Below are positions 1-64,000 of a DNA stretch of 64,000 bases, one piece after another (within the stretch, counting starts at the first letter, position 1; each line of letters opens with the position of its first letter). The notes under the pieces are model-generated. The model ran no database searches, was not told where the DNA came from, and worked only from the letters and a program-made list of their open reading frames with translations. Source of the stretch: an uncultured Ruficoccus sp. (GTDB lineage: Bacteria; Verrucomicrobiota; Verrucomicrobiia; Opitutales; Cerasicoccaceae); contig OZ223519.1 in NCBI GenBank assembly GCA_965140785.1, forward strand, positions 1-64,000. The letters are read 5' to 3'. Position numbers and translations under genes: made by a program.

Positions 1-341
1 TGACGGCCAGCCCCAACTGCGCACGCAACTGCTCCAGCGTCAGGTCCGGACTCTTCGCCAGCAGCTCACCAAGCCGCTGACGATGGACAGCCTTGATGGT
101 GGCCTTGCGACCACAGCGCGAATAGCCCGCTTCGATTCCTTTGCCGCTGCGGCGAAGCTGTAACAGCTTCTTGACCATCCCAAGCGAAACGCGAAAACGT
201 AACGCAATATCCTCACGCGTTCCTTCCCCGGCATCATACGCAGCCAAAATACGCTCCCCTCAAATCCATCGATAACGTGGCCATGAAAAACACGATGACC
301 AGTATTTTAGAAATGGCCACAACTTTATTTAAAATGCTCTA
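1..341 (-). mobile_element. IS630-family element, 5' part (transposase orfA starts at 284 and runs off the window)
   Basis: Minus-strand translation from ATG 284: MATLSMDLR, then an extra base in the C4 run at 256-259, then ERILAAYDAGEGTREDIALRFRVSLGMVKKLL...PDLTLEQLR, which resembles IS630 HTH orfA. The end reads TAGAGCATTTT at a TA inside CTAG (339-342). Not in the ORF track in this frame. Confidence 0.8.
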
Positions 342-782
342 GGCGGGCTCCTGAACTACTACCACCGGGTGCCGGACCCCGACGAGTCCCCGAAAAACAG
401 GGGAGGAGGTGCCCGAAGCGGCCTGAAAACCCACTAGTTAACAGCTTTTCGAGCTTCGGAGATTGCGGAGAAAATCTTCAACTTTCCGAAGAGTGCCTCG
501 CTTGGGCAGCCAAGATTTCCTTTCGGAAACTCTCCACGATTCCGATTGACTCCAGAGACCCGAGACCACGTTAGGCCAGGATTTTTATATTCCGCTGTCA
601 GCAAAGGCTTACGAAACCCACAGGCTCAGCTACGCTCTCCCTCTCCTTGGCCCGGAGAAACCCGACTGTAAGCGCTTTTTGCACCTAGGCCCCAAAATGG
701 CCGTTTTTCTCCGTTTCTCTGTCAGAGACGCAAAATAAGTTAACAAGGCGTCAGCCTCGCCCCGAGCCTGACTGTTTCGGAA
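339..782 (+). repeat. Long non-coding direct repeat, copy 1
   Basis: Colinear with 51449-51895 over its whole length, with scattered substitutions and indels; 723-782 is identical to 51836-51895 (60 bp). Confidence 0.97.
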
Positions 783-1034
783 TTACGATGCCGAACGATT
801 TCTCGGAGGAATGGCTTGTCATCGAGCAGGCTGGCAAGCGAGAACATGCCTCGGGCCATCCAGTAGCTGTCACAGTCCCATTGCTCAGCTTGGTAAATAG
901 ATCCGGGGACAAGGAAATCGTTTTTCAGTTCGCCGGTGCTGGCCTGGGCAGGCTGTTTGCTGCTTCAGGTAAAATAGAAAGACCGATGGTTTATATCGTC
1001 TTTTTCTGATTCGTTCAAAACGCAATGAGCAATC

Positions 1035-2524
1035 TCAGGCCCAAGCGTTTGGAATCCACTGGTCGTTGTTATCGCAATCGCTGACACCGACAACCCATTC
1101 CATTTTTCGGGCACACTCCGGCTTCCTTAAAACAGCCACGAGAGTATGCTCTCCTGCTGGTAGCACTGCATCGGTGGACTGATTGTTAGGTATCCGGTGT
1201 GGGGAGGGAGCCATGCGTCCAATCTCTCTGCCAAAGACATACTGGCCGTTCAGGAAAACCCGGCAGTTTTCATGGGTATTAAACATTACACGTGCCCGAG
1301 TCTGGCGTGTGAGTCTGAAACGATATTCAACGAAAACCGCACTTTGGTTAAATGCACTGGATTCTAAGGTAACAGAAGTCCCGGCGAAACGCGTAGGTTT
1401 CATCGGGGGCAGTGCCAGTTCCAAGTTATTTCCGATTTGCCAGCCATGTCCGAACCAGTCCACGTCGGAACACCCCAAGCGGGCAGGCACGGATAAATCC
1501 TTTGGCAGCGTTTGAGTGCTTGCCCGAATGGGGTCTTCCTCGTTCAGACGTTCACGGAGTCGGACTACCATGTCGGTGAATGCATCCAGCGATTCTGGCG
1601 GATTGATTCCAGTGATTTCAGGGCTCAGCACCAAGTTGCGCCAATCGGACGCAACCATTCCTCGCTGATCGAATCCGGGTTCATGATTCCCAGCAAGGCC
1701 CCAACGGTCGCTGCGGTGCAGTCAGTGTCTTTACCGCAATTGGCAGCCGTGCAGATGCTGCGGCTAAAATCACCCGCTCCGTCAAGAAGCGCGAGATAGA
1801 TGAATGCAAGGTTTTCTGTCACGTTGGTGAAATTCTCGTGACCGTATTTTTCCAGAATTGGCTTCGTACTTTTTTCCAGTCATGGCCCTCATCCCACCAG
1901 TGCTGGGTATCTTCGATGGCTTGGCGCAACTGCGTGCTCGCTGGGATATGATCGAAGCCAATGGCAATTACCTTGTGAATATCGCTCTCCTACAAAGGCT
2001 GCGCTCTGAAGGGCGGCGAGCCAGACTTCGGCCCATAGTCCGTCGTTTGCGTGGTCCAGGCAGGCATCTTCCCGCGCTTAGGCGGCGGCCAGAGCGGGAT
2101 CTCCAGGGGCCAGGCAGGCCCACAACTCGCTACGAATCGCCGCGCCCATGCCGTTGGCAAACCAATTATCATGGGAACCGGTCAATGGGGGCAGGATACC
2201 GTTTGCGAGATTTCGTTTGCATACTCCATACTCGTCCCACGGGAAGTTAATGTGCTCACGCCACCCTTTGATAAACAGATCCGGACAGATTCTTGCGTGC
2301 TCCTGCTCATCAAGCAGGCAGGCCCACAACACCTGAAGGTCCAGATCATCGTTGGGCAGCATGGTTTCTGGGACGGGGCGGTAAAAATCAAGATCAAGCG
2401 GACCGGCGTGCCCTTCGTAGGGCATGCCGAGTGTTCCGCCAACTGCTTTGCCAAGCCAGCAGCCCATTACTTTGTATTGATAATTCACTACATCGACTGA
2501 TGTTGAATGTGGGATCGATGTCAT
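1035..2524 (-). pseudogene. ADP-ribosylglycohydrolase family protein, disrupted
   Basis: GCWLGKAVGGTLGMPYEG, PNDDLD, GMGAAIRSE and GKDTDCTAATVGAL motifs are spread over ORFs 2078-2524, 1625-1822 and 1035-1658; in-frame TAA at 2078-2080 plus at least three 1-bp shifts. Confidence 0.85.
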
Positions 2525-2581
2525 TATTGCTGGGGGTTTAGTTATTATTCAGGCGGTTGCCGACTGGAATTGGCCCAATGA

Positions 2582-3981
2582 CTATTTAGTCGAAGTTGCT
2601 GGTAGCTGTGCTAGGTTCGCCAAGAGCTTCTCTCTAACATACAAGGCCGGAGCCTTGTTGGCTGGGACCTTTTTTTCTATGGATACCCGCAGCGATTGTG
2701 CCTGCTGCTTGGCCAATTGCCATCGCGATTGGGCTAACTCTTAGCGCAGCCATGGCTTCATGCGTGGCACTGATGCATCGCCCCTGCCAGAATCAAATTT
2801 TCAGGACTTTTCAGAAGCAGACAACGCATTGGAATCTGGTAACGCGTAGCAGGCTTTAAATGGTTTGATTCCGTCTCTGCTTTATCAGGAGAGTGGATAT
2901 CGATGGGATAACCTCCCAATGCGATGGCATCGTCAAAAGGCGTTTCGTTGAGTACATCTTCCTTGGTAAAGGTGTAAAGACCCTTGATTTGCCGCGTTTC
3001 TCGGACTCCAATTTGCGCGGCACTGTCCATACGTATTGCGTTTTCAAAACCACGACAGTAAGTCTTTAGAAAATTGAATATCTGCTGGTTTTGTTGGCGA
3101 CCAATGATTTCAGCTCGGCTTAGGTCGTAAGGATTGGTTCCATCTACGCCCTGTATTCGCGAGGTATTAACAATGACTACACCGGGTGTGGCGGTTTCGA
3201 ATAACAGGACAAACTCGCGTGGAACATTCACTTCTCCTCGCTCTCGAGCTGCTCTCCATGTCTTTACGTAAGCTTTTAGGCTGACGCGTGATGTAGTGCG
3301 CAAGCGACGCAACCCTTCCTCCGGGCCGAGATCAAACTCGAAATTATCCGGGTTTTGCAGCACGTCGCTCCTAACGGCGTCCATGTCGACGCTACCAATC
3401 TTGAGGTTCATAGTCATGGGCTGCGTGGCATTGTCACCAGGGCGGCCTTGTGTGAAGTCCGCGCCAAGTGCGGCCGATAAGTCACCATCACCAGTTGCAT
3501 CTATGTATATTTTGGCTGCATATCTCGCCAAGCCCGCTTTATTGCAGAGTCTGATTGATCGCACCTGATCATTTTCTAGCTCTGCATCTGCAAAATGTGT
3601 ATGGAAGAGTATGTTTCCTCCTGCTTTCAGGAGCATCGATTCTAATTCAATCTTCAGGGCCTCACTGTCAAAAGGAGTTACCGTTTTGCAGTAAGTGATG
3701 CTGTCTTCGATGTGACCTGGGCTGGCATGCTTGGCTACGAGTCTCTGTACCAGCTCTTCTGCTTGTCCTACGACGACCTGATCTCCGGCAGGATTGTGGA
3801 AGCTCATCATTGGGCCCACTCCCATTGCGGTTAAAGAACCACCTAGAAAACCATGTTTCTCGACGAGCAGCACTCGTAGTTTTTCTCGTGCTGCAGCAAT
3901 GGCTGCATGGCTACCGGATGGGCCTCCACCAATAACAATTACGTCATAGGTTTCGCTTTTTGAATTGGTGGGTGTAGTCAT
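2582..3981 (-). pseudogene. FAD-dependent oxidoreductase (FAD_oxidored type) with two frameshifts near the 3' end
   Basis: DVIVIGGGPSG, IDATGDGD, GVRETR. The conserved tail GRCISATHEAMAALRV...AMAIGQAAG is restored by removing an extra base at ~2781-2784, and the frame to the stop at 2582 by removing another at ~2686-2688. ATG 3981 overlaps the GntR stop. Confidence 0.8.
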
Positions 3982-4634
3982 TGCTGAAGCTTGAAAAACA
4001 TATCTCGTCCGCGTCGCAGGTGTTGCCGCATTGCGATTTCCGCTCTGTCGGCGTCCCCTGAGCACAATTCTTCAAGTAGATTGAAATGGTCGCTGGCCTT
4101 ATGGACGACAGGAGGGAGCAAATCGCGGATCCCATAGAACAGTCCCAACTGAACAACTCGGTCCAAAGGTCCGAAGGGTCAGCTCGGACTCGGTCATTTC
4201 AACCAATAGGCCGATGGAAAAGCATGTCCTTCTCAGTGCGATCGCTATCACTGTCATGGGCTTCATCAATTTCGTAGGCCAATACCTTTAAATGGCTCAC
4301 GTCTATTTTATGGAAGTAATGAAACATTCAAGCGGGCTACCATGCACTCGATTGCTTCGCGCAGAATAACCTGATCCCTCAGCAGCTTGAAGGTAGGTTT
4401 GCGAACGCGGGTGCCTCGGTTGGGAAGCGTTTCAAGGAAGCCTTCTCGGTCAAGCTGTACCATGGCTTCCAATACGGGCGCGACGCTCATCTTCAGTTCG
4501 GCAGCAACTTTACGACGATAGATCATGGCCCCTTTTGCCCACCGTCCGGACATCAGTCCTTTGAGGATGTAGGTGTATGCTGTGGATGAAAGGCTTTGGG
4601 GCTGGTTTTCAGTTCCCTGTGTAATTGGTCGCAT
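3978..4634 (-). pseudogene. GntR/FCD-family transcriptional regulator, frameshifted
   Basis: N-terminal wHTH (VAAELKMSVAPVLEAMVQLDREGFLETLPNRGTRV) in 4308-4634; FCD segments DMLFHR and GDADRAEIAMRQHL lie in other frames down to 3978. Confidence 0.8.
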
Positions 4635-4897
4635 GATTCCGATATATCGCAAATGTTTTTTTATGTAAATAAAAATAATGTTTTGGACGCAATGATTTTG
4701 TCGAATCTTGTTTTTGTTTTTTGTGTTTATTAATGTATTGAATACCAGTTGGATAATAGTTTTTTAGGATTTGTTTGGTTGCTGTTTGAGACTGCTTAAG
4801 AATTCTGTTTTTTTCGTCGTTGACAACACGGTCACCCTATGCTGATATATCGGTATTATTGTTGAAAATGATCCATAACACAAACACCAAGCACCCC

Positions 4898-5581
4898 ATG
4901 AAACTGAAAATAGCCCTATTGTCTTCACTCTTGTTCTGTGGCGTTTCAAACGCCTCAACTATTGTATGGTCAGCGACCGACAACCTGTACGCCACAAACT
5001 CCAATGACACGGTGCCAGGCTCTGGTGTCGGACAGCGCATCTTGGTTGGTTCAGGCTATGATAGCTATGTAACGTTTGACACTGACGGCACCTATGCGGA
5101 TGTGAGTCAGATTGAGTCTGCTATACTGCGTTTGTACTTGCCCTATAATTCCAGTAATACTTCCAGCGATATCGAGGTTACCGTGAATATGGTGCTGAAT
5201 AGCTATGATGACTGGACTACTTGGACGACGGACGATACGTATCCTGAGGCCGGGGACGTTATTTCGGTTAGCTATACGCTCTCTCCGTCTGCTGCGACGA
5301 TTGTTACTGGAACTGATACTAGCGGGGCTTGGTTTGAGTGGGACGTTACGGGGTTGGTAAAGATTCTGAATTCTGGCTTGGATAACAATATTGCGACATT
5401 CCTCCTCACTGCTTCCGATGGTAGTGTTTTTCGTTTTGAGGGGGTGGGGAACACCCTTGGTTCTGGAAATACGCCTCAGTTGGTTGTAACGGCTATTCCG
5501 GAGGCTTCGTCTGTTATACTGGGGGCTATGGCGTTTCTGATTCCGCTTCTTGCCAAAAAGAAGAACCGTCGCAATGCCTGA
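4898..5581 (+). CDS. PEP-CTERM-type surface protein with a DNRLRE/CBM96-like beta domain
   Basis: Signal peptide; SAILRLY, WFEWDVT, PQLVV; C-terminal IPEASS + hydrophobic helix + KKKNRR. Confidence 0.8.
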   Translation: MKLKIALLSSLLFCGVSNASTIVWSATDNLYATNSNDTVPGSGVGQRILVGSGYDSYVTFDTDGTYADVSQIESAILRLYLPYNSSNTSSDIEVTVNMVLNSYDDWTTWTTDDTYPEAGDVISVSYTLSPSAATIVTGTDTSGAWFEWDVTGLVKILNSGLDNNIATFLLTASDGSVFRFEGVGNTLGSGNTPQLVVTAIPEASSVILGAMAFLIPLLAKKKNRRNA

Positions 5582-5719
5582 TCATATTTGTCTATTTTGG
5601 ATCAAAAAAATAGGTGAAATGCTGAACTCTCCGGTGTGAATCGCTAGGAGACTGTAAGGGGTTGTTTTTGTCGCCCAACGGTGCCATGCCAATACCCGAG
5701 TTAATTGCAGGAGGTTCCA

Positions 5720-6481
5720 ATGAGCCCTGGATCTGACGAACAAAACCATTCAGAATGCGGATTTACTCTAGTTGAGCTTCTGGCTGCTGTTGCGGTGATG
5801 GCTATGCTGATAGTGGTTATTTTTACGGTGCAAGGGAATGTCCGACAAAAAGCCCAAGCAGCATCATGCTTGGGAAACTTACGCCAATTGGCGGCCGGCA
5901 GCTTGATGTATAGTGTTGATAATGGGAATGAGGCAGTCCCTATCTGTACGCGGGAAACAGCAGATAACGGCGGCTTTAAATATTCGACGTGGAGAGCATA
6001 TATCGCCCCCTACTGTGACACCCAGACGAATTCAGCAGACTCAATATTTCGATGCACTGGTGACGAAAAAATGTATGAGAAGGATGTCCGGTTGAGTGGG
6101 AATGGCGTTACACCGGCATCATACGGAATAAATATGAGTTCTAAGATACATGATTACCTCAGTAATAGCTACAACCAGACTCTTTCAGGTGTCGTTAATC
6201 CTGCCTCGACTATATTCATCGCCGAAATCGCCAAAGTAATAAACCCGTCAGATGCCCCTGCTTCATGGGTAGATTCCGGAGGTACCGGTAACTACGGCTA
6301 CGCCCGATTTCCAAATAGGTCTGGCTTCTACGGTTCCGATTCATGGGACATCTTTCCGCGGCACGGGGGAAGTAATCTCAATGTTGTCTTTTATGACGGC
6401 CATGCTGCCAGTGTCGACATTGTTAAGGACATCATTGATGCGCCACCCGGCACAGAAGAATGCATTTATGATAACCAATAG
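5720..6481 (+). CDS. Prepilin-type N-terminal cleavage/methylation protein with an H-X9-DG-like C-terminal motif
   Basis: GFTLVELLAAVAVMAML, SCLGNLRQL, FRCTGD, RHGGSNLNVVFYDGH; GGAGG precedes ATG 5720. Confidence 0.9.
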   Translation: MSPGSDEQNHSECGFTLVELLAAVAVMAMLIVVIFTVQGNVRQKAQAASCLGNLRQLAAGSLMYSVDNGNEAVPICTRETADNGGFKYSTWRAYIAPYCDTQTNSADSIFRCTGDEKMYEKDVRLSGNGVTPASYGINMSSKIHDYLSNSYNQTLSGVVNPASTIFIAEIAKVINPSDAPASWVDSGGTGNYGYARFPNRSGFYGSDSWDIFPRHGGSNLNVVFYDGHAASVDIVKDIIDAPPGTEECIYDNQ

Positions 6482-6520
6482 CATATTTGAATAACGTTAA
6501 ACCTGCTATCTTTTAAATTC

Positions 6521-7807
6521 ATGATGAAATTGAAACTCAGCTCAACGATCCTTTGCATAGCACTATTAACAGCTGTTGATCTGAATGCGGACGTTCAGGG
6601 GAATTTTCCGCTCCCTGAGTCACCCGCGCCTACGAGATCAATCACGGGAGAGAAGAAAAAGCTCAGTGCGACGCTGGGAAGGAAGTGGGCTGGTGGCACG
6701 CGATTGGACTATGTGCAGTGTAAGGGAGTGGGCTATGGACTTCCTGTGCCGCACGCACTCGATGTAGACAGCGTCGTTGTGACAGTCGGGGACCGTGTTC
6801 TCGTGAAGGGTAAGGACTATGAGATTAACAGCTTCTATGGCACATTGAGTCTGGCAGTGGGTTCTATCGTTTCTCCAGATACGGCAGTTTCTATCGACTA
6901 TGTCGTGGGCCACAGGCGAATTGACTCTGTCGTACAAACGTCTGCTGGTGATGTGGTGATTCGCCAAGGTGACCCCGCACTGGTGGCACCGCTTCCACCG
7001 CAGTTGACTGACGGTGAAAAGCGGCTGGGCAATTACTTCCTGGATTATTTTCAAACTCCTGAAGAGGCTGATTATTTTCCTTGTATAGAAACATCCGATG
7101 GGGCGGTCACGAAAACATCAGGCCGGAACCTAATCGAAGTACGGCAGAAGCTGGCGGCTGGTCAGGCGGTCAAAATTGTCTGCTGGGGTGACAGTATTAC
7201 TTTTGGCGGGGATGCTTCGTCAAAAGAGATGGCATATCCAGAAGTTTTGGAATGTCGCCTCAAACATCTTTATCCTCAGAGTCAGATCACGGTTAAGACT
7301 ATTGCCATAGGAGGGTCGCAGTCGCGTCAATGGCTGTACCCCGACCGCTATCAGCATCCGACGATGCAGAAGAATTGTCGCTTTGACCGCATTCTGGAGG
7401 AAAAGCCTGACGTGGTTACGGTCGAGTTCCTCAATGATGCCTATTTATCGAAGAAAGATGTCGAGTCCGCCTATACGGATATGATCAGTCGCTTCAAGGA
7501 CGCGGGAATTGAGGTCATTTTGATCACTCCTAATTTTACTATGCCGGAGATGATGAATGCGGACAATCTCCGAACCCAGGAGACTCGTCAATATGTCATC
7601 GCATTGCAGGATTTTGCCCAAGACAATGGCATTGCCTTGGCAGATACATCTTCACGTTGGGAGCATTTGTGGAAGGAAGGAATTCCCTACGTCACGATGA
7701 TCAACAATGGCATCAACCACGTTGATGACCGCGGGCATGCCATCTATGCGGATGAGATTATCGCATCTATACAGGATAACACTACCAATAAACTTAAAGA
7801 CCAATGA
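6521..7807 (+). CDS. Secreted SGNH/GDSL hydrolase (carbohydrate esterase-like)
   Basis: Signal peptide; WGDSIT, GG, EFLND and NHVDDRGH blocks. Confidence 0.85.
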   Translation: MMKLKLSSTILCIALLTAVDLNADVQGNFPLPESPAPTRSITGEKKKLSATLGRKWAGGTRLDYVQCKGVGYGLPVPHALDVDSVVVTVGDRVLVKGKDYEINSFYGTLSLAVGSIVSPDTAVSIDYVVGHRRIDSVVQTSAGDVVIRQGDPALVAPLPPQLTDGEKRLGNYFLDYFQTPEEADYFPCIETSDGAVTKTSGRNLIEVRQKLAAGQAVKIVCWGDSITFGGDASSKEMAYPEVLECRLKHLYPQSQITVKTIAIGGSQSRQWLYPDRYQHPTMQKNCRFDRILEEKPDVVTVEFLNDAYLSKKDVESAYTDMISRFKDAGIEVILITPNFTMPEMMNADNLRTQETRQYVIALQDFAQDNGIALADTSSRWEHLWKEGIPYVTMINNGINHVDDRGHAIYADEIIASIQDNTTNKLKDQ

Positions 7808-8982
7808 CGATCAAAATTTTAAGTAAGCTTTATGCGCTTGTTTATACGAGTACTGTAGTTGTTGCTGCGCACATTTGTATGGCTCAAGCACCGGATGCTA
7901 CCGCAGTGCCCGACGGATTGAAGATTGACGCTTTTCCGCGCCTGCGGGGGTTCACTATTAAGTATAATGCAGACGAAACCGTGATGGATGAGGTTGCGAA
8001 TAATTACCACGCAAACGCCGTACGCCTCATGCTGAGGCCTTATTTGCCGGGATCTAACACCTCGCAGAATCGTTGGGAGCGCATGTTGGAGAAACTACCC
8101 AGTCAAGTTGAGGCAGCTAGGAAAAACGGAATTTACGTTATAGTCGCCCTGTTCGGACCACCAATAGAAGGCTTCAAAGATAAGTACGACCGTGATCGGC
8201 GTGCCTTTAGTCATGAGTTTTGGACAGACGAGGCCAACCTGAATGCGATGATCGATCAGGCGGTTCAAACGGCTATGCTTTTGGAGCCCTACGAGGGCCA
8301 GGTTTGGCTGGAGCTTCGAAACGAACCAATTGATTGGACAGAGTTCCCGAGCCCAGTGTCTGTGTGGCCAGTGTGGTCCCAGCAAATAATTGACGCCGTC
8401 AGGGAAGTGAGTGATATCCCAATCGTTGTTCAGGTCGGCCCCGGCGGCCTTTGCTGGGGCTACAAAACGTTTCCTCTCTTGGAGGGGGAGAATATTATCT
8501 ACAGCGTTCATAACTACCAGCCGCACGCCTACACCCATCAAGGGATCAAGAATATCAGTGGAACTGACCTAGCCCACTCCTACGAAATGTCCAAGCAGCC
8601 GTGGCCAGGCGTCTTCTCCGATGGCGGCGGAGACTACTGGGATAAGGAACGCCTGCGCAAAGAACTCGAGCCAGCTATTAAATTTGCCGAGGAGCATCAT
8701 GTGAGAATGTACGTTGGTGAGTTCGGCGTGGCGCGGTGGGCTCCGAATGCTGACGACTACCTGCGGGACAACATCGAGTTGTTTGAAGAACTCGGTTGGG
8801 ATTGGACTTATCATGCCTACAGGGAGAGCGCGATATGGTCTCCCGAACATGATAGTGAATTTACGCGTCCAGCCCAACTCGCCACGAAGGAGACGGAACG
8901 AGCCAAGGTACTTAAAGAATATATGGAACAGAACACCCCATTCCCGAGAAACCAGCCAGAGGCGTCTAAAACTATCAAATAA
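7804..8982 (+). CDS. Glycoside hydrolase family 5-like (clan A)
   Basis: ELRNEP acid/base, YSVHNY, YVGEFG nucleophile, WDWTYH. Confidence 0.85.
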   Translation: MTIKILSKLYALVYTSTVVVAAHICMAQAPDATAVPDGLKIDAFPRLRGFTIKYNADETVMDEVANNYHANAVRLMLRPYLPGSNTSQNRWERMLEKLPSQVEAARKNGIYVIVALFGPPIEGFKDKYDRDRRAFSHEFWTDEANLNAMIDQAVQTAMLLEPYEGQVWLELRNEPIDWTEFPSPVSVWPVWSQQIIDAVREVSDIPIVVQVGPGGLCWGYKTFPLLEGENIIYSVHNYQPHAYTHQGIKNISGTDLAHSYEMSKQPWPGVFSDGGGDYWDKERLRKELEPAIKFAEEHHVRMYVGEFGVARWAPNADDYLRDNIELFEELGWDWTYHAYRESAIWSPEHDSEFTRPAQLATKETERAKVLKEYMEQNTPFPRNQPEASKTIK

Positions 8983-8989
8983 TCCATCT

Positions 8990-10438
8990 ATGGATAAACA
9001 TCAGAAAGGTCACCAATTAAAGAGAGTTCGTTCGGGACTTGCCATGATTCCATTTGTGCTAGATTCGAGAAACGCCGTCGAGGGGGCTGAATTATTTTTT
9101 CCAGAACCCGAGATACTCGGGTACACGGGCGGGACGGGCTTCGGGCTGACCGGGCTTTACGGCAACCATATGGCTTCAATTGTCCCGCTCGATTCGGTGG
9201 CCAGCAGTTGCCGTGTTTACCTGACAAGGCGGACATGGCACGGCGAAACATCATCTATGGACTTGGGTTATGTTGACGCTCATGACGTACAGACATGGCC
9301 GTCCATCGCCGGTCATTACCGTTCGCTCATCATTGACGGGTTGCCGAAGGGCTGTCAGGCCTCACAGCCGTACGTCATCCGGAGAGAGGAACATTTCGAG
9401 TTGTTTTTCTGGGTCCATGGTGGGGATATGGTTCGCTATGTGAAGTGCAGCAGTTCGGATGGTATTCGCTTCCAAATAGAGAATCTCGATAATCCCTGTC
9501 TATACCATCCCAACGACAAGGCTGTTCGTGCGACTGGACTTTTGCATGGATTTTCGCTGAACCGTGGCCGAATGGATAACGCGAGCGCCACAAGCATACA
9601 CGTGTTGAATCGAGTCTCGAATGATGCAACAACCGTTAATTTTGATCACCGGATCAGTCTCTACCAAATGTATTCCGTGCTCATGCTTGAGGCCGCTGAT
9701 ACACCCAAGCGGCGGATCGGGTTCGATAATATTCCAGATTTCCTGAGAGTCATTCACCGCAGAACCAGTCCCGATGGGATCGAATGGTCGGAACCGGAGA
9801 TTGTGCTTGCTCCTGATTCGGAGGATCCGGTTGATTTGCAGTTCTATGTCATGCAGCAGGCGGTTGCCGCTCAGGGTGCTTACTTGGTTGCCGGATACTA
9901 CCCTGGGAACGAACAGACTATGGAATTGATGCCTGCGTTGACGCTATATGGACAGCATATTCAGCGTCCGAGGCTGCCATGGCGGATTCGCGAACAGCTT
10001 CCGTCGCGCGACTGGCAACCACAGATGCTCTTGCCCGGCGGGATGATTGAATCAGGTGGGTATGTATATGTCTCGGCGACTGCCTGCAACTACCGGCACA
10101 ATGAAAGAAGCATGCCTGGAGAAGCCCGCCGTCAGGAGAATCTGGTGCTGCGCCAGCTCAAAGAGCGGTGGGTGGGATACAAGAACCACGAGGGACACAT
10201 CGGACGCCTCGTGACGACTCCTTTTCCGTACGAGAGGTTGCGTATCATCGCAGCCGATGTTGGCAGGGTCCATTTGACCTTACTCTCAGTTTTTGGGTCT
10301 GAACTGGTCCGTGGGGGGACGCTCGACCATGACGGATCGATTTGTTTTCAGAACAACGTCGACTCTGCATGGGAGGGCAAGTGGGTGCGCTTGGCCGTGG
10401 ATTTTGATACCGAGGTCTTTGGACTCAAATCGCAATGA
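8990..10438 (+). CDS. Hypothetical protein, probably a beta-propeller glycosidase-like fold
   Basis: Asp-box-like SSDGIRF and SPDGIEW; RVSNDA; ATG 8990 lies just after the GH5 stop. Function uncertain. Confidence 0.55.
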   Translation: MDKHQKGHQLKRVRSGLAMIPFVLDSRNAVEGAELFFPEPEILGYTGGTGFGLTGLYGNHMASIVPLDSVASSCRVYLTRRTWHGETSSMDLGYVDAHDVQTWPSIAGHYRSLIIDGLPKGCQASQPYVIRREEHFELFFWVHGGDMVRYVKCSSSDGIRFQIENLDNPCLYHPNDKAVRATGLLHGFSLNRGRMDNASATSIHVLNRVSNDATTVNFDHRISLYQMYSVLMLEAADTPKRRIGFDNIPDFLRVIHRRTSPDGIEWSEPEIVLAPDSEDPVDLQFYVMQQAVAAQGAYLVAGYYPGNEQTMELMPALTLYGQHIQRPRLPWRIREQLPSRDWQPQMLLPGGMIESGGYVYVSATACNYRHNERSMPGEARRQENLVLRQLKERWVGYKNHEGHIGRLVTTPFPYERLRIIAADVGRVHLTLLSVFGSELVRGGTLDHDGSICFQNNVDSAWEGKWVRLAVDFDTEVFGLKSQ

Positions 10439-10485
10439 ACCCGACTGTTTAGGACAGCTTAAATGACAACCTTAAATATATCATC

Positions 10486-11448
10486 ATGAAGAACCCCATC
10501 ATTCGAATGGTTGCTCCACTTAGTCCGCTGAAAGCTGACGGCTCACTTAATCTGGCTGTGGTGGAACGCCAAGCCAGACTCTTACTGACTCGTGGTGCGC
10601 AAGGGTTTTATCTTTGCGGAGGAACTGGTGAAGGCCAGCTTCTCACCGTAGCTGAGCGTGAGAAGATCGCGGAAGCGTGGCGTGAGGCGTTGCCGTCCGA
10701 TGTCACCATGATCGTTCACGTCGGTTGTGCCAGCCCTATGGATGCGATGGAATTGGCCCGTCATGCGCAATTGATTGGAGCCAGCGGTATTTCGTCTGTG
10801 ACACCGTCTCCTTATGCGGCCCGAGATATGGCTGCGCTTGTCTCGCATTTTGCAGCCATTGCGGCAGCTGCGCCCGAATTGCCTTTTTACTATTACCACA
10901 ATTCCTCGGCACCGGGCCTACGGATTAAAGCCGCTGATTTTCTGGCCGTGGCAAGTGCCAAGATACCAACGTTAGGAGGCGTCAAATATACGGATGCAGA
11001 CTTGATGGATCTCAGTTGTGCGCTGCGTTATGAGGATGGGCGCTACAATGTTCTTTTCGGAAAGGACGAGATGGCGCTCGGTGCACTGGCAATGGGAGTG
11101 CGTAGTTTTGTCGGTGGGTCCTATAATATTTTAAGCCCGCTGCTTTGCCGCATTATAAATGAATGGGAAAAGGGCTGCGCTGAAAAGGCTCGTCTTATAC
11201 AGGATGTATTGGTCGATGCCATTGCGGTCTTTGGGCGATTCGGTGGTCTTGGTGCTCTCAAGGCTGCGACTTTGGCGCTGGGCATCGACTTGGGCCCGAT
11301 GCGACTCCCGCTGCCAACAGTCTCACGGGAGGACGTTCCCAGACTGCATGCTGAACTCGATAAGGTGTGGCCCGCATGGCGCGAGACCCCAGAGGGAATC
11401 GCACCCGACCGTCTTTCCCCCACGGAGTCAAATAAATGTCAGGTGTGA
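10486..11448 (+). CDS. DHDPS / N-acetylneuraminate lyase family aldolase
   Basis: GGTGEG, IVHVG, LPFYYYH, GVKYT Schiff-base Lys, FGKDE, GGSYN. Confidence 0.9.
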   Translation: MKNPIIRMVAPLSPLKADGSLNLAVVERQARLLLTRGAQGFYLCGGTGEGQLLTVAEREKIAEAWREALPSDVTMIVHVGCASPMDAMELARHAQLIGASGISSVTPSPYAARDMAALVSHFAAIAAAAPELPFYYYHNSSAPGLRIKAADFLAVASAKIPTLGGVKYTDADLMDLSCALRYEDGRYNVLFGKDEMALGALAMGVRSFVGGSYNILSPLLCRIINEWEKGCAEKARLIQDVLVDAIAVFGRFGGLGALKAATLALGIDLGPMRLPLPTVSREDVPRLHAELDKVWPAWRETPEGIAPDRLSPTESNKCQV

Positions 11449-11554
11449 AGGGAAGAAAAACACTATCCTCATTTTTATGCCTTCAGCGAGCCGCTTATGC
11501 CACCTCTGCGCTCTTGGTTCAGGGTTTGTTCGAATACAAAAATCTAATCTTTAA

Positions 11555-13606
11555 ATGATCGATCCAAATAATACTAATTATGATTTTGTGGTTGTCGGCG
11601 GAACGCCAGGAGGTATTGCCTGTGCCGTGCGAGCCGCCCGTGAAGGCTTAACAGTTTTGCTGGTCAACTATTCACAGCATCTCGGCGGTTTTGTTACCAG
11701 CGGAGCAGGCGGATGGGAAACTCCCTGTGATTACTTGCGCTCTCCGCTCTACGCAGAAATGATTAATGGAGCGGCTGACTATTACCGTGGCACCTGCGGT
11801 GATGATTCGCCACAGTACCGGGCCGCCTTGCCCAATCCAGAGAGCCGGGCACATATCGAGCGGCCCAAGGTAGAGCCTCGCGTGGCCGAGATGTTGTTTG
11901 AGCAAATGGTTGCGCGTGAGAAGTCTCTTTCTGTGCTCAAAGGATATTATGTTCTTGCGGTTGAGCGAGAGGGAGCTCTGATTCAAGCGATTAATGTTGT
12001 CGAGGCCCATCCTTCGGACTCCTCCGTGCCTTGCGAATTGCGTATTACCGCTCGCACCTATGCTGACGCTACCTATGAAGGGGACTTGGCTGCCGCCGCA
12101 GGTGCACCCTGTCAGATTGGACGTGAACCGCAAAGCCGATATCATGAACCGCACGCAGGCGTTATTTATTCTACGGAGCGAACGCATACATCCGTTCAAA
12201 TGCGTTTCCCGGAGGCATCTGTTTCCGGGGATTTGAACCTGCGAAGCTTTCCGCATGCCACCGGTCCCTTGCGCGAGCCCGAGAGTACCGGCGAAGGAGA
12301 CGATGCCGTCATGGCTTACAACTACAGGCTTATTCTGACCAAGGATCCTGAGAATCGTGTCCCGATTACGCGACCTGAAAACTACGACCCTGACGCTGCG
12401 AAAAAAGTAAGTAATGGAAGTTATGTTCCCGGTCTTCCCAATGTCATTTCAGACCGTCCGAATGTTGTTCCCAATATTCCCAACGGCAAGATCGGCTGGA
12501 ACGGAGGAAGGCTTATCGGTCCTCAGAATATCTGGCCGAGCGCAGATTGGACAACTCGCGAGCGTATTGCCCGTGAGTATCTGGATACGATGCTTAGCCT
12601 GCTGTGGTATTATCAAAATGATCCCAATGCCCGTGAATGCGATCGCGATTACTGGAAGGGCTATGGACTAGCCGCCGACGAATTTATCGATAACGAGAAT
12701 CTCCCGTATGAGATATACGTTCGCGAGGCGCGGCGGCTCATTGGGCGTTATGTCTTTACTGAAAAGGATGCTATGCCGGACCCTGCTCTGGCTCGTGCTT
12801 GCCATAAGGCACGGACGCCGATTCATTTTGACAGCATTGCGACAACGGATTGGCCAATTGATTCCGTCGCTTGCCTCAGGCGGAGTTCTGGTGAGGGCGC
12901 CCATCCGGACGGTATCCTGTTCTTGGCCGAGGAATCTCGCCCTGCGCAGATCCCTTACCGGACGTTACTTCCCAAGGGACTGGCCAACCTGCTCGTTCCC
13001 GTAGCTCTTTCCGCTTCTCATGTCGGTTGGGGACCGATCCGACTTGAGCCGGTGTGGATGCAGACGGGTGAAGCCGCCGGGCTCGCAGCCGCGCTTGCTT
13101 TTCAGCACGGAGTTATGCCTGACAGCCTTAACCCTGACATCCTACTTCACGGCCTCGTAGAGCGACGCGTCATGGTCTCGTTTTTTAATGATGTCGATCC
13201 GAGCTCTTCCGAGTCATGGGTTTCGGCAGTGCAGTATCTCGGAACCAAGGGCTTTTTTGCAACCTACGATGCCCGCCCGGATGATGATCTGACGTTATCC
13301 ACCGCAAGGTGCTGGGTGGCTATCTTCGATGGTCTATTGGCACGATTCTCTGGCGCTGCCCATTGTGACGAAGAGAAGATTGGGATAACTGATGTAGTTC
13401 ACACATTGCCGACGAATGACCATGATGAGGATACGATCACACTGTCGAGATTCTCCACCATGCTGACAGAGCGATTGCGTGTGAGAGCTATGGACGATGA
13501 GCCCATGAGATCAATGGTTAGCATTATGGGGATGAGCGATGCGCAGGTGTCGCGGTCGGCAGCGTGCGAGCTTGTTTACCAGATATTGGTGCCATTGCTT
13601 ACATGA
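11555..13606 (+). CDS. FAD-dependent oxidoreductase (FAD_oxidored type)
   Basis: DFVVVGGTPGG, DATYEGDL, YVREARR, IRLEPVWMQTGEAAG. Confidence 0.9.
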   Translation: MIDPNNTNYDFVVVGGTPGGIACAVRAAREGLTVLLVNYSQHLGGFVTSGAGGWETPCDYLRSPLYAEMINGAADYYRGTCGDDSPQYRAALPNPESRAHIERPKVEPRVAEMLFEQMVAREKSLSVLKGYYVLAVEREGALIQAINVVEAHPSDSSVPCELRITARTYADATYEGDLAAAAGAPCQIGREPQSRYHEPHAGVIYSTERTHTSVQMRFPEASVSGDLNLRSFPHATGPLREPESTGEGDDAVMAYNYRLILTKDPENRVPITRPENYDPDAAKKVSNGSYVPGLPNVISDRPNVVPNIPNGKIGWNGGRLIGPQNIWPSADWTTRERIAREYLDTMLSLLWYYQNDPNARECDRDYWKGYGLAADEFIDNENLPYEIYVREARRLIGRYVFTEKDAMPDPALARACHKARTPIHFDSIATTDWPIDSVACLRRSSGEGAHPDGILFLAEESRPAQIPYRTLLPKGLANLLVPVALSASHVGWGPIRLEPVWMQTGEAAGLAAALAFQHGVMPDSLNPDILLHGLVERRVMVSFFNDVDPSSSESWVSAVQYLGTKGFFATYDARPDDDLTLSTARCWVAIFDGLLARFSGAAHCDEEKIGITDVVHTLPTNDHDEDTITLSRFSTMLTERLRVRAMDDEPMRSMVSIMGMSDAQVSRSAACELVYQILVPLLT

Positions 13607-13770
13607 AGCCGCTATTCCAGCTTCCGGATGTCTGGTTTGTGAAGCTGCACTTATGTCATGCCTGCGATATCGTGCCGTATTTCGTGACGGTGGGCGAGGT
13701 GGCCCGGATTCTGTCCGCTCAGGCAGGCGAGAGCATGCCGATCAATTAACTTACGAGGATACATCTACTC

Positions 13771-14401
13771 ATGCACATAGTTGACTTGTTGATTTTAGTT
13801 ATACCAATGATCGCCATTTTGTCGTTGTCCATCTATTCGCGCAAATACGTGCGTGGGGTGGTAGACTTTCTGGCGGCGGGGCGCGTGGAGGGGCGTTATG
13901 TGATCTCGGCGGGAGATCGGACAGCGGGGTTGAGCGTGATCACGTTGGTGGCGCTGGTGGAGGCCAAGTATCAGGTCGGTTACGCGCTGACGTTCTGGGA
14001 GTATCTGACGGTGCCGGTGGGCGTGATCATGGGTCTGACCGGGTACTGTGTTTATCGTTTTCGTGAGACGCGCTCGCTCTCGATCGGCCAGTTCTTGGAG
14101 ATGCGTTACTGCCGCTCGTTCCGCATCGTAGCGGCGACGATACGCACGGTTTCGGAGATGTTGGCCCCCGCAGTGGTGGAGCACCTACTTCCTCATCACG
14201 AGCCTCTGGGTCACTGCCGTGCTCGGAGTCATCTCGACGGTATGGTTCCTCATCGGCGGCATCATCGACATCCGTAAACTCTTCCGCGACCTGGCCGCCA
14301 GCATCGACGACCCCCTCGACAACGGCAGGGTCGAGGGCCACATCTCCCTCGCTGACAAGGCCGCTTTCCAGACAAAAGGGGTGAAAAGCGAAGATGACTA
14401 A
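13771..14401 (+). pseudogene. Sodium:solute symporter remnant with a large internal deletion
   Basis: N-terminus DFLAAGR...GQFLEMRY is fused out of frame at ~14161-14166 to the C-terminal WPPQWW...WFLIGGIIDIRKLF...DNGRVEGH; only ~630 bp remain. Confidence 0.85.
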
Positions 14402-14511
14402 CTTACCGTCGGTTTAATAGCGTTTGGGTGCCCTTTATTTGTGATAGCAATATTGGTATTTAATTAAAATAAAGTATCACAATTAGAATGTTTAATGCAA
14501 TAAGTAGTATA

Positions 14512-14889
14512 ATGGTTCACATAGACAACGAATTGAAACGCCTCGAAGAGGAGAAAAAGAAACTGCAAAAGCAGAAGCAACAATTGCTGGAGCAAAAGAG
14601 AATACGGAAAGCGGCGCAGAGCAAGCTCGCCGCTCTGGTCAAGCAGAGCGGGTTTGATACCCCCAAGGCACTGGTAGAGGCGTTGGTCGAGAAGTATGAC
14701 GTTCGTCTTCGGCGTGAGACAACGGCCCTGCCCCAACGGCGTAAGCATACCAAGGTCACGGCAGATCTGCGCGACCACATCAAGGGGCTGTTGAATGAAA
14801 AGTCGATGAACCGTGTCTCGAAAGAGCTGCGGATCAGTTATGCGGTCATCGCCAAGGTGGCCAACGGGGCCTACGACAAGCTCAAGTAA
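14512..14889 (+). CDS. Small basic coiled-coil + HTH DNA-binding protein (H-NS/MvaT-like architecture)
   Basis: N-terminal coiled coil, SGF hinge, RRKHTKVT linker, C-terminal MNRVSKELRISYAVIAKV helix-turn-helix; very AT-rich upstream region. Confidence 0.6.
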   Translation: MVHIDNELKRLEEEKKKLQKQKQQLLEQKRIRKAAQSKLAALVKQSGFDTPKALVEALVEKYDVRLRRETTALPQRRKHTKVTADLRDHIKGLLNEKSMNRVSKELRISYAVIAKVANGAYDKLK

Positions 14890-14963
14890 GTTTTTCTTGT
14901 TTGTGTCTCATCGTGTCCGGCAGACCACTGATCGGTAATTCCCGATCATAGACGTATGCCCCC

Positions 14964-15000
14964 AAAAAAGCCCTTCCGTTGTTCACGGAGGGACTTTTTT
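14964..15000. terminator. Bidirectional intrinsic terminator-like hairpin
   Basis: AAAAAAG-CCCTTCCGT-loop-ACGGAGGG-A-CTTTTTT. Confidence 0.65.
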
Positions 15001-15176
15001 GCATTCCAATTTGGGGATGTTCGGAAAGCATGGGCATTTCGCTTGTACGAAAGCGTGGTTACGCGCCGTTCTAGGCCGGGATCTTGATGAGGCATGGTTG
15101 ACACCGCCCCGTTACGCCCCGGGCAATTTCTGCCCATGGGCTCCGGGTATACCCGGGCATTCAACCGCCAGTAACC

Positions 15177-16172
15177 ATGCAAGATAACTCTGCAACGGGC
15201 CTGCCGCTCATTTCCGGTAAGGTCGAAAAACCCCAGCGGGTCGTGATTTACGGCCCCGAAGGCATCGGCAAGAGCACGCTCGCTGCCGCCTTCCCCGAAC
15301 CGGTCTTCCTCGACACCGAGGGTGGCACCATTCACCTGAACGTCACGCGGTTCTCCCAGCCCGAGCATTGGGAGGACATCCTGGGCCTCGTCGCCCAGTT
15401 GGGGCAAAGCACGCACAGCTTTCGGACGCTGGTCATCGACACGGTGGACTGGCTGGAACGCCTGCTCATCGAACACATCTGCCGCAAATCCCATAAGGAG
15501 GGCATCGAGGACTTCGGGTATGGTAAGGGCTACACTTATCTCTCGGAGGAATTCTCGCGCTTTCTGCAGTCGCTGGAGACGCTCCGAAATCGGGGCATGC
15601 ACTTGGTTATGGTGGCGCACTCCACGATCCGCAAGTTTGAGCAGCCCGACGCCGCCGGGGCCTATGACCGCTACGAGTTGAAGCTCTCGAAGCAGTGTGC
15701 TCCCCTGCTTAAGGAATGGTGTGACCTGCTTCTGTTCGTGAACTACTTCACGAAGGTGACGGAAACTGATGGGCGAAAGAAAGCGGTCGGCGGCAAGGAA
15801 CGCCGTATCTACACCGCCCACTGCGCGGCCTTCGATGCCAAGAACCGCCACGGACTCGACGATGTGCTTCCGATGGAGTTTGCGGCTATCGCCCATGTCT
15901 TCCCGGCCACGAGTCCGCAACCTGCCGCCCAGTCTGCTCCGGCAACTCCTCCCGCCGATACCGGCAAGCCCGCCACCGGCCAGCAGATTAAAAACATCCA
16001 GGGTCTCTGGCAGCAACTTGGCTGCGGACAAGAGCAAATGGCCAAGCTGTTCCAGTGGCTTGATGCCGAGGCGTTGGAGGGTGCGGAAAGTTGGGAGGAC
16101 CTGACCATGGAGCAGGCTGCCCGGGCCATCAGCTTCCTCTCTAAGAAAGTTTCCGAAGGAGGTGCGGCATGA
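15177..16172 (+). CDS. Phage NTP-binding protein, AAA_24 / Sak4-like
   Basis: VIYGPEGIGKST, FLDTEGG, TLVIDTVDWLE, GYGKGY, EWCD, AKNR. Confidence 0.9.
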   Translation: MQDNSATGLPLISGKVEKPQRVVIYGPEGIGKSTLAAAFPEPVFLDTEGGTIHLNVTRFSQPEHWEDILGLVAQLGQSTHSFRTLVIDTVDWLERLLIEHICRKSHKEGIEDFGYGKGYTYLSEEFSRFLQSLETLRNRGMHLVMVAHSTIRKFEQPDAAGAYDRYELKLSKQCAPLLKEWCDLLLFVNYFTKVTETDGRKKAVGGKERRIYTAHCAAFDAKNRHGLDDVLPMEFAAIAHVFPATSPQPAAQSAPATPPADTGKPATGQQIKNIQGLWQQLGCGQEQMAKLFQWLDAEALEGAESWEDLTMEQAARAISFLSKKVSEGGAA

Positions 16173-16372
16173 TGGAGGAAGACTATTACGCGTATGAGCA
16201 GCGGGCCGAGCGCCTCCGCGACTACGATCCCGATCTCAGAGAGACCAGTGCGCTGATGCAGGCCAGATTTGAGGCTCATGGTTCCGGCTCATCTCGGAAA
16301 GCAGCGAAGGCGATTGAACCTTCAGCCACCCGGCTGCCCGCCCCCAACTCCAACCCCTCTTCGCAGTCATGA
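16169..16372 (+). CDS. Hypothetical small phage-type protein
   Basis: ATGA overlaps with both neighbours. Confidence 0.55.
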   Translation: MMEEDYYAYEQRAERLRDYDPDLRETSALMQARFEAHGSGSSRKAAKAIEPSATRLPAPNSNPSSQS

Positions 16373-16800
16373 AGTACACCTCTCAAAACGCCGACAACCT
16401 GCCCCGTTTTGTGCCCAACGGCGACTACCTCGTCACGGTGATCGAGGCGTCGGAGACCCTGTCCAAGGCTGGTGACGAAATGATCAAGCTGAAGCTCGAG
16501 GTCGAGGGTCACGGCGTCCACCTCTACGATTACCTTGTCGCGACCGAAGCAAGCTTCTGGAAGATCGACACCTTCCGCAAGTCCATTGGCGACCGGGTGG
16601 TCGAGGGCGAGGAAGTCGAACTCTCCGCCGCCACTCTTGAAGGGCGTCAGGGCCATGCCCGTCTCCGCATCGAGGAGTATCAGGGCAAGAAGAGCAACAA
16701 GGTGGAGCTGTGGATCACGGACAACGTGCCGATTGCCACCCCCAAGGCACCCCAGCACTCTGCGGCACAATCAGAGGAGGACGACGATGTCCCGTTTTGA
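16369..16800 (+). CDS. DUF669-like single-stranded DNA-binding protein
   Basis: PNGDYLVTVIEA...SKAGDEMIKL; acidic SSB-type tail EEDDDVPF; follows AAA_24. Confidence 0.8.
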   Translation: MKYTSQNADNLPRFVPNGDYLVTVIEASETLSKAGDEMIKLKLEVEGHGVHLYDYLVATEASFWKIDTFRKSIGDRVVEGEEVELSAATLEGRQGHARLRIEEYQGKKSNKVELWITDNVPIATPKAPQHSAAQSEEDDDVPF

Positions 16801-18293
16801 CCTTCGTCCCTACCAGCAGGAGTTCCTGTCGGCGGTGCGTCGCGACTTTCGGGAGCATGATCACATACTCGGCGTTGCGGCGACCGGTGCGGGCAAGACG
16901 ATCCTCGCTTCGGAACTGATGCGCGGCTGGAACGGTAATTGCCTGTTCCTGGCTGACGCTCAGGAACTGGTCCGGCAGAACGCCGACAAGTATTTCGGGT
17001 ACGCCGGTGAGTTTGCCGGTATCGAAATGGCCGACTCGAAGGCGCTCCTCGGGGACCGGGTGGTGGTCGCCACCACGCAGAGCATCTGCCGCCGCTTGGA
17101 TAAGTTGCCACGGGATTACTTCGGCCTCGTGATCGTTGATGAAGCCCACCGCAACACGCTGGGTGCGATGGCGGCGCAGGTGCTCTTACATTTCGACTCA
17201 GCCAAGGTGCTCGGGGTGACGGCCACCCCGTTCCGTTCCGACCGCCGCCAACTCGGTAGCTTTTATGAAAAGATTTCCGTCGAGATCGGTCTGGCCCGGC
17301 TGATCAAGGAAGGCTGGCTCTCGCGCATCGTCATCAAAAGCGTCCCATTGCCGGTAGACCTTTCGCAGGTGCGCACCACAGCGGGCGATTATAACGAGGG
17401 TGATTTAGGCGATGTCATCATGCCCCACTTGCGTCAGGCAGCGCGGCTTATTGCCAAGCACGCCCGTGGCCGTAGGACCGTGGCCTTCCTGCCCCTCATC
17501 GCCAGCAGTAAGGCATTTGTGGATGCCTGCCGGGCCGAGGGTATCCGCGCCGTTCACGTAGATGGCAACGACCGCCAGGGACTGCGGGCTTATGAGCACA
17601 GGGAATATTCTCGTCTCCAACGCCTCCCTCCTGACGACGGGCTGGGATCACCCGCAGACCGATTGCGTCTTTATCCTGCGCCCCACGAAAAGCCTGTCGT
17701 TGTTTCAGCAGATGGTGGGGCGGGGTACACGCATTGCCGAGGGGAAGGAAAACCTGCTTCTGCTCGATCCGTTGTTCCTGAGCGACGATCACTCCCTCAT
17801 TCGCCCGGCCCGCCTCATTGCCCGTTCCGAGGAGGAGACCTGCGAATTAAGCGATCGCCTCTCGGGTGGCGGTGAAGTCGATTTGCTGGAGGCCGAGGAA
17901 GAGGTGGAGGAATTACGACAGTCCCGGCTGGAGGAACGCCTCGTAAAGGCCGCTCGCCGGAAGGCCCGCACCATCGACGCCATCGAGTTTTGCCTCAGCC
18001 TCAAGGCGGTGGAATTGGCCGACTACGAGCCGGAGTTGCCCTGGGAAGGCAAGCCGCCGAGTGACCGGCAATTGATCACATTGGCCAAGGCCGGGTTCGA
18101 CACCGATTGCGTAAGTTGTCGGGGACACGCCTCGAAGATCCTCGATCTGTTGTTTATGCGGCGCGAGCACGGCCTGGCCACTCCCAAGCAGTTGAGCTGG
18201 CTGCGGAAGTTCAACTACCCCGAACCGGAACTGGCCACCTTCGAGGAAGCGCAACTTTTCCTCGACGAGCACTTTAACCGGAAGGCGGTGTAA
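16787..18293 (+). pseudogene. SF2 DEAD/DEAH-box helicase with one frameshift at ~17605
   Basis: LRPYQ, ATGAGKT, DEAH and GVTATP in one frame; LLTTGWD, RPTKS and QMVGRGTR in the next (ORF 17562-18293). Confidence 0.85.
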
Positions 18294-20482
18294 TGGCTTT
18301 TCGTTACACATCCAAAGGCACCTCTGAGGTGCCAGCCGATTTCCGGCAGGTGGCCGAGGGCGTGGTGGGGCCGGTGGACTGGACTGATGAACACTCCGGA
18401 TACTGTGCGTGCCCCGGTGCCCACAAGCATACGACGCCCAGCCGTGAACGCGACTGCCGGGTCTATCTGGATGCCGAGAACGGTTACGCCCCGACAATCC
18501 ACTGTTTTCACGATAGCTGTAAGGAGGAAATCGCCGCTGCTAACTTCCGTCTGCGTTCCACCATTGGCAAAGTCGCGTTCCGGGCGGGCGATCATCACGA
18601 TTTTTCCCGCCGTCAAAACGGTTTTGACAGCGGGAAGCATCCCTTTGAGACCTTCCTAAAAGCGTGTTTCAAGGCCGATGACGTCCTTTCGCTTGCGCCG
18701 GGTACCTTACCCGATGGGGAGACCCGCGCTATCCCCGAGCACGGTGGTATCAACGTCTTCACCCGAGATCAGTGGTTGGAGCGGGCGACGGCCAAGGGCG
18801 GCATTGAACGCTTGTTCTCCACGAGGCACGGTCTCTACATCCGGATCAACCCCGTCACCCCGAAATCCAATGGCTCGGACAAGGATGTGACGGCCTTCCG
18901 GCACACCCTGATCGAGAGTGACCGCATCCCGAAGGCCGAACAGGAACGCATCCTGCGCGAGAGTGGGTTGCCCATCGCCGCACTTATAGACTCGGGCGGG
19001 CACAGCATCCATGCCTGGGTGCGGGTGGAGGCCAAGTCACGCGATGAATACCACGCCCGGCGCGAACGCCTCTGGCAGTCGCTCCCCGAGGGCTTTGTCA
19101 TCGACAGCCAGAATCGCAATCCCTCACGCTTCTCGCGCTGCCCGGGCGGGCGTCGCGGGGATGCCGTCCAGAAGCTCTTGGCCGTGAACCTCGGCCCAGC
19201 GTCCTTCGCGGCGTGGGAGCGCGAAGGCGATGGGTTAGGCTTGGCCGAGCCCCTGCGGGTGTCGCAACTCGGGGACTACGATACAGGCAACGATCCCAAC
19301 AACGTGCTGGGCAACCGCTGGCTGTGTCGGGGCGGAAGTCTGGTCATCGTCGGGCAGTCAGGCATCGGCAAGTCTTCGTTCTCCATGCAGCTCGCCGTCA
19401 TGTGGGCGCTGGGCCTGCCGGTGTTCAACATCCGCCCGATGCGTCCGCTCAAAAGCCTCATCATCCAGGCTGAAAACGACATTGGCGACTTGGCCGAGAT
19501 GTATCAGGGGGTGCGTGTCGGTATGGGCTTAAACGATGACCATCGTCCATTACTGGAGGACAACATCATCTTCTACCGCGACACCATCCACAGCGGCGCG
19601 GACTTTGCCAAAACCGCCGACGTCCTCATCCAGCGCCACCAGCCCGACCTCGTGTGGGGCGACCCGCTGCTCAACTACATCGGGGACGACGCCAGCCAGC
19701 AGAAGGTGGTTTCCGAATTCTGTGGGCGTCAGTTGAACCCGATCTCCGAGCGTACCGGCATCATCTGGTGTTTCATGCACCACACCGGCAAGCCGCCGTC
19801 CGACTCGAAGGCCCGCAGTCATTGGACCGGCTCGGACTACGCCTACAGCGGCTTAGGTTCGTCGGCCCTCACGAACTGGGCGCGGGAAGTAGCCGTGCTC
19901 ATGCGAGCGAAAACGCCCGAGGGACAGCCGCCCACGTTTCGATTTGAGTTGTGCAAACGTCGCCGCCGGGCCGGGATGACGGACACGCAGGGGAACACAA
20001 CCGAGGCCATCTTCGTGCGCCACGGGCAGACCGGGATCTGCTGGCAGCAATGCGCTGAACCGCAGGAGGGAGAGTCGGCAGGGAAGTACACCGTCGTCGG
20101 GAAATCGCCGCTTGGAGGCCGTCCCAAGGCCGCTACGCCCATCGTGGAATTCGAGCGCATGACTCGTCTTACCCGCGAACGGGAGGCGATGTTGGCTGCC
20201 AAATACGACATCTCCACTTCGACCGTTCGCCGTCGTTGGCGCGAGTACCAACAAGCCGAGCACCAGTCTCGTAACCAAGTCAAATCGGTCTGCTGTCAAA
20301 ACCCGTCGTCAAAACCTTCTCCCTTTCGACAGCCGCTGTCAAAACCCTCTACTCCCCCCTTAAGGGGGAGTCGTAGGGGTATTTCTGACAGCAGGCATAA
20401 CCCTAACCCTTCCGTGACAGCGACGGGAGGTTTTGACAGCGGGGAAAAATCAGAAAGGCAGGTGGGCGATGAGCCGTGGTGA
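18293..20482 (+). CDS. Primase-helicase type replication protein (AAA_25 ATPase)
   Basis: N-terminal Cys/His cluster, LIESD, DSGGHSIHAWV, NPSRFSR; Walker A GQSGIGKS; DPL; HHTGK; GSS. Confidence 0.85.
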   Translation: MAFRYTSKGTSEVPADFRQVAEGVVGPVDWTDEHSGYCACPGAHKHTTPSRERDCRVYLDAENGYAPTIHCFHDSCKEEIAAANFRLRSTIGKVAFRAGDHHDFSRRQNGFDSGKHPFETFLKACFKADDVLSLAPGTLPDGETRAIPEHGGINVFTRDQWLERATAKGGIERLFSTRHGLYIRINPVTPKSNGSDKDVTAFRHTLIESDRIPKAEQERILRESGLPIAALIDSGGHSIHAWVRVEAKSRDEYHARRERLWQSLPEGFVIDSQNRNPSRFSRCPGGRRGDAVQKLLAVNLGPASFAAWEREGDGLGLAEPLRVSQLGDYDTGNDPNNVLGNRWLCRGGSLVIVGQSGIGKSSFSMQLAVMWALGLPVFNIRPMRPLKSLIIQAENDIGDLAEMYQGVRVGMGLNDDHRPLLEDNIIFYRDTIHSGADFAKTADVLIQRHQPDLVWGDPLLNYIGDDASQQKVVSEFCGRQLNPISERTGIIWCFMHHTGKPPSDSKARSHWTGSDYAYSGLGSSALTNWAREVAVLMRAKTPEGQPPTFRFELCKRRRRAGMTDTQGNTTEAIFVRHGQTGICWQQCAEPQEGESAGKYTVVGKSPLGGRPKAATPIVEFERMTRLTREREAMLAAKYDISTSTVRRRWREYQQAEHQSRNQVKSVCCQNPSSKPSPFRQPLSKPSTPPLRGSRRGISDSRHNPNPSVTATGGFDSGEKSERQVGDEPW
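20292..20440. repeat. Iteron-like repeat cluster (putative replication origin)
   Basis: GCTGTCAAAACC at 20292 and 20335, a variant at 20305, an inverted copy at 20429-20440, and a central near-palindrome ACTCCCCCCTTAAGGGGGAGT at 20351-20371. Confidence 0.75.
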
Positions 20483-20990
20483 TTACGAAGATCGCCAACG
20501 TGAGCGCGACCGCGAGTATGCCGACGCCTGGGCCAAGCTCTCGCCCCGGGAGCGCAGGCAACTCGCCAAGATGGGGATCACCGGCCCGGACCTGCCCGTG
20601 TACCACACCGGCAAACATGACCAGGACACGCTGCTGGATCGCTGCGGCTCTCCTGTGGTTGCCACAGTTGACGACGATGATGTTCATCGTCCTGAGACTG
20701 ACTTCGGCATGGCCACCGTGGCCCGACGGATCGTCGGTGAACTCCTCGCGCAAGACAATATCCGCTTGACCGCCGAATGCCTGGCCGTGGTGACCGGCGT
20801 GGCCTATGGCGGGAACTCCATGACCGACATCGCACGGAAGTATGGCGTCACCCGTGCTACCGTCAGCAAGCGCTGCGTGGCGATCTCAGATGCGCTCGGC
20901 CTTCCTCCTTCGCGGGCTCAGCGCAAGTTGACAGCGCGTGCTGTTTATGAGCGAAGAGCACGAGACTGCCATCATCGAGATGACCACTGA
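20469..20990 (+). CDS. HTH DNA-binding protein (sigma region 4-like)
   Basis: SMTDIARKYGVTRATVSKR. Confidence 0.7.
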   Translation: MSRGDYEDRQRERDREYADAWAKLSPRERRQLAKMGITGPDLPVYHTGKHDQDTLLDRCGSPVVATVDDDDVHRPETDFGMATVARRIVGELLAQDNIRLTAECLAVVTGVAYGGNSMTDIARKYGVTRATVSKRCVAISDALGLPPSRAQRKLTARAVYERRARDCHHRDDH

Positions 20991-21654
20991 ATCCTCCGCG
21001 TATCGCATCAGTCCTGTCGGCATCGAGTTCCTGTGTGAACTCGACCAGCAGGCCTGGTCCGAACTGGGTGCCAAACTAGGGAAGGCTGGTCGTTCCATCG
21101 GCTTCCTGATTGGCGACTGGCTTAACTATGGCGAGGGCAAGGGAGAGTGGGGTAACGCCTACGAGAATGCCATGCGCATTACGGGTCTGGACAACCAGAC
21201 GCTTCGCCACTACTCCTCGGTCTCGAAGAAAGTTCAATTGTGCATGCGCATGCACAATTTGAGTTTCTACCATCATCAGAAAGTCGCCTCACTTAAAACG
21301 GACGAGGAGAAACGCAAGTGGCTCCATATCGCATCGCAGGAGCGTGACAAGCAGGATGGCAAACCGATGTCCGCCCGCCGACTGGCTAAGTCGATTCTTC
21401 TCGGACGCGTGGCCAAGGTTGAGGAAATGTCGGTTCCGCCGAATGATCGTGGCATTGACAACATGAGTCCCCACGTGACGCGCATCGTCGTGCTGTGGGG
21501 AAAACTCAAACGCTCCGGCTATCTCGGAAACACCTCCGTTGACGACATGCTCGATCTTATCGATGAGCTTCAACCGGTGGTGGATATCGTTCAGGAGCTG
21601 CACGAGGCGGTCTCCGAGGCAGGGGGTGGGGCAGCGGGGTCCCATATCGACTAA
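20947..21654 (+). CDS. LmbU-like phage DNA-binding protein
   Basis: WSELG...FLIGDWLNYGE...TGLDNQTLRHY...LSFYHHQKVA; start could also be 20980. Confidence 0.65.
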   Translation: MSEEHETAIIEMTTESSAYRISPVGIEFLCELDQQAWSELGAKLGKAGRSIGFLIGDWLNYGEGKGEWGNAYENAMRITGLDNQTLRHYSSVSKKVQLCMRMHNLSFYHHQKVASLKTDEEKRKWLHIASQERDKQDGKPMSARRLAKSILLGRVAKVEEMSVPPNDRGIDNMSPHVTRIVVLWGKLKRSGYLGNTSVDDMLDLIDELQPVVDIVQELHEAVSEAGGGAAGSHID

Positions 21655-21726
21655 TGCTCGATGGGGTCCGCCAGCAGCGCCCTCAAGTAGAGAGAGACCC
21701 CATTTTTCGCGCTTTACACTTTCACG

Positions 21727-21763
21727 CAAAAGGCGGGAGGCCCCAAAAGCCTCCCGCCTTTTG
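21727..21763. terminator. Perfect 15-bp hairpin, terminator-like
   Basis: CAAAAGGCGGGAGGC / GCCTCCCGCCTTTTG with a 7-nt loop. Confidence 0.75.
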
Positions 21764-21927
21764 TTGATGAGGGTTGCGGGGTGAGAGCCCGACATTGAGG
21801 CCACAAAAAAAGTGTCAAGGGCGTAAAGGCAAAGTGTAAAACGCGACAGATTTGGACACTTTTTGAGTGTAAAGCAGCCTGCCGGTCGAAAAAGCGCCAG
21901 AAGAGCATTTGACACTCTCTCCACGGC

Positions 21928-22050
21928 ATGGAGACACCCGATATCCCCGTGAAACCTGCCAACGGGATCACTCCCGAAGTGGCCGAACGCATCCTCGCCA
22001 AGGATTACACCAACATCGTGAAGAAGGTGACGGAGGGCAAACCGCTGTGA
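21928..22050 (+). pseudogene. Truncated 40-aa N-terminus of a probable packaging (terminase small subunit-like) gene
   Basis: METPD...ITPEVAERILAKDYTNIVKKVTEGKPL then stop, 13 bp from the convergent fic gene; sits after the replication module. Family call is from memory only. Confidence 0.4.
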
Positions 22051-22063
22051 ATTTGCGAGATGA

Positions 22064-23053
22064 TTATTTTTCAGCGATCCTGGCCCGAATTTCCCGGATC
22101 GTTAAACGCTGCTCCTGCAACTGGCGGATCAGGCGAACGCGCTCGACCATCTCAGGGGCATACAACTGGTATTGGCTGGCGGTAACGGCGGCGACCTCCA
22201 ACAGTTCTTCCTTGGTCCAGTAGCGAAGCGTGGGCGTTGTTTCGCCGGTCAGCTTGGCCAACTGACCGATACGCAGATACCGGCTCTGATCCTCGGCGGG
22301 TTCTTCCTCGGCGGACTCCCCGTTCACGGCTTTGAGGTAGATGTCCAACGAACGGTCAACGGCCTCTTGGACGATGGCGTAAAAGCCGTCTTTGCTGCCG
22401 CCCAACTGAGCCGTTTCCAGAGAATCGATGTAGCGCAGCCGGTCGCGTGTGCGGATCAGAGCGGGCGGATAGCCATGCTGGAAAAGAATCAGGTTCATCA
22501 GCAGGCGGGCCGTTCGTCCGTTGCCGTCCGAGAAGGGATGGATCGTGACCAGTTGGTAGTGAGCTTCGGCGGCCAGGGCGACCGGATGCAGGGTCTGGTT
22601 CGTGGTGATTTCCCGCATGAATGCCTCCATCAAATCGGGCACCTTGCGCGGATTGGGCAGGACGACTCTCGAACCTGAGATGCGCACCGGGATCGAGCGG
22701 TAGTGACCGGCGTTGTTGTCGTCGATCCCACGCAGGATGGTGCCGTGGATATCCAGCAAGGCGGATTCGGTCAGATCAGCGGTCCGTGACTGGGCCAGTT
22801 CCATAACGTGGCGCAGGGCATCGGCGTGGTTGGTCGCCTCCAGGTGTTCGACCAGCGACTTCCCGCTCACCGTCAGCCCTTTTTCCACCACGACCGCCGT
22901 TTCCTTGCGCGTGAGCGTATTCCCCTCGATCGCATTACTGGTATAGGTCAATTCCACCAGAAACCACTGCTCCAGGTTTTTGGCCAAGGCCGGGGTCAGG
23001 GGGCGATACCCGTCCAGTTGCGTTTTCTTTGCGGTCAGGTTTTTGAAATCCAT
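22064..23053 (-). CDS. Fic family protein with a C-terminal MerR-type HTH
   Basis: HPFSDGNGRTAR catalytic motif; N-terminal SNAIEGN inhibitory motif; YLRIGQLAKLTGETTPTLRYW. Confidence 0.92.
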   Translation of the reverse strand: MDFKNLTAKKTQLDGYRPLTPALAKNLEQWFLVELTYTSNAIEGNTLTRKETAVVVEKGLTVSGKSLVEHLEATNHADALRHVMELAQSRTADLTESALLDIHGTILRGIDDNNAGHYRSIPVRISGSRVVLPNPRKVPDLMEAFMREITTNQTLHPVALAAEAHYQLVTIHPFSDGNGRTARLLMNLILFQHGYPPALIRTRDRLRYIDSLETAQLGGSKDGFYAIVQEAVDRSLDIYLKAVNGESAEEEPAEDQSRYLRIGQLAKLTGETTPTLRYWTKEELLEVAAVTASQYQLYAPEMVERVRLIRQLQEQRLTIREIRARIAEK

Positions 23054-23290
23054 GCCAAAACCGTAAAGTGACACTTTAAGGTTTTCAAGGAAAAGCGGGT
23101 GGTATCGCGTTGGAAGATTTCGAGTGATGACGTGCCGATAGTGGCATCGCGCCATGGTTAATTCGCCATCGAAGATAATTTCTTAAGATGCTGAATATAA
23201 ATGAATTATATCAATAATGAGCCTTGATAGTCGTGCGGAACAGAGCGAATGAATGCGTCACTTGAACGACGCAACACAATGAATACCAAC

Positions 23291-23659
23291 ATGAAACAGA
23301 ACGCCACCAATACCCGGGATGCCACATCCGTCGCCATCGCCCCGACCGAAGACAGCTGGGGCTTCTTCGGCACCATCGACATGAACGAACGCCTCGGGCT
23401 GAAGGAAAGCATCGAAGCTTGGGACGCCGCCTTCGCGGTGTTTCGCAGCGCTCCGTGGCAGCCGACCGACATCGCGATTCGCAACTTCCTGCGCAGCCGC
23501 TGGGGACGCCACTTTGCCGATTCCACCAGCTTCTACGACGGTTCGCTCAAAAGCCGCATCCAGCAGGCTTCGGGCGAAAAGTGGGTGGCGCAGGAATTCG
23601 CGAGCCTCGCCCGCCAAGGCTTCGACAAGGAGCTTTTTGAAGGCGACGACATCGCCTGA
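23291..23659 (+). CDS. Hypothetical prophage-type protein
   Basis: WGFFGT and RNFLRSRWGRHFAD; start uncertain (23249/23279/23291). Confidence 0.7.
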   Translation: MKQNATNTRDATSVAIAPTEDSWGFFGTIDMNERLGLKESIEAWDAAFAVFRSAPWQPTDIAIRNFLRSRWGRHFADSTSFYDGSLKSRIQQASGEKWVAQEFASLARQGFDKELFEGDDIA

Positions 23660-23687
23660 GACCATCAACCACCAACCCATCAAAATA

Positions 23688-24143
23688 ATGAACTGGACCA
23701 CCAAGACCCTCAACAAACGCGAAGTGCTCGTCAGCGGGGACTTCAGCCTCATCCCTTGCAAGAACGGACGCCAGCAACTACGCGAGTCCGGCAAGATGCG
23801 CGGGACCTTCACCGACGCGGACGCCGCCAAGGCGCATGCCTCCTTCATTATGGACCAGCGCAAACCGCCCGCCGCCAAGTGTGATCGCAAGGGCGGCGGT
23901 GGTTCCGCCCACCCAAAAATCTTCGGCTACTCGGCCTGTGCGGTTCTGAAAGCACTCGGACGGGCCGGGGTTAAATACCCCGAGGGCGACGCCATCCTCA
24001 AGCGCCACGGCATCGACATGCCCAAGGCTTCCGTCAGCGTCCAGTTGGGCTTTGGGCGCAACGAGCACACGTGGCAGCGCCACGGCCAGCCTGCCCCGCT
24101 CACCCCTGAGCAACTCAAGGAACTGGGGGTAGCCCATGACTGA
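23688..24143 (+). CDS. Hypothetical basic protein
   Basis: AC-rich leader, C-ending codons, tightly coupled to the next ORF. Confidence 0.65.
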   Translation: MNWTTKTLNKREVLVSGDFSLIPCKNGRQQLRESGKMRGTFTDADAAKAHASFIMDQRKPPAAKCDRKGGGGSAHPKIFGYSACAVLKALGRAGVKYPEGDAILKRHGIDMPKASVSVQLGFGRNEHTWQRHGQPAPLTPEQLKELGVAHD

Positions 24144-24348
24144 GCAGGAGCGCGAATACGTCCACGCGCTGGAGCAGGCCGTCCTTCAGGCTGAACACGT
24201 GATGGCCGATTGGGAGTGCGCCCGCCAGAAGGGATACATTCGCGATGCCCAGCGCTTCGTCTTCGGCACCGCCGACCACATCCGGCGCATGCGCAAGCAG
24301 CGCAAAACCATTAACGAAGGAACCAACCATGAAAACGATCTACATTAA
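24136..24348 (+). CDS. Hypothetical protein
   Basis: Overlaps both neighbours; plausible RBS. Confidence 0.6.
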   Translation: MTEQEREYVHALEQAVLQAEHVMADWECARQKGYIRDAQRFVFGTADHIRRMRKQRKTINEGTNHENDLH

Positions 24349-24595
24349 CGACAAGGCGCGGGTGGCCCTGGAGCGTCACGCCCGCAGTGGACAATTTTCA
24401 CTGGGCACCTGCAAGGCGGTGACACGCGATGTTTGGGAGGTCGCGGTCGAGGATGATATTTACACCTTGCTCCAAAAGATGAGTCAGCAGATGCGGGCAC
24501 ACGAATTGTCCTCCACCTTCAGCGATGTGGTTCTCACCATCGTTCACGACTATGAATTGAGAACCAAAGACCGGGGCTCGGAGCCGCCGTGTTGA
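24329..24595 (+). CDS. Hypothetical protein
   Basis: GAAGGA before ATG 24329; last gene of the small-ORF string. Confidence 0.55.
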   Translation: MKTIYINDKARVALERHARSGQFSLGTCKAVTRDVWEVAVEDDIYTLLQKMSQQMRAHELSSTFSDVVLTIVHDYELRTKDRGSEPPC

Positions 24596-24611
24596 CAGCA
24601 CCGGCAACGGC

Positions 24612-24678
24612 ATGAGCGATACGCCTGCCGTTGCCATTTATTGTGCCCGGTCGATATCGACAAGCTCGTCGATAACCC
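24612..24678 (+). pseudogene. Very short remnant resembling a ParB/Srx-domain N-terminus
   Basis: MSDTPAVAIYCA then, out of frame, VDIDKLVDNP. Confidence 0.35.
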
Positions 24679-24706
24679 CTCACGGGTGGCAGGGCTGCCG
24701 TAATCG

Positions 24707-25000
24707 TTAATCGGCTTGAACGGGCTTGGTCAGTTCGAGGTTGTTGAGGTAGTTTTCTGCGAATTCCTTCAGGTATTTGTCCATGTAGGGAAGAGCCATA
24801 GCGTCCAAGCCATCGTCATCCGCGTCCTCCATCTCGGGGTGATAGCGCTCAATGTCGCGCAGAGCCAGTTCGCGGGCCAGACGTAGCCAGAAGGTGGTAT
24901 CGTCGTAACGGCTGATGTAGTCCTCGTGCAGATGATCCAGAAAATCTTCAGCGGGTTCATCCACGCCGTCGATTTTCTCAACCAGTTCCGCATGCCCCAT
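24707..25000 (-). CDS. Acidic hypothetical protein, possibly 5'-truncated
   Basis: Coding-like codon usage; YDDTTFWLRLARELALRD. Confidence 0.5.
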   Translation of the reverse strand: MGHAELVEKIDGVDEPAEDFLDHLHEDYISRYDDTTFWLRLARELALRDIERYHPEMEDADDDGLDAMALPYMDKYLKEFAENYLNNLELTKPVQAD

Positions 25001-25293
25001 CTCGCGGGCGTGGCTCAGGATTTTCAGGCATTGGGTGGGGGACTTCGCGGTGACGGGGGACTACGGCTGAGCAAGAATCTTCCGTGGTGGGTTTTGGCTG
25101 GGCAGCCACCGTTCGTATGGTCGCAGGCTTTGTCTTCGGCGTGAAAGCCGTCTCAACCGGGGCGCGGTTGTCCTGAGCAATCGTGTGCTCATCTCTCTAC
25201 AGGCCGGGATGCCCCAGCGTTTCGGCCTGTTTTGTGTCCAGACCGTGCGCTCCTCAGAACTGCCATCCATGTGGTTGGCAAGCCCATGTGGGC

Positions 25294-25473
25294 ATGAAGT
25301 CACCCCGGATCTACGGCCATATTGCGGAACTCACGCCCGAGGAGCGTTTTTGGGAAATTCGCGACCTTTTCCTCGGGGCGCTCCGCCGTCTCCACGCAGA
25401 GGAGAAATTGTCTCAAGTTGCTCATAATAAGCTGGATATGGCTTCGAAAGAGAGCGTCCATGCGTCCCGTTGA
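25294..25473 (+). CDS. Small protein preceding DUF2924
   Basis: LTPEERFWEIRDLFLGALRRL...LDMASKESVH; directly upstream of the recombinase module. Confidence 0.5.
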   Translation: MKSPRIYGHIAELTPEERFWEIRDLFLGALRRLHAEEKLSQVAHNKLDMASKESVHASR

Positions 25474-25503
25474 TTGACACTAACCCTTGAAGGAAAAGGA
25501 ACT

Positions 25504-26007
25504 ATGAACGCAAAAACAAGAGCTGAACTGGCCGCACTGGAGGACATGAGCGTGGGCCAGTTGCGGGAACGCTACCTAGAGGTGTTCGGGGAAATCGCCC
25601 GGACCCGCAACAAGCAATTCTTGAGCAAACGGGTGGCCTGGCGCATTCAGGCACTGGCCGAGGGCGACCTTTCGGCACGGGCCCGACGCCGGGCCGAAGA
25701 GATTGCCAACGACGCGGACCTGCGCATCCGCGCCCCGCGCCAAGTGTCCACAACGTTGGAACCGGAGCGCATGGTGACGGCCACAATCCAGTCGGACCGC
25801 GACCCCCGCCTGCCGATGCCGGGAACTGTATTGAAACGCGAATACAAGGGGCAGGTCATCCGGGCGATGGTGCTCGACAACGGCTTCGAGTATGGCGGGG
25901 AGATTTTCGAGTCCCTCTCCGCGCTCGCCACGCATATCACCGGCACGCGTTGGAACGGCTTCCAGTTCTTCGGCATCAACCGGAATGGAGCGAGCCATGA
26001 GGGCTGA
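25504..26007 (+). CDS. DUF2924 domain protein
   Basis: AWRIQALAEGDLS, PGTVLKREYKG, SLSALATHITGTRWNGFQFFG. Confidence 0.92.
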   Translation: MNAKTRAELAALEDMSVGQLRERYLEVFGEIARTRNKQFLSKRVAWRIQALAEGDLSARARRRAEEIANDADLRIRAPRQVSTTLEPERMVTATIQSDRDPRLPMPGTVLKREYKGQVIRAMVLDNGFEYGGEIFESLSALATHITGTRWNGFQFFGINRNGASHEG

Positions 26008-27337
26008 ACCCGCCACTGCCACGAAACCGGTCCGTTGCGCGATCTACACGCGCAAGTCGGTTGCCGAAGGACTGGATCAGGAGTTCAACACGCTCGATGC
26101 CCAGCGCGAAGCTGCCGAGGCTTTCATCGCCAGCCAGCGCTATGAGGGCTGGGTGGCCCTGCCGCAAGAGTTCATCGACGGGGGATTTACGGGAGCCAAT
26201 ATTGACCGTCCCGGTATTCAAAAATTACTACACGCTGTCGAGAACGATGAGGTGGACTGCATCGTGGTCTATAAAATTGACCGGCTTTCCCGAAGCCTCT
26301 TGGATTTTGCCCGCATCATCGAGCTTCTCGAAAAGCACAACTGCTCCTTCGTGTCGGTGACCCAGCAGTTCAATACCAAGAACTCGATGGGGCGGCTGAC
26401 GCTCAACATCCTGTTGTCCTTCGCCCAGTTCGAGCGCGAGATCATCGCGGAACGCACCCGAGACAAGATCGTTGCTGCCCGCAAGAAAGGCAAGTGGACC
26501 GGTGGCTACCCGGTGCTCGGCTACGACATCGGCAAAGACAAAAAGCTCGCGTTGAACCCCGCCGAGTCCGAGATCGTGCGTCAGATCTACGAGCTGTATA
26601 TTCGTCACGAGGCGGTTCTCCCGGTGGTGCAGGCCTGCCGTCAGAACGATTGGCTGACCAAGGCCTGGATTTCCGGCACTGGCCGCAGAATGGGCGGGCA
26701 GCCCTTCAACAAGCCCCGCCTCTACAGCCTGCTGAGCAACCCGCTTTACCTGGGCAAGATCCGGGCCGGGAGCGAGTTGACTGAGGGCGAACACACGGCG
26801 ATCATCGATGAGGGTGTCTTTGCCAAGGTCAGATCCCTGCTGGACCGCAACTGGTGCAGCCGGGGCGGCAACGTCCGCAACAAGCATGGGGCGCTTCTGA
26901 AGGGCCTGCTCTACGACGCCAAAACCGGTTACGCCATGGCCCATACCTTTACCAAGAAAGGCAATCGCCTTTACCGCTACTACGTCAGCACGCAGGCGGC
27001 GAAAGAAGGCTGGGAGACCTGCCGGGGCGCATCTTTTCCCGCCAGCGAAATCGAATCCTTCGTGGTGGAGAACATCTGCCAGATGGGTGAAGACCCCGAG
27101 CTTCAACGGGCAGTAATGCAGGAAACGGATACCTTCGACCAGCCCGTCCAGAAGGAGGAATTGCTCGAGGCGATGTCTAGCTTCGACCCCTGTTGGAATG
27201 AGATGGCTCCCCGCGAACGCACACGACTGGTAGAACTGGTCATCGAGAAGATATTGGTGGATTCGGAGGCGGGGAAGCTGGCCATTCAGTTTCGGCCCTC
27301 GGGCATTCGAGCCCTGTTGAACGGAGGTAAATCATGA
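25997..27337 (+). CDS. Large serine recombinase (resolvase + recombinase domains)
   Basis: RCAIYTRKS catalytic Ser, VVYKIDRLSRS, FAQFERE, LSNPLYLG, HTAII, LLKGLL, YRYY. Confidence 0.95.
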   Translation: MRAEPATATKPVRCAIYTRKSVAEGLDQEFNTLDAQREAAEAFIASQRYEGWVALPQEFIDGGFTGANIDRPGIQKLLHAVENDEVDCIVVYKIDRLSRSLLDFARIIELLEKHNCSFVSVTQQFNTKNSMGRLTLNILLSFAQFEREIIAERTRDKIVAARKKGKWTGGYPVLGYDIGKDKKLALNPAESEIVRQIYELYIRHEAVLPVVQACRQNDWLTKAWISGTGRRMGGQPFNKPRLYSLLSNPLYLGKIRAGSELTEGEHTAIIDEGVFAKVRSLLDRNWCSRGGNVRNKHGALLKGLLYDAKTGYAMAHTFTKKGNRLYRYYVSTQAAKEGWETCRGASFPASEIESFVVENICQMGEDPELQRAVMQETDTFDQPVQKEELLEAMSSFDPCWNEMAPRERTRLVELVIEKILVDSEAGKLAIQFRPSGIRALLNGGKS

Positions 27338-27723
27338 GCACGCTGGTCTTGGACTTTCACTGCCGCACCTCGGACAAGGGGAGAATTAGCATGAAACGTG
27401 GCATGGCCCCTGTCCCGGTCGAGGCTGGCAGCACGCCCCGCATCACCCGGCTCATGGCCTTGGCCATCCGCTTCGACCGCCTCCTGCGGGATGGGGTAGT
27501 GAAGGACTACGCCGAACTGGCCCGCCTCGGCCATGTCACCCGCGCCCGCATGTCCCAAATCATGGGCCTGCTCAATCTCGCCCCTGATATTCAGGAGGAA
27601 ATCCTCTTCCTGCCGAAAACCGTCAAAGGCCGCGACCCCATCAGCGCCCGCGATGTCATTCAAATCGCCACGCGGGCGGACTGGCAGGATCACCGAAAGG
27701 CGTGGCGGAATATTGCACCATAG
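27334..27723 (+). CDS. Recombinase-associated HTH protein
   Basis: MALAIRFDRLL...YAELARLGHVTRARMSQIMGLLNLAPDIQE; ATGA-coupled to the recombinase. Confidence 0.85.
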   Translation: MSTLVLDFHCRTSDKGRISMKRGMAPVPVEAGSTPRITRLMALAIRFDRLLRDGVVKDYAELARLGHVTRARMSQIMGLLNLAPDIQEEILFLPKTVKGRDPISARDVIQIATRADWQDHRKAWRNIAP

Positions 27724-27891
27724 GGGAGTTGCATTTTGACTAAACAGCTGTGGTGCTTGGTTTTGTCTATTCTAAGTGAACATGGCGAGCGGCTGCTCAT
27801 TTGTTTAACTGATTAGCAAGGGCGAAGTCGTCCTTTGGCGTGAGTATAGTTTGCTCAATGGCATTGCGATGTTATTCTCGTATCAAGTGTT

Positions 27892-29244
27892 ATGCCTGCC
27901 CCGCGTGTATTGATTTTTGGTGTCATCTTTGCCGGTATTGCCGCGTTCGGTTTCTGGCTCGGGGAGACCGCCGACGATCAGATGGGCGGTGACCGCATCG
28001 TCATCGAATACTGGGAGAAATGGAGCGGCCCGGAGCGCCAGGCGATGGCGGATCTGGTGGACGAGTTCAACGCCTCGCAGGATCGTATTTACGTAAAATT
28101 CCTCTCGGTCAGTAACATCACCCGCAAGCTCATGCTGGCCACGGCGGGCGGAAATCCCCCCGATGTCGCCGGTGTCTGGGCGGCGGACTTGCCGGTCTTT
28201 TCCACCAACGGGGCGCTGACTCCGCTCAACCCGTACGCGGAGCGCGCGGGAATAGAGGCCGGCGATTACCTGCCCTCGGTCTGGGGGCAACTGGTCGTTT
28301 ACGACCGGCTGTGGGGACTGCCCACGACGCCGAGCGCGAACGCCCTGCACTGGAATAAACGGCTGTTCCGCGAGGCGGGCCTGGACCCGGACAAGCCGCC
28401 GCGCACCATCGCCGAGCTGGAGGCGTACAACGACCGCCTAACCCGCTTTAACGACGAGGGCGACATTCTCGTGCTCGGACACCTGCCGACGGAGCCGGGG
28501 TGGTGGAACGCCAACTGGAGCTTCTGGTTCGGGGGCGATGTCTGGAATGGGGAAGATGCGGTGACCGCGACCGGCGAGGCCAACATGGCCGCCCTGGAAT
28601 GGATCGCCAGCTACCCGGAGCGTTACGGAGTGGGGCCCCTGCTGGGGTTTCGGCAGCTCAGCGGCGTTTTTGCCTCGCCGGAGAATCCGTTTTTTCGCGG
28701 GCGGGTGGCGATGGCCTTGCAGGGTCCGTGGATGTACAACTTTATCCAGAACTTCGCCCCGGACGACTTCGAGTGGGGGGTGGCGCCTTTCCCCGCGCTG
28801 AAGGCGGAAAACTACGGCACGAGTCTGGTCGAGTGCGACTGCCTGGTCATCCCCCGCGGGGCCCGGCACCCCGAGGAAGCCTTTGCCTTTATCGCCTGGT
28901 TGCAGGAGCCCGCGCAGATGGAGCGGCTGTGCCTGGCGCAGTTGAAATTCAGCCCGCTGGCGCAGGTCAGCGAGGACTTTTACGCGCGCCACCCCAACCC
29001 GCACATCCGCGTCTATCGCGAGCTGGCGGAAAGCCCGCTGGCGCGTTCGCGTCCGCAGATGCTGACCTTTAACGAGTTCAGCGCGGATATGGGCAGCGCC
29101 ATCGACGACATCATGCGCGGGGCGGAGAGCCCGGAGCAGGCCGCCGGGGAATTACAGGAGCGCCAGCAGGGCCTTTTTAAGCGCAAGTACGACAACTGGC
29201 AAAAAGTGCGCGAGGAACGCATGAAGGAGTGGGACCAGCAATGA
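27892..29244 (+). CDS. Carbohydrate ABC transporter substrate-binding protein
   Basis: AGGNPPDVA, LHWNKRLFREAGLDP, GRVAMALQGPW. Confidence 0.92.
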   Translation: MPAPRVLIFGVIFAGIAAFGFWLGETADDQMGGDRIVIEYWEKWSGPERQAMADLVDEFNASQDRIYVKFLSVSNITRKLMLATAGGNPPDVAGVWAADLPVFSTNGALTPLNPYAERAGIEAGDYLPSVWGQLVVYDRLWGLPTTPSANALHWNKRLFREAGLDPDKPPRTIAELEAYNDRLTRFNDEGDILVLGHLPTEPGWWNANWSFWFGGDVWNGEDAVTATGEANMAALEWIASYPERYGVGPLLGFRQLSGVFASPENPFFRGRVAMALQGPWMYNFIQNFAPDDFEWGVAPFPALKAENYGTSLVECDCLVIPRGARHPEEAFAFIAWLQEPAQMERLCLAQLKFSPLAQVSEDFYARHPNPHIRVYRELAESPLARSRPQMLTFNEFSADMGSAIDDIMRGAESPEQAAGELQERQQGLFKRKYDNWQKVREERMKEWDQQ

Positions 29245-30158
29245 CCCGACATGAAAAACGCAACCTGCGCGTCGGGCTGATCTTCATCAGTCCCTGGCTG
29301 GCGGGCTTTATCCTGATGAGCCTGTATCCGCTCATCAGCTCCGGCTATTACTCGCTCACGGACTACTCCGTGCTGTCCAAGCCCGTTTACACCGGACTGG
29401 ACAACTACCGCGAGCTGATGCGCGACGAGCTTTTCTGGCAGTCGCTGTGGAACACCTTTTACTTCGCCGCGCTCTCGATCCCGATCAACCTCGTCTCGGC
29501 CATCCTGCTGGCCGTGCTTTTGAACTTCGACCTGCCGGGCAAGAAAATCTTCCGCACGGTGTATTTCCTGCCCTCGCTGGTGCCCATGGTCTGCCTCGGA
29601 GTGTTGTGGCAGTGGATGCTCAACGGGCAGATGGGGCTGATCAACCAGATGCTCAGCCCGCTGTGCGAGGCGATCAACGCCGTGCTCGGCACGAGCGTCA
29701 ACCCGCCCAACTGGCTCGCGGACCCGGCCTATGCCAAGCTCGGCCTGGTCCTGGCCAGCATGTGGGGCGTGGGCAATGCCGTGGTCATCTTCCTGGCCGG
29801 CCTGCAGGACGTGCCGCGCGCCCTCTACGAGGCGGCGGAGATCGACGGCTGCGGTTTCTGGCGAAAGACCGTCCACGTGACGCTCCCGATCATCTCGCCG
29901 GTTATTTACTTTAACGGCATTATGGGGCTGATCGGCTCGTTCCAGGTGTTCGCCGTGCCCTACGTCATGACGAACGGCGGGGAGGGCCCAGGACGCTCGC
30001 TGCTATTTGCCGCCACCTATGTTTTCAACAAGGGGTTCCAGGCCTGGAGCATGGGCTACGCCTGCGCCATCGCGCTGATCCTGTTCGTCATCATCCTGGT
30101 GCTGACGCTGCTGGCGAGCTATGTCGCCGAGCGCCATATCTACTACGCTGGAAAATGA
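29241..30158 (+). CDS. Carbohydrate ABC transporter permease
   Basis: GLDNY, LYEAAEIDG EAA loop, MGYACA. Confidence 0.93.
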   Translation: MTRHEKRNLRVGLIFISPWLAGFILMSLYPLISSGYYSLTDYSVLSKPVYTGLDNYRELMRDELFWQSLWNTFYFAALSIPINLVSAILLAVLLNFDLPGKKIFRTVYFLPSLVPMVCLGVLWQWMLNGQMGLINQMLSPLCEAINAVLGTSVNPPNWLADPAYAKLGLVLASMWGVGNAVVIFLAGLQDVPRALYEAAEIDGCGFWRKTVHVTLPIISPVIYFNGIMGLIGSFQVFAVPYVMTNGGEGPGRSLLFAATYVFNKGFQAWSMGYACAIALILFVIILVLTLLASYVAERHIYYAGK

Positions 30159-30997
30159 GTTCGAAGACCGCGCACATCCTTCAACGCCTCTGCCTGTACG
30201 TGCTCCTGCTGGCGGGAGCGGTGGTGTTTATCCTGCCCTTTGTCTGGATGCTCTCCACCTCGCTCAAGCCGCTGAACGAGACCATGACCGTGCCGCCGCG
30301 CTGGTTGCCCTCGCACATCCAGTGGGACAACTACCCCCGCGCCATCGAGGAGATGAAGATGTTCTGGCGCTACACGGGCAACACGGTTTACCTGTGCGCG
30401 ATGACGGTCATCGGCACGGTGCTCAGCAGCGCGCTGGCGGCTTACGGCTTTTCCCGCATCGAGTGGCGCGGGCGCGACAAGGTCTTTGTCCTGGTGCTGG
30501 CGACGATGATGATCCCCTTCCCGGTCGTGATGGTGCCGCTGTACACGCTGTTTCGCGAGCTGGGCTGGATCGGAAGCTTCAAGCCGTTGTGGGTGCCGAG
30601 CTTTATGGCCGGGGCCTTCAACGTCTTTCTCCTGCGGCAGTTCTTTCTCACGCTGCCCAAGGAGCTCTCTGAGGCGGCGAAAATTGACGGTGCCAGCGAG
30701 TGGCAGGTCTTTTGCCAGGTGATTCTGCCCCTGGCCAAGCCCGCGCTCATCGTGGTCGCCCTCTTCCAGTTCATGGCCACGTGGAACGACTTCCTGGGGC
30801 CGTTGATCTACCTAACAGACCAGTCGGACTTCACGCTCGCGCTCGGCCTCCAGGCCTACCAGAGCCGCGAGGGGGGGACGGACTGGCATTACCTGATGGC
30901 GGCCTCGACCCTCGTGGTCATCCCGGTCGTAGTGCTCTTCTTCTTCACCCAGCGCTACTTCGTGGAAGGAATCGCGACCACGGGGGGCAAAGGATGA
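30155..30997 (+). CDS. Carbohydrate ABC transporter permease
   Basis: FLLRQFF, LSEAAKIDGA, WNDFLGPL. Confidence 0.93.
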   Translation: MSSKTAHILQRLCLYVLLLAGAVVFILPFVWMLSTSLKPLNETMTVPPRWLPSHIQWDNYPRAIEEMKMFWRYTGNTVYLCAMTVIGTVLSSALAAYGFSRIEWRGRDKVFVLVLATMMIPFPVVMVPLYTLFRELGWIGSFKPLWVPSFMAGAFNVFLLRQFFLTLPKELSEAAKIDGASEWQVFCQVILPLAKPALIVVALFQFMATWNDFLGPLIYLTDQSDFTLALGLQAYQSREGGTDWHYLMAASTLVVIPVVVLFFFTQRYFVEGIATTGGKG

Positions 30998-31027
30998 TGA
31001 ACGCTGCGGTTAGGACGAAATCGTTTG

Positions 31028-31040
31028 AGTTAACTGTTTA
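31028..31040 (+). promoter_or_regulatory. Putative operator AGTTAACTGTTTA
   Basis: Identical 13-mer at 33018-33030; variants in five other intergenic positions of the locus. Confidence 0.65.
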
Positions 31041-31090
31041 CATGTGCTTGCGTTGCTGCACGGCCCAACCCCGACTGAAATAGGAACCCC

Positions 31091-31804
31091 ATGAAAGACT
31101 GGTCCGGAACTAGCCCCCGTCCTGGATTTACCCTGATCGAGCTTTTGGCAGTGATCGCGGTGATCGCGATTTTGGCGTCCTTGATCATCTCGGTGGGGGG
31201 CAACACCCTGAAGCACTCCCGCGCGAGCGAGGCGGCGGTTCAGGTGCGCCAGATCCTGCTGGCCGGGCAGCTCTACGCCAACGAGCACGGCGGGCACCTG
31301 CCCAAGGTCGCCTCGGACAATGTCGGACTGGACGAGCCGCGCGACTATTTTTACGTGACCCGCGACGGCGTGGCCGAAACCGAGGGCACCGCCCTGGCCG
31401 CCTATATGGGCGGAGCGGAGGCCGCCGCCGCCGGACTGCGTGCGCCCAACGACGCGGGCCTGGCCGAGATCGGCCAGTCGGGCCGGAATTTCAGCTACAC
31501 GTTTAACTTCCTCATCAACCAGGGCGAGCTGCAAGAGGGGGCGAGCGAGCCCAGCGGCTTTGAAAAGGCCCTCTCGACGATCAACCTGTACTACGTGGAC
31601 GATCCTGCCGAAAAGGTGATCGTGTACGAAGAGGAAGACCCCAACGACGCTTTCTGTGTCTGGTTCATCGACCGCCCGTCCTCCCGTTTCGACGGCAAGG
31701 GCCACGTCGGCTTTGTCGATGGGCACGTCGAGTTGCTCCCTGCCGAGGAGATCTATGGCAGCGCCGCCCTGGGCGAAATTGTGCCGCCGGACAAGCAGTA
31801 CTGA
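31091..31804 (+). CDS. Prepilin-type N-terminal cleavage/methylation protein (H-X9-DG family variant)
   Basis: GFTLIELLAVIAVIAILAS, SYTFN, RFDGKGHVGFVDGH. Confidence 0.9.
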   Translation: MKDWSGTSPRPGFTLIELLAVIAVIAILASLIISVGGNTLKHSRASEAAVQVRQILLAGQLYANEHGGHLPKVASDNVGLDEPRDYFYVTRDGVAETEGTALAAYMGGAEAAAAGLRAPNDAGLAEIGQSGRNFSYTFNFLINQGELQEGASEPSGFEKALSTINLYYVDDPAEKVIVYEEEDPNDAFCVWFIDRPSSRFDGKGHVGFVDGHVELLPAEEIYGSAALGEIVPPDKQY

Positions 31805-31845
31805 GCGCGTCTCAGGCCGCTTCTCATCTGCTTCGGGATGATAAT

Positions 31846-31921
31846 TTAGCCACGGATGAAACGCGGATGAAACGCGGATTGTGATGATGAAATACACCAT
31901 CCGTGTTTCATCCGCGGCTAA
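31846..31921. repeat. REP-like palindromic element between convergent genes
   Basis: TTAGCCACGGATGAAACGCGGATGAAACGCGGAT ... ATCCGTGTTTCATCCGCGGCTAA; degenerate arm at 39116-39136. Confidence 0.75.
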
Positions 31922-31952
31922 TCTATTTTATATTTCATTCCTAGAAATGGTA

Positions 31953-32975
31953 TCAGGCCGCTCTCACGCTCGGTCCTGGCTGCCACTCGCTCTTGATCGT
32001 GATGCACTTGGGGAAGCTGGAGAACGCGGTCTCGTTGCGGTGGATTTTGCCAATGAGCATATCGACGGCCGCCTTGCCCGCGTGGTGGTGGTTCTGGCTC
32101 ATCCCGGCCCACGCGGCCAGCGCAGGTTCGTGGTCGAGGTGGATGAGGCCGACATCGCGGGGCGCGAGGATATCGATCTCCTCCAGCCACGCCCGGATCT
32201 CGGTGTGCAGGGTCAGGATGATGTCGGGACGGCGCTGCCGGAACCATTTTTGGAAGAGTTCCTTGCCCTCGCTCATGTACTCGAAGGGCATCAGCTTGCT
32301 CTGCCAGGGTTGGGTCCGGAGTTGCACCAGATAGCCGCCCGTGAGACGATATTCGAGGATCTCATCAACGTAGGGATGGACGCAGAGCGCCGGTTTGCGG
32401 TAGCCCAGTCGGTGCGCTTCGATCATCGCCTGGCGAACCGTGTTGTATTGGTCGTTAATGACGGAGGAGAGCGAGGTCCCGTCCGGGCGTTCCCCCAGGA
32501 TGATGGCGGCGAAACGCTCCCACAGCGGCGCGTACTTGGCGGCGATGTCATCGTCGTGAAAAGGGCCAGTCACGATGAGGCCCTTGATCCCGCGGGTTTC
32601 CAGCACCTTGGCGAGCCGCTGAGGGCGCATGGGCTCCTTGGCCAGGACAAAGTGGTCCACCGTGTAGCCGAGTTCGGCCGCCCGCTCCATGCTGGCGTGG
32701 TTCCAGCTCAGGACCGTGTGCTCTTCGGCGTCCTTGCGGTGCTGCGCGGTGTTGATGACCGCCAGCGTGCATTTGTAGTTGGCGCTCTGGCCGGTGCGGA
32801 CTTGGGCGATCAGTTGCGAGACAATGGGGTTGGGCTTGTAGCCTTCTTTTTCCGCGAGTTCCTGCACGCGCTTGCGCACTTGCGCGCTGATGCGGATGTC
32901 GTTGCGGAGGGCGAGAGAGATGGTGGCAGGCGAGACGCCCGCCAGTTTGGCAAGGCTCCTGATCGTTGGGGGCAT
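31953..32975 (-). CDS. LacI-family transcriptional regulator
   Basis: TIRSLAKLAGVSPATISLALRN, GYKPNP, periplasmic-binding-like C-terminal domain. Confidence 0.93.
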   Translation of the reverse strand: MPPTIRSLAKLAGVSPATISLALRNDIRISAQVRKRVQELAEKEGYKPNPIVSQLIAQVRTGQSANYKCTLAVINTAQHRKDAEEHTVLSWNHASMERAAELGYTVDHFVLAKEPMRPQRLAKVLETRGIKGLIVTGPFHDDDIAAKYAPLWERFAAIILGERPDGTSLSSVINDQYNTVRQAMIEAHRLGYRKPALCVHPYVDEILEYRLTGGYLVQLRTQPWQSKLMPFEYMSEGKELFQKWFRQRRPDIILTLHTEIRAWLEEIDILAPRDVGLIHLDHEPALAAWAGMSQNHHHAGKAAVDMLIGKIHRNETAFSSFPKCITIKSEWQPGPSVRAA

Positions 32976-33017
32976 AGCTCTTAGTTTGTCCTTGTGTATC
33001 CGATAATGTCAACGCGA

Positions 33018-33030
33018 AGTTAACTGTTTA
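33018..33030 (+). promoter_or_regulatory. Putative operator AGTTAACTGTTTA in the lacI/glycosidase divergent promoter
   Basis: Identical to 31028-31040. Confidence 0.65.
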
Positions 33031-33121
33031 AGGGCTCGTCCTTTGATTAATTCCTCCCAGCGCCTCTTATGGTTATAACGATTTCCCCCTCCTTTCAGAC
33101 GAACCATAACTCAATCTGCCT

Positions 33122-35623
33122 GTGGCGACACCCTCGATCATTTACAAGGACCTGCTGTTTCAACCTCACACCGGAGCGAACGGTCTGCCAACGGTCGAAA
33201 TGGTCGATGAATCCGCCAGCGGCGCACGCGCCTATGAACTGCGGACGGACCGGCCCTTGCGGGATGAGTTTCCGCCCGACGGACGCATCCATATTGCGGA
33301 ACCGGAGGCAGGGCCACGCTGCCGCAGCGGCAGTATGCGCTTTGACGCGCTCTACGCGATGGCGGTCCAAGAGGCGCGGCAGAACGCCGTCTCCCGGGTC
33401 AGCGACGCCGACTACGCGCACGGCAAAGACTTCGAGGCGGATGTTTACCAGACCGGAGAAAAGTGGCACTTCGTGTGGACGCGGGATCTGGCCTACGCGC
33501 TTCACTTGGGGCTGGCTCTTTACGACCCCGAGCGTGCCCTCCGCTCGCTGCGCTTCAAAGCCTCGGACGTGAAGGCTTGCGTGGAGGGCGGATTCCGGCA
33601 CCAGATCGTGCAGGATACCGGCTCGGGCGGGAGCTACCCGGTCTCGACGGACCGTGTCGTCTGGGCGCTCGGTGCGCACCAGACTCTGTGCTGCTTGGAA
33701 CCGGCCCGGCGCCCGGCTTGGCGGGCGGAGGTGTTTCCGATCTTGCGTGACACCATCGAGCAGGACCGGCGGTTAATCTTCGACGGGGAGGACGGGTTGT
33801 ACCGCGGCGAGCAGTCGTTCCTGGATTGGCGGGAGCAGACTTATCCGCGATGGACCGAGGATAACGTGCTACCCATTGCCATGTCCAAGGCCCTCTCCGT
33901 CAACGTCGCCTATGTCTTTATGCTGGAGATGGCCTCGGTCTGCGCGGGCGAGCTGGGGCACACTGCCGAGCATGCGCGTTATGCGGGCTGGGCGCGTGAG
34001 CTGCGGGAGGCGGTCAACCGCGCCTTTTACGATGAACAGGAGGGCTTGTATCGGACCTATCTGTTGACGGAATTTGGCGAATACGCCTTGCCGGTCAAAC
34101 GCTACGACCTGCTCGGGCAATGCCTGGCGATCCTGTTTGAGGTTGCCGATGAAGGGCGTGCCCGGCGGATACTCTCCCGCTATCCGGTCGGACGGCACGG
34201 GCCGCCCGTGGTCTGGCCTCAGGAGGCCGGTGTCCCCATCTACCACAACCAGGGGATTTGGCCCTTCGTGACGGCCTACTGGATCAAGGCGGCCCGTAAG
34301 GTGAACCACGTCGCGGCGGTGGATGCCGGGGTCCGCTCCCTGATTGAGCTGGCCGCCTCCAATCTCTCCCATATGGAAAACTTCGATTTCGTGTCCGGGC
34401 TGGCCCATGTCACGGCGGGTGAACGGGTGGGGCCCGTGATCAACTCCCGGCGGCAACTGTGGTCGGTCGCCGGGTATTTGTCCCTCGTTCACGAGGTGGT
34501 GTTCGGCTTCCGGGCGACGGAGGAGGGACTCCGGCTGGAGCCCTACGTCACGGCCTGGATGCGGCGCTCGCTCTTTGCCCGGAGCGCGCACATGCAGATC
34601 GAGGGCTTGCCGTACCAGGGGACGGTCAACGACATTTTGGTTCACCTCCCGCCAGCGGCGGAGTTTCACTCCGCCGTCGCCCGTTGCGTCCGCGTGCTGC
34701 TCAACGGGGTGGATGTGACCGGGCGGACCCTTTGCGCCTCCGAGCTGAGCCCCTGCAACGCATGGGAGGTCTTCATGGAGGCTTCGGCTGACGATGTCCC
34801 AATCGAAAGACTCCACACGGTCAATGACCGGGACGGTATCTACTGTCCGGCGACCCCGGCATGGGGCGATGATGTCGCCGGGGCAATCCAGCCCGAGGAT
34901 GGCCGGTTGCGCCTGAGTTTTAAGCAACCCTCCGATCCCCGGCTCGTCGTCGATATTTTCCGCGATGGTCAGCTCTGTGCGCAGGGGCTCGCGCAGGGCG
35001 GGTGGGTGGACCCCGACTCGGGCGCGTACAGGGATCAAATCTACACCTACCACCTCGTGAGCCGCCATCTGGACTCGGGCTTCACGTCCCATCCGACACC
35101 GGGGCGCAGCTACCGCGGCGCCGGGCAGTCGGTCCATATCCCCGCCGCGCAGATCGCGTCAGCGGGCGGCCAGCGGAACGGGCGCGACAGCCTGGAGCGC
35201 TGGGGCAGGCCGGAGGATGTCATCGACCTGCGGGAGGTGAGGGTGCCCCGCTCCGGACGCTATGCCGTGAGGGTCGAATTCTCCAACGGCTCCGGCCCGG
35301 TCAACACCGGTATCACCTGTGCGGTGAAGCGCCTGGATGTGCTGGCCCAGGCCAGTGGCGAAGTAATCCGCTCGGCCTATGTGGTCATGCCGCAATCGGG
35401 CAGTTGGGATAAGTATGCGCTGTCCAACTCGCTGCTTGTTGATCTGGACGAGAAGGCGTATTATCGCCTGCGCTTGCTTGAAGACCCCCTCTCTCGGAAC
35501 ATGAGCTACCTTGCCAGCAACGAAAAGTACACGGCGCGGGCCGGTGGCGGCGACTCTTGCTATAACTTTATCAACCTGGCGGGAGTCCACCTCTCGCTTA
35601 TCAACGCCAGTCAGGACCAGTGA
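33122..35623 (+). CDS. Six-hairpin glycosidase (amylo-alpha-1,6-glucosidase-like) with a C-terminal CBM35/6-like domain
   Basis: VWTRD, GEQSFLDWREQ, YHNQGIWPF, RQLWS; no signal peptide; GTG start. Confidence 0.7.
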   Translation: MATPSIIYKDLLFQPHTGANGLPTVEMVDESASGARAYELRTDRPLRDEFPPDGRIHIAEPEAGPRCRSGSMRFDALYAMAVQEARQNAVSRVSDADYAHGKDFEADVYQTGEKWHFVWTRDLAYALHLGLALYDPERALRSLRFKASDVKACVEGGFRHQIVQDTGSGGSYPVSTDRVVWALGAHQTLCCLEPARRPAWRAEVFPILRDTIEQDRRLIFDGEDGLYRGEQSFLDWREQTYPRWTEDNVLPIAMSKALSVNVAYVFMLEMASVCAGELGHTAEHARYAGWARELREAVNRAFYDEQEGLYRTYLLTEFGEYALPVKRYDLLGQCLAILFEVADEGRARRILSRYPVGRHGPPVVWPQEAGVPIYHNQGIWPFVTAYWIKAARKVNHVAAVDAGVRSLIELAASNLSHMENFDFVSGLAHVTAGERVGPVINSRRQLWSVAGYLSLVHEVVFGFRATEEGLRLEPYVTAWMRRSLFARSAHMQIEGLPYQGTVNDILVHLPPAAEFHSAVARCVRVLLNGVDVTGRTLCASELSPCNAWEVFMEASADDVPIERLHTVNDRDGIYCPATPAWGDDVAGAIQPEDGRLRLSFKQPSDPRLVVDIFRDGQLCAQGLAQGGWVDPDSGAYRDQIYTYHLVSRHLDSGFTSHPTPGRSYRGAGQSVHIPAAQIASAGGQRNGRDSLERWGRPEDVIDLREVRVPRSGRYAVRVEFSNGSGPVNTGITCAVKRLDVLAQASGEVIRSAYVVMPQSGSWDKYALSNSLLVDLDEKAYYRLRLLEDPLSRNMSYLASNEKYTARAGGGDSCYNFINLAGVHLSLINASQDQ

Positions 35624-37812
35624 TGACACTGCCCCTTCCCCTGTTTCCCTCCCGCCTGCTGCTCGCGCTCGCTTTTGCCCTGATGCTTCTGGGCGCGTGC
35701 GCCGTGTCCGCAAAAACATCCGCATTCGAGGTGCCGATGAACGTAACATTTGAGCAATCGTTGGAGACCGACGGGCCTCCGCTGGTTGGCACCGCAGGGG
35801 TCTTGTTCCGTTTTACGCCCCCGGAGGAACTGGACGTGAAGCAGGTCCACCTGGCCGGTTCTTTCAACAGCTGGGCCAGTAACGACGATGGCGTGATCCG
35901 CGGCTCGCGCTTCGCGATGCGCCGGGCGGATTCCGGCGTCTGGTATAAGCTGATCGACCTGCCGGAGGCGCAGTTCGAGTACCAGTACGTGGTGGAAACC
36001 GCAGACGGGGCCATGATCTGGATCGCGGACCCGAATGTGGACGAGCGGGACGGGAGTAATTCGGTCGGGCACTTGGGCCGGATGGCTACGTTGCCGGGCG
36101 AAGTAGCAGCCGCGTTGCCCGAGGAATCGCCAGTGCTGCAACTGTCGGCGGGCAAGGTCTGGGTCGCCTCCGGCCAGCCGAACGAGATCAAGGCCCGCGT
36201 CCAGGCACCGGAGACCGGGATGACACTGCATATGCGCGTGACAACGCCTTGGGGGCGGGGGCTTTACTCGGCCTCCGAGCCGGTCAGGGGAGCGCAGAAC
36301 GTGCTGCCGGTGCCGGGCTTCCCCGCGAACGGCGGCTACGTGGCCCAGGTCGCGCTGACTTCGCCGAGCGGGGAAACGCTTGCCATCGAGCGGATCATCC
36401 TGTCGGTGACGGACGAGCCCGAAGACGATTTGCGCTACGGGTTTTTCGCCAGCTATCCCGGCGAGCCCGCGGATTATACGGCCAAGGCGGACATCCTGGC
36501 GGACCTGTACATCAACGCGGTCGAGTTCTACGATTACTTTCCGGCTCACGGTAACTATGCCCCGCAACGTGAAGCGTACAAGTTCGAGCCTTTCGGCATC
36601 GCCATCAACGGCCTCGACGTGAAGCAGAAAATCGAAGCCTGCCAGCGCAAGGGGATTCTGGCCCTGGCCTATATCGCCGCTTACGCCGCCTCCGAAAGCG
36701 TGTACCGCGAAATCCCCGACCCGATGACCGACGCCCAGGGCACGCCGAAGATCTTTAACGGCGAAATCATGACCGAACGCAGGGCTGACGCCGAAGGTAA
36801 ACAGAAATGGTTCTGGCTCATGAACATTTCCGAAGGGTCTCGCTGGCGCTCCTATATCATGCCGGAGCTGGAGCGTGCCCTTCGCCCAGGCGGCGGGGAT
36901 ATCGCGGCTTTTGACGGATTTGAGATCGACACCTACGGTGACAATGCCGATGCGCGCTTCTACGCGGACGGCAGCCGCTACGACGGCGAACCGCTTGCGG
37001 AGGTGCTTCAGGGCTTCGTCGCCGATGTCACCGAGATGACCCACCTGACCAAAGCGCACGGGCTGGTCTCCTTTAACAGTGTCAACGAGTTCGGGGTGGA
37101 AAACATGTACGGGGTGACGGATTTCCTCTTTCTGGAGATCTGGCGTTGGCACGCCCCCATGCTGAGCGATCTGGTCGATATCTGCTTCCATCACCGCGCG
37201 TCTCGCAACCAACGCGTCATCCTCAAGCTCTATCCCGCCGATATGGACCCGCCCCGCTCGACTTGGCCGACGCTGGCCCTGGCGCGTATCCTCGGCGCGA
37301 CCATGACGGGCGGCGGAAGCCTCATGGTGGTCGGTGAACCCGATGAGACAACGGGCAGTATGCACGCCCTGAACTCGCTGTACTACCCGGACCATCAGCC
37401 GCTGAGCGCCGCCAGCGAGGCCCTGCTCAAGGCCTACTACGCGCATGACGCCATGCTCTACGGCTACACACACGGGCGCGAGGTGGACAATTGGGATGCC
37501 TACGTCCCCGTCGAGGGTTGTGTGACCCGCTCCTTCCTCGCTCCTCGCCGCCGGGCGTTGTGTCTGCAAATGCTGAACGTTGGCAACCAGCCTAAGTGGT
37601 CGGAAGTCCCCGGCTCCGTTTCTGTGAAAAAGGACTTTCCCGTCTCGCTGGCGCTTCCCGACGGGGTGCGTCCGAGCGCTGTTTTCTACGCCAGCCCGGA
37701 CAGCCCGCAGTATCAGCTCCCGGTCGAGCTTCCCTTTGAGCTTCAGAATGGCCAAGTGCTGTTCACTGTCCCTGAGCTGGCTGTGTACGGCACCATCATC
37801 GTCCAATACTGA
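35620..37812 (+). CDS. Secreted GH66-like (dextranase/CITase family) enzyme with an N-terminal CBM48-like domain
   Basis: VHLAGSFNSW...EYQYVV...WIADP; RYGF, INAVEFYD, FDGFEIDTYG, FLEIW. Confidence 0.72.
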   Translation: MMTLPLPLFPSRLLLALAFALMLLGACAVSAKTSAFEVPMNVTFEQSLETDGPPLVGTAGVLFRFTPPEELDVKQVHLAGSFNSWASNDDGVIRGSRFAMRRADSGVWYKLIDLPEAQFEYQYVVETADGAMIWIADPNVDERDGSNSVGHLGRMATLPGEVAAALPEESPVLQLSAGKVWVASGQPNEIKARVQAPETGMTLHMRVTTPWGRGLYSASEPVRGAQNVLPVPGFPANGGYVAQVALTSPSGETLAIERIILSVTDEPEDDLRYGFFASYPGEPADYTAKADILADLYINAVEFYDYFPAHGNYAPQREAYKFEPFGIAINGLDVKQKIEACQRKGILALAYIAAYAASESVYREIPDPMTDAQGTPKIFNGEIMTERRADAEGKQKWFWLMNISEGSRWRSYIMPELERALRPGGGDIAAFDGFEIDTYGDNADARFYADGSRYDGEPLAEVLQGFVADVTEMTHLTKAHGLVSFNSVNEFGVENMYGVTDFLFLEIWRWHAPMLSDLVDICFHHRASRNQRVILKLYPADMDPPRSTWPTLALARILGATMTGGGSLMVVGEPDETTGSMHALNSLYYPDHQPLSAASEALLKAYYAHDAMLYGYTHGREVDNWDAYVPVEGCVTRSFLAPRRRALCLQMLNVGNQPKWSEVPGSVSVKKDFPVSLALPDGVRPSAVFYASPDSPQYQLPVELPFELQNGQVLFTVPELAVYGTIIVQY

Positions 37813-38070
37813 AAACGTTTAACTGTCAAATCTTGTCAGACTGGAGAATCCGCTCACTCTGAATAAGAGTCACCCTGTCATTGTTAATCAAGAATGTGTA
37901 CTTTTTCGCATGGACCAGGCACCTGGGGCTATCCGCTGGCAATCCCGGATTGCGCGGCGATCGGTTTATGGGTTTCAGCGCTTTGGTGTGCCTCAGGGGT
38001 ATGGAGCCCTTGGGGGGCCATGCGAGAGAGTACCTGCTTTCTATCTCACGCCTAACCCAACTGTCTAAAT

Positions 38071-38853
38071 ATGAATAAACTAACTAATCTTGTCCTCGCT
38101 CTTGCGAGCGGTATTGCGCTGCCTTCACTGGCCTTTTCAGCGACTGACGGCACGGATAATGCGAGCGCCTCCGCCTATGATAGCGGATGGGTGGATGGGA
38201 CCGATGGTTTCATCACCGGTCCCGGTGCCTATGGCATGTGGTTCCTCAACAGCGACACCTTGGATATCACCCACGAGACGGCCAGCGTCTCCAGCCTCAG
38301 CAATAATGCGCCCCTTCTGGATACCAACGGGGTGTCCTTCCGCATGGCCGGGAGCAATGGATCCGAGGCGACCGCGTTTCGCTTCATCGACCCGGCGGGC
38401 CTGAGCGCGGGGCAGAGCTTCTCCATCGACCTTGCGGTCAACTTCCGCAACGGCTACAAGGGGATTGACCTGCGCGGAACCTCGGAGGAAACCATCTTCA
38501 ACTTCAATGTCGGCGGCGACGACTATGTCGTGAACAGCGCCGCCACCGGTAACGGAAGCATCGGTAACTCCTATAGCGACGACACGCTCTTCCACATCGT
38601 CTTCACGCAAGACTCCGCCGCGGGCGGCACCTGGTCGATCACCCGCAGCGGCGGTGTGGAAGACTATGCCAGCGGTACCTACGATGGCGTGGCCCGGAGC
38701 ATCAAACTGTACGTGGGGAACACCGCCGGGACCGACGCCGACGCGCTGTTTATCAACAATCTCTCGACGATCCCCGAGCCGGGCCAGATGGCCGTCCTTT
38801 TCGGGGTGGTCGCTTATGGTCTTGTCGCCCTGCGCCGCCGTAGAAAGGGCTGA
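38071..38853 (+). CDS. PEP-CTERM surface protein
   Basis: Signal peptide; IPEPGQ + transmembrane helix + RRRRK. Confidence 0.92.
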   Translation: MNKLTNLVLALASGIALPSLAFSATDGTDNASASAYDSGWVDGTDGFITGPGAYGMWFLNSDTLDITHETASVSSLSNNAPLLDTNGVSFRMAGSNGSEATAFRFIDPAGLSAGQSFSIDLAVNFRNGYKGIDLRGTSEETIFNFNVGGDDYVVNSAATGNGSIGNSYSDDTLFHIVFTQDSAAGGTWSITRSGGVEDYASGTYDGVARSIKLYVGNTAGTDADALFINNLSTIPEPGQMAVLFGVVAYGLVALRRRRKG

Positions 38854-38883
38854 TTCGGGCGGTTTTGTTGTGCCAGTCAAAGA

Positions 38884-38916
38884 GCGGTCCGGCAGTGTAT
38901 GCCGGGCCGTTTTTTT
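38884..38916 (+). terminator. Intrinsic terminator
   Basis: GCGGTCCGGCA / TGCCGGGCCGT stem followed by a T7 run. Confidence 0.85.
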
Positions 38917-39332
38917 GTGGGCAAAGACGGCCGGTGGGAGGGCGAGTTTTCGTTGGGTTGGGGCCAGGGCGGGTCTTGCCCGGAAGCCAGCAACGAAAGC
39001 GCTCTGCCATGCGCTGGGACAGGCACCATTCCGGGCCGCGGTTGAGGCCAGGGGATGCCTCGCGGATGGGCGCAATCTCTCAGTCCGTTTCGTGGCAGGG
39101 GTGATCATCGGGATAATCCGCGCTTCATCCGCGGCTTAGCAATGATCTCAACCATAATGAGACGCGTGGTGTGGGATGAGGCTTTTTACGGCTGCGCAGG
39201 GAAGCGTTGCTCACCGCATCGGTAGCGTTCCGGCATCGTTTCCTGGCCGACAAAGAAGAAGGCCTGTGGCCCCGGTGTGCGCGTACCGCTCAGAGCCACA
39301 GGCCGTGCGCCTGATCGTTGCGTGAAGAGGAT

Positions 39333-42212
39333 CTATTCCTGGTAAAGCACTGTGACGGCAGTGCCCTCGGCGACGATGCTGCCGGATACCGTGCGGCCGT
39401 TGCCCTGAGTGGGGTCGGCTTTCTCGATCGCGACGTGCCAGTCGCCCGAGGGGAGGGTGACGGTCGTGTTGGGGCCGCAGTTGTAGATCACGAAGATTTC
39501 GCTCCAACTGTCGCCGTTATTGGCGGCGCCGTGGATGTGGTTGACGAGGACCGTGGAAGTGGGGCTGTAGGTGGTGATATTGTCCGTGATCGCCTGCCAG
39601 GAGTTCATGCGAAAGCCGGGGTGAGCCCGCCGGGTGCTGATGATATCCTGATAGTAGGCGAAGATGTCGAGGTTGTCGGCCTTGCGCTGCCAGTCGAACT
39701 GGTTGATGGCGTCGGGCGACTTGTAGCTGTTGCTGTCGCCCTGCTTGGTGCGCAGGAACTCTTCGCCGCCGTGGAGAAAGGGTATGCCTTGCGAGGTCAG
39801 GACGATCCCGTTGGCGAAGGTCGAGATGCGCTTCTTGTAGGTCGGGTCGCTGACGCCGTTCAAGACTGCCCACGCTTCGATCTTGTCCCACAGGCAGAGG
39901 TTGTCGTGCGCGGAGACGTAGTTGATGCATTGCTCCGGGTCGTTGGCGAACATCGAGTCCCAGGTGTTGACCGTGGTGCTGGGGGTATAGGCGTAGCGGA
40001 TGCCTCCCCGGCTGCCGACCTGGATTTCCCACATATTGGCGAGCTGGTTGAAGGCGTATCCGCCGCCGTTGCCGTTGTCGTTGTTGCCCTTGATGGCTTC
40101 GCGCAGTTTCGGGTTGAAGCAGCCGACATGGGCGTCGGCGATGAGCCCGATCGTGCCCAGCCGCACGCGGTCGGCTTCGTCTGGATCGGTGGCGTAGCCG
40201 TTCCAGGGCTCGCCGTAGATCAGGAGTTGACGGTCGGGGAAGCGCGTCTCAAGGTAGCTGGCCCAGCCGGCCACTTCCGCGTAGTCGAAGATGCCGATCA
40301 GGTCGAAGCGGAATCCATCGACCCCGATCTCACCGGCCCAGTATTCGAGGGAGTCGCGGATCATGCGGCTGACCATGGGGACGCGCGGGTTGATCGAGTT
40401 GCCGGTCCCGGCCAGCCCGTAGGTCCCGGGCGCGTTGGTGTTGAAGTAATCCAGCGTGATGTCCGAGAACATGTTCTCGCCCTCGGGATGGGAGAACTGT
40501 TTGTTCCCGTAGGCATCCTCGGTCTCGATGACCCACGTGTGGTTGTAAACCACGTCCATGATGACGCGGATGCCATGCGCGTGCAGGATATCGATCATCT
40601 CCTTGAGCTCGCGGATGCGCCCGTGATAGTCGTAGGGATCGACCGCGTAGCGTTCCTCGGGGACATTGTAGTTTTCCGGGTCGTAGCCCCAGTTGTAACT
40701 GTCCGGCTGGTAATCGGGATCCTTGGCGGAGCAGGTCCCGTAGTCGTAGATGGGCAGGAGTTGGACATGGGTGACGCCCAGGTCGATCAAGTGCTGAAGC
40801 CCCGTGCTGACGCCGCTATAGCTAGTACCGGACTGGACCATCCCGAGGAACTTTCCGCGCTTGTCCGTGTCGACGCCGCTGGAACTGTGGATGGTGAAGT
40901 CGCGCACATGCACTTCATAGATGACGGCGTCCTCGCGCTCGGCCAGAGCGGGCGGGGCGACGCGTCCCCCGCTGGGGGTGGTTTGAAACGGGTCGATCAC
41001 GATGTTTGTGTCCGTGCCCGGCACAACCATGCGGCCATAGGGGTCGCGCACCTGCACATCGTCGATGAGGAAGTAGTACTCTTTCAAGACAAGGTCGCCG
41101 TAAACCTGAATGGCGTAAACATCGGTATAGTCGCCACTATCGGGCTGCTTGAGCATCGTGTACACATCCCCGTCGAGGCACAGCTTGACGTTGGCGGTGT
41201 CGGGGGACCAAATGGCGAAGGTGGTCAGCCCGGGTGAATAGGTGTGCCCTAGTTTGACCGGTTCGGCGGCGTCGGTCGATGTGACGGAGTAGGCGAGCGT
41301 GTCGTCGTCGAAGGTGATGACATAACGGCCCGGGGAGACGTGGATGTCGACGCCGCCGCTTTCGGCGATGCCATCAGGCTGGTTGTCGCCGTAGTACTCG
41401 GACCAGTCCCCGAAGCGGTCGAACTTGAACCGGTCAGAAGGCTGCCCGACGAAGTTGGCTTCGATCACCCAGGTGTGGTCACCGACGAAGCTCATGGGCG
41501 CGCTGCCCCATCCGTTGAGGGTCCCGCGGAAGTAAATCTGGTCGAAGTTGCGGGCGCTCATGTTGGCGAAGTTGTAGGTGTGCGTCTGGTCGTTGAGTGT
41601 GATGAGGTAGCTGCCGGCCTCCGGGATGGGAATGTCCCCGCCGTTGGACTCGACGGTGCCGTCGAGCGCCGTGTCGCCCAGTTTGCCCGACCAGTCCTGC
41701 GAGTGGTCGAAAACGAAGCGGTCGTTGGGGTCGCCGGAGAAGCTCAGCTCGGCTTGCCAGGTGTGATGATCAATCAGCGTCATCGGGCAGCTCAGGTCGA
41801 ATCCGTTGGCCGTGCCCCGGACATAGACCTCGGTGTAGTTGCGCCGGGTGACGGCGTAGGCGAGGGTCTCGTCGTCGAAGAGGATCCGGTACGAGCCCGG
41901 CCCCAGCGGCGGGTAGATGTCTCCGCCGCCGGGCTCGGTAATTCCGTTGGCGTCCGTGTCCCCGTAGGCCCCGGAGAAATCATAGGAGGTGTCGAACTTG
42001 AACCGGTCGTCGCCGTTGGCGTCACCGAGGCCGCTGAAGGTGGTATCGGTCAACCACAGGTGGTCGTCGATGAGCGTCATGGGCTGTGTGTTCCAGCCGT
42101 TGGGGGTGCCTCGAAAATGAAGCTGGCTGAAATTGCTGGCCTGGGCGAACGCGGGGCCGCCCGGGAGCAGGGCGAGGATCGTGAGGAGCAGATAACAAGG
42201 TCGGGTTTTCAT
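39333..42212 (-). CDS. pulA: Secreted type I pullulanase (GH13) with three N-terminal FRGT(P)NGW-type modules
   Basis: IYEVHVRDF, YNWGYDP, DVVYNH, GFRFDL, YGEPW, YVSAHDN. Confidence 0.92.
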   Translation of the reverse strand: MKTRPCYLLLTILALLPGGPAFAQASNFSQLHFRGTPNGWNTQPMTLIDDHLWLTDTTFSGLGDANGDDRFKFDTSYDFSGAYGDTDANGITEPGGGDIYPPLGPGSYRILFDDETLAYAVTRRNYTEVYVRGTANGFDLSCPMTLIDHHTWQAELSFSGDPNDRFVFDHSQDWSGKLGDTALDGTVESNGGDIPIPEAGSYLITLNDQTHTYNFANMSARNFDQIYFRGTLNGWGSAPMSFVGDHTWVIEANFVGQPSDRFKFDRFGDWSEYYGDNQPDGIAESGGVDIHVSPGRYVITFDDDTLAYSVTSTDAAEPVKLGHTYSPGLTTFAIWSPDTANVKLCLDGDVYTMLKQPDSGDYTDVYAIQVYGDLVLKEYYFLIDDVQVRDPYGRMVVPGTDTNIVIDPFQTTPSGGRVAPPALAEREDAVIYEVHVRDFTIHSSSGVDTDKRGKFLGMVQSGTSYSGVSTGLQHLIDLGVTHVQLLPIYDYGTCSAKDPDYQPDSYNWGYDPENYNVPEERYAVDPYDYHGRIRELKEMIDILHAHGIRVIMDVVYNHTWVIETEDAYGNKQFSHPEGENMFSDITLDYFNTNAPGTYGLAGTGNSINPRVPMVSRMIRDSLEYWAGEIGVDGFRFDLIGIFDYAEVAGWASYLETRFPDRQLLIYGEPWNGYATDPDEADRVRLGTIGLIADAHVGCFNPKLREAIKGNNDNGNGGGYAFNQLANMWEIQVGSRGGIRYAYTPSTTVNTWDSMFANDPEQCINYVSAHDNLCLWDKIEAWAVLNGVSDPTYKKRISTFANGIVLTSQGIPFLHGGEEFLRTKQGDSNSYKSPDAINQFDWQRKADNLDIFAYYQDIISTRRAHPGFRMNSWQAITDNITTYSPTSTVLVNHIHGAANNGDSWSEIFVIYNCGPNTTVTLPSGDWHVAIEKADPTQGNGRTVSGSIVAEGTAVTVLYQE

Positions 42213-42684
42213 ACGGATACTTTGCTTGGGGGTGGTGTGGCTGACCTCTGGCGCTGCGGATGGGATCCGTCCTGCCTGTCAGGTGATCGGTGAGGTGAGA
42301 ATCACAGGCGGAACGCTACCCGCGTTCGGCGAAGCTTGTAATCCCTTTGAGTGTTGACAGTTGAACAGCGGTCGATGCCCGTGCGCAGACGGGCGAGAGG
42401 AAGCTACGTAGCGCGGGCAATCTGTGAACTGTTTAACGCGATCGGGCTTTAAGGTTCGTGAGCGGTTGGTAGGGTAGCGCTATTGCGAGGAGACTGACTC
42501 CTCTTCCCCTGTTGCTGAAAACCTCTGACTCTTCTCGCCGGGCGTTATGCCTCTGCCCGCGTTACCAGTCAGGATTTATCCCCTAACGTGACTGCCTTCG
42601 TCCGGTGTTGTTTTGCTGAGCAAGCCCGGCTTCGAGGACGGCCCCAACGACTCCTCACAAGCGTTCGTTTAACCCTGTCTTATC

Positions 42685-45600
42685 ATGATGAAAAAATATA
42701 AAAATGCCGCGGGCTTGAAGGGCCTCGGCGCGCAAAGAATCGCGTTGTTCGTCGCGCTCCTGTTTTTCGGATGGAGCACGGCTTTGTTTGGCCAGACGGT
42801 TACGGTCGGTTCCGTGACATCGGCGACCACGGCGACGGAATCGGGAAAACAGAAGGCGGTCTTTGCCCTGAGCACGGGCGGGGTCTGCGAAGTCATTCCC
42901 TACGCCCCGGACCTGATCCGGGTGAAGTTTGACTGGGGCGGTATCGAGTCCCACGAGGATGTCGCGATCGCCAAGCCCCTGGACCAGTGGCCCGCGTTCA
43001 GCGCCACCTTTACGGACGGCACCGTCTATACGATCGAGACCGACGAGCTGATCGTTCATGTGACGAAGAGCCCGAGCCTCAAGATCGACTTCATCGACAA
43101 GACCCAGAGCGGGCAATACCTGCTGCGCGACAAGCGCATGGAGTACGACACCGGCTACGATCCCTACAATGACACGTCCTTCCAGTTGCTCAAGAACAGC
43201 AACAACATCGCCGCCTGGTACCGTGTGCGCGTGGTGAAGGAAAGCCCGTCCAACGAGTCCTACTTCGGCCTGGGCGAAGTGCCCTTCCAGCTCAATCGCC
43301 GCGGGCAAGTAGTGCAGGGGTGGAACTCGGACGCCTTCTATTGGAATCAGGATAAGAACCCGATGTACATGACGATGCCGTTCATGTACGGCGTGCAGGC
43401 GGCCACCTCCACGCAGCCCGGTTTCACCTATGGTGTTTTCTGGAATAACCCGGCCCGTCCCAACTTCATGTTTCAGAAGGAGCGGCCCTATGGCGGTGCC
43501 CAGCGCGGCCAGTTGACCACGGTCAGCGACCAGTTTTCCTTTGAGGCGACCGAGGGCTATATTGACTACTTCTTCTTCGGCGGTGGCGACGATCATACGC
43601 CCGCGCAAGTGCTTTCCCGTTACTCCGAACTGACGGGCCTGCCGACGCTCCCGCCCCGCTGGGCGATGGGGCACCACCTCTCCCGCTGGACCTACACGGA
43701 AGACCAGATGCGTAACGTGGTCGCGACCGCGCGCGCGCAGGGTTATCCGCTTGATGCCGTCTACTTCGATATCGACTACATGGACAGCGACCCTCACATC
43801 GTCCCGCCCGGCGGCACTTTTGACGACAATGAGTACCGGGGCAACAACGACATGCGCCAGCTGACCTTTCAGGACGACCCCAATAACGCGAATTACTGGT
43901 TCAAGGATGGCGTCAGCCTGATCAGCTATCTGCACTCGAGCCATGTCAACGCGGTGCCCTTGATCGAAGCCTGGGTGACGACGCCTGACCCGCTGTGGTC
44001 GGAGGCCAACAGCGCCTCGCACTTGGTCAAGAGCAACAACGGCAGTTCCGCTGTCGCCTGGCTGTTCTTCGGCGACGTGTCCTTCATCGACTTTACCAGC
44101 TCCAGTGCCCAGAGCTGGTGGAAGACCAAGCAGAAGAACTACCTGAACACCTACGCCTTTGACGGTATCTGGAACGACCTCAACGAGCAGGCGGACGAGC
44201 GCGACACCGTCGCGCAGTCGCAGCCCATCCCGCTGAACGGCCTCTACTCGACGGACGGGCGCTATGGGTCGAGTACCAGCGACTATCGCCGCCAACAGAT
44301 CTACCTGAAGAACACCTATAACGTGTATCAGGCGAGCAATACCTACGCGACGCTGGCGGAGCAGTACCCGAACCGCCGCCCGTTTGTGCTCTCCCGGGCC
44401 GGTTGGCCGGGCATTCAGCGCTACGCCTTCAACTGGAGCGGTGATAACGTCAACGAAAGCGCGGGATCGGGCTACGGTCAGGTCCCCAGCCTGCGCGTGG
44501 GCTTGAGCACGATGATCTCCGGACAGGTGTACTTCGGGCATGACCTGGGGGGCTTCCTCGGGGATGTCTCCAGCGCATCGATGGCCCGCTGGGCCCAGTG
44601 GTGCAGCCTGATGCCCTTTTTCCGCAATCACTCCGGCAAATGGGACCAGTTGCGCGAACCCTGGCTCTATGCCAACGCGGCCCAGATCAAGAGCGCGATC
44701 GAGATGCGCTACGCGCTGATGCCGTACCTGTACTCGCTCGCTTACCGCGCCTCGCAGACGGGCCTCCCGCTGAACAACCCGATGTTCTTCTCCTTCCCGG
44801 ATGATTCGCAGACGCACCAGGCCAGCAGCGACACCGACTTCATGGTCGGCCCCTTCCTCATGGCCTCGCCCGTCTATCAGACCGGGGCCACCCAGCGCAG
44901 TTCCTATCTGCCCAGCGGCACCGACTGGTATTACTGGTACGGGGACGCCTTCCACAGCGGCGGCTCGACTGTGACGAAATCGACGCCGATCGATGTCATG
45001 CCGATGTATGTCACCGAGGGGGCCATCATCCCGATGGGCCCGGTCATGGAATACGCGAACGAATACCAGGCCGAGCAACTGCTCTTTCATGTCTGGCCGG
45101 GGGACGAGACGACGACGTTCACCCTCTATGAAGATGACGGTGAAAGCTTCGACTACGCGTCCGGAGAGTACGCGATCACCCCGCTGACCAACTCCACCAA
45201 CGCCGGAGTCTGGACCTTCACCATCGGGGCCAAGCAGGGCACGTACGACCATGGCCACACCTCCTACATGGTCGCCCGGCACGCGATTGACACTCCGACC
45301 ACGGTGCAGATCGGAGGCGTTGCCGCCGATCCGTATCCGAGCCTGAGCGCGCTCGAAGCCGAGGACACGGGCTACTACTACGACAGCTCGGCCCGGACGC
45401 TCTATCTCAAGACCGACGAGACCGAGCAGTCCGTGTCGATCACCGCGACGGACAGCACGGCCAACCAGATTACGATCTACTACATCACCGACTTCGCCGA
45501 GCGCATCCACTATGACGCGGGCATCGACGGGAGCTGGACGACGTTCCCGGGCGAGTTGCTCTATAGCAGCGTTTATCCCGGCGTGAAGGCCGTGACCATC

Positions 45601-46854
45601 CCCGCCACGAGCGTGGAGTTCGCCTTCACCGACGACGGCACGAACTGGGAAAACAACGGGGGCAGCAACTACACGATCAACTCCTCCGGGACCTACACGG
45701 TCGATCCGGTTTCCGGGACGATCATGAGCGGCGAGCCCAAGAGCTTCACGGTTTACTACTTGCCGCCCGCCGGTTGGACGTCCGTGAAGATGCACTACCA
45801 GGCCAACGGCGGAGACTGGACGGCGTTCCCCGGCGTGTCCATGGCGACCAGCTCGCTGGACCCGGACTACGTCGAGCTGAGCGTGTATGCCAACGAGCTG
45901 ACCCAGGTGGCCTTCACCGATGACGGCACGAATTGGGAAAACGACTCCGGCTCAAACTATGCGCTCACCCTGCCGGGCACGTACACGATCGACTCCACGG
46001 ACAACTCCGTCGTCAGCGGGACACCGGGCGGCATCCGTCTCTATTATGAAACGAGCTGGAGCACCCCGTACATCCACTACAATGCCGATGGGGCCGGCTG
46101 GACGACCACTCCGGGCGTGCAGATGCAGTCCACCGCGCTGTCGAACTTCAAGTACATCGAGATCAACGCCCAGAGCCTCGAGTTCGCGTTCAATGACGGC
46201 AACGGCACCTGGGACAGCAACAACGGGAGCAACTACGCCATCACCCAGCCCGGACTCTACACGGTGGGCTTCGGGGGTAACCTGCTGCCCGATTATAATC
46301 CGATCAGGATCGAGATCTACTACGATTCGGCCTTCACGCCGCAGACGCATATCCACTACAATGTGGACAACAAGGGCTGGACGACGCTCCCCGGCGAGCT
46401 GATGGTCGAGGACGCGAACTTCCCCGGTTATGCTTACCTCGCGATCGAAGGCACCTCGGTCGAGTTCGCCTTCACGGACGACGGCACAAACTGGGAGAAC
46501 AACTCGGGCAGCAACTACACGATCAGTGCTCCGGGCAAATACTCCATCGACGCGGCCACCCACAGCGTCAGCTCCGGCTATCCGGCTGTGACGATCTACT
46601 ACGCGACGACCTGGAGCCAGGCAAACATCCACTACAACGCCGACAGCGCCGGGTGGACCGCCCTGCCGGGCGTGACCATGGCGAACAGCTCCGTGCCGGG
46701 TTACAAGGTCATCACCCTCGACGCGACCGCGGTGGAGTTCGTCTTCAACAACGGCAGCGGCACCTGGGACAACGGTAGCGGTTCGAACTACACCGTCAGC
46801 GCCAAGGGTATCTATACCGTGGATAACGGCGTCCTGAGTGTCGGCGCACCTTGA
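42685..46854 (+). CDS. Secreted GH31 alpha-glucosidase/transglucosylase with five C-terminal CBM25-like repeats
   Basis: FDIDY, GIWNDLNE nucleophile, WSGDN acid/base, FFRNH; five HY...WT..PG...F.F.D....W.N..GSNY repeats. Confidence 0.92.
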   Translation: MMKKYKNAAGLKGLGAQRIALFVALLFFGWSTALFGQTVTVGSVTSATTATESGKQKAVFALSTGGVCEVIPYAPDLIRVKFDWGGIESHEDVAIAKPLDQWPAFSATFTDGTVYTIETDELIVHVTKSPSLKIDFIDKTQSGQYLLRDKRMEYDTGYDPYNDTSFQLLKNSNNIAAWYRVRVVKESPSNESYFGLGEVPFQLNRRGQVVQGWNSDAFYWNQDKNPMYMTMPFMYGVQAATSTQPGFTYGVFWNNPARPNFMFQKERPYGGAQRGQLTTVSDQFSFEATEGYIDYFFFGGGDDHTPAQVLSRYSELTGLPTLPPRWAMGHHLSRWTYTEDQMRNVVATARAQGYPLDAVYFDIDYMDSDPHIVPPGGTFDDNEYRGNNDMRQLTFQDDPNNANYWFKDGVSLISYLHSSHVNAVPLIEAWVTTPDPLWSEANSASHLVKSNNGSSAVAWLFFGDVSFIDFTSSSAQSWWKTKQKNYLNTYAFDGIWNDLNEQADERDTVAQSQPIPLNGLYSTDGRYGSSTSDYRRQQIYLKNTYNVYQASNTYATLAEQYPNRRPFVLSRAGWPGIQRYAFNWSGDNVNESAGSGYGQVPSLRVGLSTMISGQVYFGHDLGGFLGDVSSASMARWAQWCSLMPFFRNHSGKWDQLREPWLYANAAQIKSAIEMRYALMPYLYSLAYRASQTGLPLNNPMFFSFPDDSQTHQASSDTDFMVGPFLMASPVYQTGATQRSSYLPSGTDWYYWYGDAFHSGGSTVTKSTPIDVMPMYVTEGAIIPMGPVMEYANEYQAEQLLFHVWPGDETTTFTLYEDDGESFDYASGEYAITPLTNSTNAGVWTFTIGAKQGTYDHGHTSYMVARHAIDTPTTVQIGGVAADPYPSLSALEAEDTGYYYDSSARTLYLKTDETEQSVSITATDSTANQITIYYITDFAERIHYDAGIDGSWTTFPGELLYSSVYPGVKAVTIPATSVEFAFTDDGTNWENNGGSNYTINSSGTYTVDPVSGTIMSGEPKSFTVYYLPPAGWTSVKMHYQANGGDWTAFPGVSMATSSLDPDYVELSVYANELTQVAFTDDGTNWENDSGSNYALTLPGTYTIDSTDNSVVSGTPGGIRLYYETSWSTPYIHYNADGAGWTTTPGVQMQSTALSNFKYIEINAQSLEFAFNDGNGTWDSNNGSNYAITQPGLYTVGFGGNLLPDYNPIRIEIYYDSAFTPQTHIHYNVDNKGWTTLPGELMVEDANFPGYAYLAIEGTSVEFAFTDDGTNWENNSGSNYTISAPGKYSIDAATHSVSSGYPAVTIYYATTWSQANIHYNADSAGWTALPGVTMANSSVPGYKVITLDATAVEFVFNNGSGTWDNGSGSNYTVSAKGIYTVDNGVLSVGAP

Positions 46855-46884
46855 TTCTGGCCGCCCTGCATCCTGCTTAAACAC

Positions 46885-46920
46885 AACGCGTAACGGTTAA
46901 ACCCGTTACGCGTTTTTTTT
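46885..46920 (+). terminator. Intrinsic terminator
   Basis: AACGCGTAACGG / CCGTTACGCGTT 12-bp stem followed by a T run. Confidence 0.88.
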
Positions 46921-47009
46921 GTGCCCGGATTGTGCATGATAGGAGGGCAGATCGCCGTCGGCCCCACCGACGGAGGCACGATCCCCAACCCCAGCGAGCG
47001 ATTATTTAT

Positions 47010-48146
47010 ATGGCGAAGGTAAACCTAACGAATCTGGTCAAGGAGTACCGCGATGGCAAACGCACGGTCTTCCGGGCGGTCAAGGGTATCGACCTGGAGA
47101 TCCGGGACCGCGAGTTTATGGTCCTGGTGGGCCCTTCGGGCTGCGGGAAATCCACCTCGCTACGGATGATCGCTGGCCTGGAAGATATTACGGACGGCAG
47201 CATCAGCATCGCCGACCGGGTGGTAAACGACGTGCTGCCGAAGAACCGCGATATCGCCATGGTTTTCCAGAACTACGCGCTCTATCCCCATATGAGCGTT
47301 TACGACAATATGGCCTTCGGCTTGAAGCTGATGAAGTATTCCAAGGCCGAGATCGACGAACGGGTCCGCTACGCCGCGGGAATCCTGGGGCTGGAGAGCC
47401 TGCTCGAGCGCAAGCCCAAGCAGCTCTCCGGCGGGCAGCGTCAGCGTGTCGCCGTGGGGCGGGCCATCGTCCGCAAGCCCAAGGTCTTTCTCTTTGACGA
47501 GCCACTCTCGAATCTGGATGCGAAGATGCGCGTGCAGATGCGCACGGAAATCTCGAAGCTCCACACCCGGCTGAACACGACCATGATCTATGTGACGCAT
47601 GATCAGGTCGAGGCCATGACCATGGGCGACCGTATCTGTGTGATGAAGGACGGGCACATCATGCAGGTGGCCGAGCCGCTGGAGCTGTACAACCGTCCGG
47701 CCAATATGTTTGTCGGCGGTTTTATCGGAAGTCCGCCCATGAATTTCTTCCGGGGAACGGTCCATCAGCACGATGGCGTTTTGTTTTTCACCGAGCGCAA
47801 CGATAGCGATAACGCCTTCGGCGTTGGCCTGGACGCCCGTTTTCGCGAGCAGGTCGGGCAGGGGATCGGGGGCGAGTTTGTGCTCGGACTGCGGCCCGAG
47901 GACCTGCGCCTGGCGCAGATGGGGGAGGAGCCCGCCGTGCGCGCAAAGGTGGAGGTGTCCGAGCCAATGGGCGCGGAGACGTATTTACATTTGGATACAG
48001 GTGGGCACGCGTTTGTCGCGCGGGTCGGTTGCTCGCAGCGTTTCCAGAGCGGCGAAATCGTTGGCCTGGTGCCCGATATGGGCAAGGCGCACCTCTTCGA
48101 CCCGATGACTGAGGCCAACCTCGCCACCGCGAACACGCGGAATTAA
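47010..48146 (+). CDS. malK: Sugar ABC transporter ATPase (MalK/MsmX/UgpC family)
   Basis: [40 protein letters not shown]-type tail. Confidence 0.95.
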
Positions 48147-48374
48147 CGTCTGCGAAGGTCGGCACCACGCACGTGGGGTGCCTTAACCCGGGCTTGCTGC
48201 GGCCTTCCGCCGCACGGTGCTGCTGCGTTGGGTGGGCGCTGGCGGGGTGAGCGGGTGGTCGTGGTTCAACTGTAAAACTCGAACGGGCTTATCCGGCTGC
48301 GCAGTTTTGCTAAAGTCAGCGTTGTCCGAGAACACGTGTTCTCTCTGCCCTTACCCCACCGAAAGGATACTCCC

Positions 48375-51272
48375 ATGAACCGCTTTGTCTCCCACGCTTG
48401 TCCGCTTCTGCCGGTTGTTTTCGTCATGTTGACGTTGGGCAGCCTTGTCTCGCACGCCGAATGGTATTTTCGGGGAACCCCGAACGGCTGGGACGCCGCG
48501 CCGATGACCCAGGTGGATGCGACCACTTACGAGATCGTTCAGAGCTTTGACGGCGAGGACACCAACGCCCGTTTCAAGATCGACCGCAGCGGTGACTGGG
48601 CCGAGAGCTACCCGGCGGCGGACCGCGTGGTCGATGACCACAAGACCTACCGCATCACGTTTGACACGGTGTCCAAGTCCATCACGACCGAGGAGATTCT
48701 GCCGCAGCAGACGTGGTACTTTCGCGGCACGCCCAACGCCTGGAATACGGCGGCCATGACCTACCTCGGCGCGAACCTGTACGAGTACATCGCCACCTTC
48801 GGTGGCGAGGAGAGCCCGGCGCGGTTCCTCATCGACCATACGGGGGACTTCTCCGAGCGCTATCCCGCGCAGGACTATCCGGTGGACGATTATAAAACGT
48901 ACCGCATCCTTTTTAACCAAGCGACCCAGGCGATCACGACGGAAGAGATCTGGTTGCCCGACACGTGGTATTTCCGCGGGACACCCAACGCCTGGAACAT
49001 GGCCGAGATGACGCGCCTGTCCACCAATACCTACGAGTATATCGCCACCTTCGATGGCGAGGAGAGCCCGTCGCGGTTCCTCATTGACCACACAGGCGAT
49101 TTCTCTGAGCGCTATCCTGCGCAGACGGATGTCAACGTGACCGATCAACGTATTTACCGGATCACCTTCAACAGCGACACGAAGGCGATCACGACGGAGG
49201 AGCTGGGAGTGATTGAGCCCTGGTATTTTCGCGGCACACCCAACGCCTGGAACACGGCGCAGATGACGCATCTGGGCAACGGTTATTACGAGTACATCGC
49301 CACGTTTGACGGCGAGGAGAGCCCGGCGCGGTTCCTCATCGATCGTTATGGCGATTTCTCTGAGCGATACCCGGCGCAGGACTATCCCGTTCAGGATCAC
49401 AAGACCTACCGCATCCTCTTCGATATCCTGACCAAGACGATCACCGTGAGCGAACTCGGCGTGAGCGGCGGGGATTTTCGGGAGGAGACGATCTATTTCG
49501 TGATGACGACGCGTTTCTACGACGGCGACCCCTCCAACAACATGAAGTGCTGGGACGGCGGCCTGAACCCCAGTACGGATCCGGCCTGGCGGGGAGATTT
49601 CAAGGGGCTGATCGAAAAGCTCGACTACATTAAGGCACTCGGTTTCTCGGCTATCTGGATCACCCCGGTGGTGAAAAACGCCAGCGGCTATGATTACCAC
49701 GGCTATCATGCCATCGACCACAGCAAGGTGGATTTCCGCTACGAATCCGCGGGCGTGAGCTACCAGACCCTGATCGATGAAGTGCATGCGCGGGGGATGA
49801 AGCTCGTTCAGGACATCGTACTCAACCACAGTTGCAACTATGGCGAGGAAAACCTCTACCCACTCTTCCAGCGTTCGGAGACGATCAACTTCAATGAAAC
49901 CGCCGACAGCGCCGTCACCATCGACGATCCGATGGGAGTGCTGCCGCTGGACTACGCGAGCCTGGCTCCGAATAACCAGTACGGTGCCCGCATTGACGCT
50001 ATGAAGGAGGACGCCAACGATGTGGACTTTATCTACCATCACGAGAAATCGCTTCAGTGGGAGGGCTACACGGTGCAGACCGGACAGATCGCCGGTGACA
50101 CGGTTGATCTTAATACGGAAAATCCCGTGACGGCGCAGTACCTGATCGACGCGTATAACCAGTACATTGATATGGGCGTGGACGCGTTTCGCATCGACAC
50201 GGTGAAGCATATCTCGCGGCTGACGTTCAACAACACGTTTGTCCCGGCCTTCAAACAGCGCGGGGGCGAGGACTTTTTCATGTTCGGCGAGATCGCAAGC
50301 CGTTACCGCCAGGTTTGGAACAGTAACATCCCTGCCATCTCCACCCCGTTCTATACCTGGGCCGAGACCGTGTCCTATCCGTGGGGTACACGCACGCTTA
50401 ACGAAGCTTCCGTCTACCAGCACTGGCAGGACAACTCGACGGTGGACAACGAGCCGATGAGCAACAATCACCGGCTCCTCGGCAACGACTATCACACGCC
50501 GGACTATTCGCTGAACTCGGGGATGGCGGTGATCGACTTTCCCATGCACTGGAACTTCCAGTACGCGGCCGATGCCTTCGGCGTCGCGGTGGGCGGGGAC
50601 CTGTGGTACAACGACGCCACGTTCAATGTGACCTACGTGGACTCGCACGATTACGCCCCGGATGGCGCGCCGGAGAACCAGCGCTTCGCGCAGCCTCAGG
50701 ACAGCTGGGCGGAGAACCTGAGCCTGATGTTCACGTTCCGTGGCATCCCGTGCATTTACTACGGCAGTGAGATCGAGTTCCAGAAAGGCATGCCGATCGA
50801 TGTCGGGCCGAATCAGCCGCTCTCGCAGACCGGGCGGGCATACTACGGAGATCATCTGCAGGGCAGCGTGTCCGTGAGTGATTTCGGCCAGTACAGTAGC
50901 GCCAGCGGCGAGATGGCCACTACCCTCAGCCATCCGCTGGCTCAGCATATCCGCCGCCTGAACCAGATCCGGCGTGCCGTGCCGGCCTTGCAAAAGGGGC
51001 AGTACTCGACCGACGGCATCAGCGGGGGAATCGCTTTTAAGCGCAGGTACACGGATGCCGAGACGGATAGCTTTGTTTTGGTGGCGATCAGCGGCGGAGC
51101 GACCTTTAGCGGCATCCCCAACGGAACTTATGTGGACGCCATTACCGGGGATGTGCAGAATGTCGTAGCGGGTAGCTTGTCGGCCTCTGTCAGTGGCAAG
51201 GGCAATATGAAAGTTTATGTGCTCAATGGCCCCGGAAAGATCGGCGAAGACGGGACTTACCTCAAGCCGTAA
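48375..51272 (+). CDS. Secreted GH13 alpha-amylase with four N-terminal WYFRGTPN repeats
   Basis: GDFKGL, YHGYH, DIVLNH, FRIDTVKH, GEI, DSHD. Confidence 0.92.
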   Translation: MNRFVSHACPLLPVVFVMLTLGSLVSHAEWYFRGTPNGWDAAPMTQVDATTYEIVQSFDGEDTNARFKIDRSGDWAESYPAADRVVDDHKTYRITFDTVSKSITTEEILPQQTWYFRGTPNAWNTAAMTYLGANLYEYIATFGGEESPARFLIDHTGDFSERYPAQDYPVDDYKTYRILFNQATQAITTEEIWLPDTWYFRGTPNAWNMAEMTRLSTNTYEYIATFDGEESPSRFLIDHTGDFSERYPAQTDVNVTDQRIYRITFNSDTKAITTEELGVIEPWYFRGTPNAWNTAQMTHLGNGYYEYIATFDGEESPARFLIDRYGDFSERYPAQDYPVQDHKTYRILFDILTKTITVSELGVSGGDFREETIYFVMTTRFYDGDPSNNMKCWDGGLNPSTDPAWRGDFKGLIEKLDYIKALGFSAIWITPVVKNASGYDYHGYHAIDHSKVDFRYESAGVSYQTLIDEVHARGMKLVQDIVLNHSCNYGEENLYPLFQRSETINFNETADSAVTIDDPMGVLPLDYASLAPNNQYGARIDAMKEDANDVDFIYHHEKSLQWEGYTVQTGQIAGDTVDLNTENPVTAQYLIDAYNQYIDMGVDAFRIDTVKHISRLTFNNTFVPAFKQRGGEDFFMFGEIASRYRQVWNSNIPAISTPFYTWAETVSYPWGTRTLNEASVYQHWQDNSTVDNEPMSNNHRLLGNDYHTPDYSLNSGMAVIDFPMHWNFQYAADAFGVAVGGDLWYNDATFNVTYVDSHDYAPDGAPENQRFAQPQDSWAENLSLMFTFRGIPCIYYGSEIEFQKGMPIDVGPNQPLSQTGRAYYGDHLQGSVSVSDFGQYSSASGEMATTLSHPLAQHIRRLNQIRRAVPALQKGQYSTDGISGGIAFKRRYTDAETDSFVLVAISGGATFSGIPNGTYVDAITGDVQNVVAGSLSASVSGKGNMKVYVLNGPGKIGEDGTYLKP
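48461..49460 (+). repeat. Four ~253-bp intragenic tandem domain repeats
   Basis: Units begin near 48461, 48713, 48965 and 49221; units 2-4 are very similar at the DNA level. Confidence 0.9.
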
Positions 51273-51448
51273 GCTGTTGCTGATCGCGTACGCCACTTTT
51301 AGTATACATAATTATTATAAGTATGTAATTTCTGAGGAGATATCGATTTTGTGAAATATATTATATTATTAAAGTGTTGGTGAGGTGATCGGAAACGATG
51401 AAATATGTTATGTGACCTCTACCGGGCCTGATCGTTAAACGTGGACGG

Positions 51449-51895
51449 CTAGGCGGGGCTCCTGAACTACGACCACCGGGTACCGGACCCCGATGAGCCC
51501 CCAGAAAAAGGGAGGGAGAGCCCGAAGCAGCCTGAACCCCCATTAGTTAACAGCTTTTCAACCACCGGAGATTGCGGAGAAAATCTTCAACTTTCCGAAG
51601 AGTGCCATGCTTGGGCAGCCAAGATTTCCGTTCGGAAACTCTCCCCGCTTCCGATTGACTCCAGAGACCCGAGACCACGTTTGGCTCGGGATTTTTTATA
51701 TCCCGCTGTCAGCAAAGGCTTACGAAAGCCACCCACACGGGACCGCTCTTCCTCTCCCTGCCATCTGAGAAACTGGCCTGTTAAGCACTTTTCGCCCACC
51801 GGCCCCCAAATGGCTCTTATTCTCCGTTTCTCCGCCAGAGACGCAAAATAAGTTAACAAGGCGTCAGCCTCGCCCCGAGCCTGACTGTTTCGGAA
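51449..51895 (+). repeat. Long non-coding direct repeat, copy 2
   Basis: Colinear with 339-782; the terminal 60 bp are identical. Confidence 0.97.
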
Positions 51896-51960
51896 GCCAT
51901 TTTTTGTCGTTATCCAAAGGCGCTTGAAATCAACTGTTCTACAGAGTCCCCCGTGACAAG

Positions 51961-53046
51961 CTATCTCGATTTTATTGTTTTTCCATAGCGCCAATTTCCA
52001 CGAATCAACGTTTCGTGGAAGATCTCAGGCGGTCCAATTTGATTCGTTTGAAGCATGGTGATTAATTCGCGGAGTGCCTGGGCACCAATGTGACGCTTGT
52101 TCTGCCAGATTCCGGCCCAGTCCGCACAGTCGTCATCCAAGGCCAGTTGGGCGACACCAATATCATCGGGTACGCGTAATCCGAGTTCAATTAACCACTC
52201 TATTATACTCTGGTTCTGCACGACAATGGCGTCTGGATGCTCCTTTGCTATCCAGTCCCTGAGCATACCCAATGGCTTTGCGCGTAAATTTCCCTGATCT
52301 GGTTTCTGACTTTCCTCGGCAGCCCATTTGGAAAATTGAATTTCATTGGGAAGCCCCCAGATACTTTTGAAGGTTAAAGGCCGTACCTGCTCATGCTTGG
52401 GGAGGTCTTTTTGAAAGTAATGCAGGGCTGCCAAATAGGTGTTTTGGGAACGGCGGTTCTCAAGATTATGCATGAACAAGCCAATACGCCTATAGCCATT
52501 TCGACGTAATACTTTTAGGGCAAGCATTAGGTTGTAGTGATAAGAGGGTGCAACACGGTGAAGGCGGGGGGAATGAAGTGCGCTCTCAAGGGTGATGCCG
52601 CATAAGCGTTCCCAATCGAAGGCCAGGTGGGAGACGCCCAGGATAGTGGGAGCGGGCGTAATAATGACTCCACGAATGCCACGATTGATCAGTATCTGCG
52701 ACATCCTCTTTTCGGTCATGCCAGGCTCATACAGCCAGAAATCGTCCAGCCGGTATCCCAACGCTGCACACTCTTTTTGAGCCCCTTCCATGTAGGGGGT
52801 CAACCATTTGTAGTCCCGCCAATACCACCGTTCGGGGGAGGCGTTGAGCCAAGCAAGAGGCTCCAGATAACGCTTTTTTGCTGCGCGTACGCTCGCCATC
52901 ACTGCGGAAACACGTGGATCGGGGACATAACCCAATTCGGCCGCTTTTTTTCTGATGATAGCGGCGGTACTGGCTTTGACCTTGGGTGAGGAGCGCAGAG
53001 CGCAAGAGACGGTAATGCGTGAATAGCCAGTAGCTTCGGCAATGTC
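51961..53046 (-). pseudogene. LacI-family regulator whose start was removed by the adjacent IS3
   Basis: The frame continues upstream of 52935 as DIAEATGYSRITVSCALR...ELGYVPDP and is cut at the IS end (53047). Confidence 0.85.
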
Positions 53047-53054
53047 TGACCTGC

Positions 53055-54035
53055 CTACGCAAACTGTACCGCATTGAGAGTTAGTCTGAGCGGGTTAATG
53101 ATGTGATTTAGGGTTAGGTTGTAGAGGGTGTCAAGGCTTGGGCGCAAGGAGGGCGTAGCCCGAGTGTAGCCCATGCCTTGGAAGTTGATGTCGAAGGGGG
53201 TTGGTGCGGTTTCTTTGGCTGCAAACTCGAGCGGCGTGAGCAGTCCGAGTGAACGGTGGGGTCGGATGTTGTTGTACTTCCATCGCCAGTCCTCGATGAC
53301 GACGCGTGCCTCGGTGAGCGTATAAAACCACTCGCGGTTGAGGCACTCATCGCGGAGTCTGCCGTTGAAGGATTCTATGTAGCCGTTCTGCCAGGGACTG
53401 CCCGGCTCAATGTAGAGCGTCTTGATCTCCTCGTCCGCGTACCATTTACGCAGGCTCTTCTCGATAAACTCGCTGCCGTTGTCGCTACGGATGTGCTCGG
53501 GGCTGCCGTAGGCACTGATCAACTCGCTCATGACGGCTCGCACCTTGGCGGCGTTGAGGTGGCGATCGACGTGGATGCACAGGCACTCACGGGTGTACTC
53601 ATCGAGTACCGTGAGCATGCGGATTGATCCGCCCTTAGCCGTACGGTCGGCCACGAAGTCGCAGGTCCACACGTGGTTGCGATGAGTAGCCTTTGTCGGT
53701 AAGCCCGTCGAGGGGCCGCGCCGACGCTGACGAGGCTTCTTAGTCGGACACTTCAGCCCCATCTCCTGGCGCAGGCGCTGCACCAGCCGCTTACCTACGT
53801 CCCAACCATCGCGCTTGAGTAGATGAGTGATTTTCGGGTAACCCAGCTCGGGATGCGCTTCGCTCTTGCGACGCAAAGCCCCACGTAACTTTGCCAACCA
53901 GGGCGTAGTCTCCTTCGCCTGATAGCCGAAGGTACTGCGATGCAACCCAAAGTGACGGCAGGCCGCCCGCGCTGAACATCTGCCCTGCGACACCAGAGTT
54001 TGCGCCATCTCGCGCTTGTGTGCAGGGCTTACCAT
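53055..54035 (-). CDS. IS3 transposase OrfB (DDE)
   Basis: WTCDF, DEYTRE, SDNGSEF, PWQNGYIESFN, RPH. Confidence 0.93.
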   Translation of the reverse strand: MVSPAHKREMAQTLVSQGRCSARAACRHFGLHRSTFGYQAKETTPWLAKLRGALRRKSEAHPELGYPKITHLLKRDGWDVGKRLVQRLRQEMGLKCPTKKPRQRRRGPSTGLPTKATHRNHVWTCDFVADRTAKGGSIRMLTVLDEYTRECLCIHVDRHLNAAKVRAVMSELISAYGSPEHIRSDNGSEFIEKSLRKWYADEEIKTLYIEPGSPWQNGYIESFNGRLRDECLNREWFYTLTEARVVIEDWRWKYNNIRPHRSLGLLTPLEFAAKETAPTPFDINFQGMGYTRATPSLRPSLDTLYNLTLNHIINPLRLTLNAVQFA

Positions 54036-54295
54036 TTTTTTTCGAGCGCCTCCTTCAGCAGCTCCTTACCAAGTATCTCGTCCGCCAGCATACGCTTCAG
54101 CCGAGCGTTCTCCTTTTGCAGTTCCTTCAGTTGCTTGGCCTGATCGACTTCCAGCATCCCAAGCTCCCGCTTCCAGCGGTGAAACGTCTGCTCGCTGATC
54201 CCTGCCTCGCGGCAGACATCTACGATCGCTCTGCCAGCATCAGCGGCGCGTAAAATGCGGATCTTCTGTTCGGTACTGTATCGCTTGCCTTTCAT
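54029..54295 (-). CDS. IS3 transposase OrfA
   Basis: YSTEQKIRIL, VCREAGISEQTFHRWK, leucine zipper ENARLKRM. Confidence 0.93.
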   Translation of the reverse strand: MKGKRYSTEQKIRILRAADAGRAIVDVCREAGISEQTFHRWKRELGMLEVDQAKQLKELQKENARLKRMLADEILGKELLKEALEKKW

Positions 54296-54612
54296 CGTCT
54301 GAGTCCTTTCTAAGCACTCAGACTAACTTTGCAAGTGGCACAGTTTAAGTGGACACGGTCAATCCCGTTCGCCCCACATTTATGCGACCGGGTAAAAAGG
54401 AATGACCGAAGGTATCGCTCCTGGTGCGTTCGGAGTGGAGAGAAAATTAATATTTTATAAGTATGTTTGTCTGTCTGTCCCGTTGGCTGAGTCCCACGGT
54501 TTGGACCAATAGCTATGATAGGTTTCCGGTCGTTTGGTAGCCAAAAAACGTATACTTCCGGGACATCTTTACGATCTCGGATTCCAGCAAACGTTGTTTC
54601 TCGGGCAGGGGT

Positions 54613-55430
54613 TTGGGACGATCGACCTACCGTTACCAACCCAAGCCGCTACCCGAGAAGAAGCGACTGCTCGAGGCCGGTTGGAATGTGGGCAAGAAGC
54701 TGGTGCAACGCGTACGTCGGCAGGAGGGCCTGCAAGTGCCCGCCCCTAAACCGCGCACGCGTCGTCAGGGCTTGTCGACGGGACTGCCGCAGCAGGCTAC
54801 GCACCGCAACCACGTCTGGGCCTGGGACTTGTTTTCTTGTGATCATGTCGCGCTTCGCGCTCGGTAGTCTCTGGCCACACTCAGCGCGGCGGAGCCCTGC
54901 GCTGTTTTAACCTCATCGACGAGTTTACGCGGGTACCGAACTGAGGCGCAGCCTCGGTGACAAAGCGAAGCGTCCATGCCACTGCATCCATGCGGACCGC
55001 TCGCTCAAAGCCGACGATGTGCTCGCCGTGCTCAAGCGGGCGATCTCCACCCATGGTGCTCCCCAGTATATCCGCGCCGATAACGGGCCTGAGTTTATTG
55101 CCAGGCCGATCAAGCGCTGGCTGGCCGACAACCAGATCAAAACGCTCTATATTGATACGGGTTGCCCCTGGCAGAATGGCTACGTCGAGTCCTTCAACAG
55201 CCGCTTCCGGAAGGAGTGCCTGGATCGTGAACTGCTCTACACCCTCAGCGAATCACGCGTCGTCTTTGATGATTGGCGCAGCTACTACAACAACGAACGC
55301 CCTCATCGCTCTCTGGGCTTGCTCACACCAACTCAGTTTGCCAAACAACTAAACACAGGTTCCGGCTCCGTTCGGCCTACGGCCTCTCTACGCCAGAACC
55401 TCCAAAAACAAACTAACCAACAAAACAACC
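54613..55430 (+). pseudogene. Degenerate second IS3 OrfB
   Basis: RSTYRY, NHVWAWD, LIDEFTR, ADNGPEF, PWQNGYVESFN, with deletions and two short insertions. Confidence 0.85.
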
Positions 55431-55469
55431 ACACCTGCTTTCCTTGCCCCCAGAATCATGGCAGAAGTG

Positions 55470-55951
55470 TCGCGCCGATGAGAGTTATTTCGGCGGCACA
55501 CGCAAGGGCAAGCGAGGCCGTGGGGCGGCAGACAAGGTGGCTGTATTCGGCCTACTCAAGCGGGGTGGGAAGGTTTACACGGCGATTATCCCCAACTCGA
55601 AAACCGAAACGATCTTGCCGATCATCAAGCAGAAAGTTAAGCCAGACAGCATCGTTTACACCGATACCTTCCAGGCCTACAACGCCCTTGATGTTGGCGA
55701 CTTCCACCACATGCGAATCAACCGCTCAACCCTCTTTGCTGACAGACAAAACCATATCAACGGCGTCGAGAACTTTTGGAACCAGGCCAAGCGCAACATG
55801 CGCCGCTTCAACGGCATTAAACCCGACAACTTCTATTGGTTCTTCAAAGAGTGCGAATGGCGCTTCAACGCAGGTAACCACAAACAGCTCCTCAGACAGC
55901 TTAAACACTGGTATTCAGACGCAAAACACTGACCTTAGCTACTACAGCCCC
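55470..55951 (+). mobile_element. 5'-truncated IS1595-family (IS1016-like) element
   Basis: DESYFGG, KGKRGRGA, VFGLLKRGG, VYTD, HINGVENFW, ECEWRFN; the end reads GGGGCTGTAGTAG on the minus strand. Confidence 0.88.
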
Positions 55952-56169
55952 AAACTTTTTTGCACTACTTTCATCAGAGCCTGCATAGCTTTCATGAGCA
56001 GCGCCGTATCCGCTATGCCCGATGCCGATTGCTAGAGCCCGGCAGCCGTATTAAGTCTGTGGCGTACGAAATGGGCTTTCACGACCTGTCCAAATTCTCC
56101 AATTGGTTTAAACGTCTGGAGCAGGCTTCGCCTAGGGAGTACAGGCGAAAATCTATAGATGTCAGCTAA
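55952..56169 (+). pseudogene. AraC-family regulator C-terminal remnant
   Basis: IKSVAYEMGFHDLSKFSNWFKRLEQASPREYR; begins at the IS1595 end. Confidence 0.8.
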
Positions 56170-56276
56170 GAGTTACCCTTGATCGGTTTTATGCAAAAGT
56201 GTTAGTTGTTATAAATTAAGCTTCTACCCGCCAGAGTATCAAACGCAATGGTACGGTTCTAGGAGGTCACGCCAAT

Positions 56277-56669
56277 TCAATCGGGCGAGGCCTTTGAGGT
56301 AAGCGCACCCAATGCCCATGCTGAAAGAGCAGGCAACACCCATTGAGGAAGGATGTGAGCGTTCGTTAAGAGTTCGGCCAACATGGTGAGATTCTTGTCA
56401 CAAGACGTGACGGACCCAGCTAGTTTTTCCTTTAACTCCCCCAATTCCTTCGCCGCAAAAATCGTGGCGACGATCCAAGCATTCCAACCGAAAGCCCAAC
56501 GCATGGAAGCTCCAATAATAATATGAATCAGGGTGCCGATGATCAGGAACATGGCTTCAAGTATGCGAGTGGTGAGCTCGGCCACAACGAAGTCAGTCTG
56601 CACCAGAATGCCTATCTTTATGCTCAGTGTGCCTATCGCCAGGGGTATGGCTCTTTTTCCTTGGACCAT
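56277..56669 (-). CDS. Hypothetical membrane protein
   Basis: 130-aa hydrophobic ORF; no motif recognised. Confidence 0.4.
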   Translation of the reverse strand: MVQGKRAIPLAIGTLSIKIGILVQTDFVVAELTTRILEAMFLIIGTLIHIIIGASMRWAFGWNAWIVATIFAAKELGELKEKLAGSVTSCDKNLTMLAELLTNAHILPQWVLPALSAWALGALTSKASPD

Positions 56670-56720
56670 GCAATCCCAGGGGTGTAATCGGGAGAGTAAA
56701 TCTAAAAACTCGCAGCCGCT

Positions 56721-58106
56721 ATGGATGCCCCCAGGCCTAACTTACTCTTTGTATTCAGTGATCAGCACCGTTGGTGTGACCTGGGTTGCTACGGCAACCA
56801 GGAAGTCACCAGCCCGCATTTCGATGCTTTTGCCTCGGAGGGATTGCGTTTCGATAACTGCTATTCGCACTGTCCGCTGTGTGTGCCCGCCCGAGGTACT
56901 ATCTTGAGTTCCCTTCATGCGGTTCGGCATCGCGCGGCAGCGAACGATCTGCCCATCGATACCCGGCTAGAAAGTGTGGCTCACGTGCTGAACAGAGCGG
57001 GATATGAGAGTGGTTATGTAGGTAAGTGGCACCTCGGGGGCATTCCTCGAGATCAGGCAGTCCAGGCTGATCGCCGCTTGGGGTTTAAGCACTGGAAAGT
57101 CCGCCAGTGCAGCCATGATTACCTGGAGCCGGAGTATTATGATGAAAAGGATGTCCTCCACCGCTGCTCGGGCTACGAGCCTGCCATTCAGACCGATCTT
57201 GCGATGGCATTCATCCGGGAGCAAAAGGATAAGCCTTGGGGGCTCGTGCTGTCATGGGGTCCGCCACACGACCCATACGATGAGGTGCCGGGTAAGTATA
57301 AGGCGCTCTTTGATCCGGCCAGGCTTACCCTTCGCCCAAATGTCGCTGAGCGCGTAGAGCATTCCTACACCGGGCCCTTGGACCGCGACGACCTGCGCCG
57401 TGACTTGGCTGGTTACTATGCGCATATCGCAGCGCTTGACGAGCAGTTCGGCTGTTTGCTCCAGCACGTGAAGGATCTCGGGCTTTGGGAAAATACTATC
57501 ATCGTCTATACCAGTGATCACGGCGACCTGATGGGGAGTCATGGCATGGTCCAAAAGCAAATGCCTTACGAGGAATCCGCTCATATTCCTTTGCTCGTAG
57601 GCGGTGGACTTTCGCAATTGCGCCGGGGTAGATGCGTGGAGCTGATAGGCCTGGTTGATCTTTTTCCGACACTTCTCGGCGCACTTGGCTTGGCGTACGC
57701 ATCCGACATAGACGGTAGTGATTTAAGCCCGCTGCTTAGCCAGAGAGAGGCCAAAGGCAAGGAGGCTATCTATTTAAATAACCCGATTCCCTGCCACTTA
57801 GGAGCGGACCGTGGCGACGGCTCCTGGCGCGCGATCCGCAAGGGAAACCACTGTTATGCTATGGATTTGGATGATGGTCTCGACTGGTTCTTATACGACC
57901 TGCAAGAGGATCCCTTTCAACTCAATAACCTGCTGGGTTCGTCACCGCAGATGGATCAACTGGCTCGCGAACTGAGAGCCGAACTGCTTGAGATGGTTAA
58001 GCGCCATGATGCCCCGCTGCCATGGGAGAAACTGATCGAAAAATTCGATCTGGTGGACGCATGGAATACGAGCCAGCGCTACTTCAAGTTGCCGGAACTT
58101 CAGTAG
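56721..58106 (+). CDS. Formylglycine-dependent sulfatase
   Basis: PNLLFVFSDQ, CVPAR, GKWHL, PPHDP, SDHG. Confidence 0.93.
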   Translation: MDAPRPNLLFVFSDQHRWCDLGCYGNQEVTSPHFDAFASEGLRFDNCYSHCPLCVPARGTILSSLHAVRHRAAANDLPIDTRLESVAHVLNRAGYESGYVGKWHLGGIPRDQAVQADRRLGFKHWKVRQCSHDYLEPEYYDEKDVLHRCSGYEPAIQTDLAMAFIREQKDKPWGLVLSWGPPHDPYDEVPGKYKALFDPARLTLRPNVAERVEHSYTGPLDRDDLRRDLAGYYAHIAALDEQFGCLLQHVKDLGLWENTIIVYTSDHGDLMGSHGMVQKQMPYEESAHIPLLVGGGLSQLRRGRCVELIGLVDLFPTLLGALGLAYASDIDGSDLSPLLSQREAKGKEAIYLNNPIPCHLGADRGDGSWRAIRKGNHCYAMDLDDGLDWFLYDLQEDPFQLNNLLGSSPQMDQLARELRAELLEMVKRHDAPLPWEKLIEKFDLVDAWNTSQRYFKLPELQ

Positions 58107-58274
58107 CGCCCCATACCCTGGGCTGCTGAACTTTGTCCGACTATTGCCCGTATCTATGAAATAGGGGACGCTATTGCGTTTCTATGGCACTCTCGTGATA
58201 GCGTGGCGCGTTAAAATGCGATAAGATCGAATCCGTTTGGGCCATCTCATTCCGGATGACCGCTTATTGAATAA

Positions 58275-59552
58275 ATGATGATGAACTCGTTTGCTTCCCG
58301 CTTATTAATCGCATTGCTCAGTCTTGGCATGGCTGCCGTATGCCAAGCCTCCGATGTTACCCCGGCACCTCAGTTTCAGGCCTTTCTGGAGAAGGCTTCC
58401 AAGGGAGAGCCCATTGTTATAGCCTATCTCGGTGGCTCTATTACTCAGGGTGCGACCACCTGGCCGGTAAAAGGTGAGAGTCCCGACGGGCGTCCTTTTG
58501 ATTACTCTTCTTACAGTGCCGATGCGGACTCATGGCGGGCTTTGACTTACGAATGGCTGCGCTCGAACTATGAGCAACGTCCCGGACAATTCAGGCAGGT
58601 CAACGCGGGAGTCGGTGGTACCCCGAGTCTCCTCGGAGCCTATCGCCTGGAGGAAAACGTCCTGAGTGAAAATCCGGATTTGGTTTTCTTGGAGTTTGCT
58701 GTCAACGACAACGGAAAGGCCAAACTCACGGCTAACAACCCCGCCGAGGACGATTCGATATACCGAACGAATGCCTCGATCATTCAACGCTTGCGTGAGC
58801 AGAATCCGCAGGTGGCGATTTTTATGCCCCTGAGCACACACCGCATGCTTGAAGGCTCGAGCTATACCAAGTGGGCGGAGGTATTGGACCTGGGCCTGGA
58901 AGAAACGCGTAAGGCTGCGGAAGCCCTGCGTGTGCCTTACCTGAGTCTCAAAGAGGCATTTTATGGTAATGGGGTCAGCCCTGAGGCAGCCTTGTACTAC
59001 GATGGAGATGACAGCGGGGGCAATTACGTGCACCCATCCCCCTTGGGTCATGAAGCCTACGCGCTTGCCGTGCAGGAAGCCCTTGCTGAGTTGTTTGACG
59101 CGGGAACCTTTGCGTTTGCGGACGAGGCGCTTGTCATTGCGCCTTACCCGATTTCACCCCGGATAATTTCCCCGGATGAATTAGTCTCATATGAGCCGGG
59201 CTGGACCAGTGAAGTCCCGGAAAAGCCGAATCTACCAATCATGGAGGGTAAGCCATTTCTGGTAGCCGGTGCGTCCGGTGAGTCACTGGTGTTTACTTTT
59301 GAAGGAACTGCCATCGGTATTTGGTGCGATGCCAAGAGCAAGGGTGCCATGATGATTGAGCTGGATGGTGTTACGCTGGGTAAGTATACAAACCGTATTG
59401 AAGAACGCGGCAAATACAGCGGCCGATTCTCTGTATTGAGCAGCGGCTTAGATGGCTCCATACCCCATACCTTGAAGTTGACGTCTGTCAGCGAGCCGGA
59501 TGCCCCGGTGCCTCATATTCTGATCTACGGCTTATGTGTTGATGAGGGGTAA
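58275..59552 (+). CDS. Secreted SGNH/GDSL hydrolase
   Basis: Signal peptide; LGGSITQG, NAGVGGT, EFAVND, VHPSPLGH. Confidence 0.88.
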   Translation: MMMNSFASRLLIALLSLGMAAVCQASDVTPAPQFQAFLEKASKGEPIVIAYLGGSITQGATTWPVKGESPDGRPFDYSSYSADADSWRALTYEWLRSNYEQRPGQFRQVNAGVGGTPSLLGAYRLEENVLSENPDLVFLEFAVNDNGKAKLTANNPAEDDSIYRTNASIIQRLREQNPQVAIFMPLSTHRMLEGSSYTKWAEVLDLGLEETRKAAEALRVPYLSLKEAFYGNGVSPEAALYYDGDDSGGNYVHPSPLGHEAYALAVQEALAELFDAGTFAFADEALVIAPYPISPRIISPDELVSYEPGWTSEVPEKPNLPIMEGKPFLVAGASGESLVFTFEGTAIGIWCDAKSKGAMMIELDGVTLGKYTNRIEERGKYSGRFSVLSSGLDGSIPHTLKLTSVSEPDAPVPHILIYGLCVDEG

Positions 59553-59689
59553 GCTCGATAGCGGTCAATCGCGATATTGCGAGGCGACGGATTGCCAGCC
59601 TGTCTGTTTTCTGCCAGAAGTCTTGCCACTGGACGCTTCTGTTGCCGCTTTCTCAAATGGCATGAGGCTGTATAGGCGAGGGTAGAGAT

Positions 59690-60451
59690 CTAGTCGAAGT
59701 AATCCTCGCCGAAGTAGTAGTCGAACTTCTCCAGTACTTTCGTTCTCTCAAGGCTTTCGGTGTGACCGTCCGCAAAGACCATATTTACGTGTCCACCGTG
59801 GCGGTCTACCGGGAAATAGCTATCCTTGGCCGACTTCACCTGATAGGGAATGATTTGCCATGTGGACAACGGAAAGTTGGAGCTGGTTGGGTTTAACGTC
59901 TCACTATACAGGGCCGTGTGGGAAGGGGCAGTGATATTATGGGCATAGTTCATGGCCTGGGCATCGTCAGGGCGAACAAAGACATAGCGATTTGCTCCAT
60001 AGTGGGTAACCGGATATGCCATCGTGCGATCAACAGAGGGGCAATAGAAGGTCTCCAGGTTATACTGCGTAGCGGTGCTTTGGTCGTAGCCTAGACTTGT
60101 GCTGTGCGCACCGAGGTATGGTCTGAGCTCCTTGTACCAAAAAGACTTGTAGGAGCCATCAACTCTGAGACTTATCAAGGGATAGCGATTATTGTTTTCC
60201 GACGTAAAGAGTATGGTGGCTGCTCCCAGTTGACGGAGGTTGGCGATGCACTGGGTATTTTCACGTATGTCTGTAATTTTGCTGTAGGCCGCAAACGAGA
60301 TAGCTGTGAGTACAGAGACTACGGCGATAGAGACAAGGAGTTCTACCAGCGAAAATGCCTTCGCACGGTGCAGGTGAACGTTGCGAGATGGAGTGCGTGC
60401 GGGGTAAATTGATGAGCTTTTCATCGTAAGACTTAAGCTGGCTGTCTTCAT
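59690..60451 (-). CDS. Prepilin-type N-terminal cleavage/methylation protein with an H-X9-DG motif
   Basis: AFSLVELLVSIAVVSVL, CIANLRQL, FYCPS, RHGGHVNMVFADGH. Confidence 0.9.
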   Translation of the reverse strand: MKTASLSLTMKSSSIYPARTPSRNVHLHRAKAFSLVELLVSIAVVSVLTAISFAAYSKITDIRENTQCIANLRQLGAATILFTSENNNRYPLISLRVDGSYKSFWYKELRPYLGAHSTSLGYDQSTATQYNLETFYCPSVDRTMAYPVTHYGANRYVFVRPDDAQAMNYAHNITAPSHTALYSETLNPTSSNFPLSTWQIIPYQVKSAKDSYFPVDRHGGHVNMVFADGHTESLERTKVLEKFDYYFGEDYFD

Positions 60452-60524
60452 GGTCGGGTTAGGGGCGAGAATGTAGCGCACAGGATACCAGCTTTCTCAC
60501 CTCAAGGCCTTCCTGTAATGGACA

Positions 60525-60583
60525 TACTCTAGCACCATAGCGACAGGGGCTGGGTGTACGCAGTAGCCACGGGTGCTAGAGTA
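60525..60583. promoter_or_regulatory. 12-bp inverted repeat upstream of the prepilin gene
   Basis: TACTCTAGCACC-N35-GGTGCTAGAGTA. Confidence 0.5.
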
Positions 60584-60599
60584 CCTCTTCATCGCCAAG

Positions 60600-61649
60600 C
60601 TAGTTTTCGGTTCGGGAGGGCGTATGCGTGGCACGTTTTGGCGACTTCGTATGAGAGGGGGAATATCCGCCGGGGACCTGATGCGCGCTGCGGTATTCTG
60701 AGGGCGTCATATTATAGGTCTTTTTGAAGGATCTCGAGAAGTGGTTGCTGTCGTTAAAACCTGAAGCAAAGGCCACCTCGGTAATGGTCATGACGGGGTC
60801 CCGAAGCAGGCGCTCTGCGCGCCTTAGACGCAGATAGTAAATGTACTCCGAGGGAGTCTGTCCGGTGCACTGCTTGAATACGCGGAAAAACTGGCGTCGG
60901 GAAAGCCCGCAGACTTTGCCCAGCTCAACAATGGATATCGGCTCATCAAGCTGTTGCTCCATCTTTACAATCGCTTTGGCCACCCGGCGGGGGTCCGTGG
61001 CTTTTTCACCCGCGGGGTATCCATGCCAACGCGAGAGCAGGGCTATGATCATGGCGAGTTGTGCCCGGGCGACAGAGGTGTAGCCTGGTGAAGCCTGCTG
61101 TATCTCCACATCCAGTTCGTTGGTCAGGGCGAGGAGGCGAGCCAGTTGTTCGGGGTTGAGGTACATCAACTGCTTGAAGTCGCCTTTACTGTTCATAGGC
61201 GAAGCCAGTTCAAAAAGCGTCCGATACGCCGGGACGTCGGGAAACTCCTTAGCGGAAAATCCGAGGATCTCCGGGTAGAAACAAATATTGAGAATTTCTA
61301 GCGAATCCGGTTTTTCGATGCTGTGTTCGTGGGGGCCCTGGATGACGAAAACGTTCCCGGCTTTCAGTTCGAATTCCTGGCCGTCGATTCGATTCATCCC
61401 GAAGCCACGTATCACGATGCCAATTTCTGTAAACTCGTGACGGTGTACCGGAAAGGCGGGATGTGAATGAATCCTCATGACGGCGATTGGGCACTCATCC
61501 GTGCAAACCCAGTCGCGCTTTAGCACGAGTCGGCCATCGCGTATTTCGTAGCCGGCTAAGGCATCCGGCAGGTCTTCGTAATGATAGTAGCCACGCAGTA
61601 TATTAACAATCTCTTCGTAGGCCTTTTCTCCTTGGGAAGGGTCGCTCAT
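60600..61649 (-). CDS. AraC-family regulator (RhaR/RhaS-like)
   Basis: HRHEFTEI cupin; ITEVAFASGFNDSNHFSRSFKK. Confidence 0.92.
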   Translation of the reverse strand: MSDPSQGEKAYEEIVNILRGYYHYEDLPDALAGYEIRDGRLVLKRDWVCTDECPIAVMRIHSHPAFPVHRHEFTEIGIVIRGFGMNRIDGQEFELKAGNVFVIQGPHEHSIEKPDSLEILNICFYPEILGFSAKEFPDVPAYRTLFELASPMNSKGDFKQLMYLNPEQLARLLALTNELDVEIQQASPGYTSVARAQLAMIIALLSRWHGYPAGEKATDPRRVAKAIVKMEQQLDEPISIVELGKVCGLSRRQFFRVFKQCTGQTPSEYIYYLRLRRAERLLRDPVMTITEVAFASGFNDSNHFSRSFKKTYNMTPSEYRSAHQVPGGYSPSHTKSPKRATHTPSRTEN

Positions 61650-62023
61650 GGGGAGTATTATTCTAGAGTATCGACTCCAGTTGCGCTCAGATGCTAGCAT
61701 ACGAATACAGGATTTCAATATATTCGAGCGATATACGCAGAGGTTCCTTTGGGGTATTTAACCGGGCGCCTGTTTGAGGCTGAGGTTTCGCTCGTTGGGG
61801 TACTGACAGTGGGATTCCGCGTTGTAAATAATACTAGATGAATGACTTATGTCATCTAGGGAGTATTTCCATCGCGGATTGACAGACGTTACGGCGGGAG
61901 GCGCGTTCATTTCTACCACAGGGGGGGCAATATAGCCTGCATGAGCGTGCCATTCCCCTGTCTTTGGGTGAACTATTGCGCCGTAAGGCTATTCCCAGTC
62001 TGCCCGGCATCGGGGCATTCTGC

Positions 62024-63412
62024 TTAATGCGATTTCTTGTAGGGCCAGGCTGAAGGCTGGTTTAGTGCATCCCACGCCTTCCATGCTGCCGTCATGGCTT
62101 CGACACGCTGCGGATCTTCCTTTGCCAGATTCTTCTTCTGGAGCGGGTCCTTTTCTATGTTATAGAGCTCTGCGCGCCCATCTGGACCATCGAAGCCCAG
62201 AAGCATCCAGTCGCCTCGTCGAATACCCCACAATTTGCTCCAGGCGTAGAGCTTGTAGCATAAGGTGTCGTGCGGAGCAGACGTATCCTGCCCGGTGATG
62301 TAAGGCATGAGGTTCACACCTTCGAGTTTGGGCTGGGCGTCCGCTTGTGGCCCTGCCAGCGCCACTGCTGTGGCAGCAATATCCAGTGAGCTGACCGGAT
62401 ACGGGTAAACTTCACCAGCGGGGATCGTGCCAGGCCATTGAGCGACAAACGGCACGCGAATACCACCTTCGTAGAAGTTGCCTTTGACTCCGCGATAGGG
62501 CGCATTGGAGCCACCGCCGTGTTTGGGGGCGGCTCCGTTGTCGCTCAGGAAAAACACCAGCGTGTTTTCGGAGATACCCTCCTCGTTGAGCGTATCCAGT
62601 ATTTGCCCAATGCCGTCGTCCATGGCGATCACCATGGCCGCATAGGTCCTGCGGTCGGGTTCCTCAATACCCTCTACGCGATCAAGATACTTTTGGGTCG
62701 CCTGAAGGGGGACATGCGGGGCTGTGTATGGCAGGAAGAGGAAGAAGGGGCCACTCGCATTGCGTTTAATAAATGACACGGCTTCGCGACTGAAGGCGTC
62801 AGTCAGGTAATCGGCTTCCTCGACGATGCAATCTTCGTTTCGGTAAATATCGCTCACACGGTCCACCTTCAGGTATTCGGTGGCCCAGCGGTAAGGCGGC
62901 TTATAGTCGCTGGATCCATTACCGATGCCGTAAAAGAAGTCGAAGCCCCGCTGAAGGGGAAGATACCCATCGCCGGTTCCGAGGTGCCATTTTCCAACAA
63001 TCCCGGTGGTGTAGCCGGCCTGGCCTAAGCGGGTCGCAAGGGTCGTTTCTTCGAGGGAAAGTCCCAGGTGGTCGGCATCGCGGACAGGAAAGTTGAACTC
63101 GAACCCGCTACGCTGCTGGTAGCGTCCGCTGATCAGTCCTGCGCGGCTTGGGGCACACTGCGGCGCGGTGACGTAGCCTTGTTCAAAGAGAACGCCGTTT
63201 GCGGCCAGGCGGTCGAGGTTTGGCGTTTCAATATCCTCTGAGCCGTAAGCGCTCATATCACCAATGCCAAGGTCGTCGGCGAAGATCACGATGACGTTTG
63301 GCTTGGGGGCTGGCTCGGCGCTCAGAGTCGGCACTATGCATGAGGATAGTGCGGCGAACATACTGGCGACGCAAAAGGCTAGGGCGCGGGGAGATTTAAA
63401 CGGTGCAATCAT
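62024..63412 (-). CDS. Secreted formylglycine-dependent sulfatase
   Basis: PNVIVIFADD, CAPSRAGLISG, GKWHLG, APHVP, SDNG. Confidence 0.94.
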   Translation of the reverse strand: MIAPFKSPRALAFCVASMFAALSSCIVPTLSAEPAPKPNVIVIFADDLGIGDMSAYGSEDIETPNLDRLAANGVLFEQGYVTAPQCAPSRAGLISGRYQQRSGFEFNFPVRDADHLGLSLEETTLATRLGQAGYTTGIVGKWHLGTGDGYLPLQRGFDFFYGIGNGSSDYKPPYRWATEYLKVDRVSDIYRNEDCIVEEADYLTDAFSREAVSFIKRNASGPFFLFLPYTAPHVPLQATQKYLDRVEGIEEPDRRTYAAMVIAMDDGIGQILDTLNEEGISENTLVFFLSDNGAAPKHGGGSNAPYRGVKGNFYEGGIRVPFVAQWPGTIPAGEVYPYPVSSLDIAATAVALAGPQADAQPKLEGVNLMPYITGQDTSAPHDTLCYKLYAWSKLWGIRRGDWMLLGFDGPDGRAELYNIEKDPLQKKNLAKEDPQRVEAMTAAWKAWDALNQPSAWPYKKSH

Positions 63413-63635
63413 GGGAACAAGAATGGATGTTTATGGGGGTGAGTATATGTCATTTGCATGCGCTCATGCCATCCGCTCCGTGCCATAATCGGTGTATGAA
63501 ATGACATTAGGGGCAAGCGCATTACCAAGCGATGCGATTACCGACAGTAGAATGACACGCTGTGCCAATCGCATTACTTTGGTCTGAGAACAAATTGCAG
63601 CTAGCTTCTCGAACACCGAGTCGCAATGGGCCGCA

Positions 63636-64000
63636 TCAAAGCGGGAGTGGTTGTTTACTCTGGCAAAATACGTCGCGAATCGCCTCCAGGTACCCCATGC
63701 CGTGCCTGGTGTCTGGCTCCAGGTAGCTCCCTTCTGTCCATTCGTTCCATGCATTTATGGTCATGAACGGATGAGGCGGATTATAGGATTCCAGCTTCTC
63801 GCGTATTTTTGCGGCCGAGGTTCGAAAGGCTTCCGGTGTGTTGCCCCCGATAATTGGCGTAAAGGGGTAGCCCCGTTGTAGATAGCGATCGGATTGTACC
63901 GTGCGTGGGCTCGGATCCCAGCCCATGCTGAGGTTTGGATAATAGGGTAGTTTAGATTCGCTCTGCGCCTTTTCCCAATATTCCATGTATTGCTGCTCAA
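63636..64000 (-). CDS. C-terminal part of a WbsX/GH99-like glycoside hydrolase (partial)
   Basis: GWDPSPR, INAWNEWTEGSYLEPD; runs off the window. Confidence 0.8.
   Translation of the reverse strand, partial: EQQYMEYWEKAQSESKLPYYPNLSMGWDPSPRTVQSDRYLQRGYPFTPIIGGNTPEAFRTSAAKIREKLESYNPPHPFMTINAWNEWTEGSYLEPDTRHGMGYLEAIRDVFCQSKQPLPL

Follow-up and report, generated by a model that had tools for sequence, protein, structure and literature searches.

The 445-bp sequence that occurs twice in the window (the whole 64,000-nucleotide stretch analysed, the first 64 kb of contig C48 in a 4.36-Mb assembly) is probably the att region shared by a family of tailed, temperate phages from one Verrucomicrobiia genus, and the unit between its two copies, E1, is probably a defective prophage standing in an array. 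These phages would integrate at the 3' end of tRNA-Asn(GTT), with integration driven by their own large serine recombinase, whose gene shares an operon with a DUF2924 gene and a small ORF downstream. Each full copy of the repeat, comprising a right arm (R1), the 9-bp core GGGCAGCCA and a left arm (R2), would be a P-O-P' junction between adjoining integrated units. E1 probably descends from a phage resembling the intact one of the related genome G094, having lost the terminase-through-tail genes and acquired a frameshift in the helicase. The array may have arisen by integration at an occupied or secondary site, and would consist of the end of another unit to the left of E1 and, to its right, the start of a G094-like unit cut by an IS3 element.

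Repeat search, pairwise alignment and BLAST confirm the two direct, long non-coding copies about 51.1 kb apart reported in the preliminary description. Copy A (~339/345-782) and copy B (~51449/51456-51895) have sharp edges, are 86% identical by BLAST and lie 51,109-51,113 bp apart from start to start; the core-to-core distance, and thus unit E1, is 51,109 bp. In pairwise alignment the copies differ by indels of 1-2 nt, never multiples of three, and the repeat is considered non-coding because ORF overlap is limited to copy B, with none for copy A. Searches of the window gave 0 matches with Rfam and 0 tRNAs with ARAGORN. Across the whole 4.36-Mb assembly 2 of 21 scored candidates match the repeat, and these are copies A and B themselves, both at unit boundaries. 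Linkage of the repeat to the recombinase module holds, with R2-bounded units carrying the DUF2924-recombinase pair in the window, G048 and G094. Across species the repeat, with its arms of 165 + 270 bp, is conserved at 84-97%, and it carries hairpins. Core A sits within the dyad CTTGG-GCAG-CCAAG (501-514), and the full core and dyad are present in both copies. The repeat and its neighbours are arranged as follows:

1..338: tail end of the upstream unit E0, with the contig end at the window start
339..503, + strand: copy A, right-end P arm (R1); a lone R1 on G094 C53 is 96.5% identical
504..512, + strand: core A, GGGCAGCCA, equal to the final 9 nt of tRNA-Asn(GTT)
513..782, + strand: copy A, left-end P' arm (R2), with hairpin TTTCC-TTTC-GGAAA plus terminator-like hairpins
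51424..51612, + strand: copy B, R1 arm, closing unit E1 on the right
51613..51621, + strand: core B, GGGCAGCCA
51622..51895, + strand: copy B, R2 arm, opening the following unit, E2, on the left
51961..52935, - strand: LacI-like regulator, first gene of E2, 98% identical in amino acids to the first gene of the G094 prophage
53047..54361, - strand: IS3-family element (orfA/orfB) interrupting E2

The left end of the array is a contig break, and the ORF at 2-247(-) in the end of E0 has only a weak, below-cut-off HTH_32 match (E 0.0058). To the right, window 51613-53046 is 96% identical in nucleotides to G094 C11, and E2 is interrupted after 1.4 kb by the IS3 element, of which at least 10 further copies occur in the assembly at 98-99% identity. 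The tRNA-Asn of the assembly lies on contig C50, so that the window array does not adjoin it, and a search of the assembly for the B' flank found none.

The two arms of the repeat also occur separately. Lone R2 copies begin at the core 9-mer on G048 C34, G094 C11 and G094 C28 (in G229 C83 the start lies inside or just past a degenerate core), lone R1 copies terminate at it on G094 C53, C19 and C31, and a run-X2 contig joins other DNA exactly at position 504. Because the halves occur alone and break at the 9-mer, the full copies are interpreted as attP-type junctions between adjacent units. This brings the second earlier model, in which the repeats mark the units of a tandem array, nearer the truth, although the repeat is a right arm, a 9-bp core and a left arm and not simply a right end. 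Left of R2 in G048 and G094 C11 is a complete tRNA-Asn(GTT) whose final 9 nt are the core. The tRNA-Asn|R2 (attL) form is thus found in G048 and G094, and the R1|flank (attR) form in G094, where its assignment to C53 passes across contig ends that carry a multi-copy IS. The tRNA-Asn of G011 is joined straight to the flank that follows the lone R1 in G094 C53/C31, with no R element; this right flank is 88% identical to that of G094 over 1,169 bp, and on the left the flanking sequence matches G094 C11. Just beyond attR there is a tyrosine integrase gene (G094 C53:1-1236, its ORF end running into R1), and a weak tyrosine-recombinase-like ORF abuts R2 of G094 C28. Since the integrase-bearing flank also follows the tRNA-Asn of G011, the empty site sought in a related strain is free of the R element but is not bare chromosome. 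Taken together, the alignments establish that the predicted attB, attL, attR and attP-type forms share one 9-bp breakpoint, and on the same comparisons the tRNA-Asn(GTT) 3' end emerges as the natural target. A contiguous R1-core-R2 was looked for in a free phage genome and none was found.

From left to right E1 comprises R2, a 13.7-kb foreign glycan block, a replication block, a stub where the virion module would stand, the DUF2924-recombinase module, a 23.5-kb starch cassette and R1. Its domain content was determined by Pfam and PHROGs searches of the window:

783..14473: cargo 1, glycan block of low GC (0.514), with GH5/CBM96/GDSL/DHDPS genes at about 2.7-13.6 kb
14474..22046, + strand: phage replication block, 88-91% identical in nucleotides to G048 and G094
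15177-16172: Sak4-like AAA_24 (Pfam/PHROGs)
16369-16800: SSB (Pfam/PHROGs)
16535-18293: helicase (Pfam/PHROGs)
18293-20482: primase/AAA_25 (Pfam/PHROGs)
~21927-22048: small-terminase stub of ~40 codons, cut after ~39 codons
22047..25078: segment in place of the ~25-kb virion module of G094
22064-23155, - strand: Fic-MerR gene within the virion-replacing segment
23425-24128: phage remnant, 89% identical to G094, with small ORFs without assigned function alongside
25100-25108, + strand: third core 9-mer, preceded by an alternative arm-like flank (segment 25079..25108)
25109..27723, + strand: integration module, opening with the 3' remnant of the last tail gene
25474-26007, + strand: DUF2924 (Pfam)
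25892/25985-27337, + strand: large serine recombinase, ORF full-length
27334-27723, + strand: 129-aa ORF downstream of the recombinase, matching phrog_14161 (labelled 'recombinase', category 'other') in PHROGs
27776..51319: cargo 2, starch/alpha-glucan cassette of 23.5 kb, a discrete block also found in G094 C35 and G229 C92

These searches agree with the content claimed earlier, namely a replication core, a DUF2924/serine recombinase module and two glycan cargos with no virion or conjugation genes. No virion or conjugation family was matched in the window by Pfam or PHROGs, apart from one packaging-type match, which is weak and secondary to the Sak4 assignment of the ATPase (E 2e-7 vs 2e-61 for Sak4). 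In addition to the listed genes, the replication block includes a 133-aa ORF and two ORFs without known function, and it ends with a 274-bp region upstream of the small terminase that contains three copies of GTGTAAAG. The recombinase, DUF2924 and 129-aa ORFs are full-length and 88-93% identical to their G048 and G094 counterparts; the 129-aa ORF, a candidate for the HTH protein of the earlier description, has no Pfam match. The helicase, in comparison with the intact 548-aa genes of G048 and G094, carries a 2-bp deletion at ~17608 that shifts the frame, its two halves matching consecutive stretches of phrog_16. With the frameshifted helicase, the stub of a small terminase and the loss of the terminase-through-tail genes, the window copy is, as judged from its gene content, decaying. 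The third core 9-mer coincides exactly with the right breakpoint of the virion deletion and is possibly a half-site scar.

The order R2, 10-14 kb of cargo, replication core, (virion module), DUF2924-recombinase, cargo and R1 is common to the window, G048 and G094, and the G048 (49.8 kb) and G094 units resemble E1 in size and architecture. The core is 88-91% identical in nucleotides among the three, with adjacent backbone at 74-84%. In G094 genes for small and large terminase, portal, S49 protease, major head, tape-measure, hub and tail proteins lie between the replication and recombinase modules, and a viral-contig record is 100% identical to this virion region and stops at the left border of the core. 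Since an entire virion module stands between these two modules in G094, the family is considered one of temperate phages. The comparison upholds the earlier description of a prophage-derived, capsid-less element, and it establishes at the sequence level a phage ancestry, the loss of the virion module and the presence of cargo inside a predicted att-bounded unit.

The claim of variable glycan cargo within the unit also stands. Cargo 1 encodes FAD_oxidored, GntR, CBM96, N_methyl, GDSL, GH5, DHDPS, a further FAD_oxidored and a paralogous 168-aa ORF, and no orthologue of the block was found among 4 genus-mates. Cargo 2 encodes an SBP with 2 permeases, N_methyl, LacI, a 6-hairpin GH, GH66, a pullulanase-type GH13, GH31 with 5 CBM25, a MalK-type ATPase and a GH13 amylase. 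Congeners carry this cassette at two other chromosomal sites with 88-95% identity, and in both G094 and G229 it has no core, full repeat or recombinase alongside. The starch locus does therefore exist in relatives without the core and repeats, as an objection raised earlier had envisaged, but its three sites differ and are non-syntenic, favouring mobility of the cassette over ancestral synteny. The cassette has evidently moved, with E1 as no more than a candidate vehicle.

The enzyme is likely the phage's own large serine recombinase. It is the only recombinase inside the units: a six-frame PF00589 search of the window, G048 contig C34 and G094 C11:1-51665 was negative for tyrosine integrases. 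Its gene lies ~25 kb from both unit ends; in distant relatives it adjoins the att site. In 7 of 8 annotated loci the gene immediately preceding the recombinase encodes DUF2924. Among 79 cross-phylum loci (recombinases 41-62% identical, flanks of 3 kb or less), 19 have a tRNA near the recombinase, and in 12 of these this is tRNA-Asn(GTT), always on the same strand and 1.1-2.2 kb upstream; the tRNA-linked loci have one common architecture in the DNA directly after CCA. Homologues from the same order adjoin tRNA-Asn (G182) or tRNA-His (G263, G027). A competing reading, considered unlikely, makes the repeat the attP of a tyrosine-integrase system at tRNA-Asn, served in trans from the neighbouring IntY island or by a lost gene, with the phage serine recombinase using another site. 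Tyrosine integrases typically have long arms and use tRNA 3' ends, and serine-integrase attP sites are normally about 50 bp. The tRNA 3'-end target, long conserved arms and 9-bp core with inverted repeats of the present system match that classical picture. One source gives a serine-integrase attP of ~40-50 bp (PMC12286644), and in another, 16 attB sites overlapping tRNA or tmRNA are Int-Y sites (PMC10654092). Directly past attR in G094, and past tRNA-Asn in G011, there are IntY genes, and the window's own genome has a second island type at tRNA-Asn, marked by a 47-nt tRNA repeat and, on C49, a tyrosine integrase. However, no tyrosine integrase lies inside any R-bounded interval, the IntY of G094 C53 has no homologue in the window's own assembly (tblastn, E 1e-8) although R junctions occur there, the IntY island's own end is unlike R2, and the serine recombinase clade is itself linked to tRNA-Asn across phyla (12 of 79 loci). 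Moreover, no alternative att site is visible, because the borders of the conserved core do not fall at fixed nucleotides (14474 vs 14519; 27696 vs 27668). Evidence weighed against the prophage reading included the arms, the tRNA target and the tyrosine integrase just outside attR, together with the distance of the recombinase from the ends, the position of the array away from tRNA-Asn and the lack of a free R1-core-R2 phage genome.

The first earlier model, a single 51,113-bp excisable unit flanked by the repeats, would make E1 an active SCC-like cargo island whose recombinase joins copy A to copy B and mobilises all 51 kb, the two glycan loci among them. The full-length integration genes, the intact core and dyad in both copies, the like-sized and like-organised units in G048 and G094 and the occurrence of the starch cassette at three sites in three genomes agree with such an island. 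It is nonetheless improbable, since both flanking sites are of P-O-P' type and E1 has a frameshifted helicase and a stub for a small terminase. The normal partners in serine-integrase recombination are attP and attB or, given a directionality factor, attL and attR; two P-type sites are an abnormal substrate pair, and present-day excision of E1 is therefore doubtful. No hybrid R1(B)-R2(A) circle or deletion junction occurs among the contig pieces, joints and loose ends listed, where contigs drop rare forms and copy B falls outside the 20-kb limit, and the G094 and G229 cassettes have neither core, full repeat nor recombinase beside them. That only the ~13-kb conserved core (14474-27696) is mobile, with the repeats and glycan blocks being host DNA nearby by chance, is very unlikely: homology between genomes does stop at the core borders with different flanking DNA in all three, the viral-contig record ends at the left border and the starch cassette occurs elsewhere without the core, but the borders shift by 28-45 bp between genome pairs, at or inside genes, the core lies 10-14 kb from the R2 end in 3/3 genomes, and relative to G011 the entire tRNA-to-R1 block is inserted at one nucleotide-precise junction. 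It is hardly credible that the repeat has no role in recombination and represents a dispersed regulatory element or a gene for a non-coding RNA; its non-coding nature, conservation and hairpins would fit, but Rfam does not recognise it, its halves separate at a 9-mer that is a tRNA 3' end, and its only two genomic copies are at unit boundaries. E1 is thus best viewed as a defective prophage locked in the array, given the loss of virion genes and the helicase frameshift.

Several known systems resemble this arrangement in part. Tandem lambda prophage arrays (polylysogens) have an attP site between adjacent prophages, and the full R copies similarly form P arm-core-P' arm between units, with lone halves at the outer ends by the tRNA or downstream flank; unlike in lambda, the units differ in content (cargo; one without virion genes), a serine and not a tyrosine integrase is most likely at work, and the array is not seen beside the tRNA in the assembly. 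The phages phiC31, Bxb1 and A118 are temperate and encode large serine integrases. In Wolbachia phage WO the recombinase lies immediately downstream of a DUF2924 protein (PMC10299305). The present phages share with this group the Resolvase + Recombinase + Zn-ribbon integrase, a short common core, the DUF2924-recombinase pair and a large accessory module beside the integration module, but differ in having attB at the extreme 3' end of a tRNA gene, ~445 bp of conserved arms, a recombinase gene far from both ends and, in the window copy, no virion genes. Staphylococcal SCC/SCCmec elements are composite islands with a large serine recombinase and an rlmH target. The SCC-like vehicle proposed earlier survives as an analogy in make-up (large serine recombinase, helicase/primase/SSB-type genes, cargo that varies, absence of capsid and transfer genes, insertion into the 3' end of a conserved gene, short site repeats marking each unit of a composite array) and not as membership, since the target is tRNA-Asn, E1 has complete phages as relatives, its replication genes belong to the phage Sak4/SSB/helicase/primase types and the phylum is another.

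Lambda dgal is a defective specialised transducing phage, and PICI and P4 are phage satellites. Like these, E1 is phage-derived and without virion genes, keeps integration and replication functions and possibly a packaging-site region, is near the size of its parent phage and has host-type genes beside the att site. It keeps both att arms, whereas aberrant excision as in lambda dgal would replace one, and at 51 kb it is far larger than known satellites, with no helper-hijack genes recognised. In Bacteroidota, polysaccharide-utilisation loci are carried on integrative conjugative elements. E1 likewise holds whole glycan-degradation loci inside a site-specifically integrated mobile element, but here the carrier has no conjugation genes and would be a phage-derived one with a serine integrase, in Verrucomicrobiia.

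The repeat R stands in the window as two direct copies of about 445 bp, at about 339-782 (copy A) and 51449-51895 (copy B), detected by repeat search. In a pairwise alignment both ends of the repeat are sharply defined and several indels of 1-2 nt separate the copies, which are 86% identical by BLAST. Because the indels are only 1-2 nt long, R is taken to be non-coding. The paired long non-coding copies of the preliminary description are thus real. A search of this genome and its relatives, the check suggested there, found R in the own assembly (4.36 Mb, 50 contigs) only as copies A and B, the two matches among 21 scored candidates, and in each of the other four species of the genus, with matches in 11 of 401 genomes across the order. 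No Rfam family and, with ARAGORN, no tRNA was found in the window.

Within the genus R also occurs as halves, termed R1 (right arm) and R2 (left arm), and those of the genus-mate G094 were resolved by scoring every candidate. Two R1-type halves in G094 cover only query positions 1-174/180 and a third is truncated; two R2-type halves cover only query positions 166-444. A second genus-mate, G048, contains one R2 half and one full R copy. Alignment of all copies around the overlap reveals a single breakpoint: the three lone R1 halves all end at the 9-mer GGGCAGCCA, three lone R2 halves start at it, and a fourth, in G229, starts at a degenerate version. This core is enclosed by a dyad, CTTGG-GCAG-CCAAG, and the arms of R, 165 and 270 bp in length, are conserved at 84-97%. 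A crossover with a 2-bp stagger would be expected within the 9-mer, and the dyad points to its central CA. The positions of the core in the window are:

504-512, core GGGCAGCCA of copy A
51613-51621, core GGGCAGCCA of copy B

A contig from a public sequencing run, X2, matches the window from exactly position 504 on, with unrelated letters before it, and this join is an independent hint of the core breakpoint.

The target of the system is visible where halves of R adjoin a tRNA gene. To the left of R2 in G048 and on contig C11 of G094 lies a complete tRNA-Asn(GTT), the last nine bases of which, including CCA, are GGGCAGCCA. R2 provides the sequence after CCA in both genomes and the tRNA-Asn stays complete, as in insertions that rebuild their tRNA. 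In a third genus-mate, G011, tRNA-Asn runs straight into the flank, B', that follows lone R1 on contigs C53 and C31 of G094 (88% over 1,169 bp), and the left flank in G011 matches the tRNA side of G094 C11. Since the lone halves break at the core and tRNA-Asn is joined to B', all four site-specific forms are seen, sharing GGGCAGCCA as a short common core:

attB, tRNA-Asn joined to B', in G011
attL, tRNA-Asn joined to R2, in G048 and G094
attR, R1 joined to B', in G094
attP-type, R1-core-R2, twice in the window and in G048 and G011

Judged from sequence, the two R copies of the window are attP-type junctions. The 20-nt junction of R had no match in viral contigs.

The gene content listed in the preliminary description is borne out by Pfam and PHROGs. 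The window encodes a Sak4-like ATPase, SSB, helicase, and primase; a DUF2924 protein, a large serine recombinase, and a small downstream ORF; a GH5/CBM96/GDSL/DHDPS block; and a starch/alpha-glucan block. As also claimed there, neither virion (head, tail, packaging) nor conjugation families matched in the window with either resource. The block at 14474-27696, single-copy in its own genome, is 88-91% identical in nucleotides to G048 and G094, with protein identity of up to 99%. In G048 the same block lies between the R2 half next to tRNA-Asn and the full R copy 49.8 kb away, and the DNA on either side of it differs from that of the window. Read from the tRNA, the G094 element comprises, in order, R2, a LacI-like gene, a GH2/MFS block, and the replication block, followed by small terminase, large terminase (GpA type), portal, S49 protease, major head, tape measure, baseplate hub, and tail proteins, then DUF2924, recombinase, and small ORF, and last a type I restriction-modification block. 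The sole close viral record, a viral contig 100% identical to this phage region, is G094's own prophage. On account of this virion gene order and the viral-contig match, the element family is assigned to the temperate tailed phages.

Compared with G094, the window has kept only about 39 codons of the small terminase and a 274-bp region upstream of it, and everything from the small terminase to the 3' end of the last tail gene is missing. The place of the virion module is taken by small ORFs and a Fic-MerR gene:

22064-23155 (-), Fic/DOC fused to a MerR HTH in one 363-aa ORF

The unit of G048 has this fused ORF too, and the intact G094 phage lacks it at the corresponding position. Against the unbroken 548-aa genes of G048 and G094, the helicase of the window shows a 2-bp deletion at about 17608, which shifts the frame, and an in-frame 6-bp deletion at 16763; its two pieces match consecutive parts of one PHROG. 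When the own assembly was searched with seven G094 virion proteins, three were found (tape measure, hub, and tail protein), all on contig C4 beside IS3 copies, and terminase, portal, protease, and capsid were not. Given the loss of the virion genes and the frameshifted helicase, the unit of 51,109 bp between the two cores is therefore a capsid-less, decaying phage derivative. The copy in the window stands in an array, as a defective prophage with a serine recombinase and glycan cargo.

The core 9-mer occurs three times in the window, against 0.77 expected, and 65 times in the own genome (both strands). The third occurrence, at 25100-25108, falls exactly on the right breakpoint of the virion deletion (25079-25108 with flank). 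It may be the scar of a recombination with a pseudo-site. Its left flank is identical at 21 of 30 positions to the foreign flank that joins R2 at 504 in the X2 contig; a reading of this flank as R1 was rejected as not significant, 12-15 of 300 shuffles reaching its score. Ahead of the truncated small terminase, the retained intergenic stretch at 21655-21927 contains a terminator hairpin and three copies of GTGTAAAG, which are also present in G094, and is a candidate packaging or regulatory site. The three units measure 49.8, 51.1, and, without the IS, about 55 kb, two of them lacking about 25 kb of virion genes, and these sizes are compatible with a packaging-size constraint (n = 3).

The window covers the initial 64 kb of a 399-kb contig; it begins at the contig start, so that copy A is preceded by just 338 bp of known sequence. 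The R1 arm of copy A shares 96.5% identity with the lone R1 of G094, and 51613-53046, comprising R2 of copy B and a LacI-like gene, matches the G094 prophage at its left end with 96% identity (98% in protein). From these flank matches, the tail of one unit, one complete unit, and the beginning of another can be read in the window. Complete copies of R are expected between units integrated side by side, as in lambda polylysogens. The third unit is soon interrupted:

53047-54361, IS3-family element of 1,315 bp, cutting the start of the next unit at 53047

At least 10 further copies of this element, at 98-99% identity, are present in the own assembly (contigs C4, C10, C13, C39, and C50). Several copies adjoin fragments of the phage, namely the tail module (C4), the recombinase 3' end (C50), and the LacI-like gene (window), which suggests that IS split one or more prophages. 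The less unusual side of the result is that the copy in the window is a prophage in decay, in surroundings fragmented by IS3 elements.

The genome's own tRNA-Asn lies on another contig (C50:38182-38256) with other DNA after it, and the B' flank is absent from the own assembly. About 4.3 kb downstream of this tRNA, beside IS3, the recombinase 3' end and small ORF recur at 86% identity. From C50:38257 onward, different DNA follows the intact tRNA-Asn, and on contig C49 a 47-nt repeat of the tRNA-Asn 3' part (~12610-12656) was noted next to a tyrosine integrase (13577-14056). It appears that another family of islands, of the tyrosine type, also uses this tRNA-Asn. Public runs were searched as contigs only, which drop rare forms, over a stretch of at most 20 kb, short of copy B; among the matches listed there was no circle or deletion junction of the unit, a result uninformative on excision.

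The enzyme acting at R is probably the serine recombinase. It contains the Pfam domains Resolvase (E 2.4e-37), Recombinase (2.8e-8), and Zn_ribbon_recom (8.6e-5, at 23.3 bits under Pfam's 25.3 cut-off), is assigned to the phrog_95 integrases (4.9e-95), and is the only recombinase inside the R-bounded intervals. A six-frame search for PF00589, which included a 398-aa ORF among the G094 tail genes and two G048 ORFs left out of the Pfam scan, found no match in the window, on the 81-kb contig C34 of G048, or in G094 C11:1-51665. Serine integrases are usually described as needing short sites and avoiding tRNA genes, and their attP is expected to be minimal, about 50 bp, without accessory arms. The architecture of R speaks for a tyrosine integrase acting there instead, as tRNA ends together with long arms are the hallmark of these enzymes; PMC10654092 gives 16 Int-Y attB sites that overlap tRNA or tmRNA genes. 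Tyrosine integrase (IntY) genes are also close at hand, one just beyond attR in G094 and one just beyond the tRNA in G011, and a weak tyrosine-recombinase relative abuts another R2 half. These IntY genes, however, lie outside the units, no homologue of the one in the B' flank was found in the own assembly, and the IntY island has an end of its own that is unlike R2.

Relatives of the serine recombinase, the probable enzyme at R, are themselves found at tRNA genes. Homologues within the order, 51-53% identical, adjoin tRNA-Asn (G182) or tRNA-His (G263 and G027). Among loci of other phyla with recombinases 41-62% identical, 19 of 79 have a tRNA in flanks of 3 kb or less; twelve of these are tRNA-Asn(GTT), all on the recombinase strand and 1.1-2.2 kb upstream. 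The first ~70 nt of DNA after CCA in the cross-phylum loci (L066-L139) comprise a short inverted repeat along with a GTTAAC-type motif and a terminator hairpin, and this layout holds even between tRNA-Asn, tRNA-Lys, and tRNA-Met loci. DUF2924 is immediately upstream of the recombinase in 7/8 annotated loci, and the nearest recombinase relatives found are prophage recombinases paired with DUF2924. DUF2924 partly matches the RAMA DNA-binding domain (PMC11342252), and a recombinase of phage WO likewise follows a DUF2924 gene (PMC10299305). The DUF2924 literature found is all on Wolbachia.

The cargo differs among the three units, and glycan genes are present in all of them, which proves little alone because these genomes are rich in such genes:

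GH5/GDSL, glycan cargo of the window
sulfatase/GH130/MFS, glycan cargo of G048
GH2/MFS, glycan cargo of G094

A second cargo of G048 (L019:5345-18338 and L020; C34 ~55-76 kb) looks like a defence island, with genes for AAA, DUF6079 (1,243 aa), a 937-aa N6_N4 methylase, AAA_15/DUF3696, and an SNF2 helicase, then GT4-radical SAM and methyltransferase genes. In the window the GH5/GDSL block (783-14473; ORFs called by length/GC3) is atypical in codon usage and in GC (0.514, against 0.590 for the genome), and has no orthologue in the four genus-mates. The only other atypical GC is in the right flank (0.54). GC was rejected as a unit boundary, and fails to delimit the unit because the core of the element (0.592) and the starch block (0.611) match the genome. 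A 168-aa ORF at 13771-14381 belongs to a family of 12 copies in the genome with no Pfam or PHROG match; downstream of other copies lies a ~1.7-kb gene that the window lacks here (breakpoint 14160/14161).

The starch block is a discrete cassette, at about 27776-51319, that fills the space from the small ORF to R1. Five ~280-nt repeats at 45613-46828 encode CBM25 modules in a GH31 gene, and three ~250-nt repeats occur in an amylase gene at 48648-49379. The cassette is also present on G094 C35, at 90-95% identity, between a type I-C CRISPR-Cas locus and tRNA-Leu, and on G229 C92, at 88-92% identity, flanked by housekeeping genes and tRNA-Asp; a matching site without the cassette exists in the own genome (contig C34, around 73.65-73.95 kb). 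The CRISPR-Cas locus of G094 C35 (L057:9365-17150; Cas3, Cas5d, Csd1, and Cas1) lies directly upstream of the cassette. Identity of the flanking backbone is 74-84% with G094 and 77-91% with G229, so the excess identity of the cassette is clear for the former and weak for the latter. Its location at other sites in these two genomes indicates that the cassette has moved. No recombinase, full R, or tRNA-end repeat was found beside it in G094 or G229. A direct repeat of at least 11 nt from the tRNA-Asp or tRNA-Leu 3' end was looked for at the bounds of the cassette in G229 and G094 and not found, which gives no support to site-specific insertion there. A reading of the DNA after the G229 cassette as R1 was rejected: the likeness covers only about 40 bp (R1 start), and blastn-short found nothing. 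In the window the cassette sits inside an att-bounded unit, and this phage-derived unit may have been its vehicle.

The proposal of an SCC-like vehicle holds as a functional resemblance only. Shared with SCC are the lack of phage structural and conjugation genes, variable cargo (different in three genomes, with the core present in every junction), and integration-site repeats that mark the units. SCC, in contrast, integrates at the 3' end of rlmH (orfX), and the target here is the 3' end of tRNA-Asn. Phage satellites of the PICI or P4-like type are small, about 10-18 kb; the unit, at 51,109 bp, is well outside this range, although its gene content otherwise fits. Functionally the unit resembles a composite SCC island or a tandem lysogen, and it belongs to neither family. 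Among the titles and abstract openings of the literature retrieved, no description of this system was found.

A formerly unexplained long repeat thus becomes a defined recombination system with a core, two arms, a target at the tRNA-Asn 3' end, and a candidate enzyme. If confirmed, this would add to the serine integrases a clade that targets tRNA genes, has long arms, and is consistently paired with DUF2924, of relevance to integrase biology and to genome-engineering toolkits. A wider reading, considered unlikely, is that DUF2924-partnered serine integrases form a widespread clade using tRNA 3' ends (mostly tRNA-Asn) as attB, with long structured attP arms perhaps bound by RAMA-like DUF2924, and that in this genus their phages would have given rise to full-length capsid-less derivatives of ~50 kb, in which the virion block is swapped for glycan cassettes of 10-24 kb and which are helper-packaged via the kept packaging region. 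If true, it would amount to a phage-based shuttle for whole polysaccharide loci. To our knowledge, mobile polysaccharide loci are little documented in this phylum. In Verrucomicrobiia, phage-derived units hold 10-24 kb carbohydrate-degradation blocks within att boundaries, and the starch cassette, recently relocated among congeners, points to a possible route for spreading glycan-use traits.
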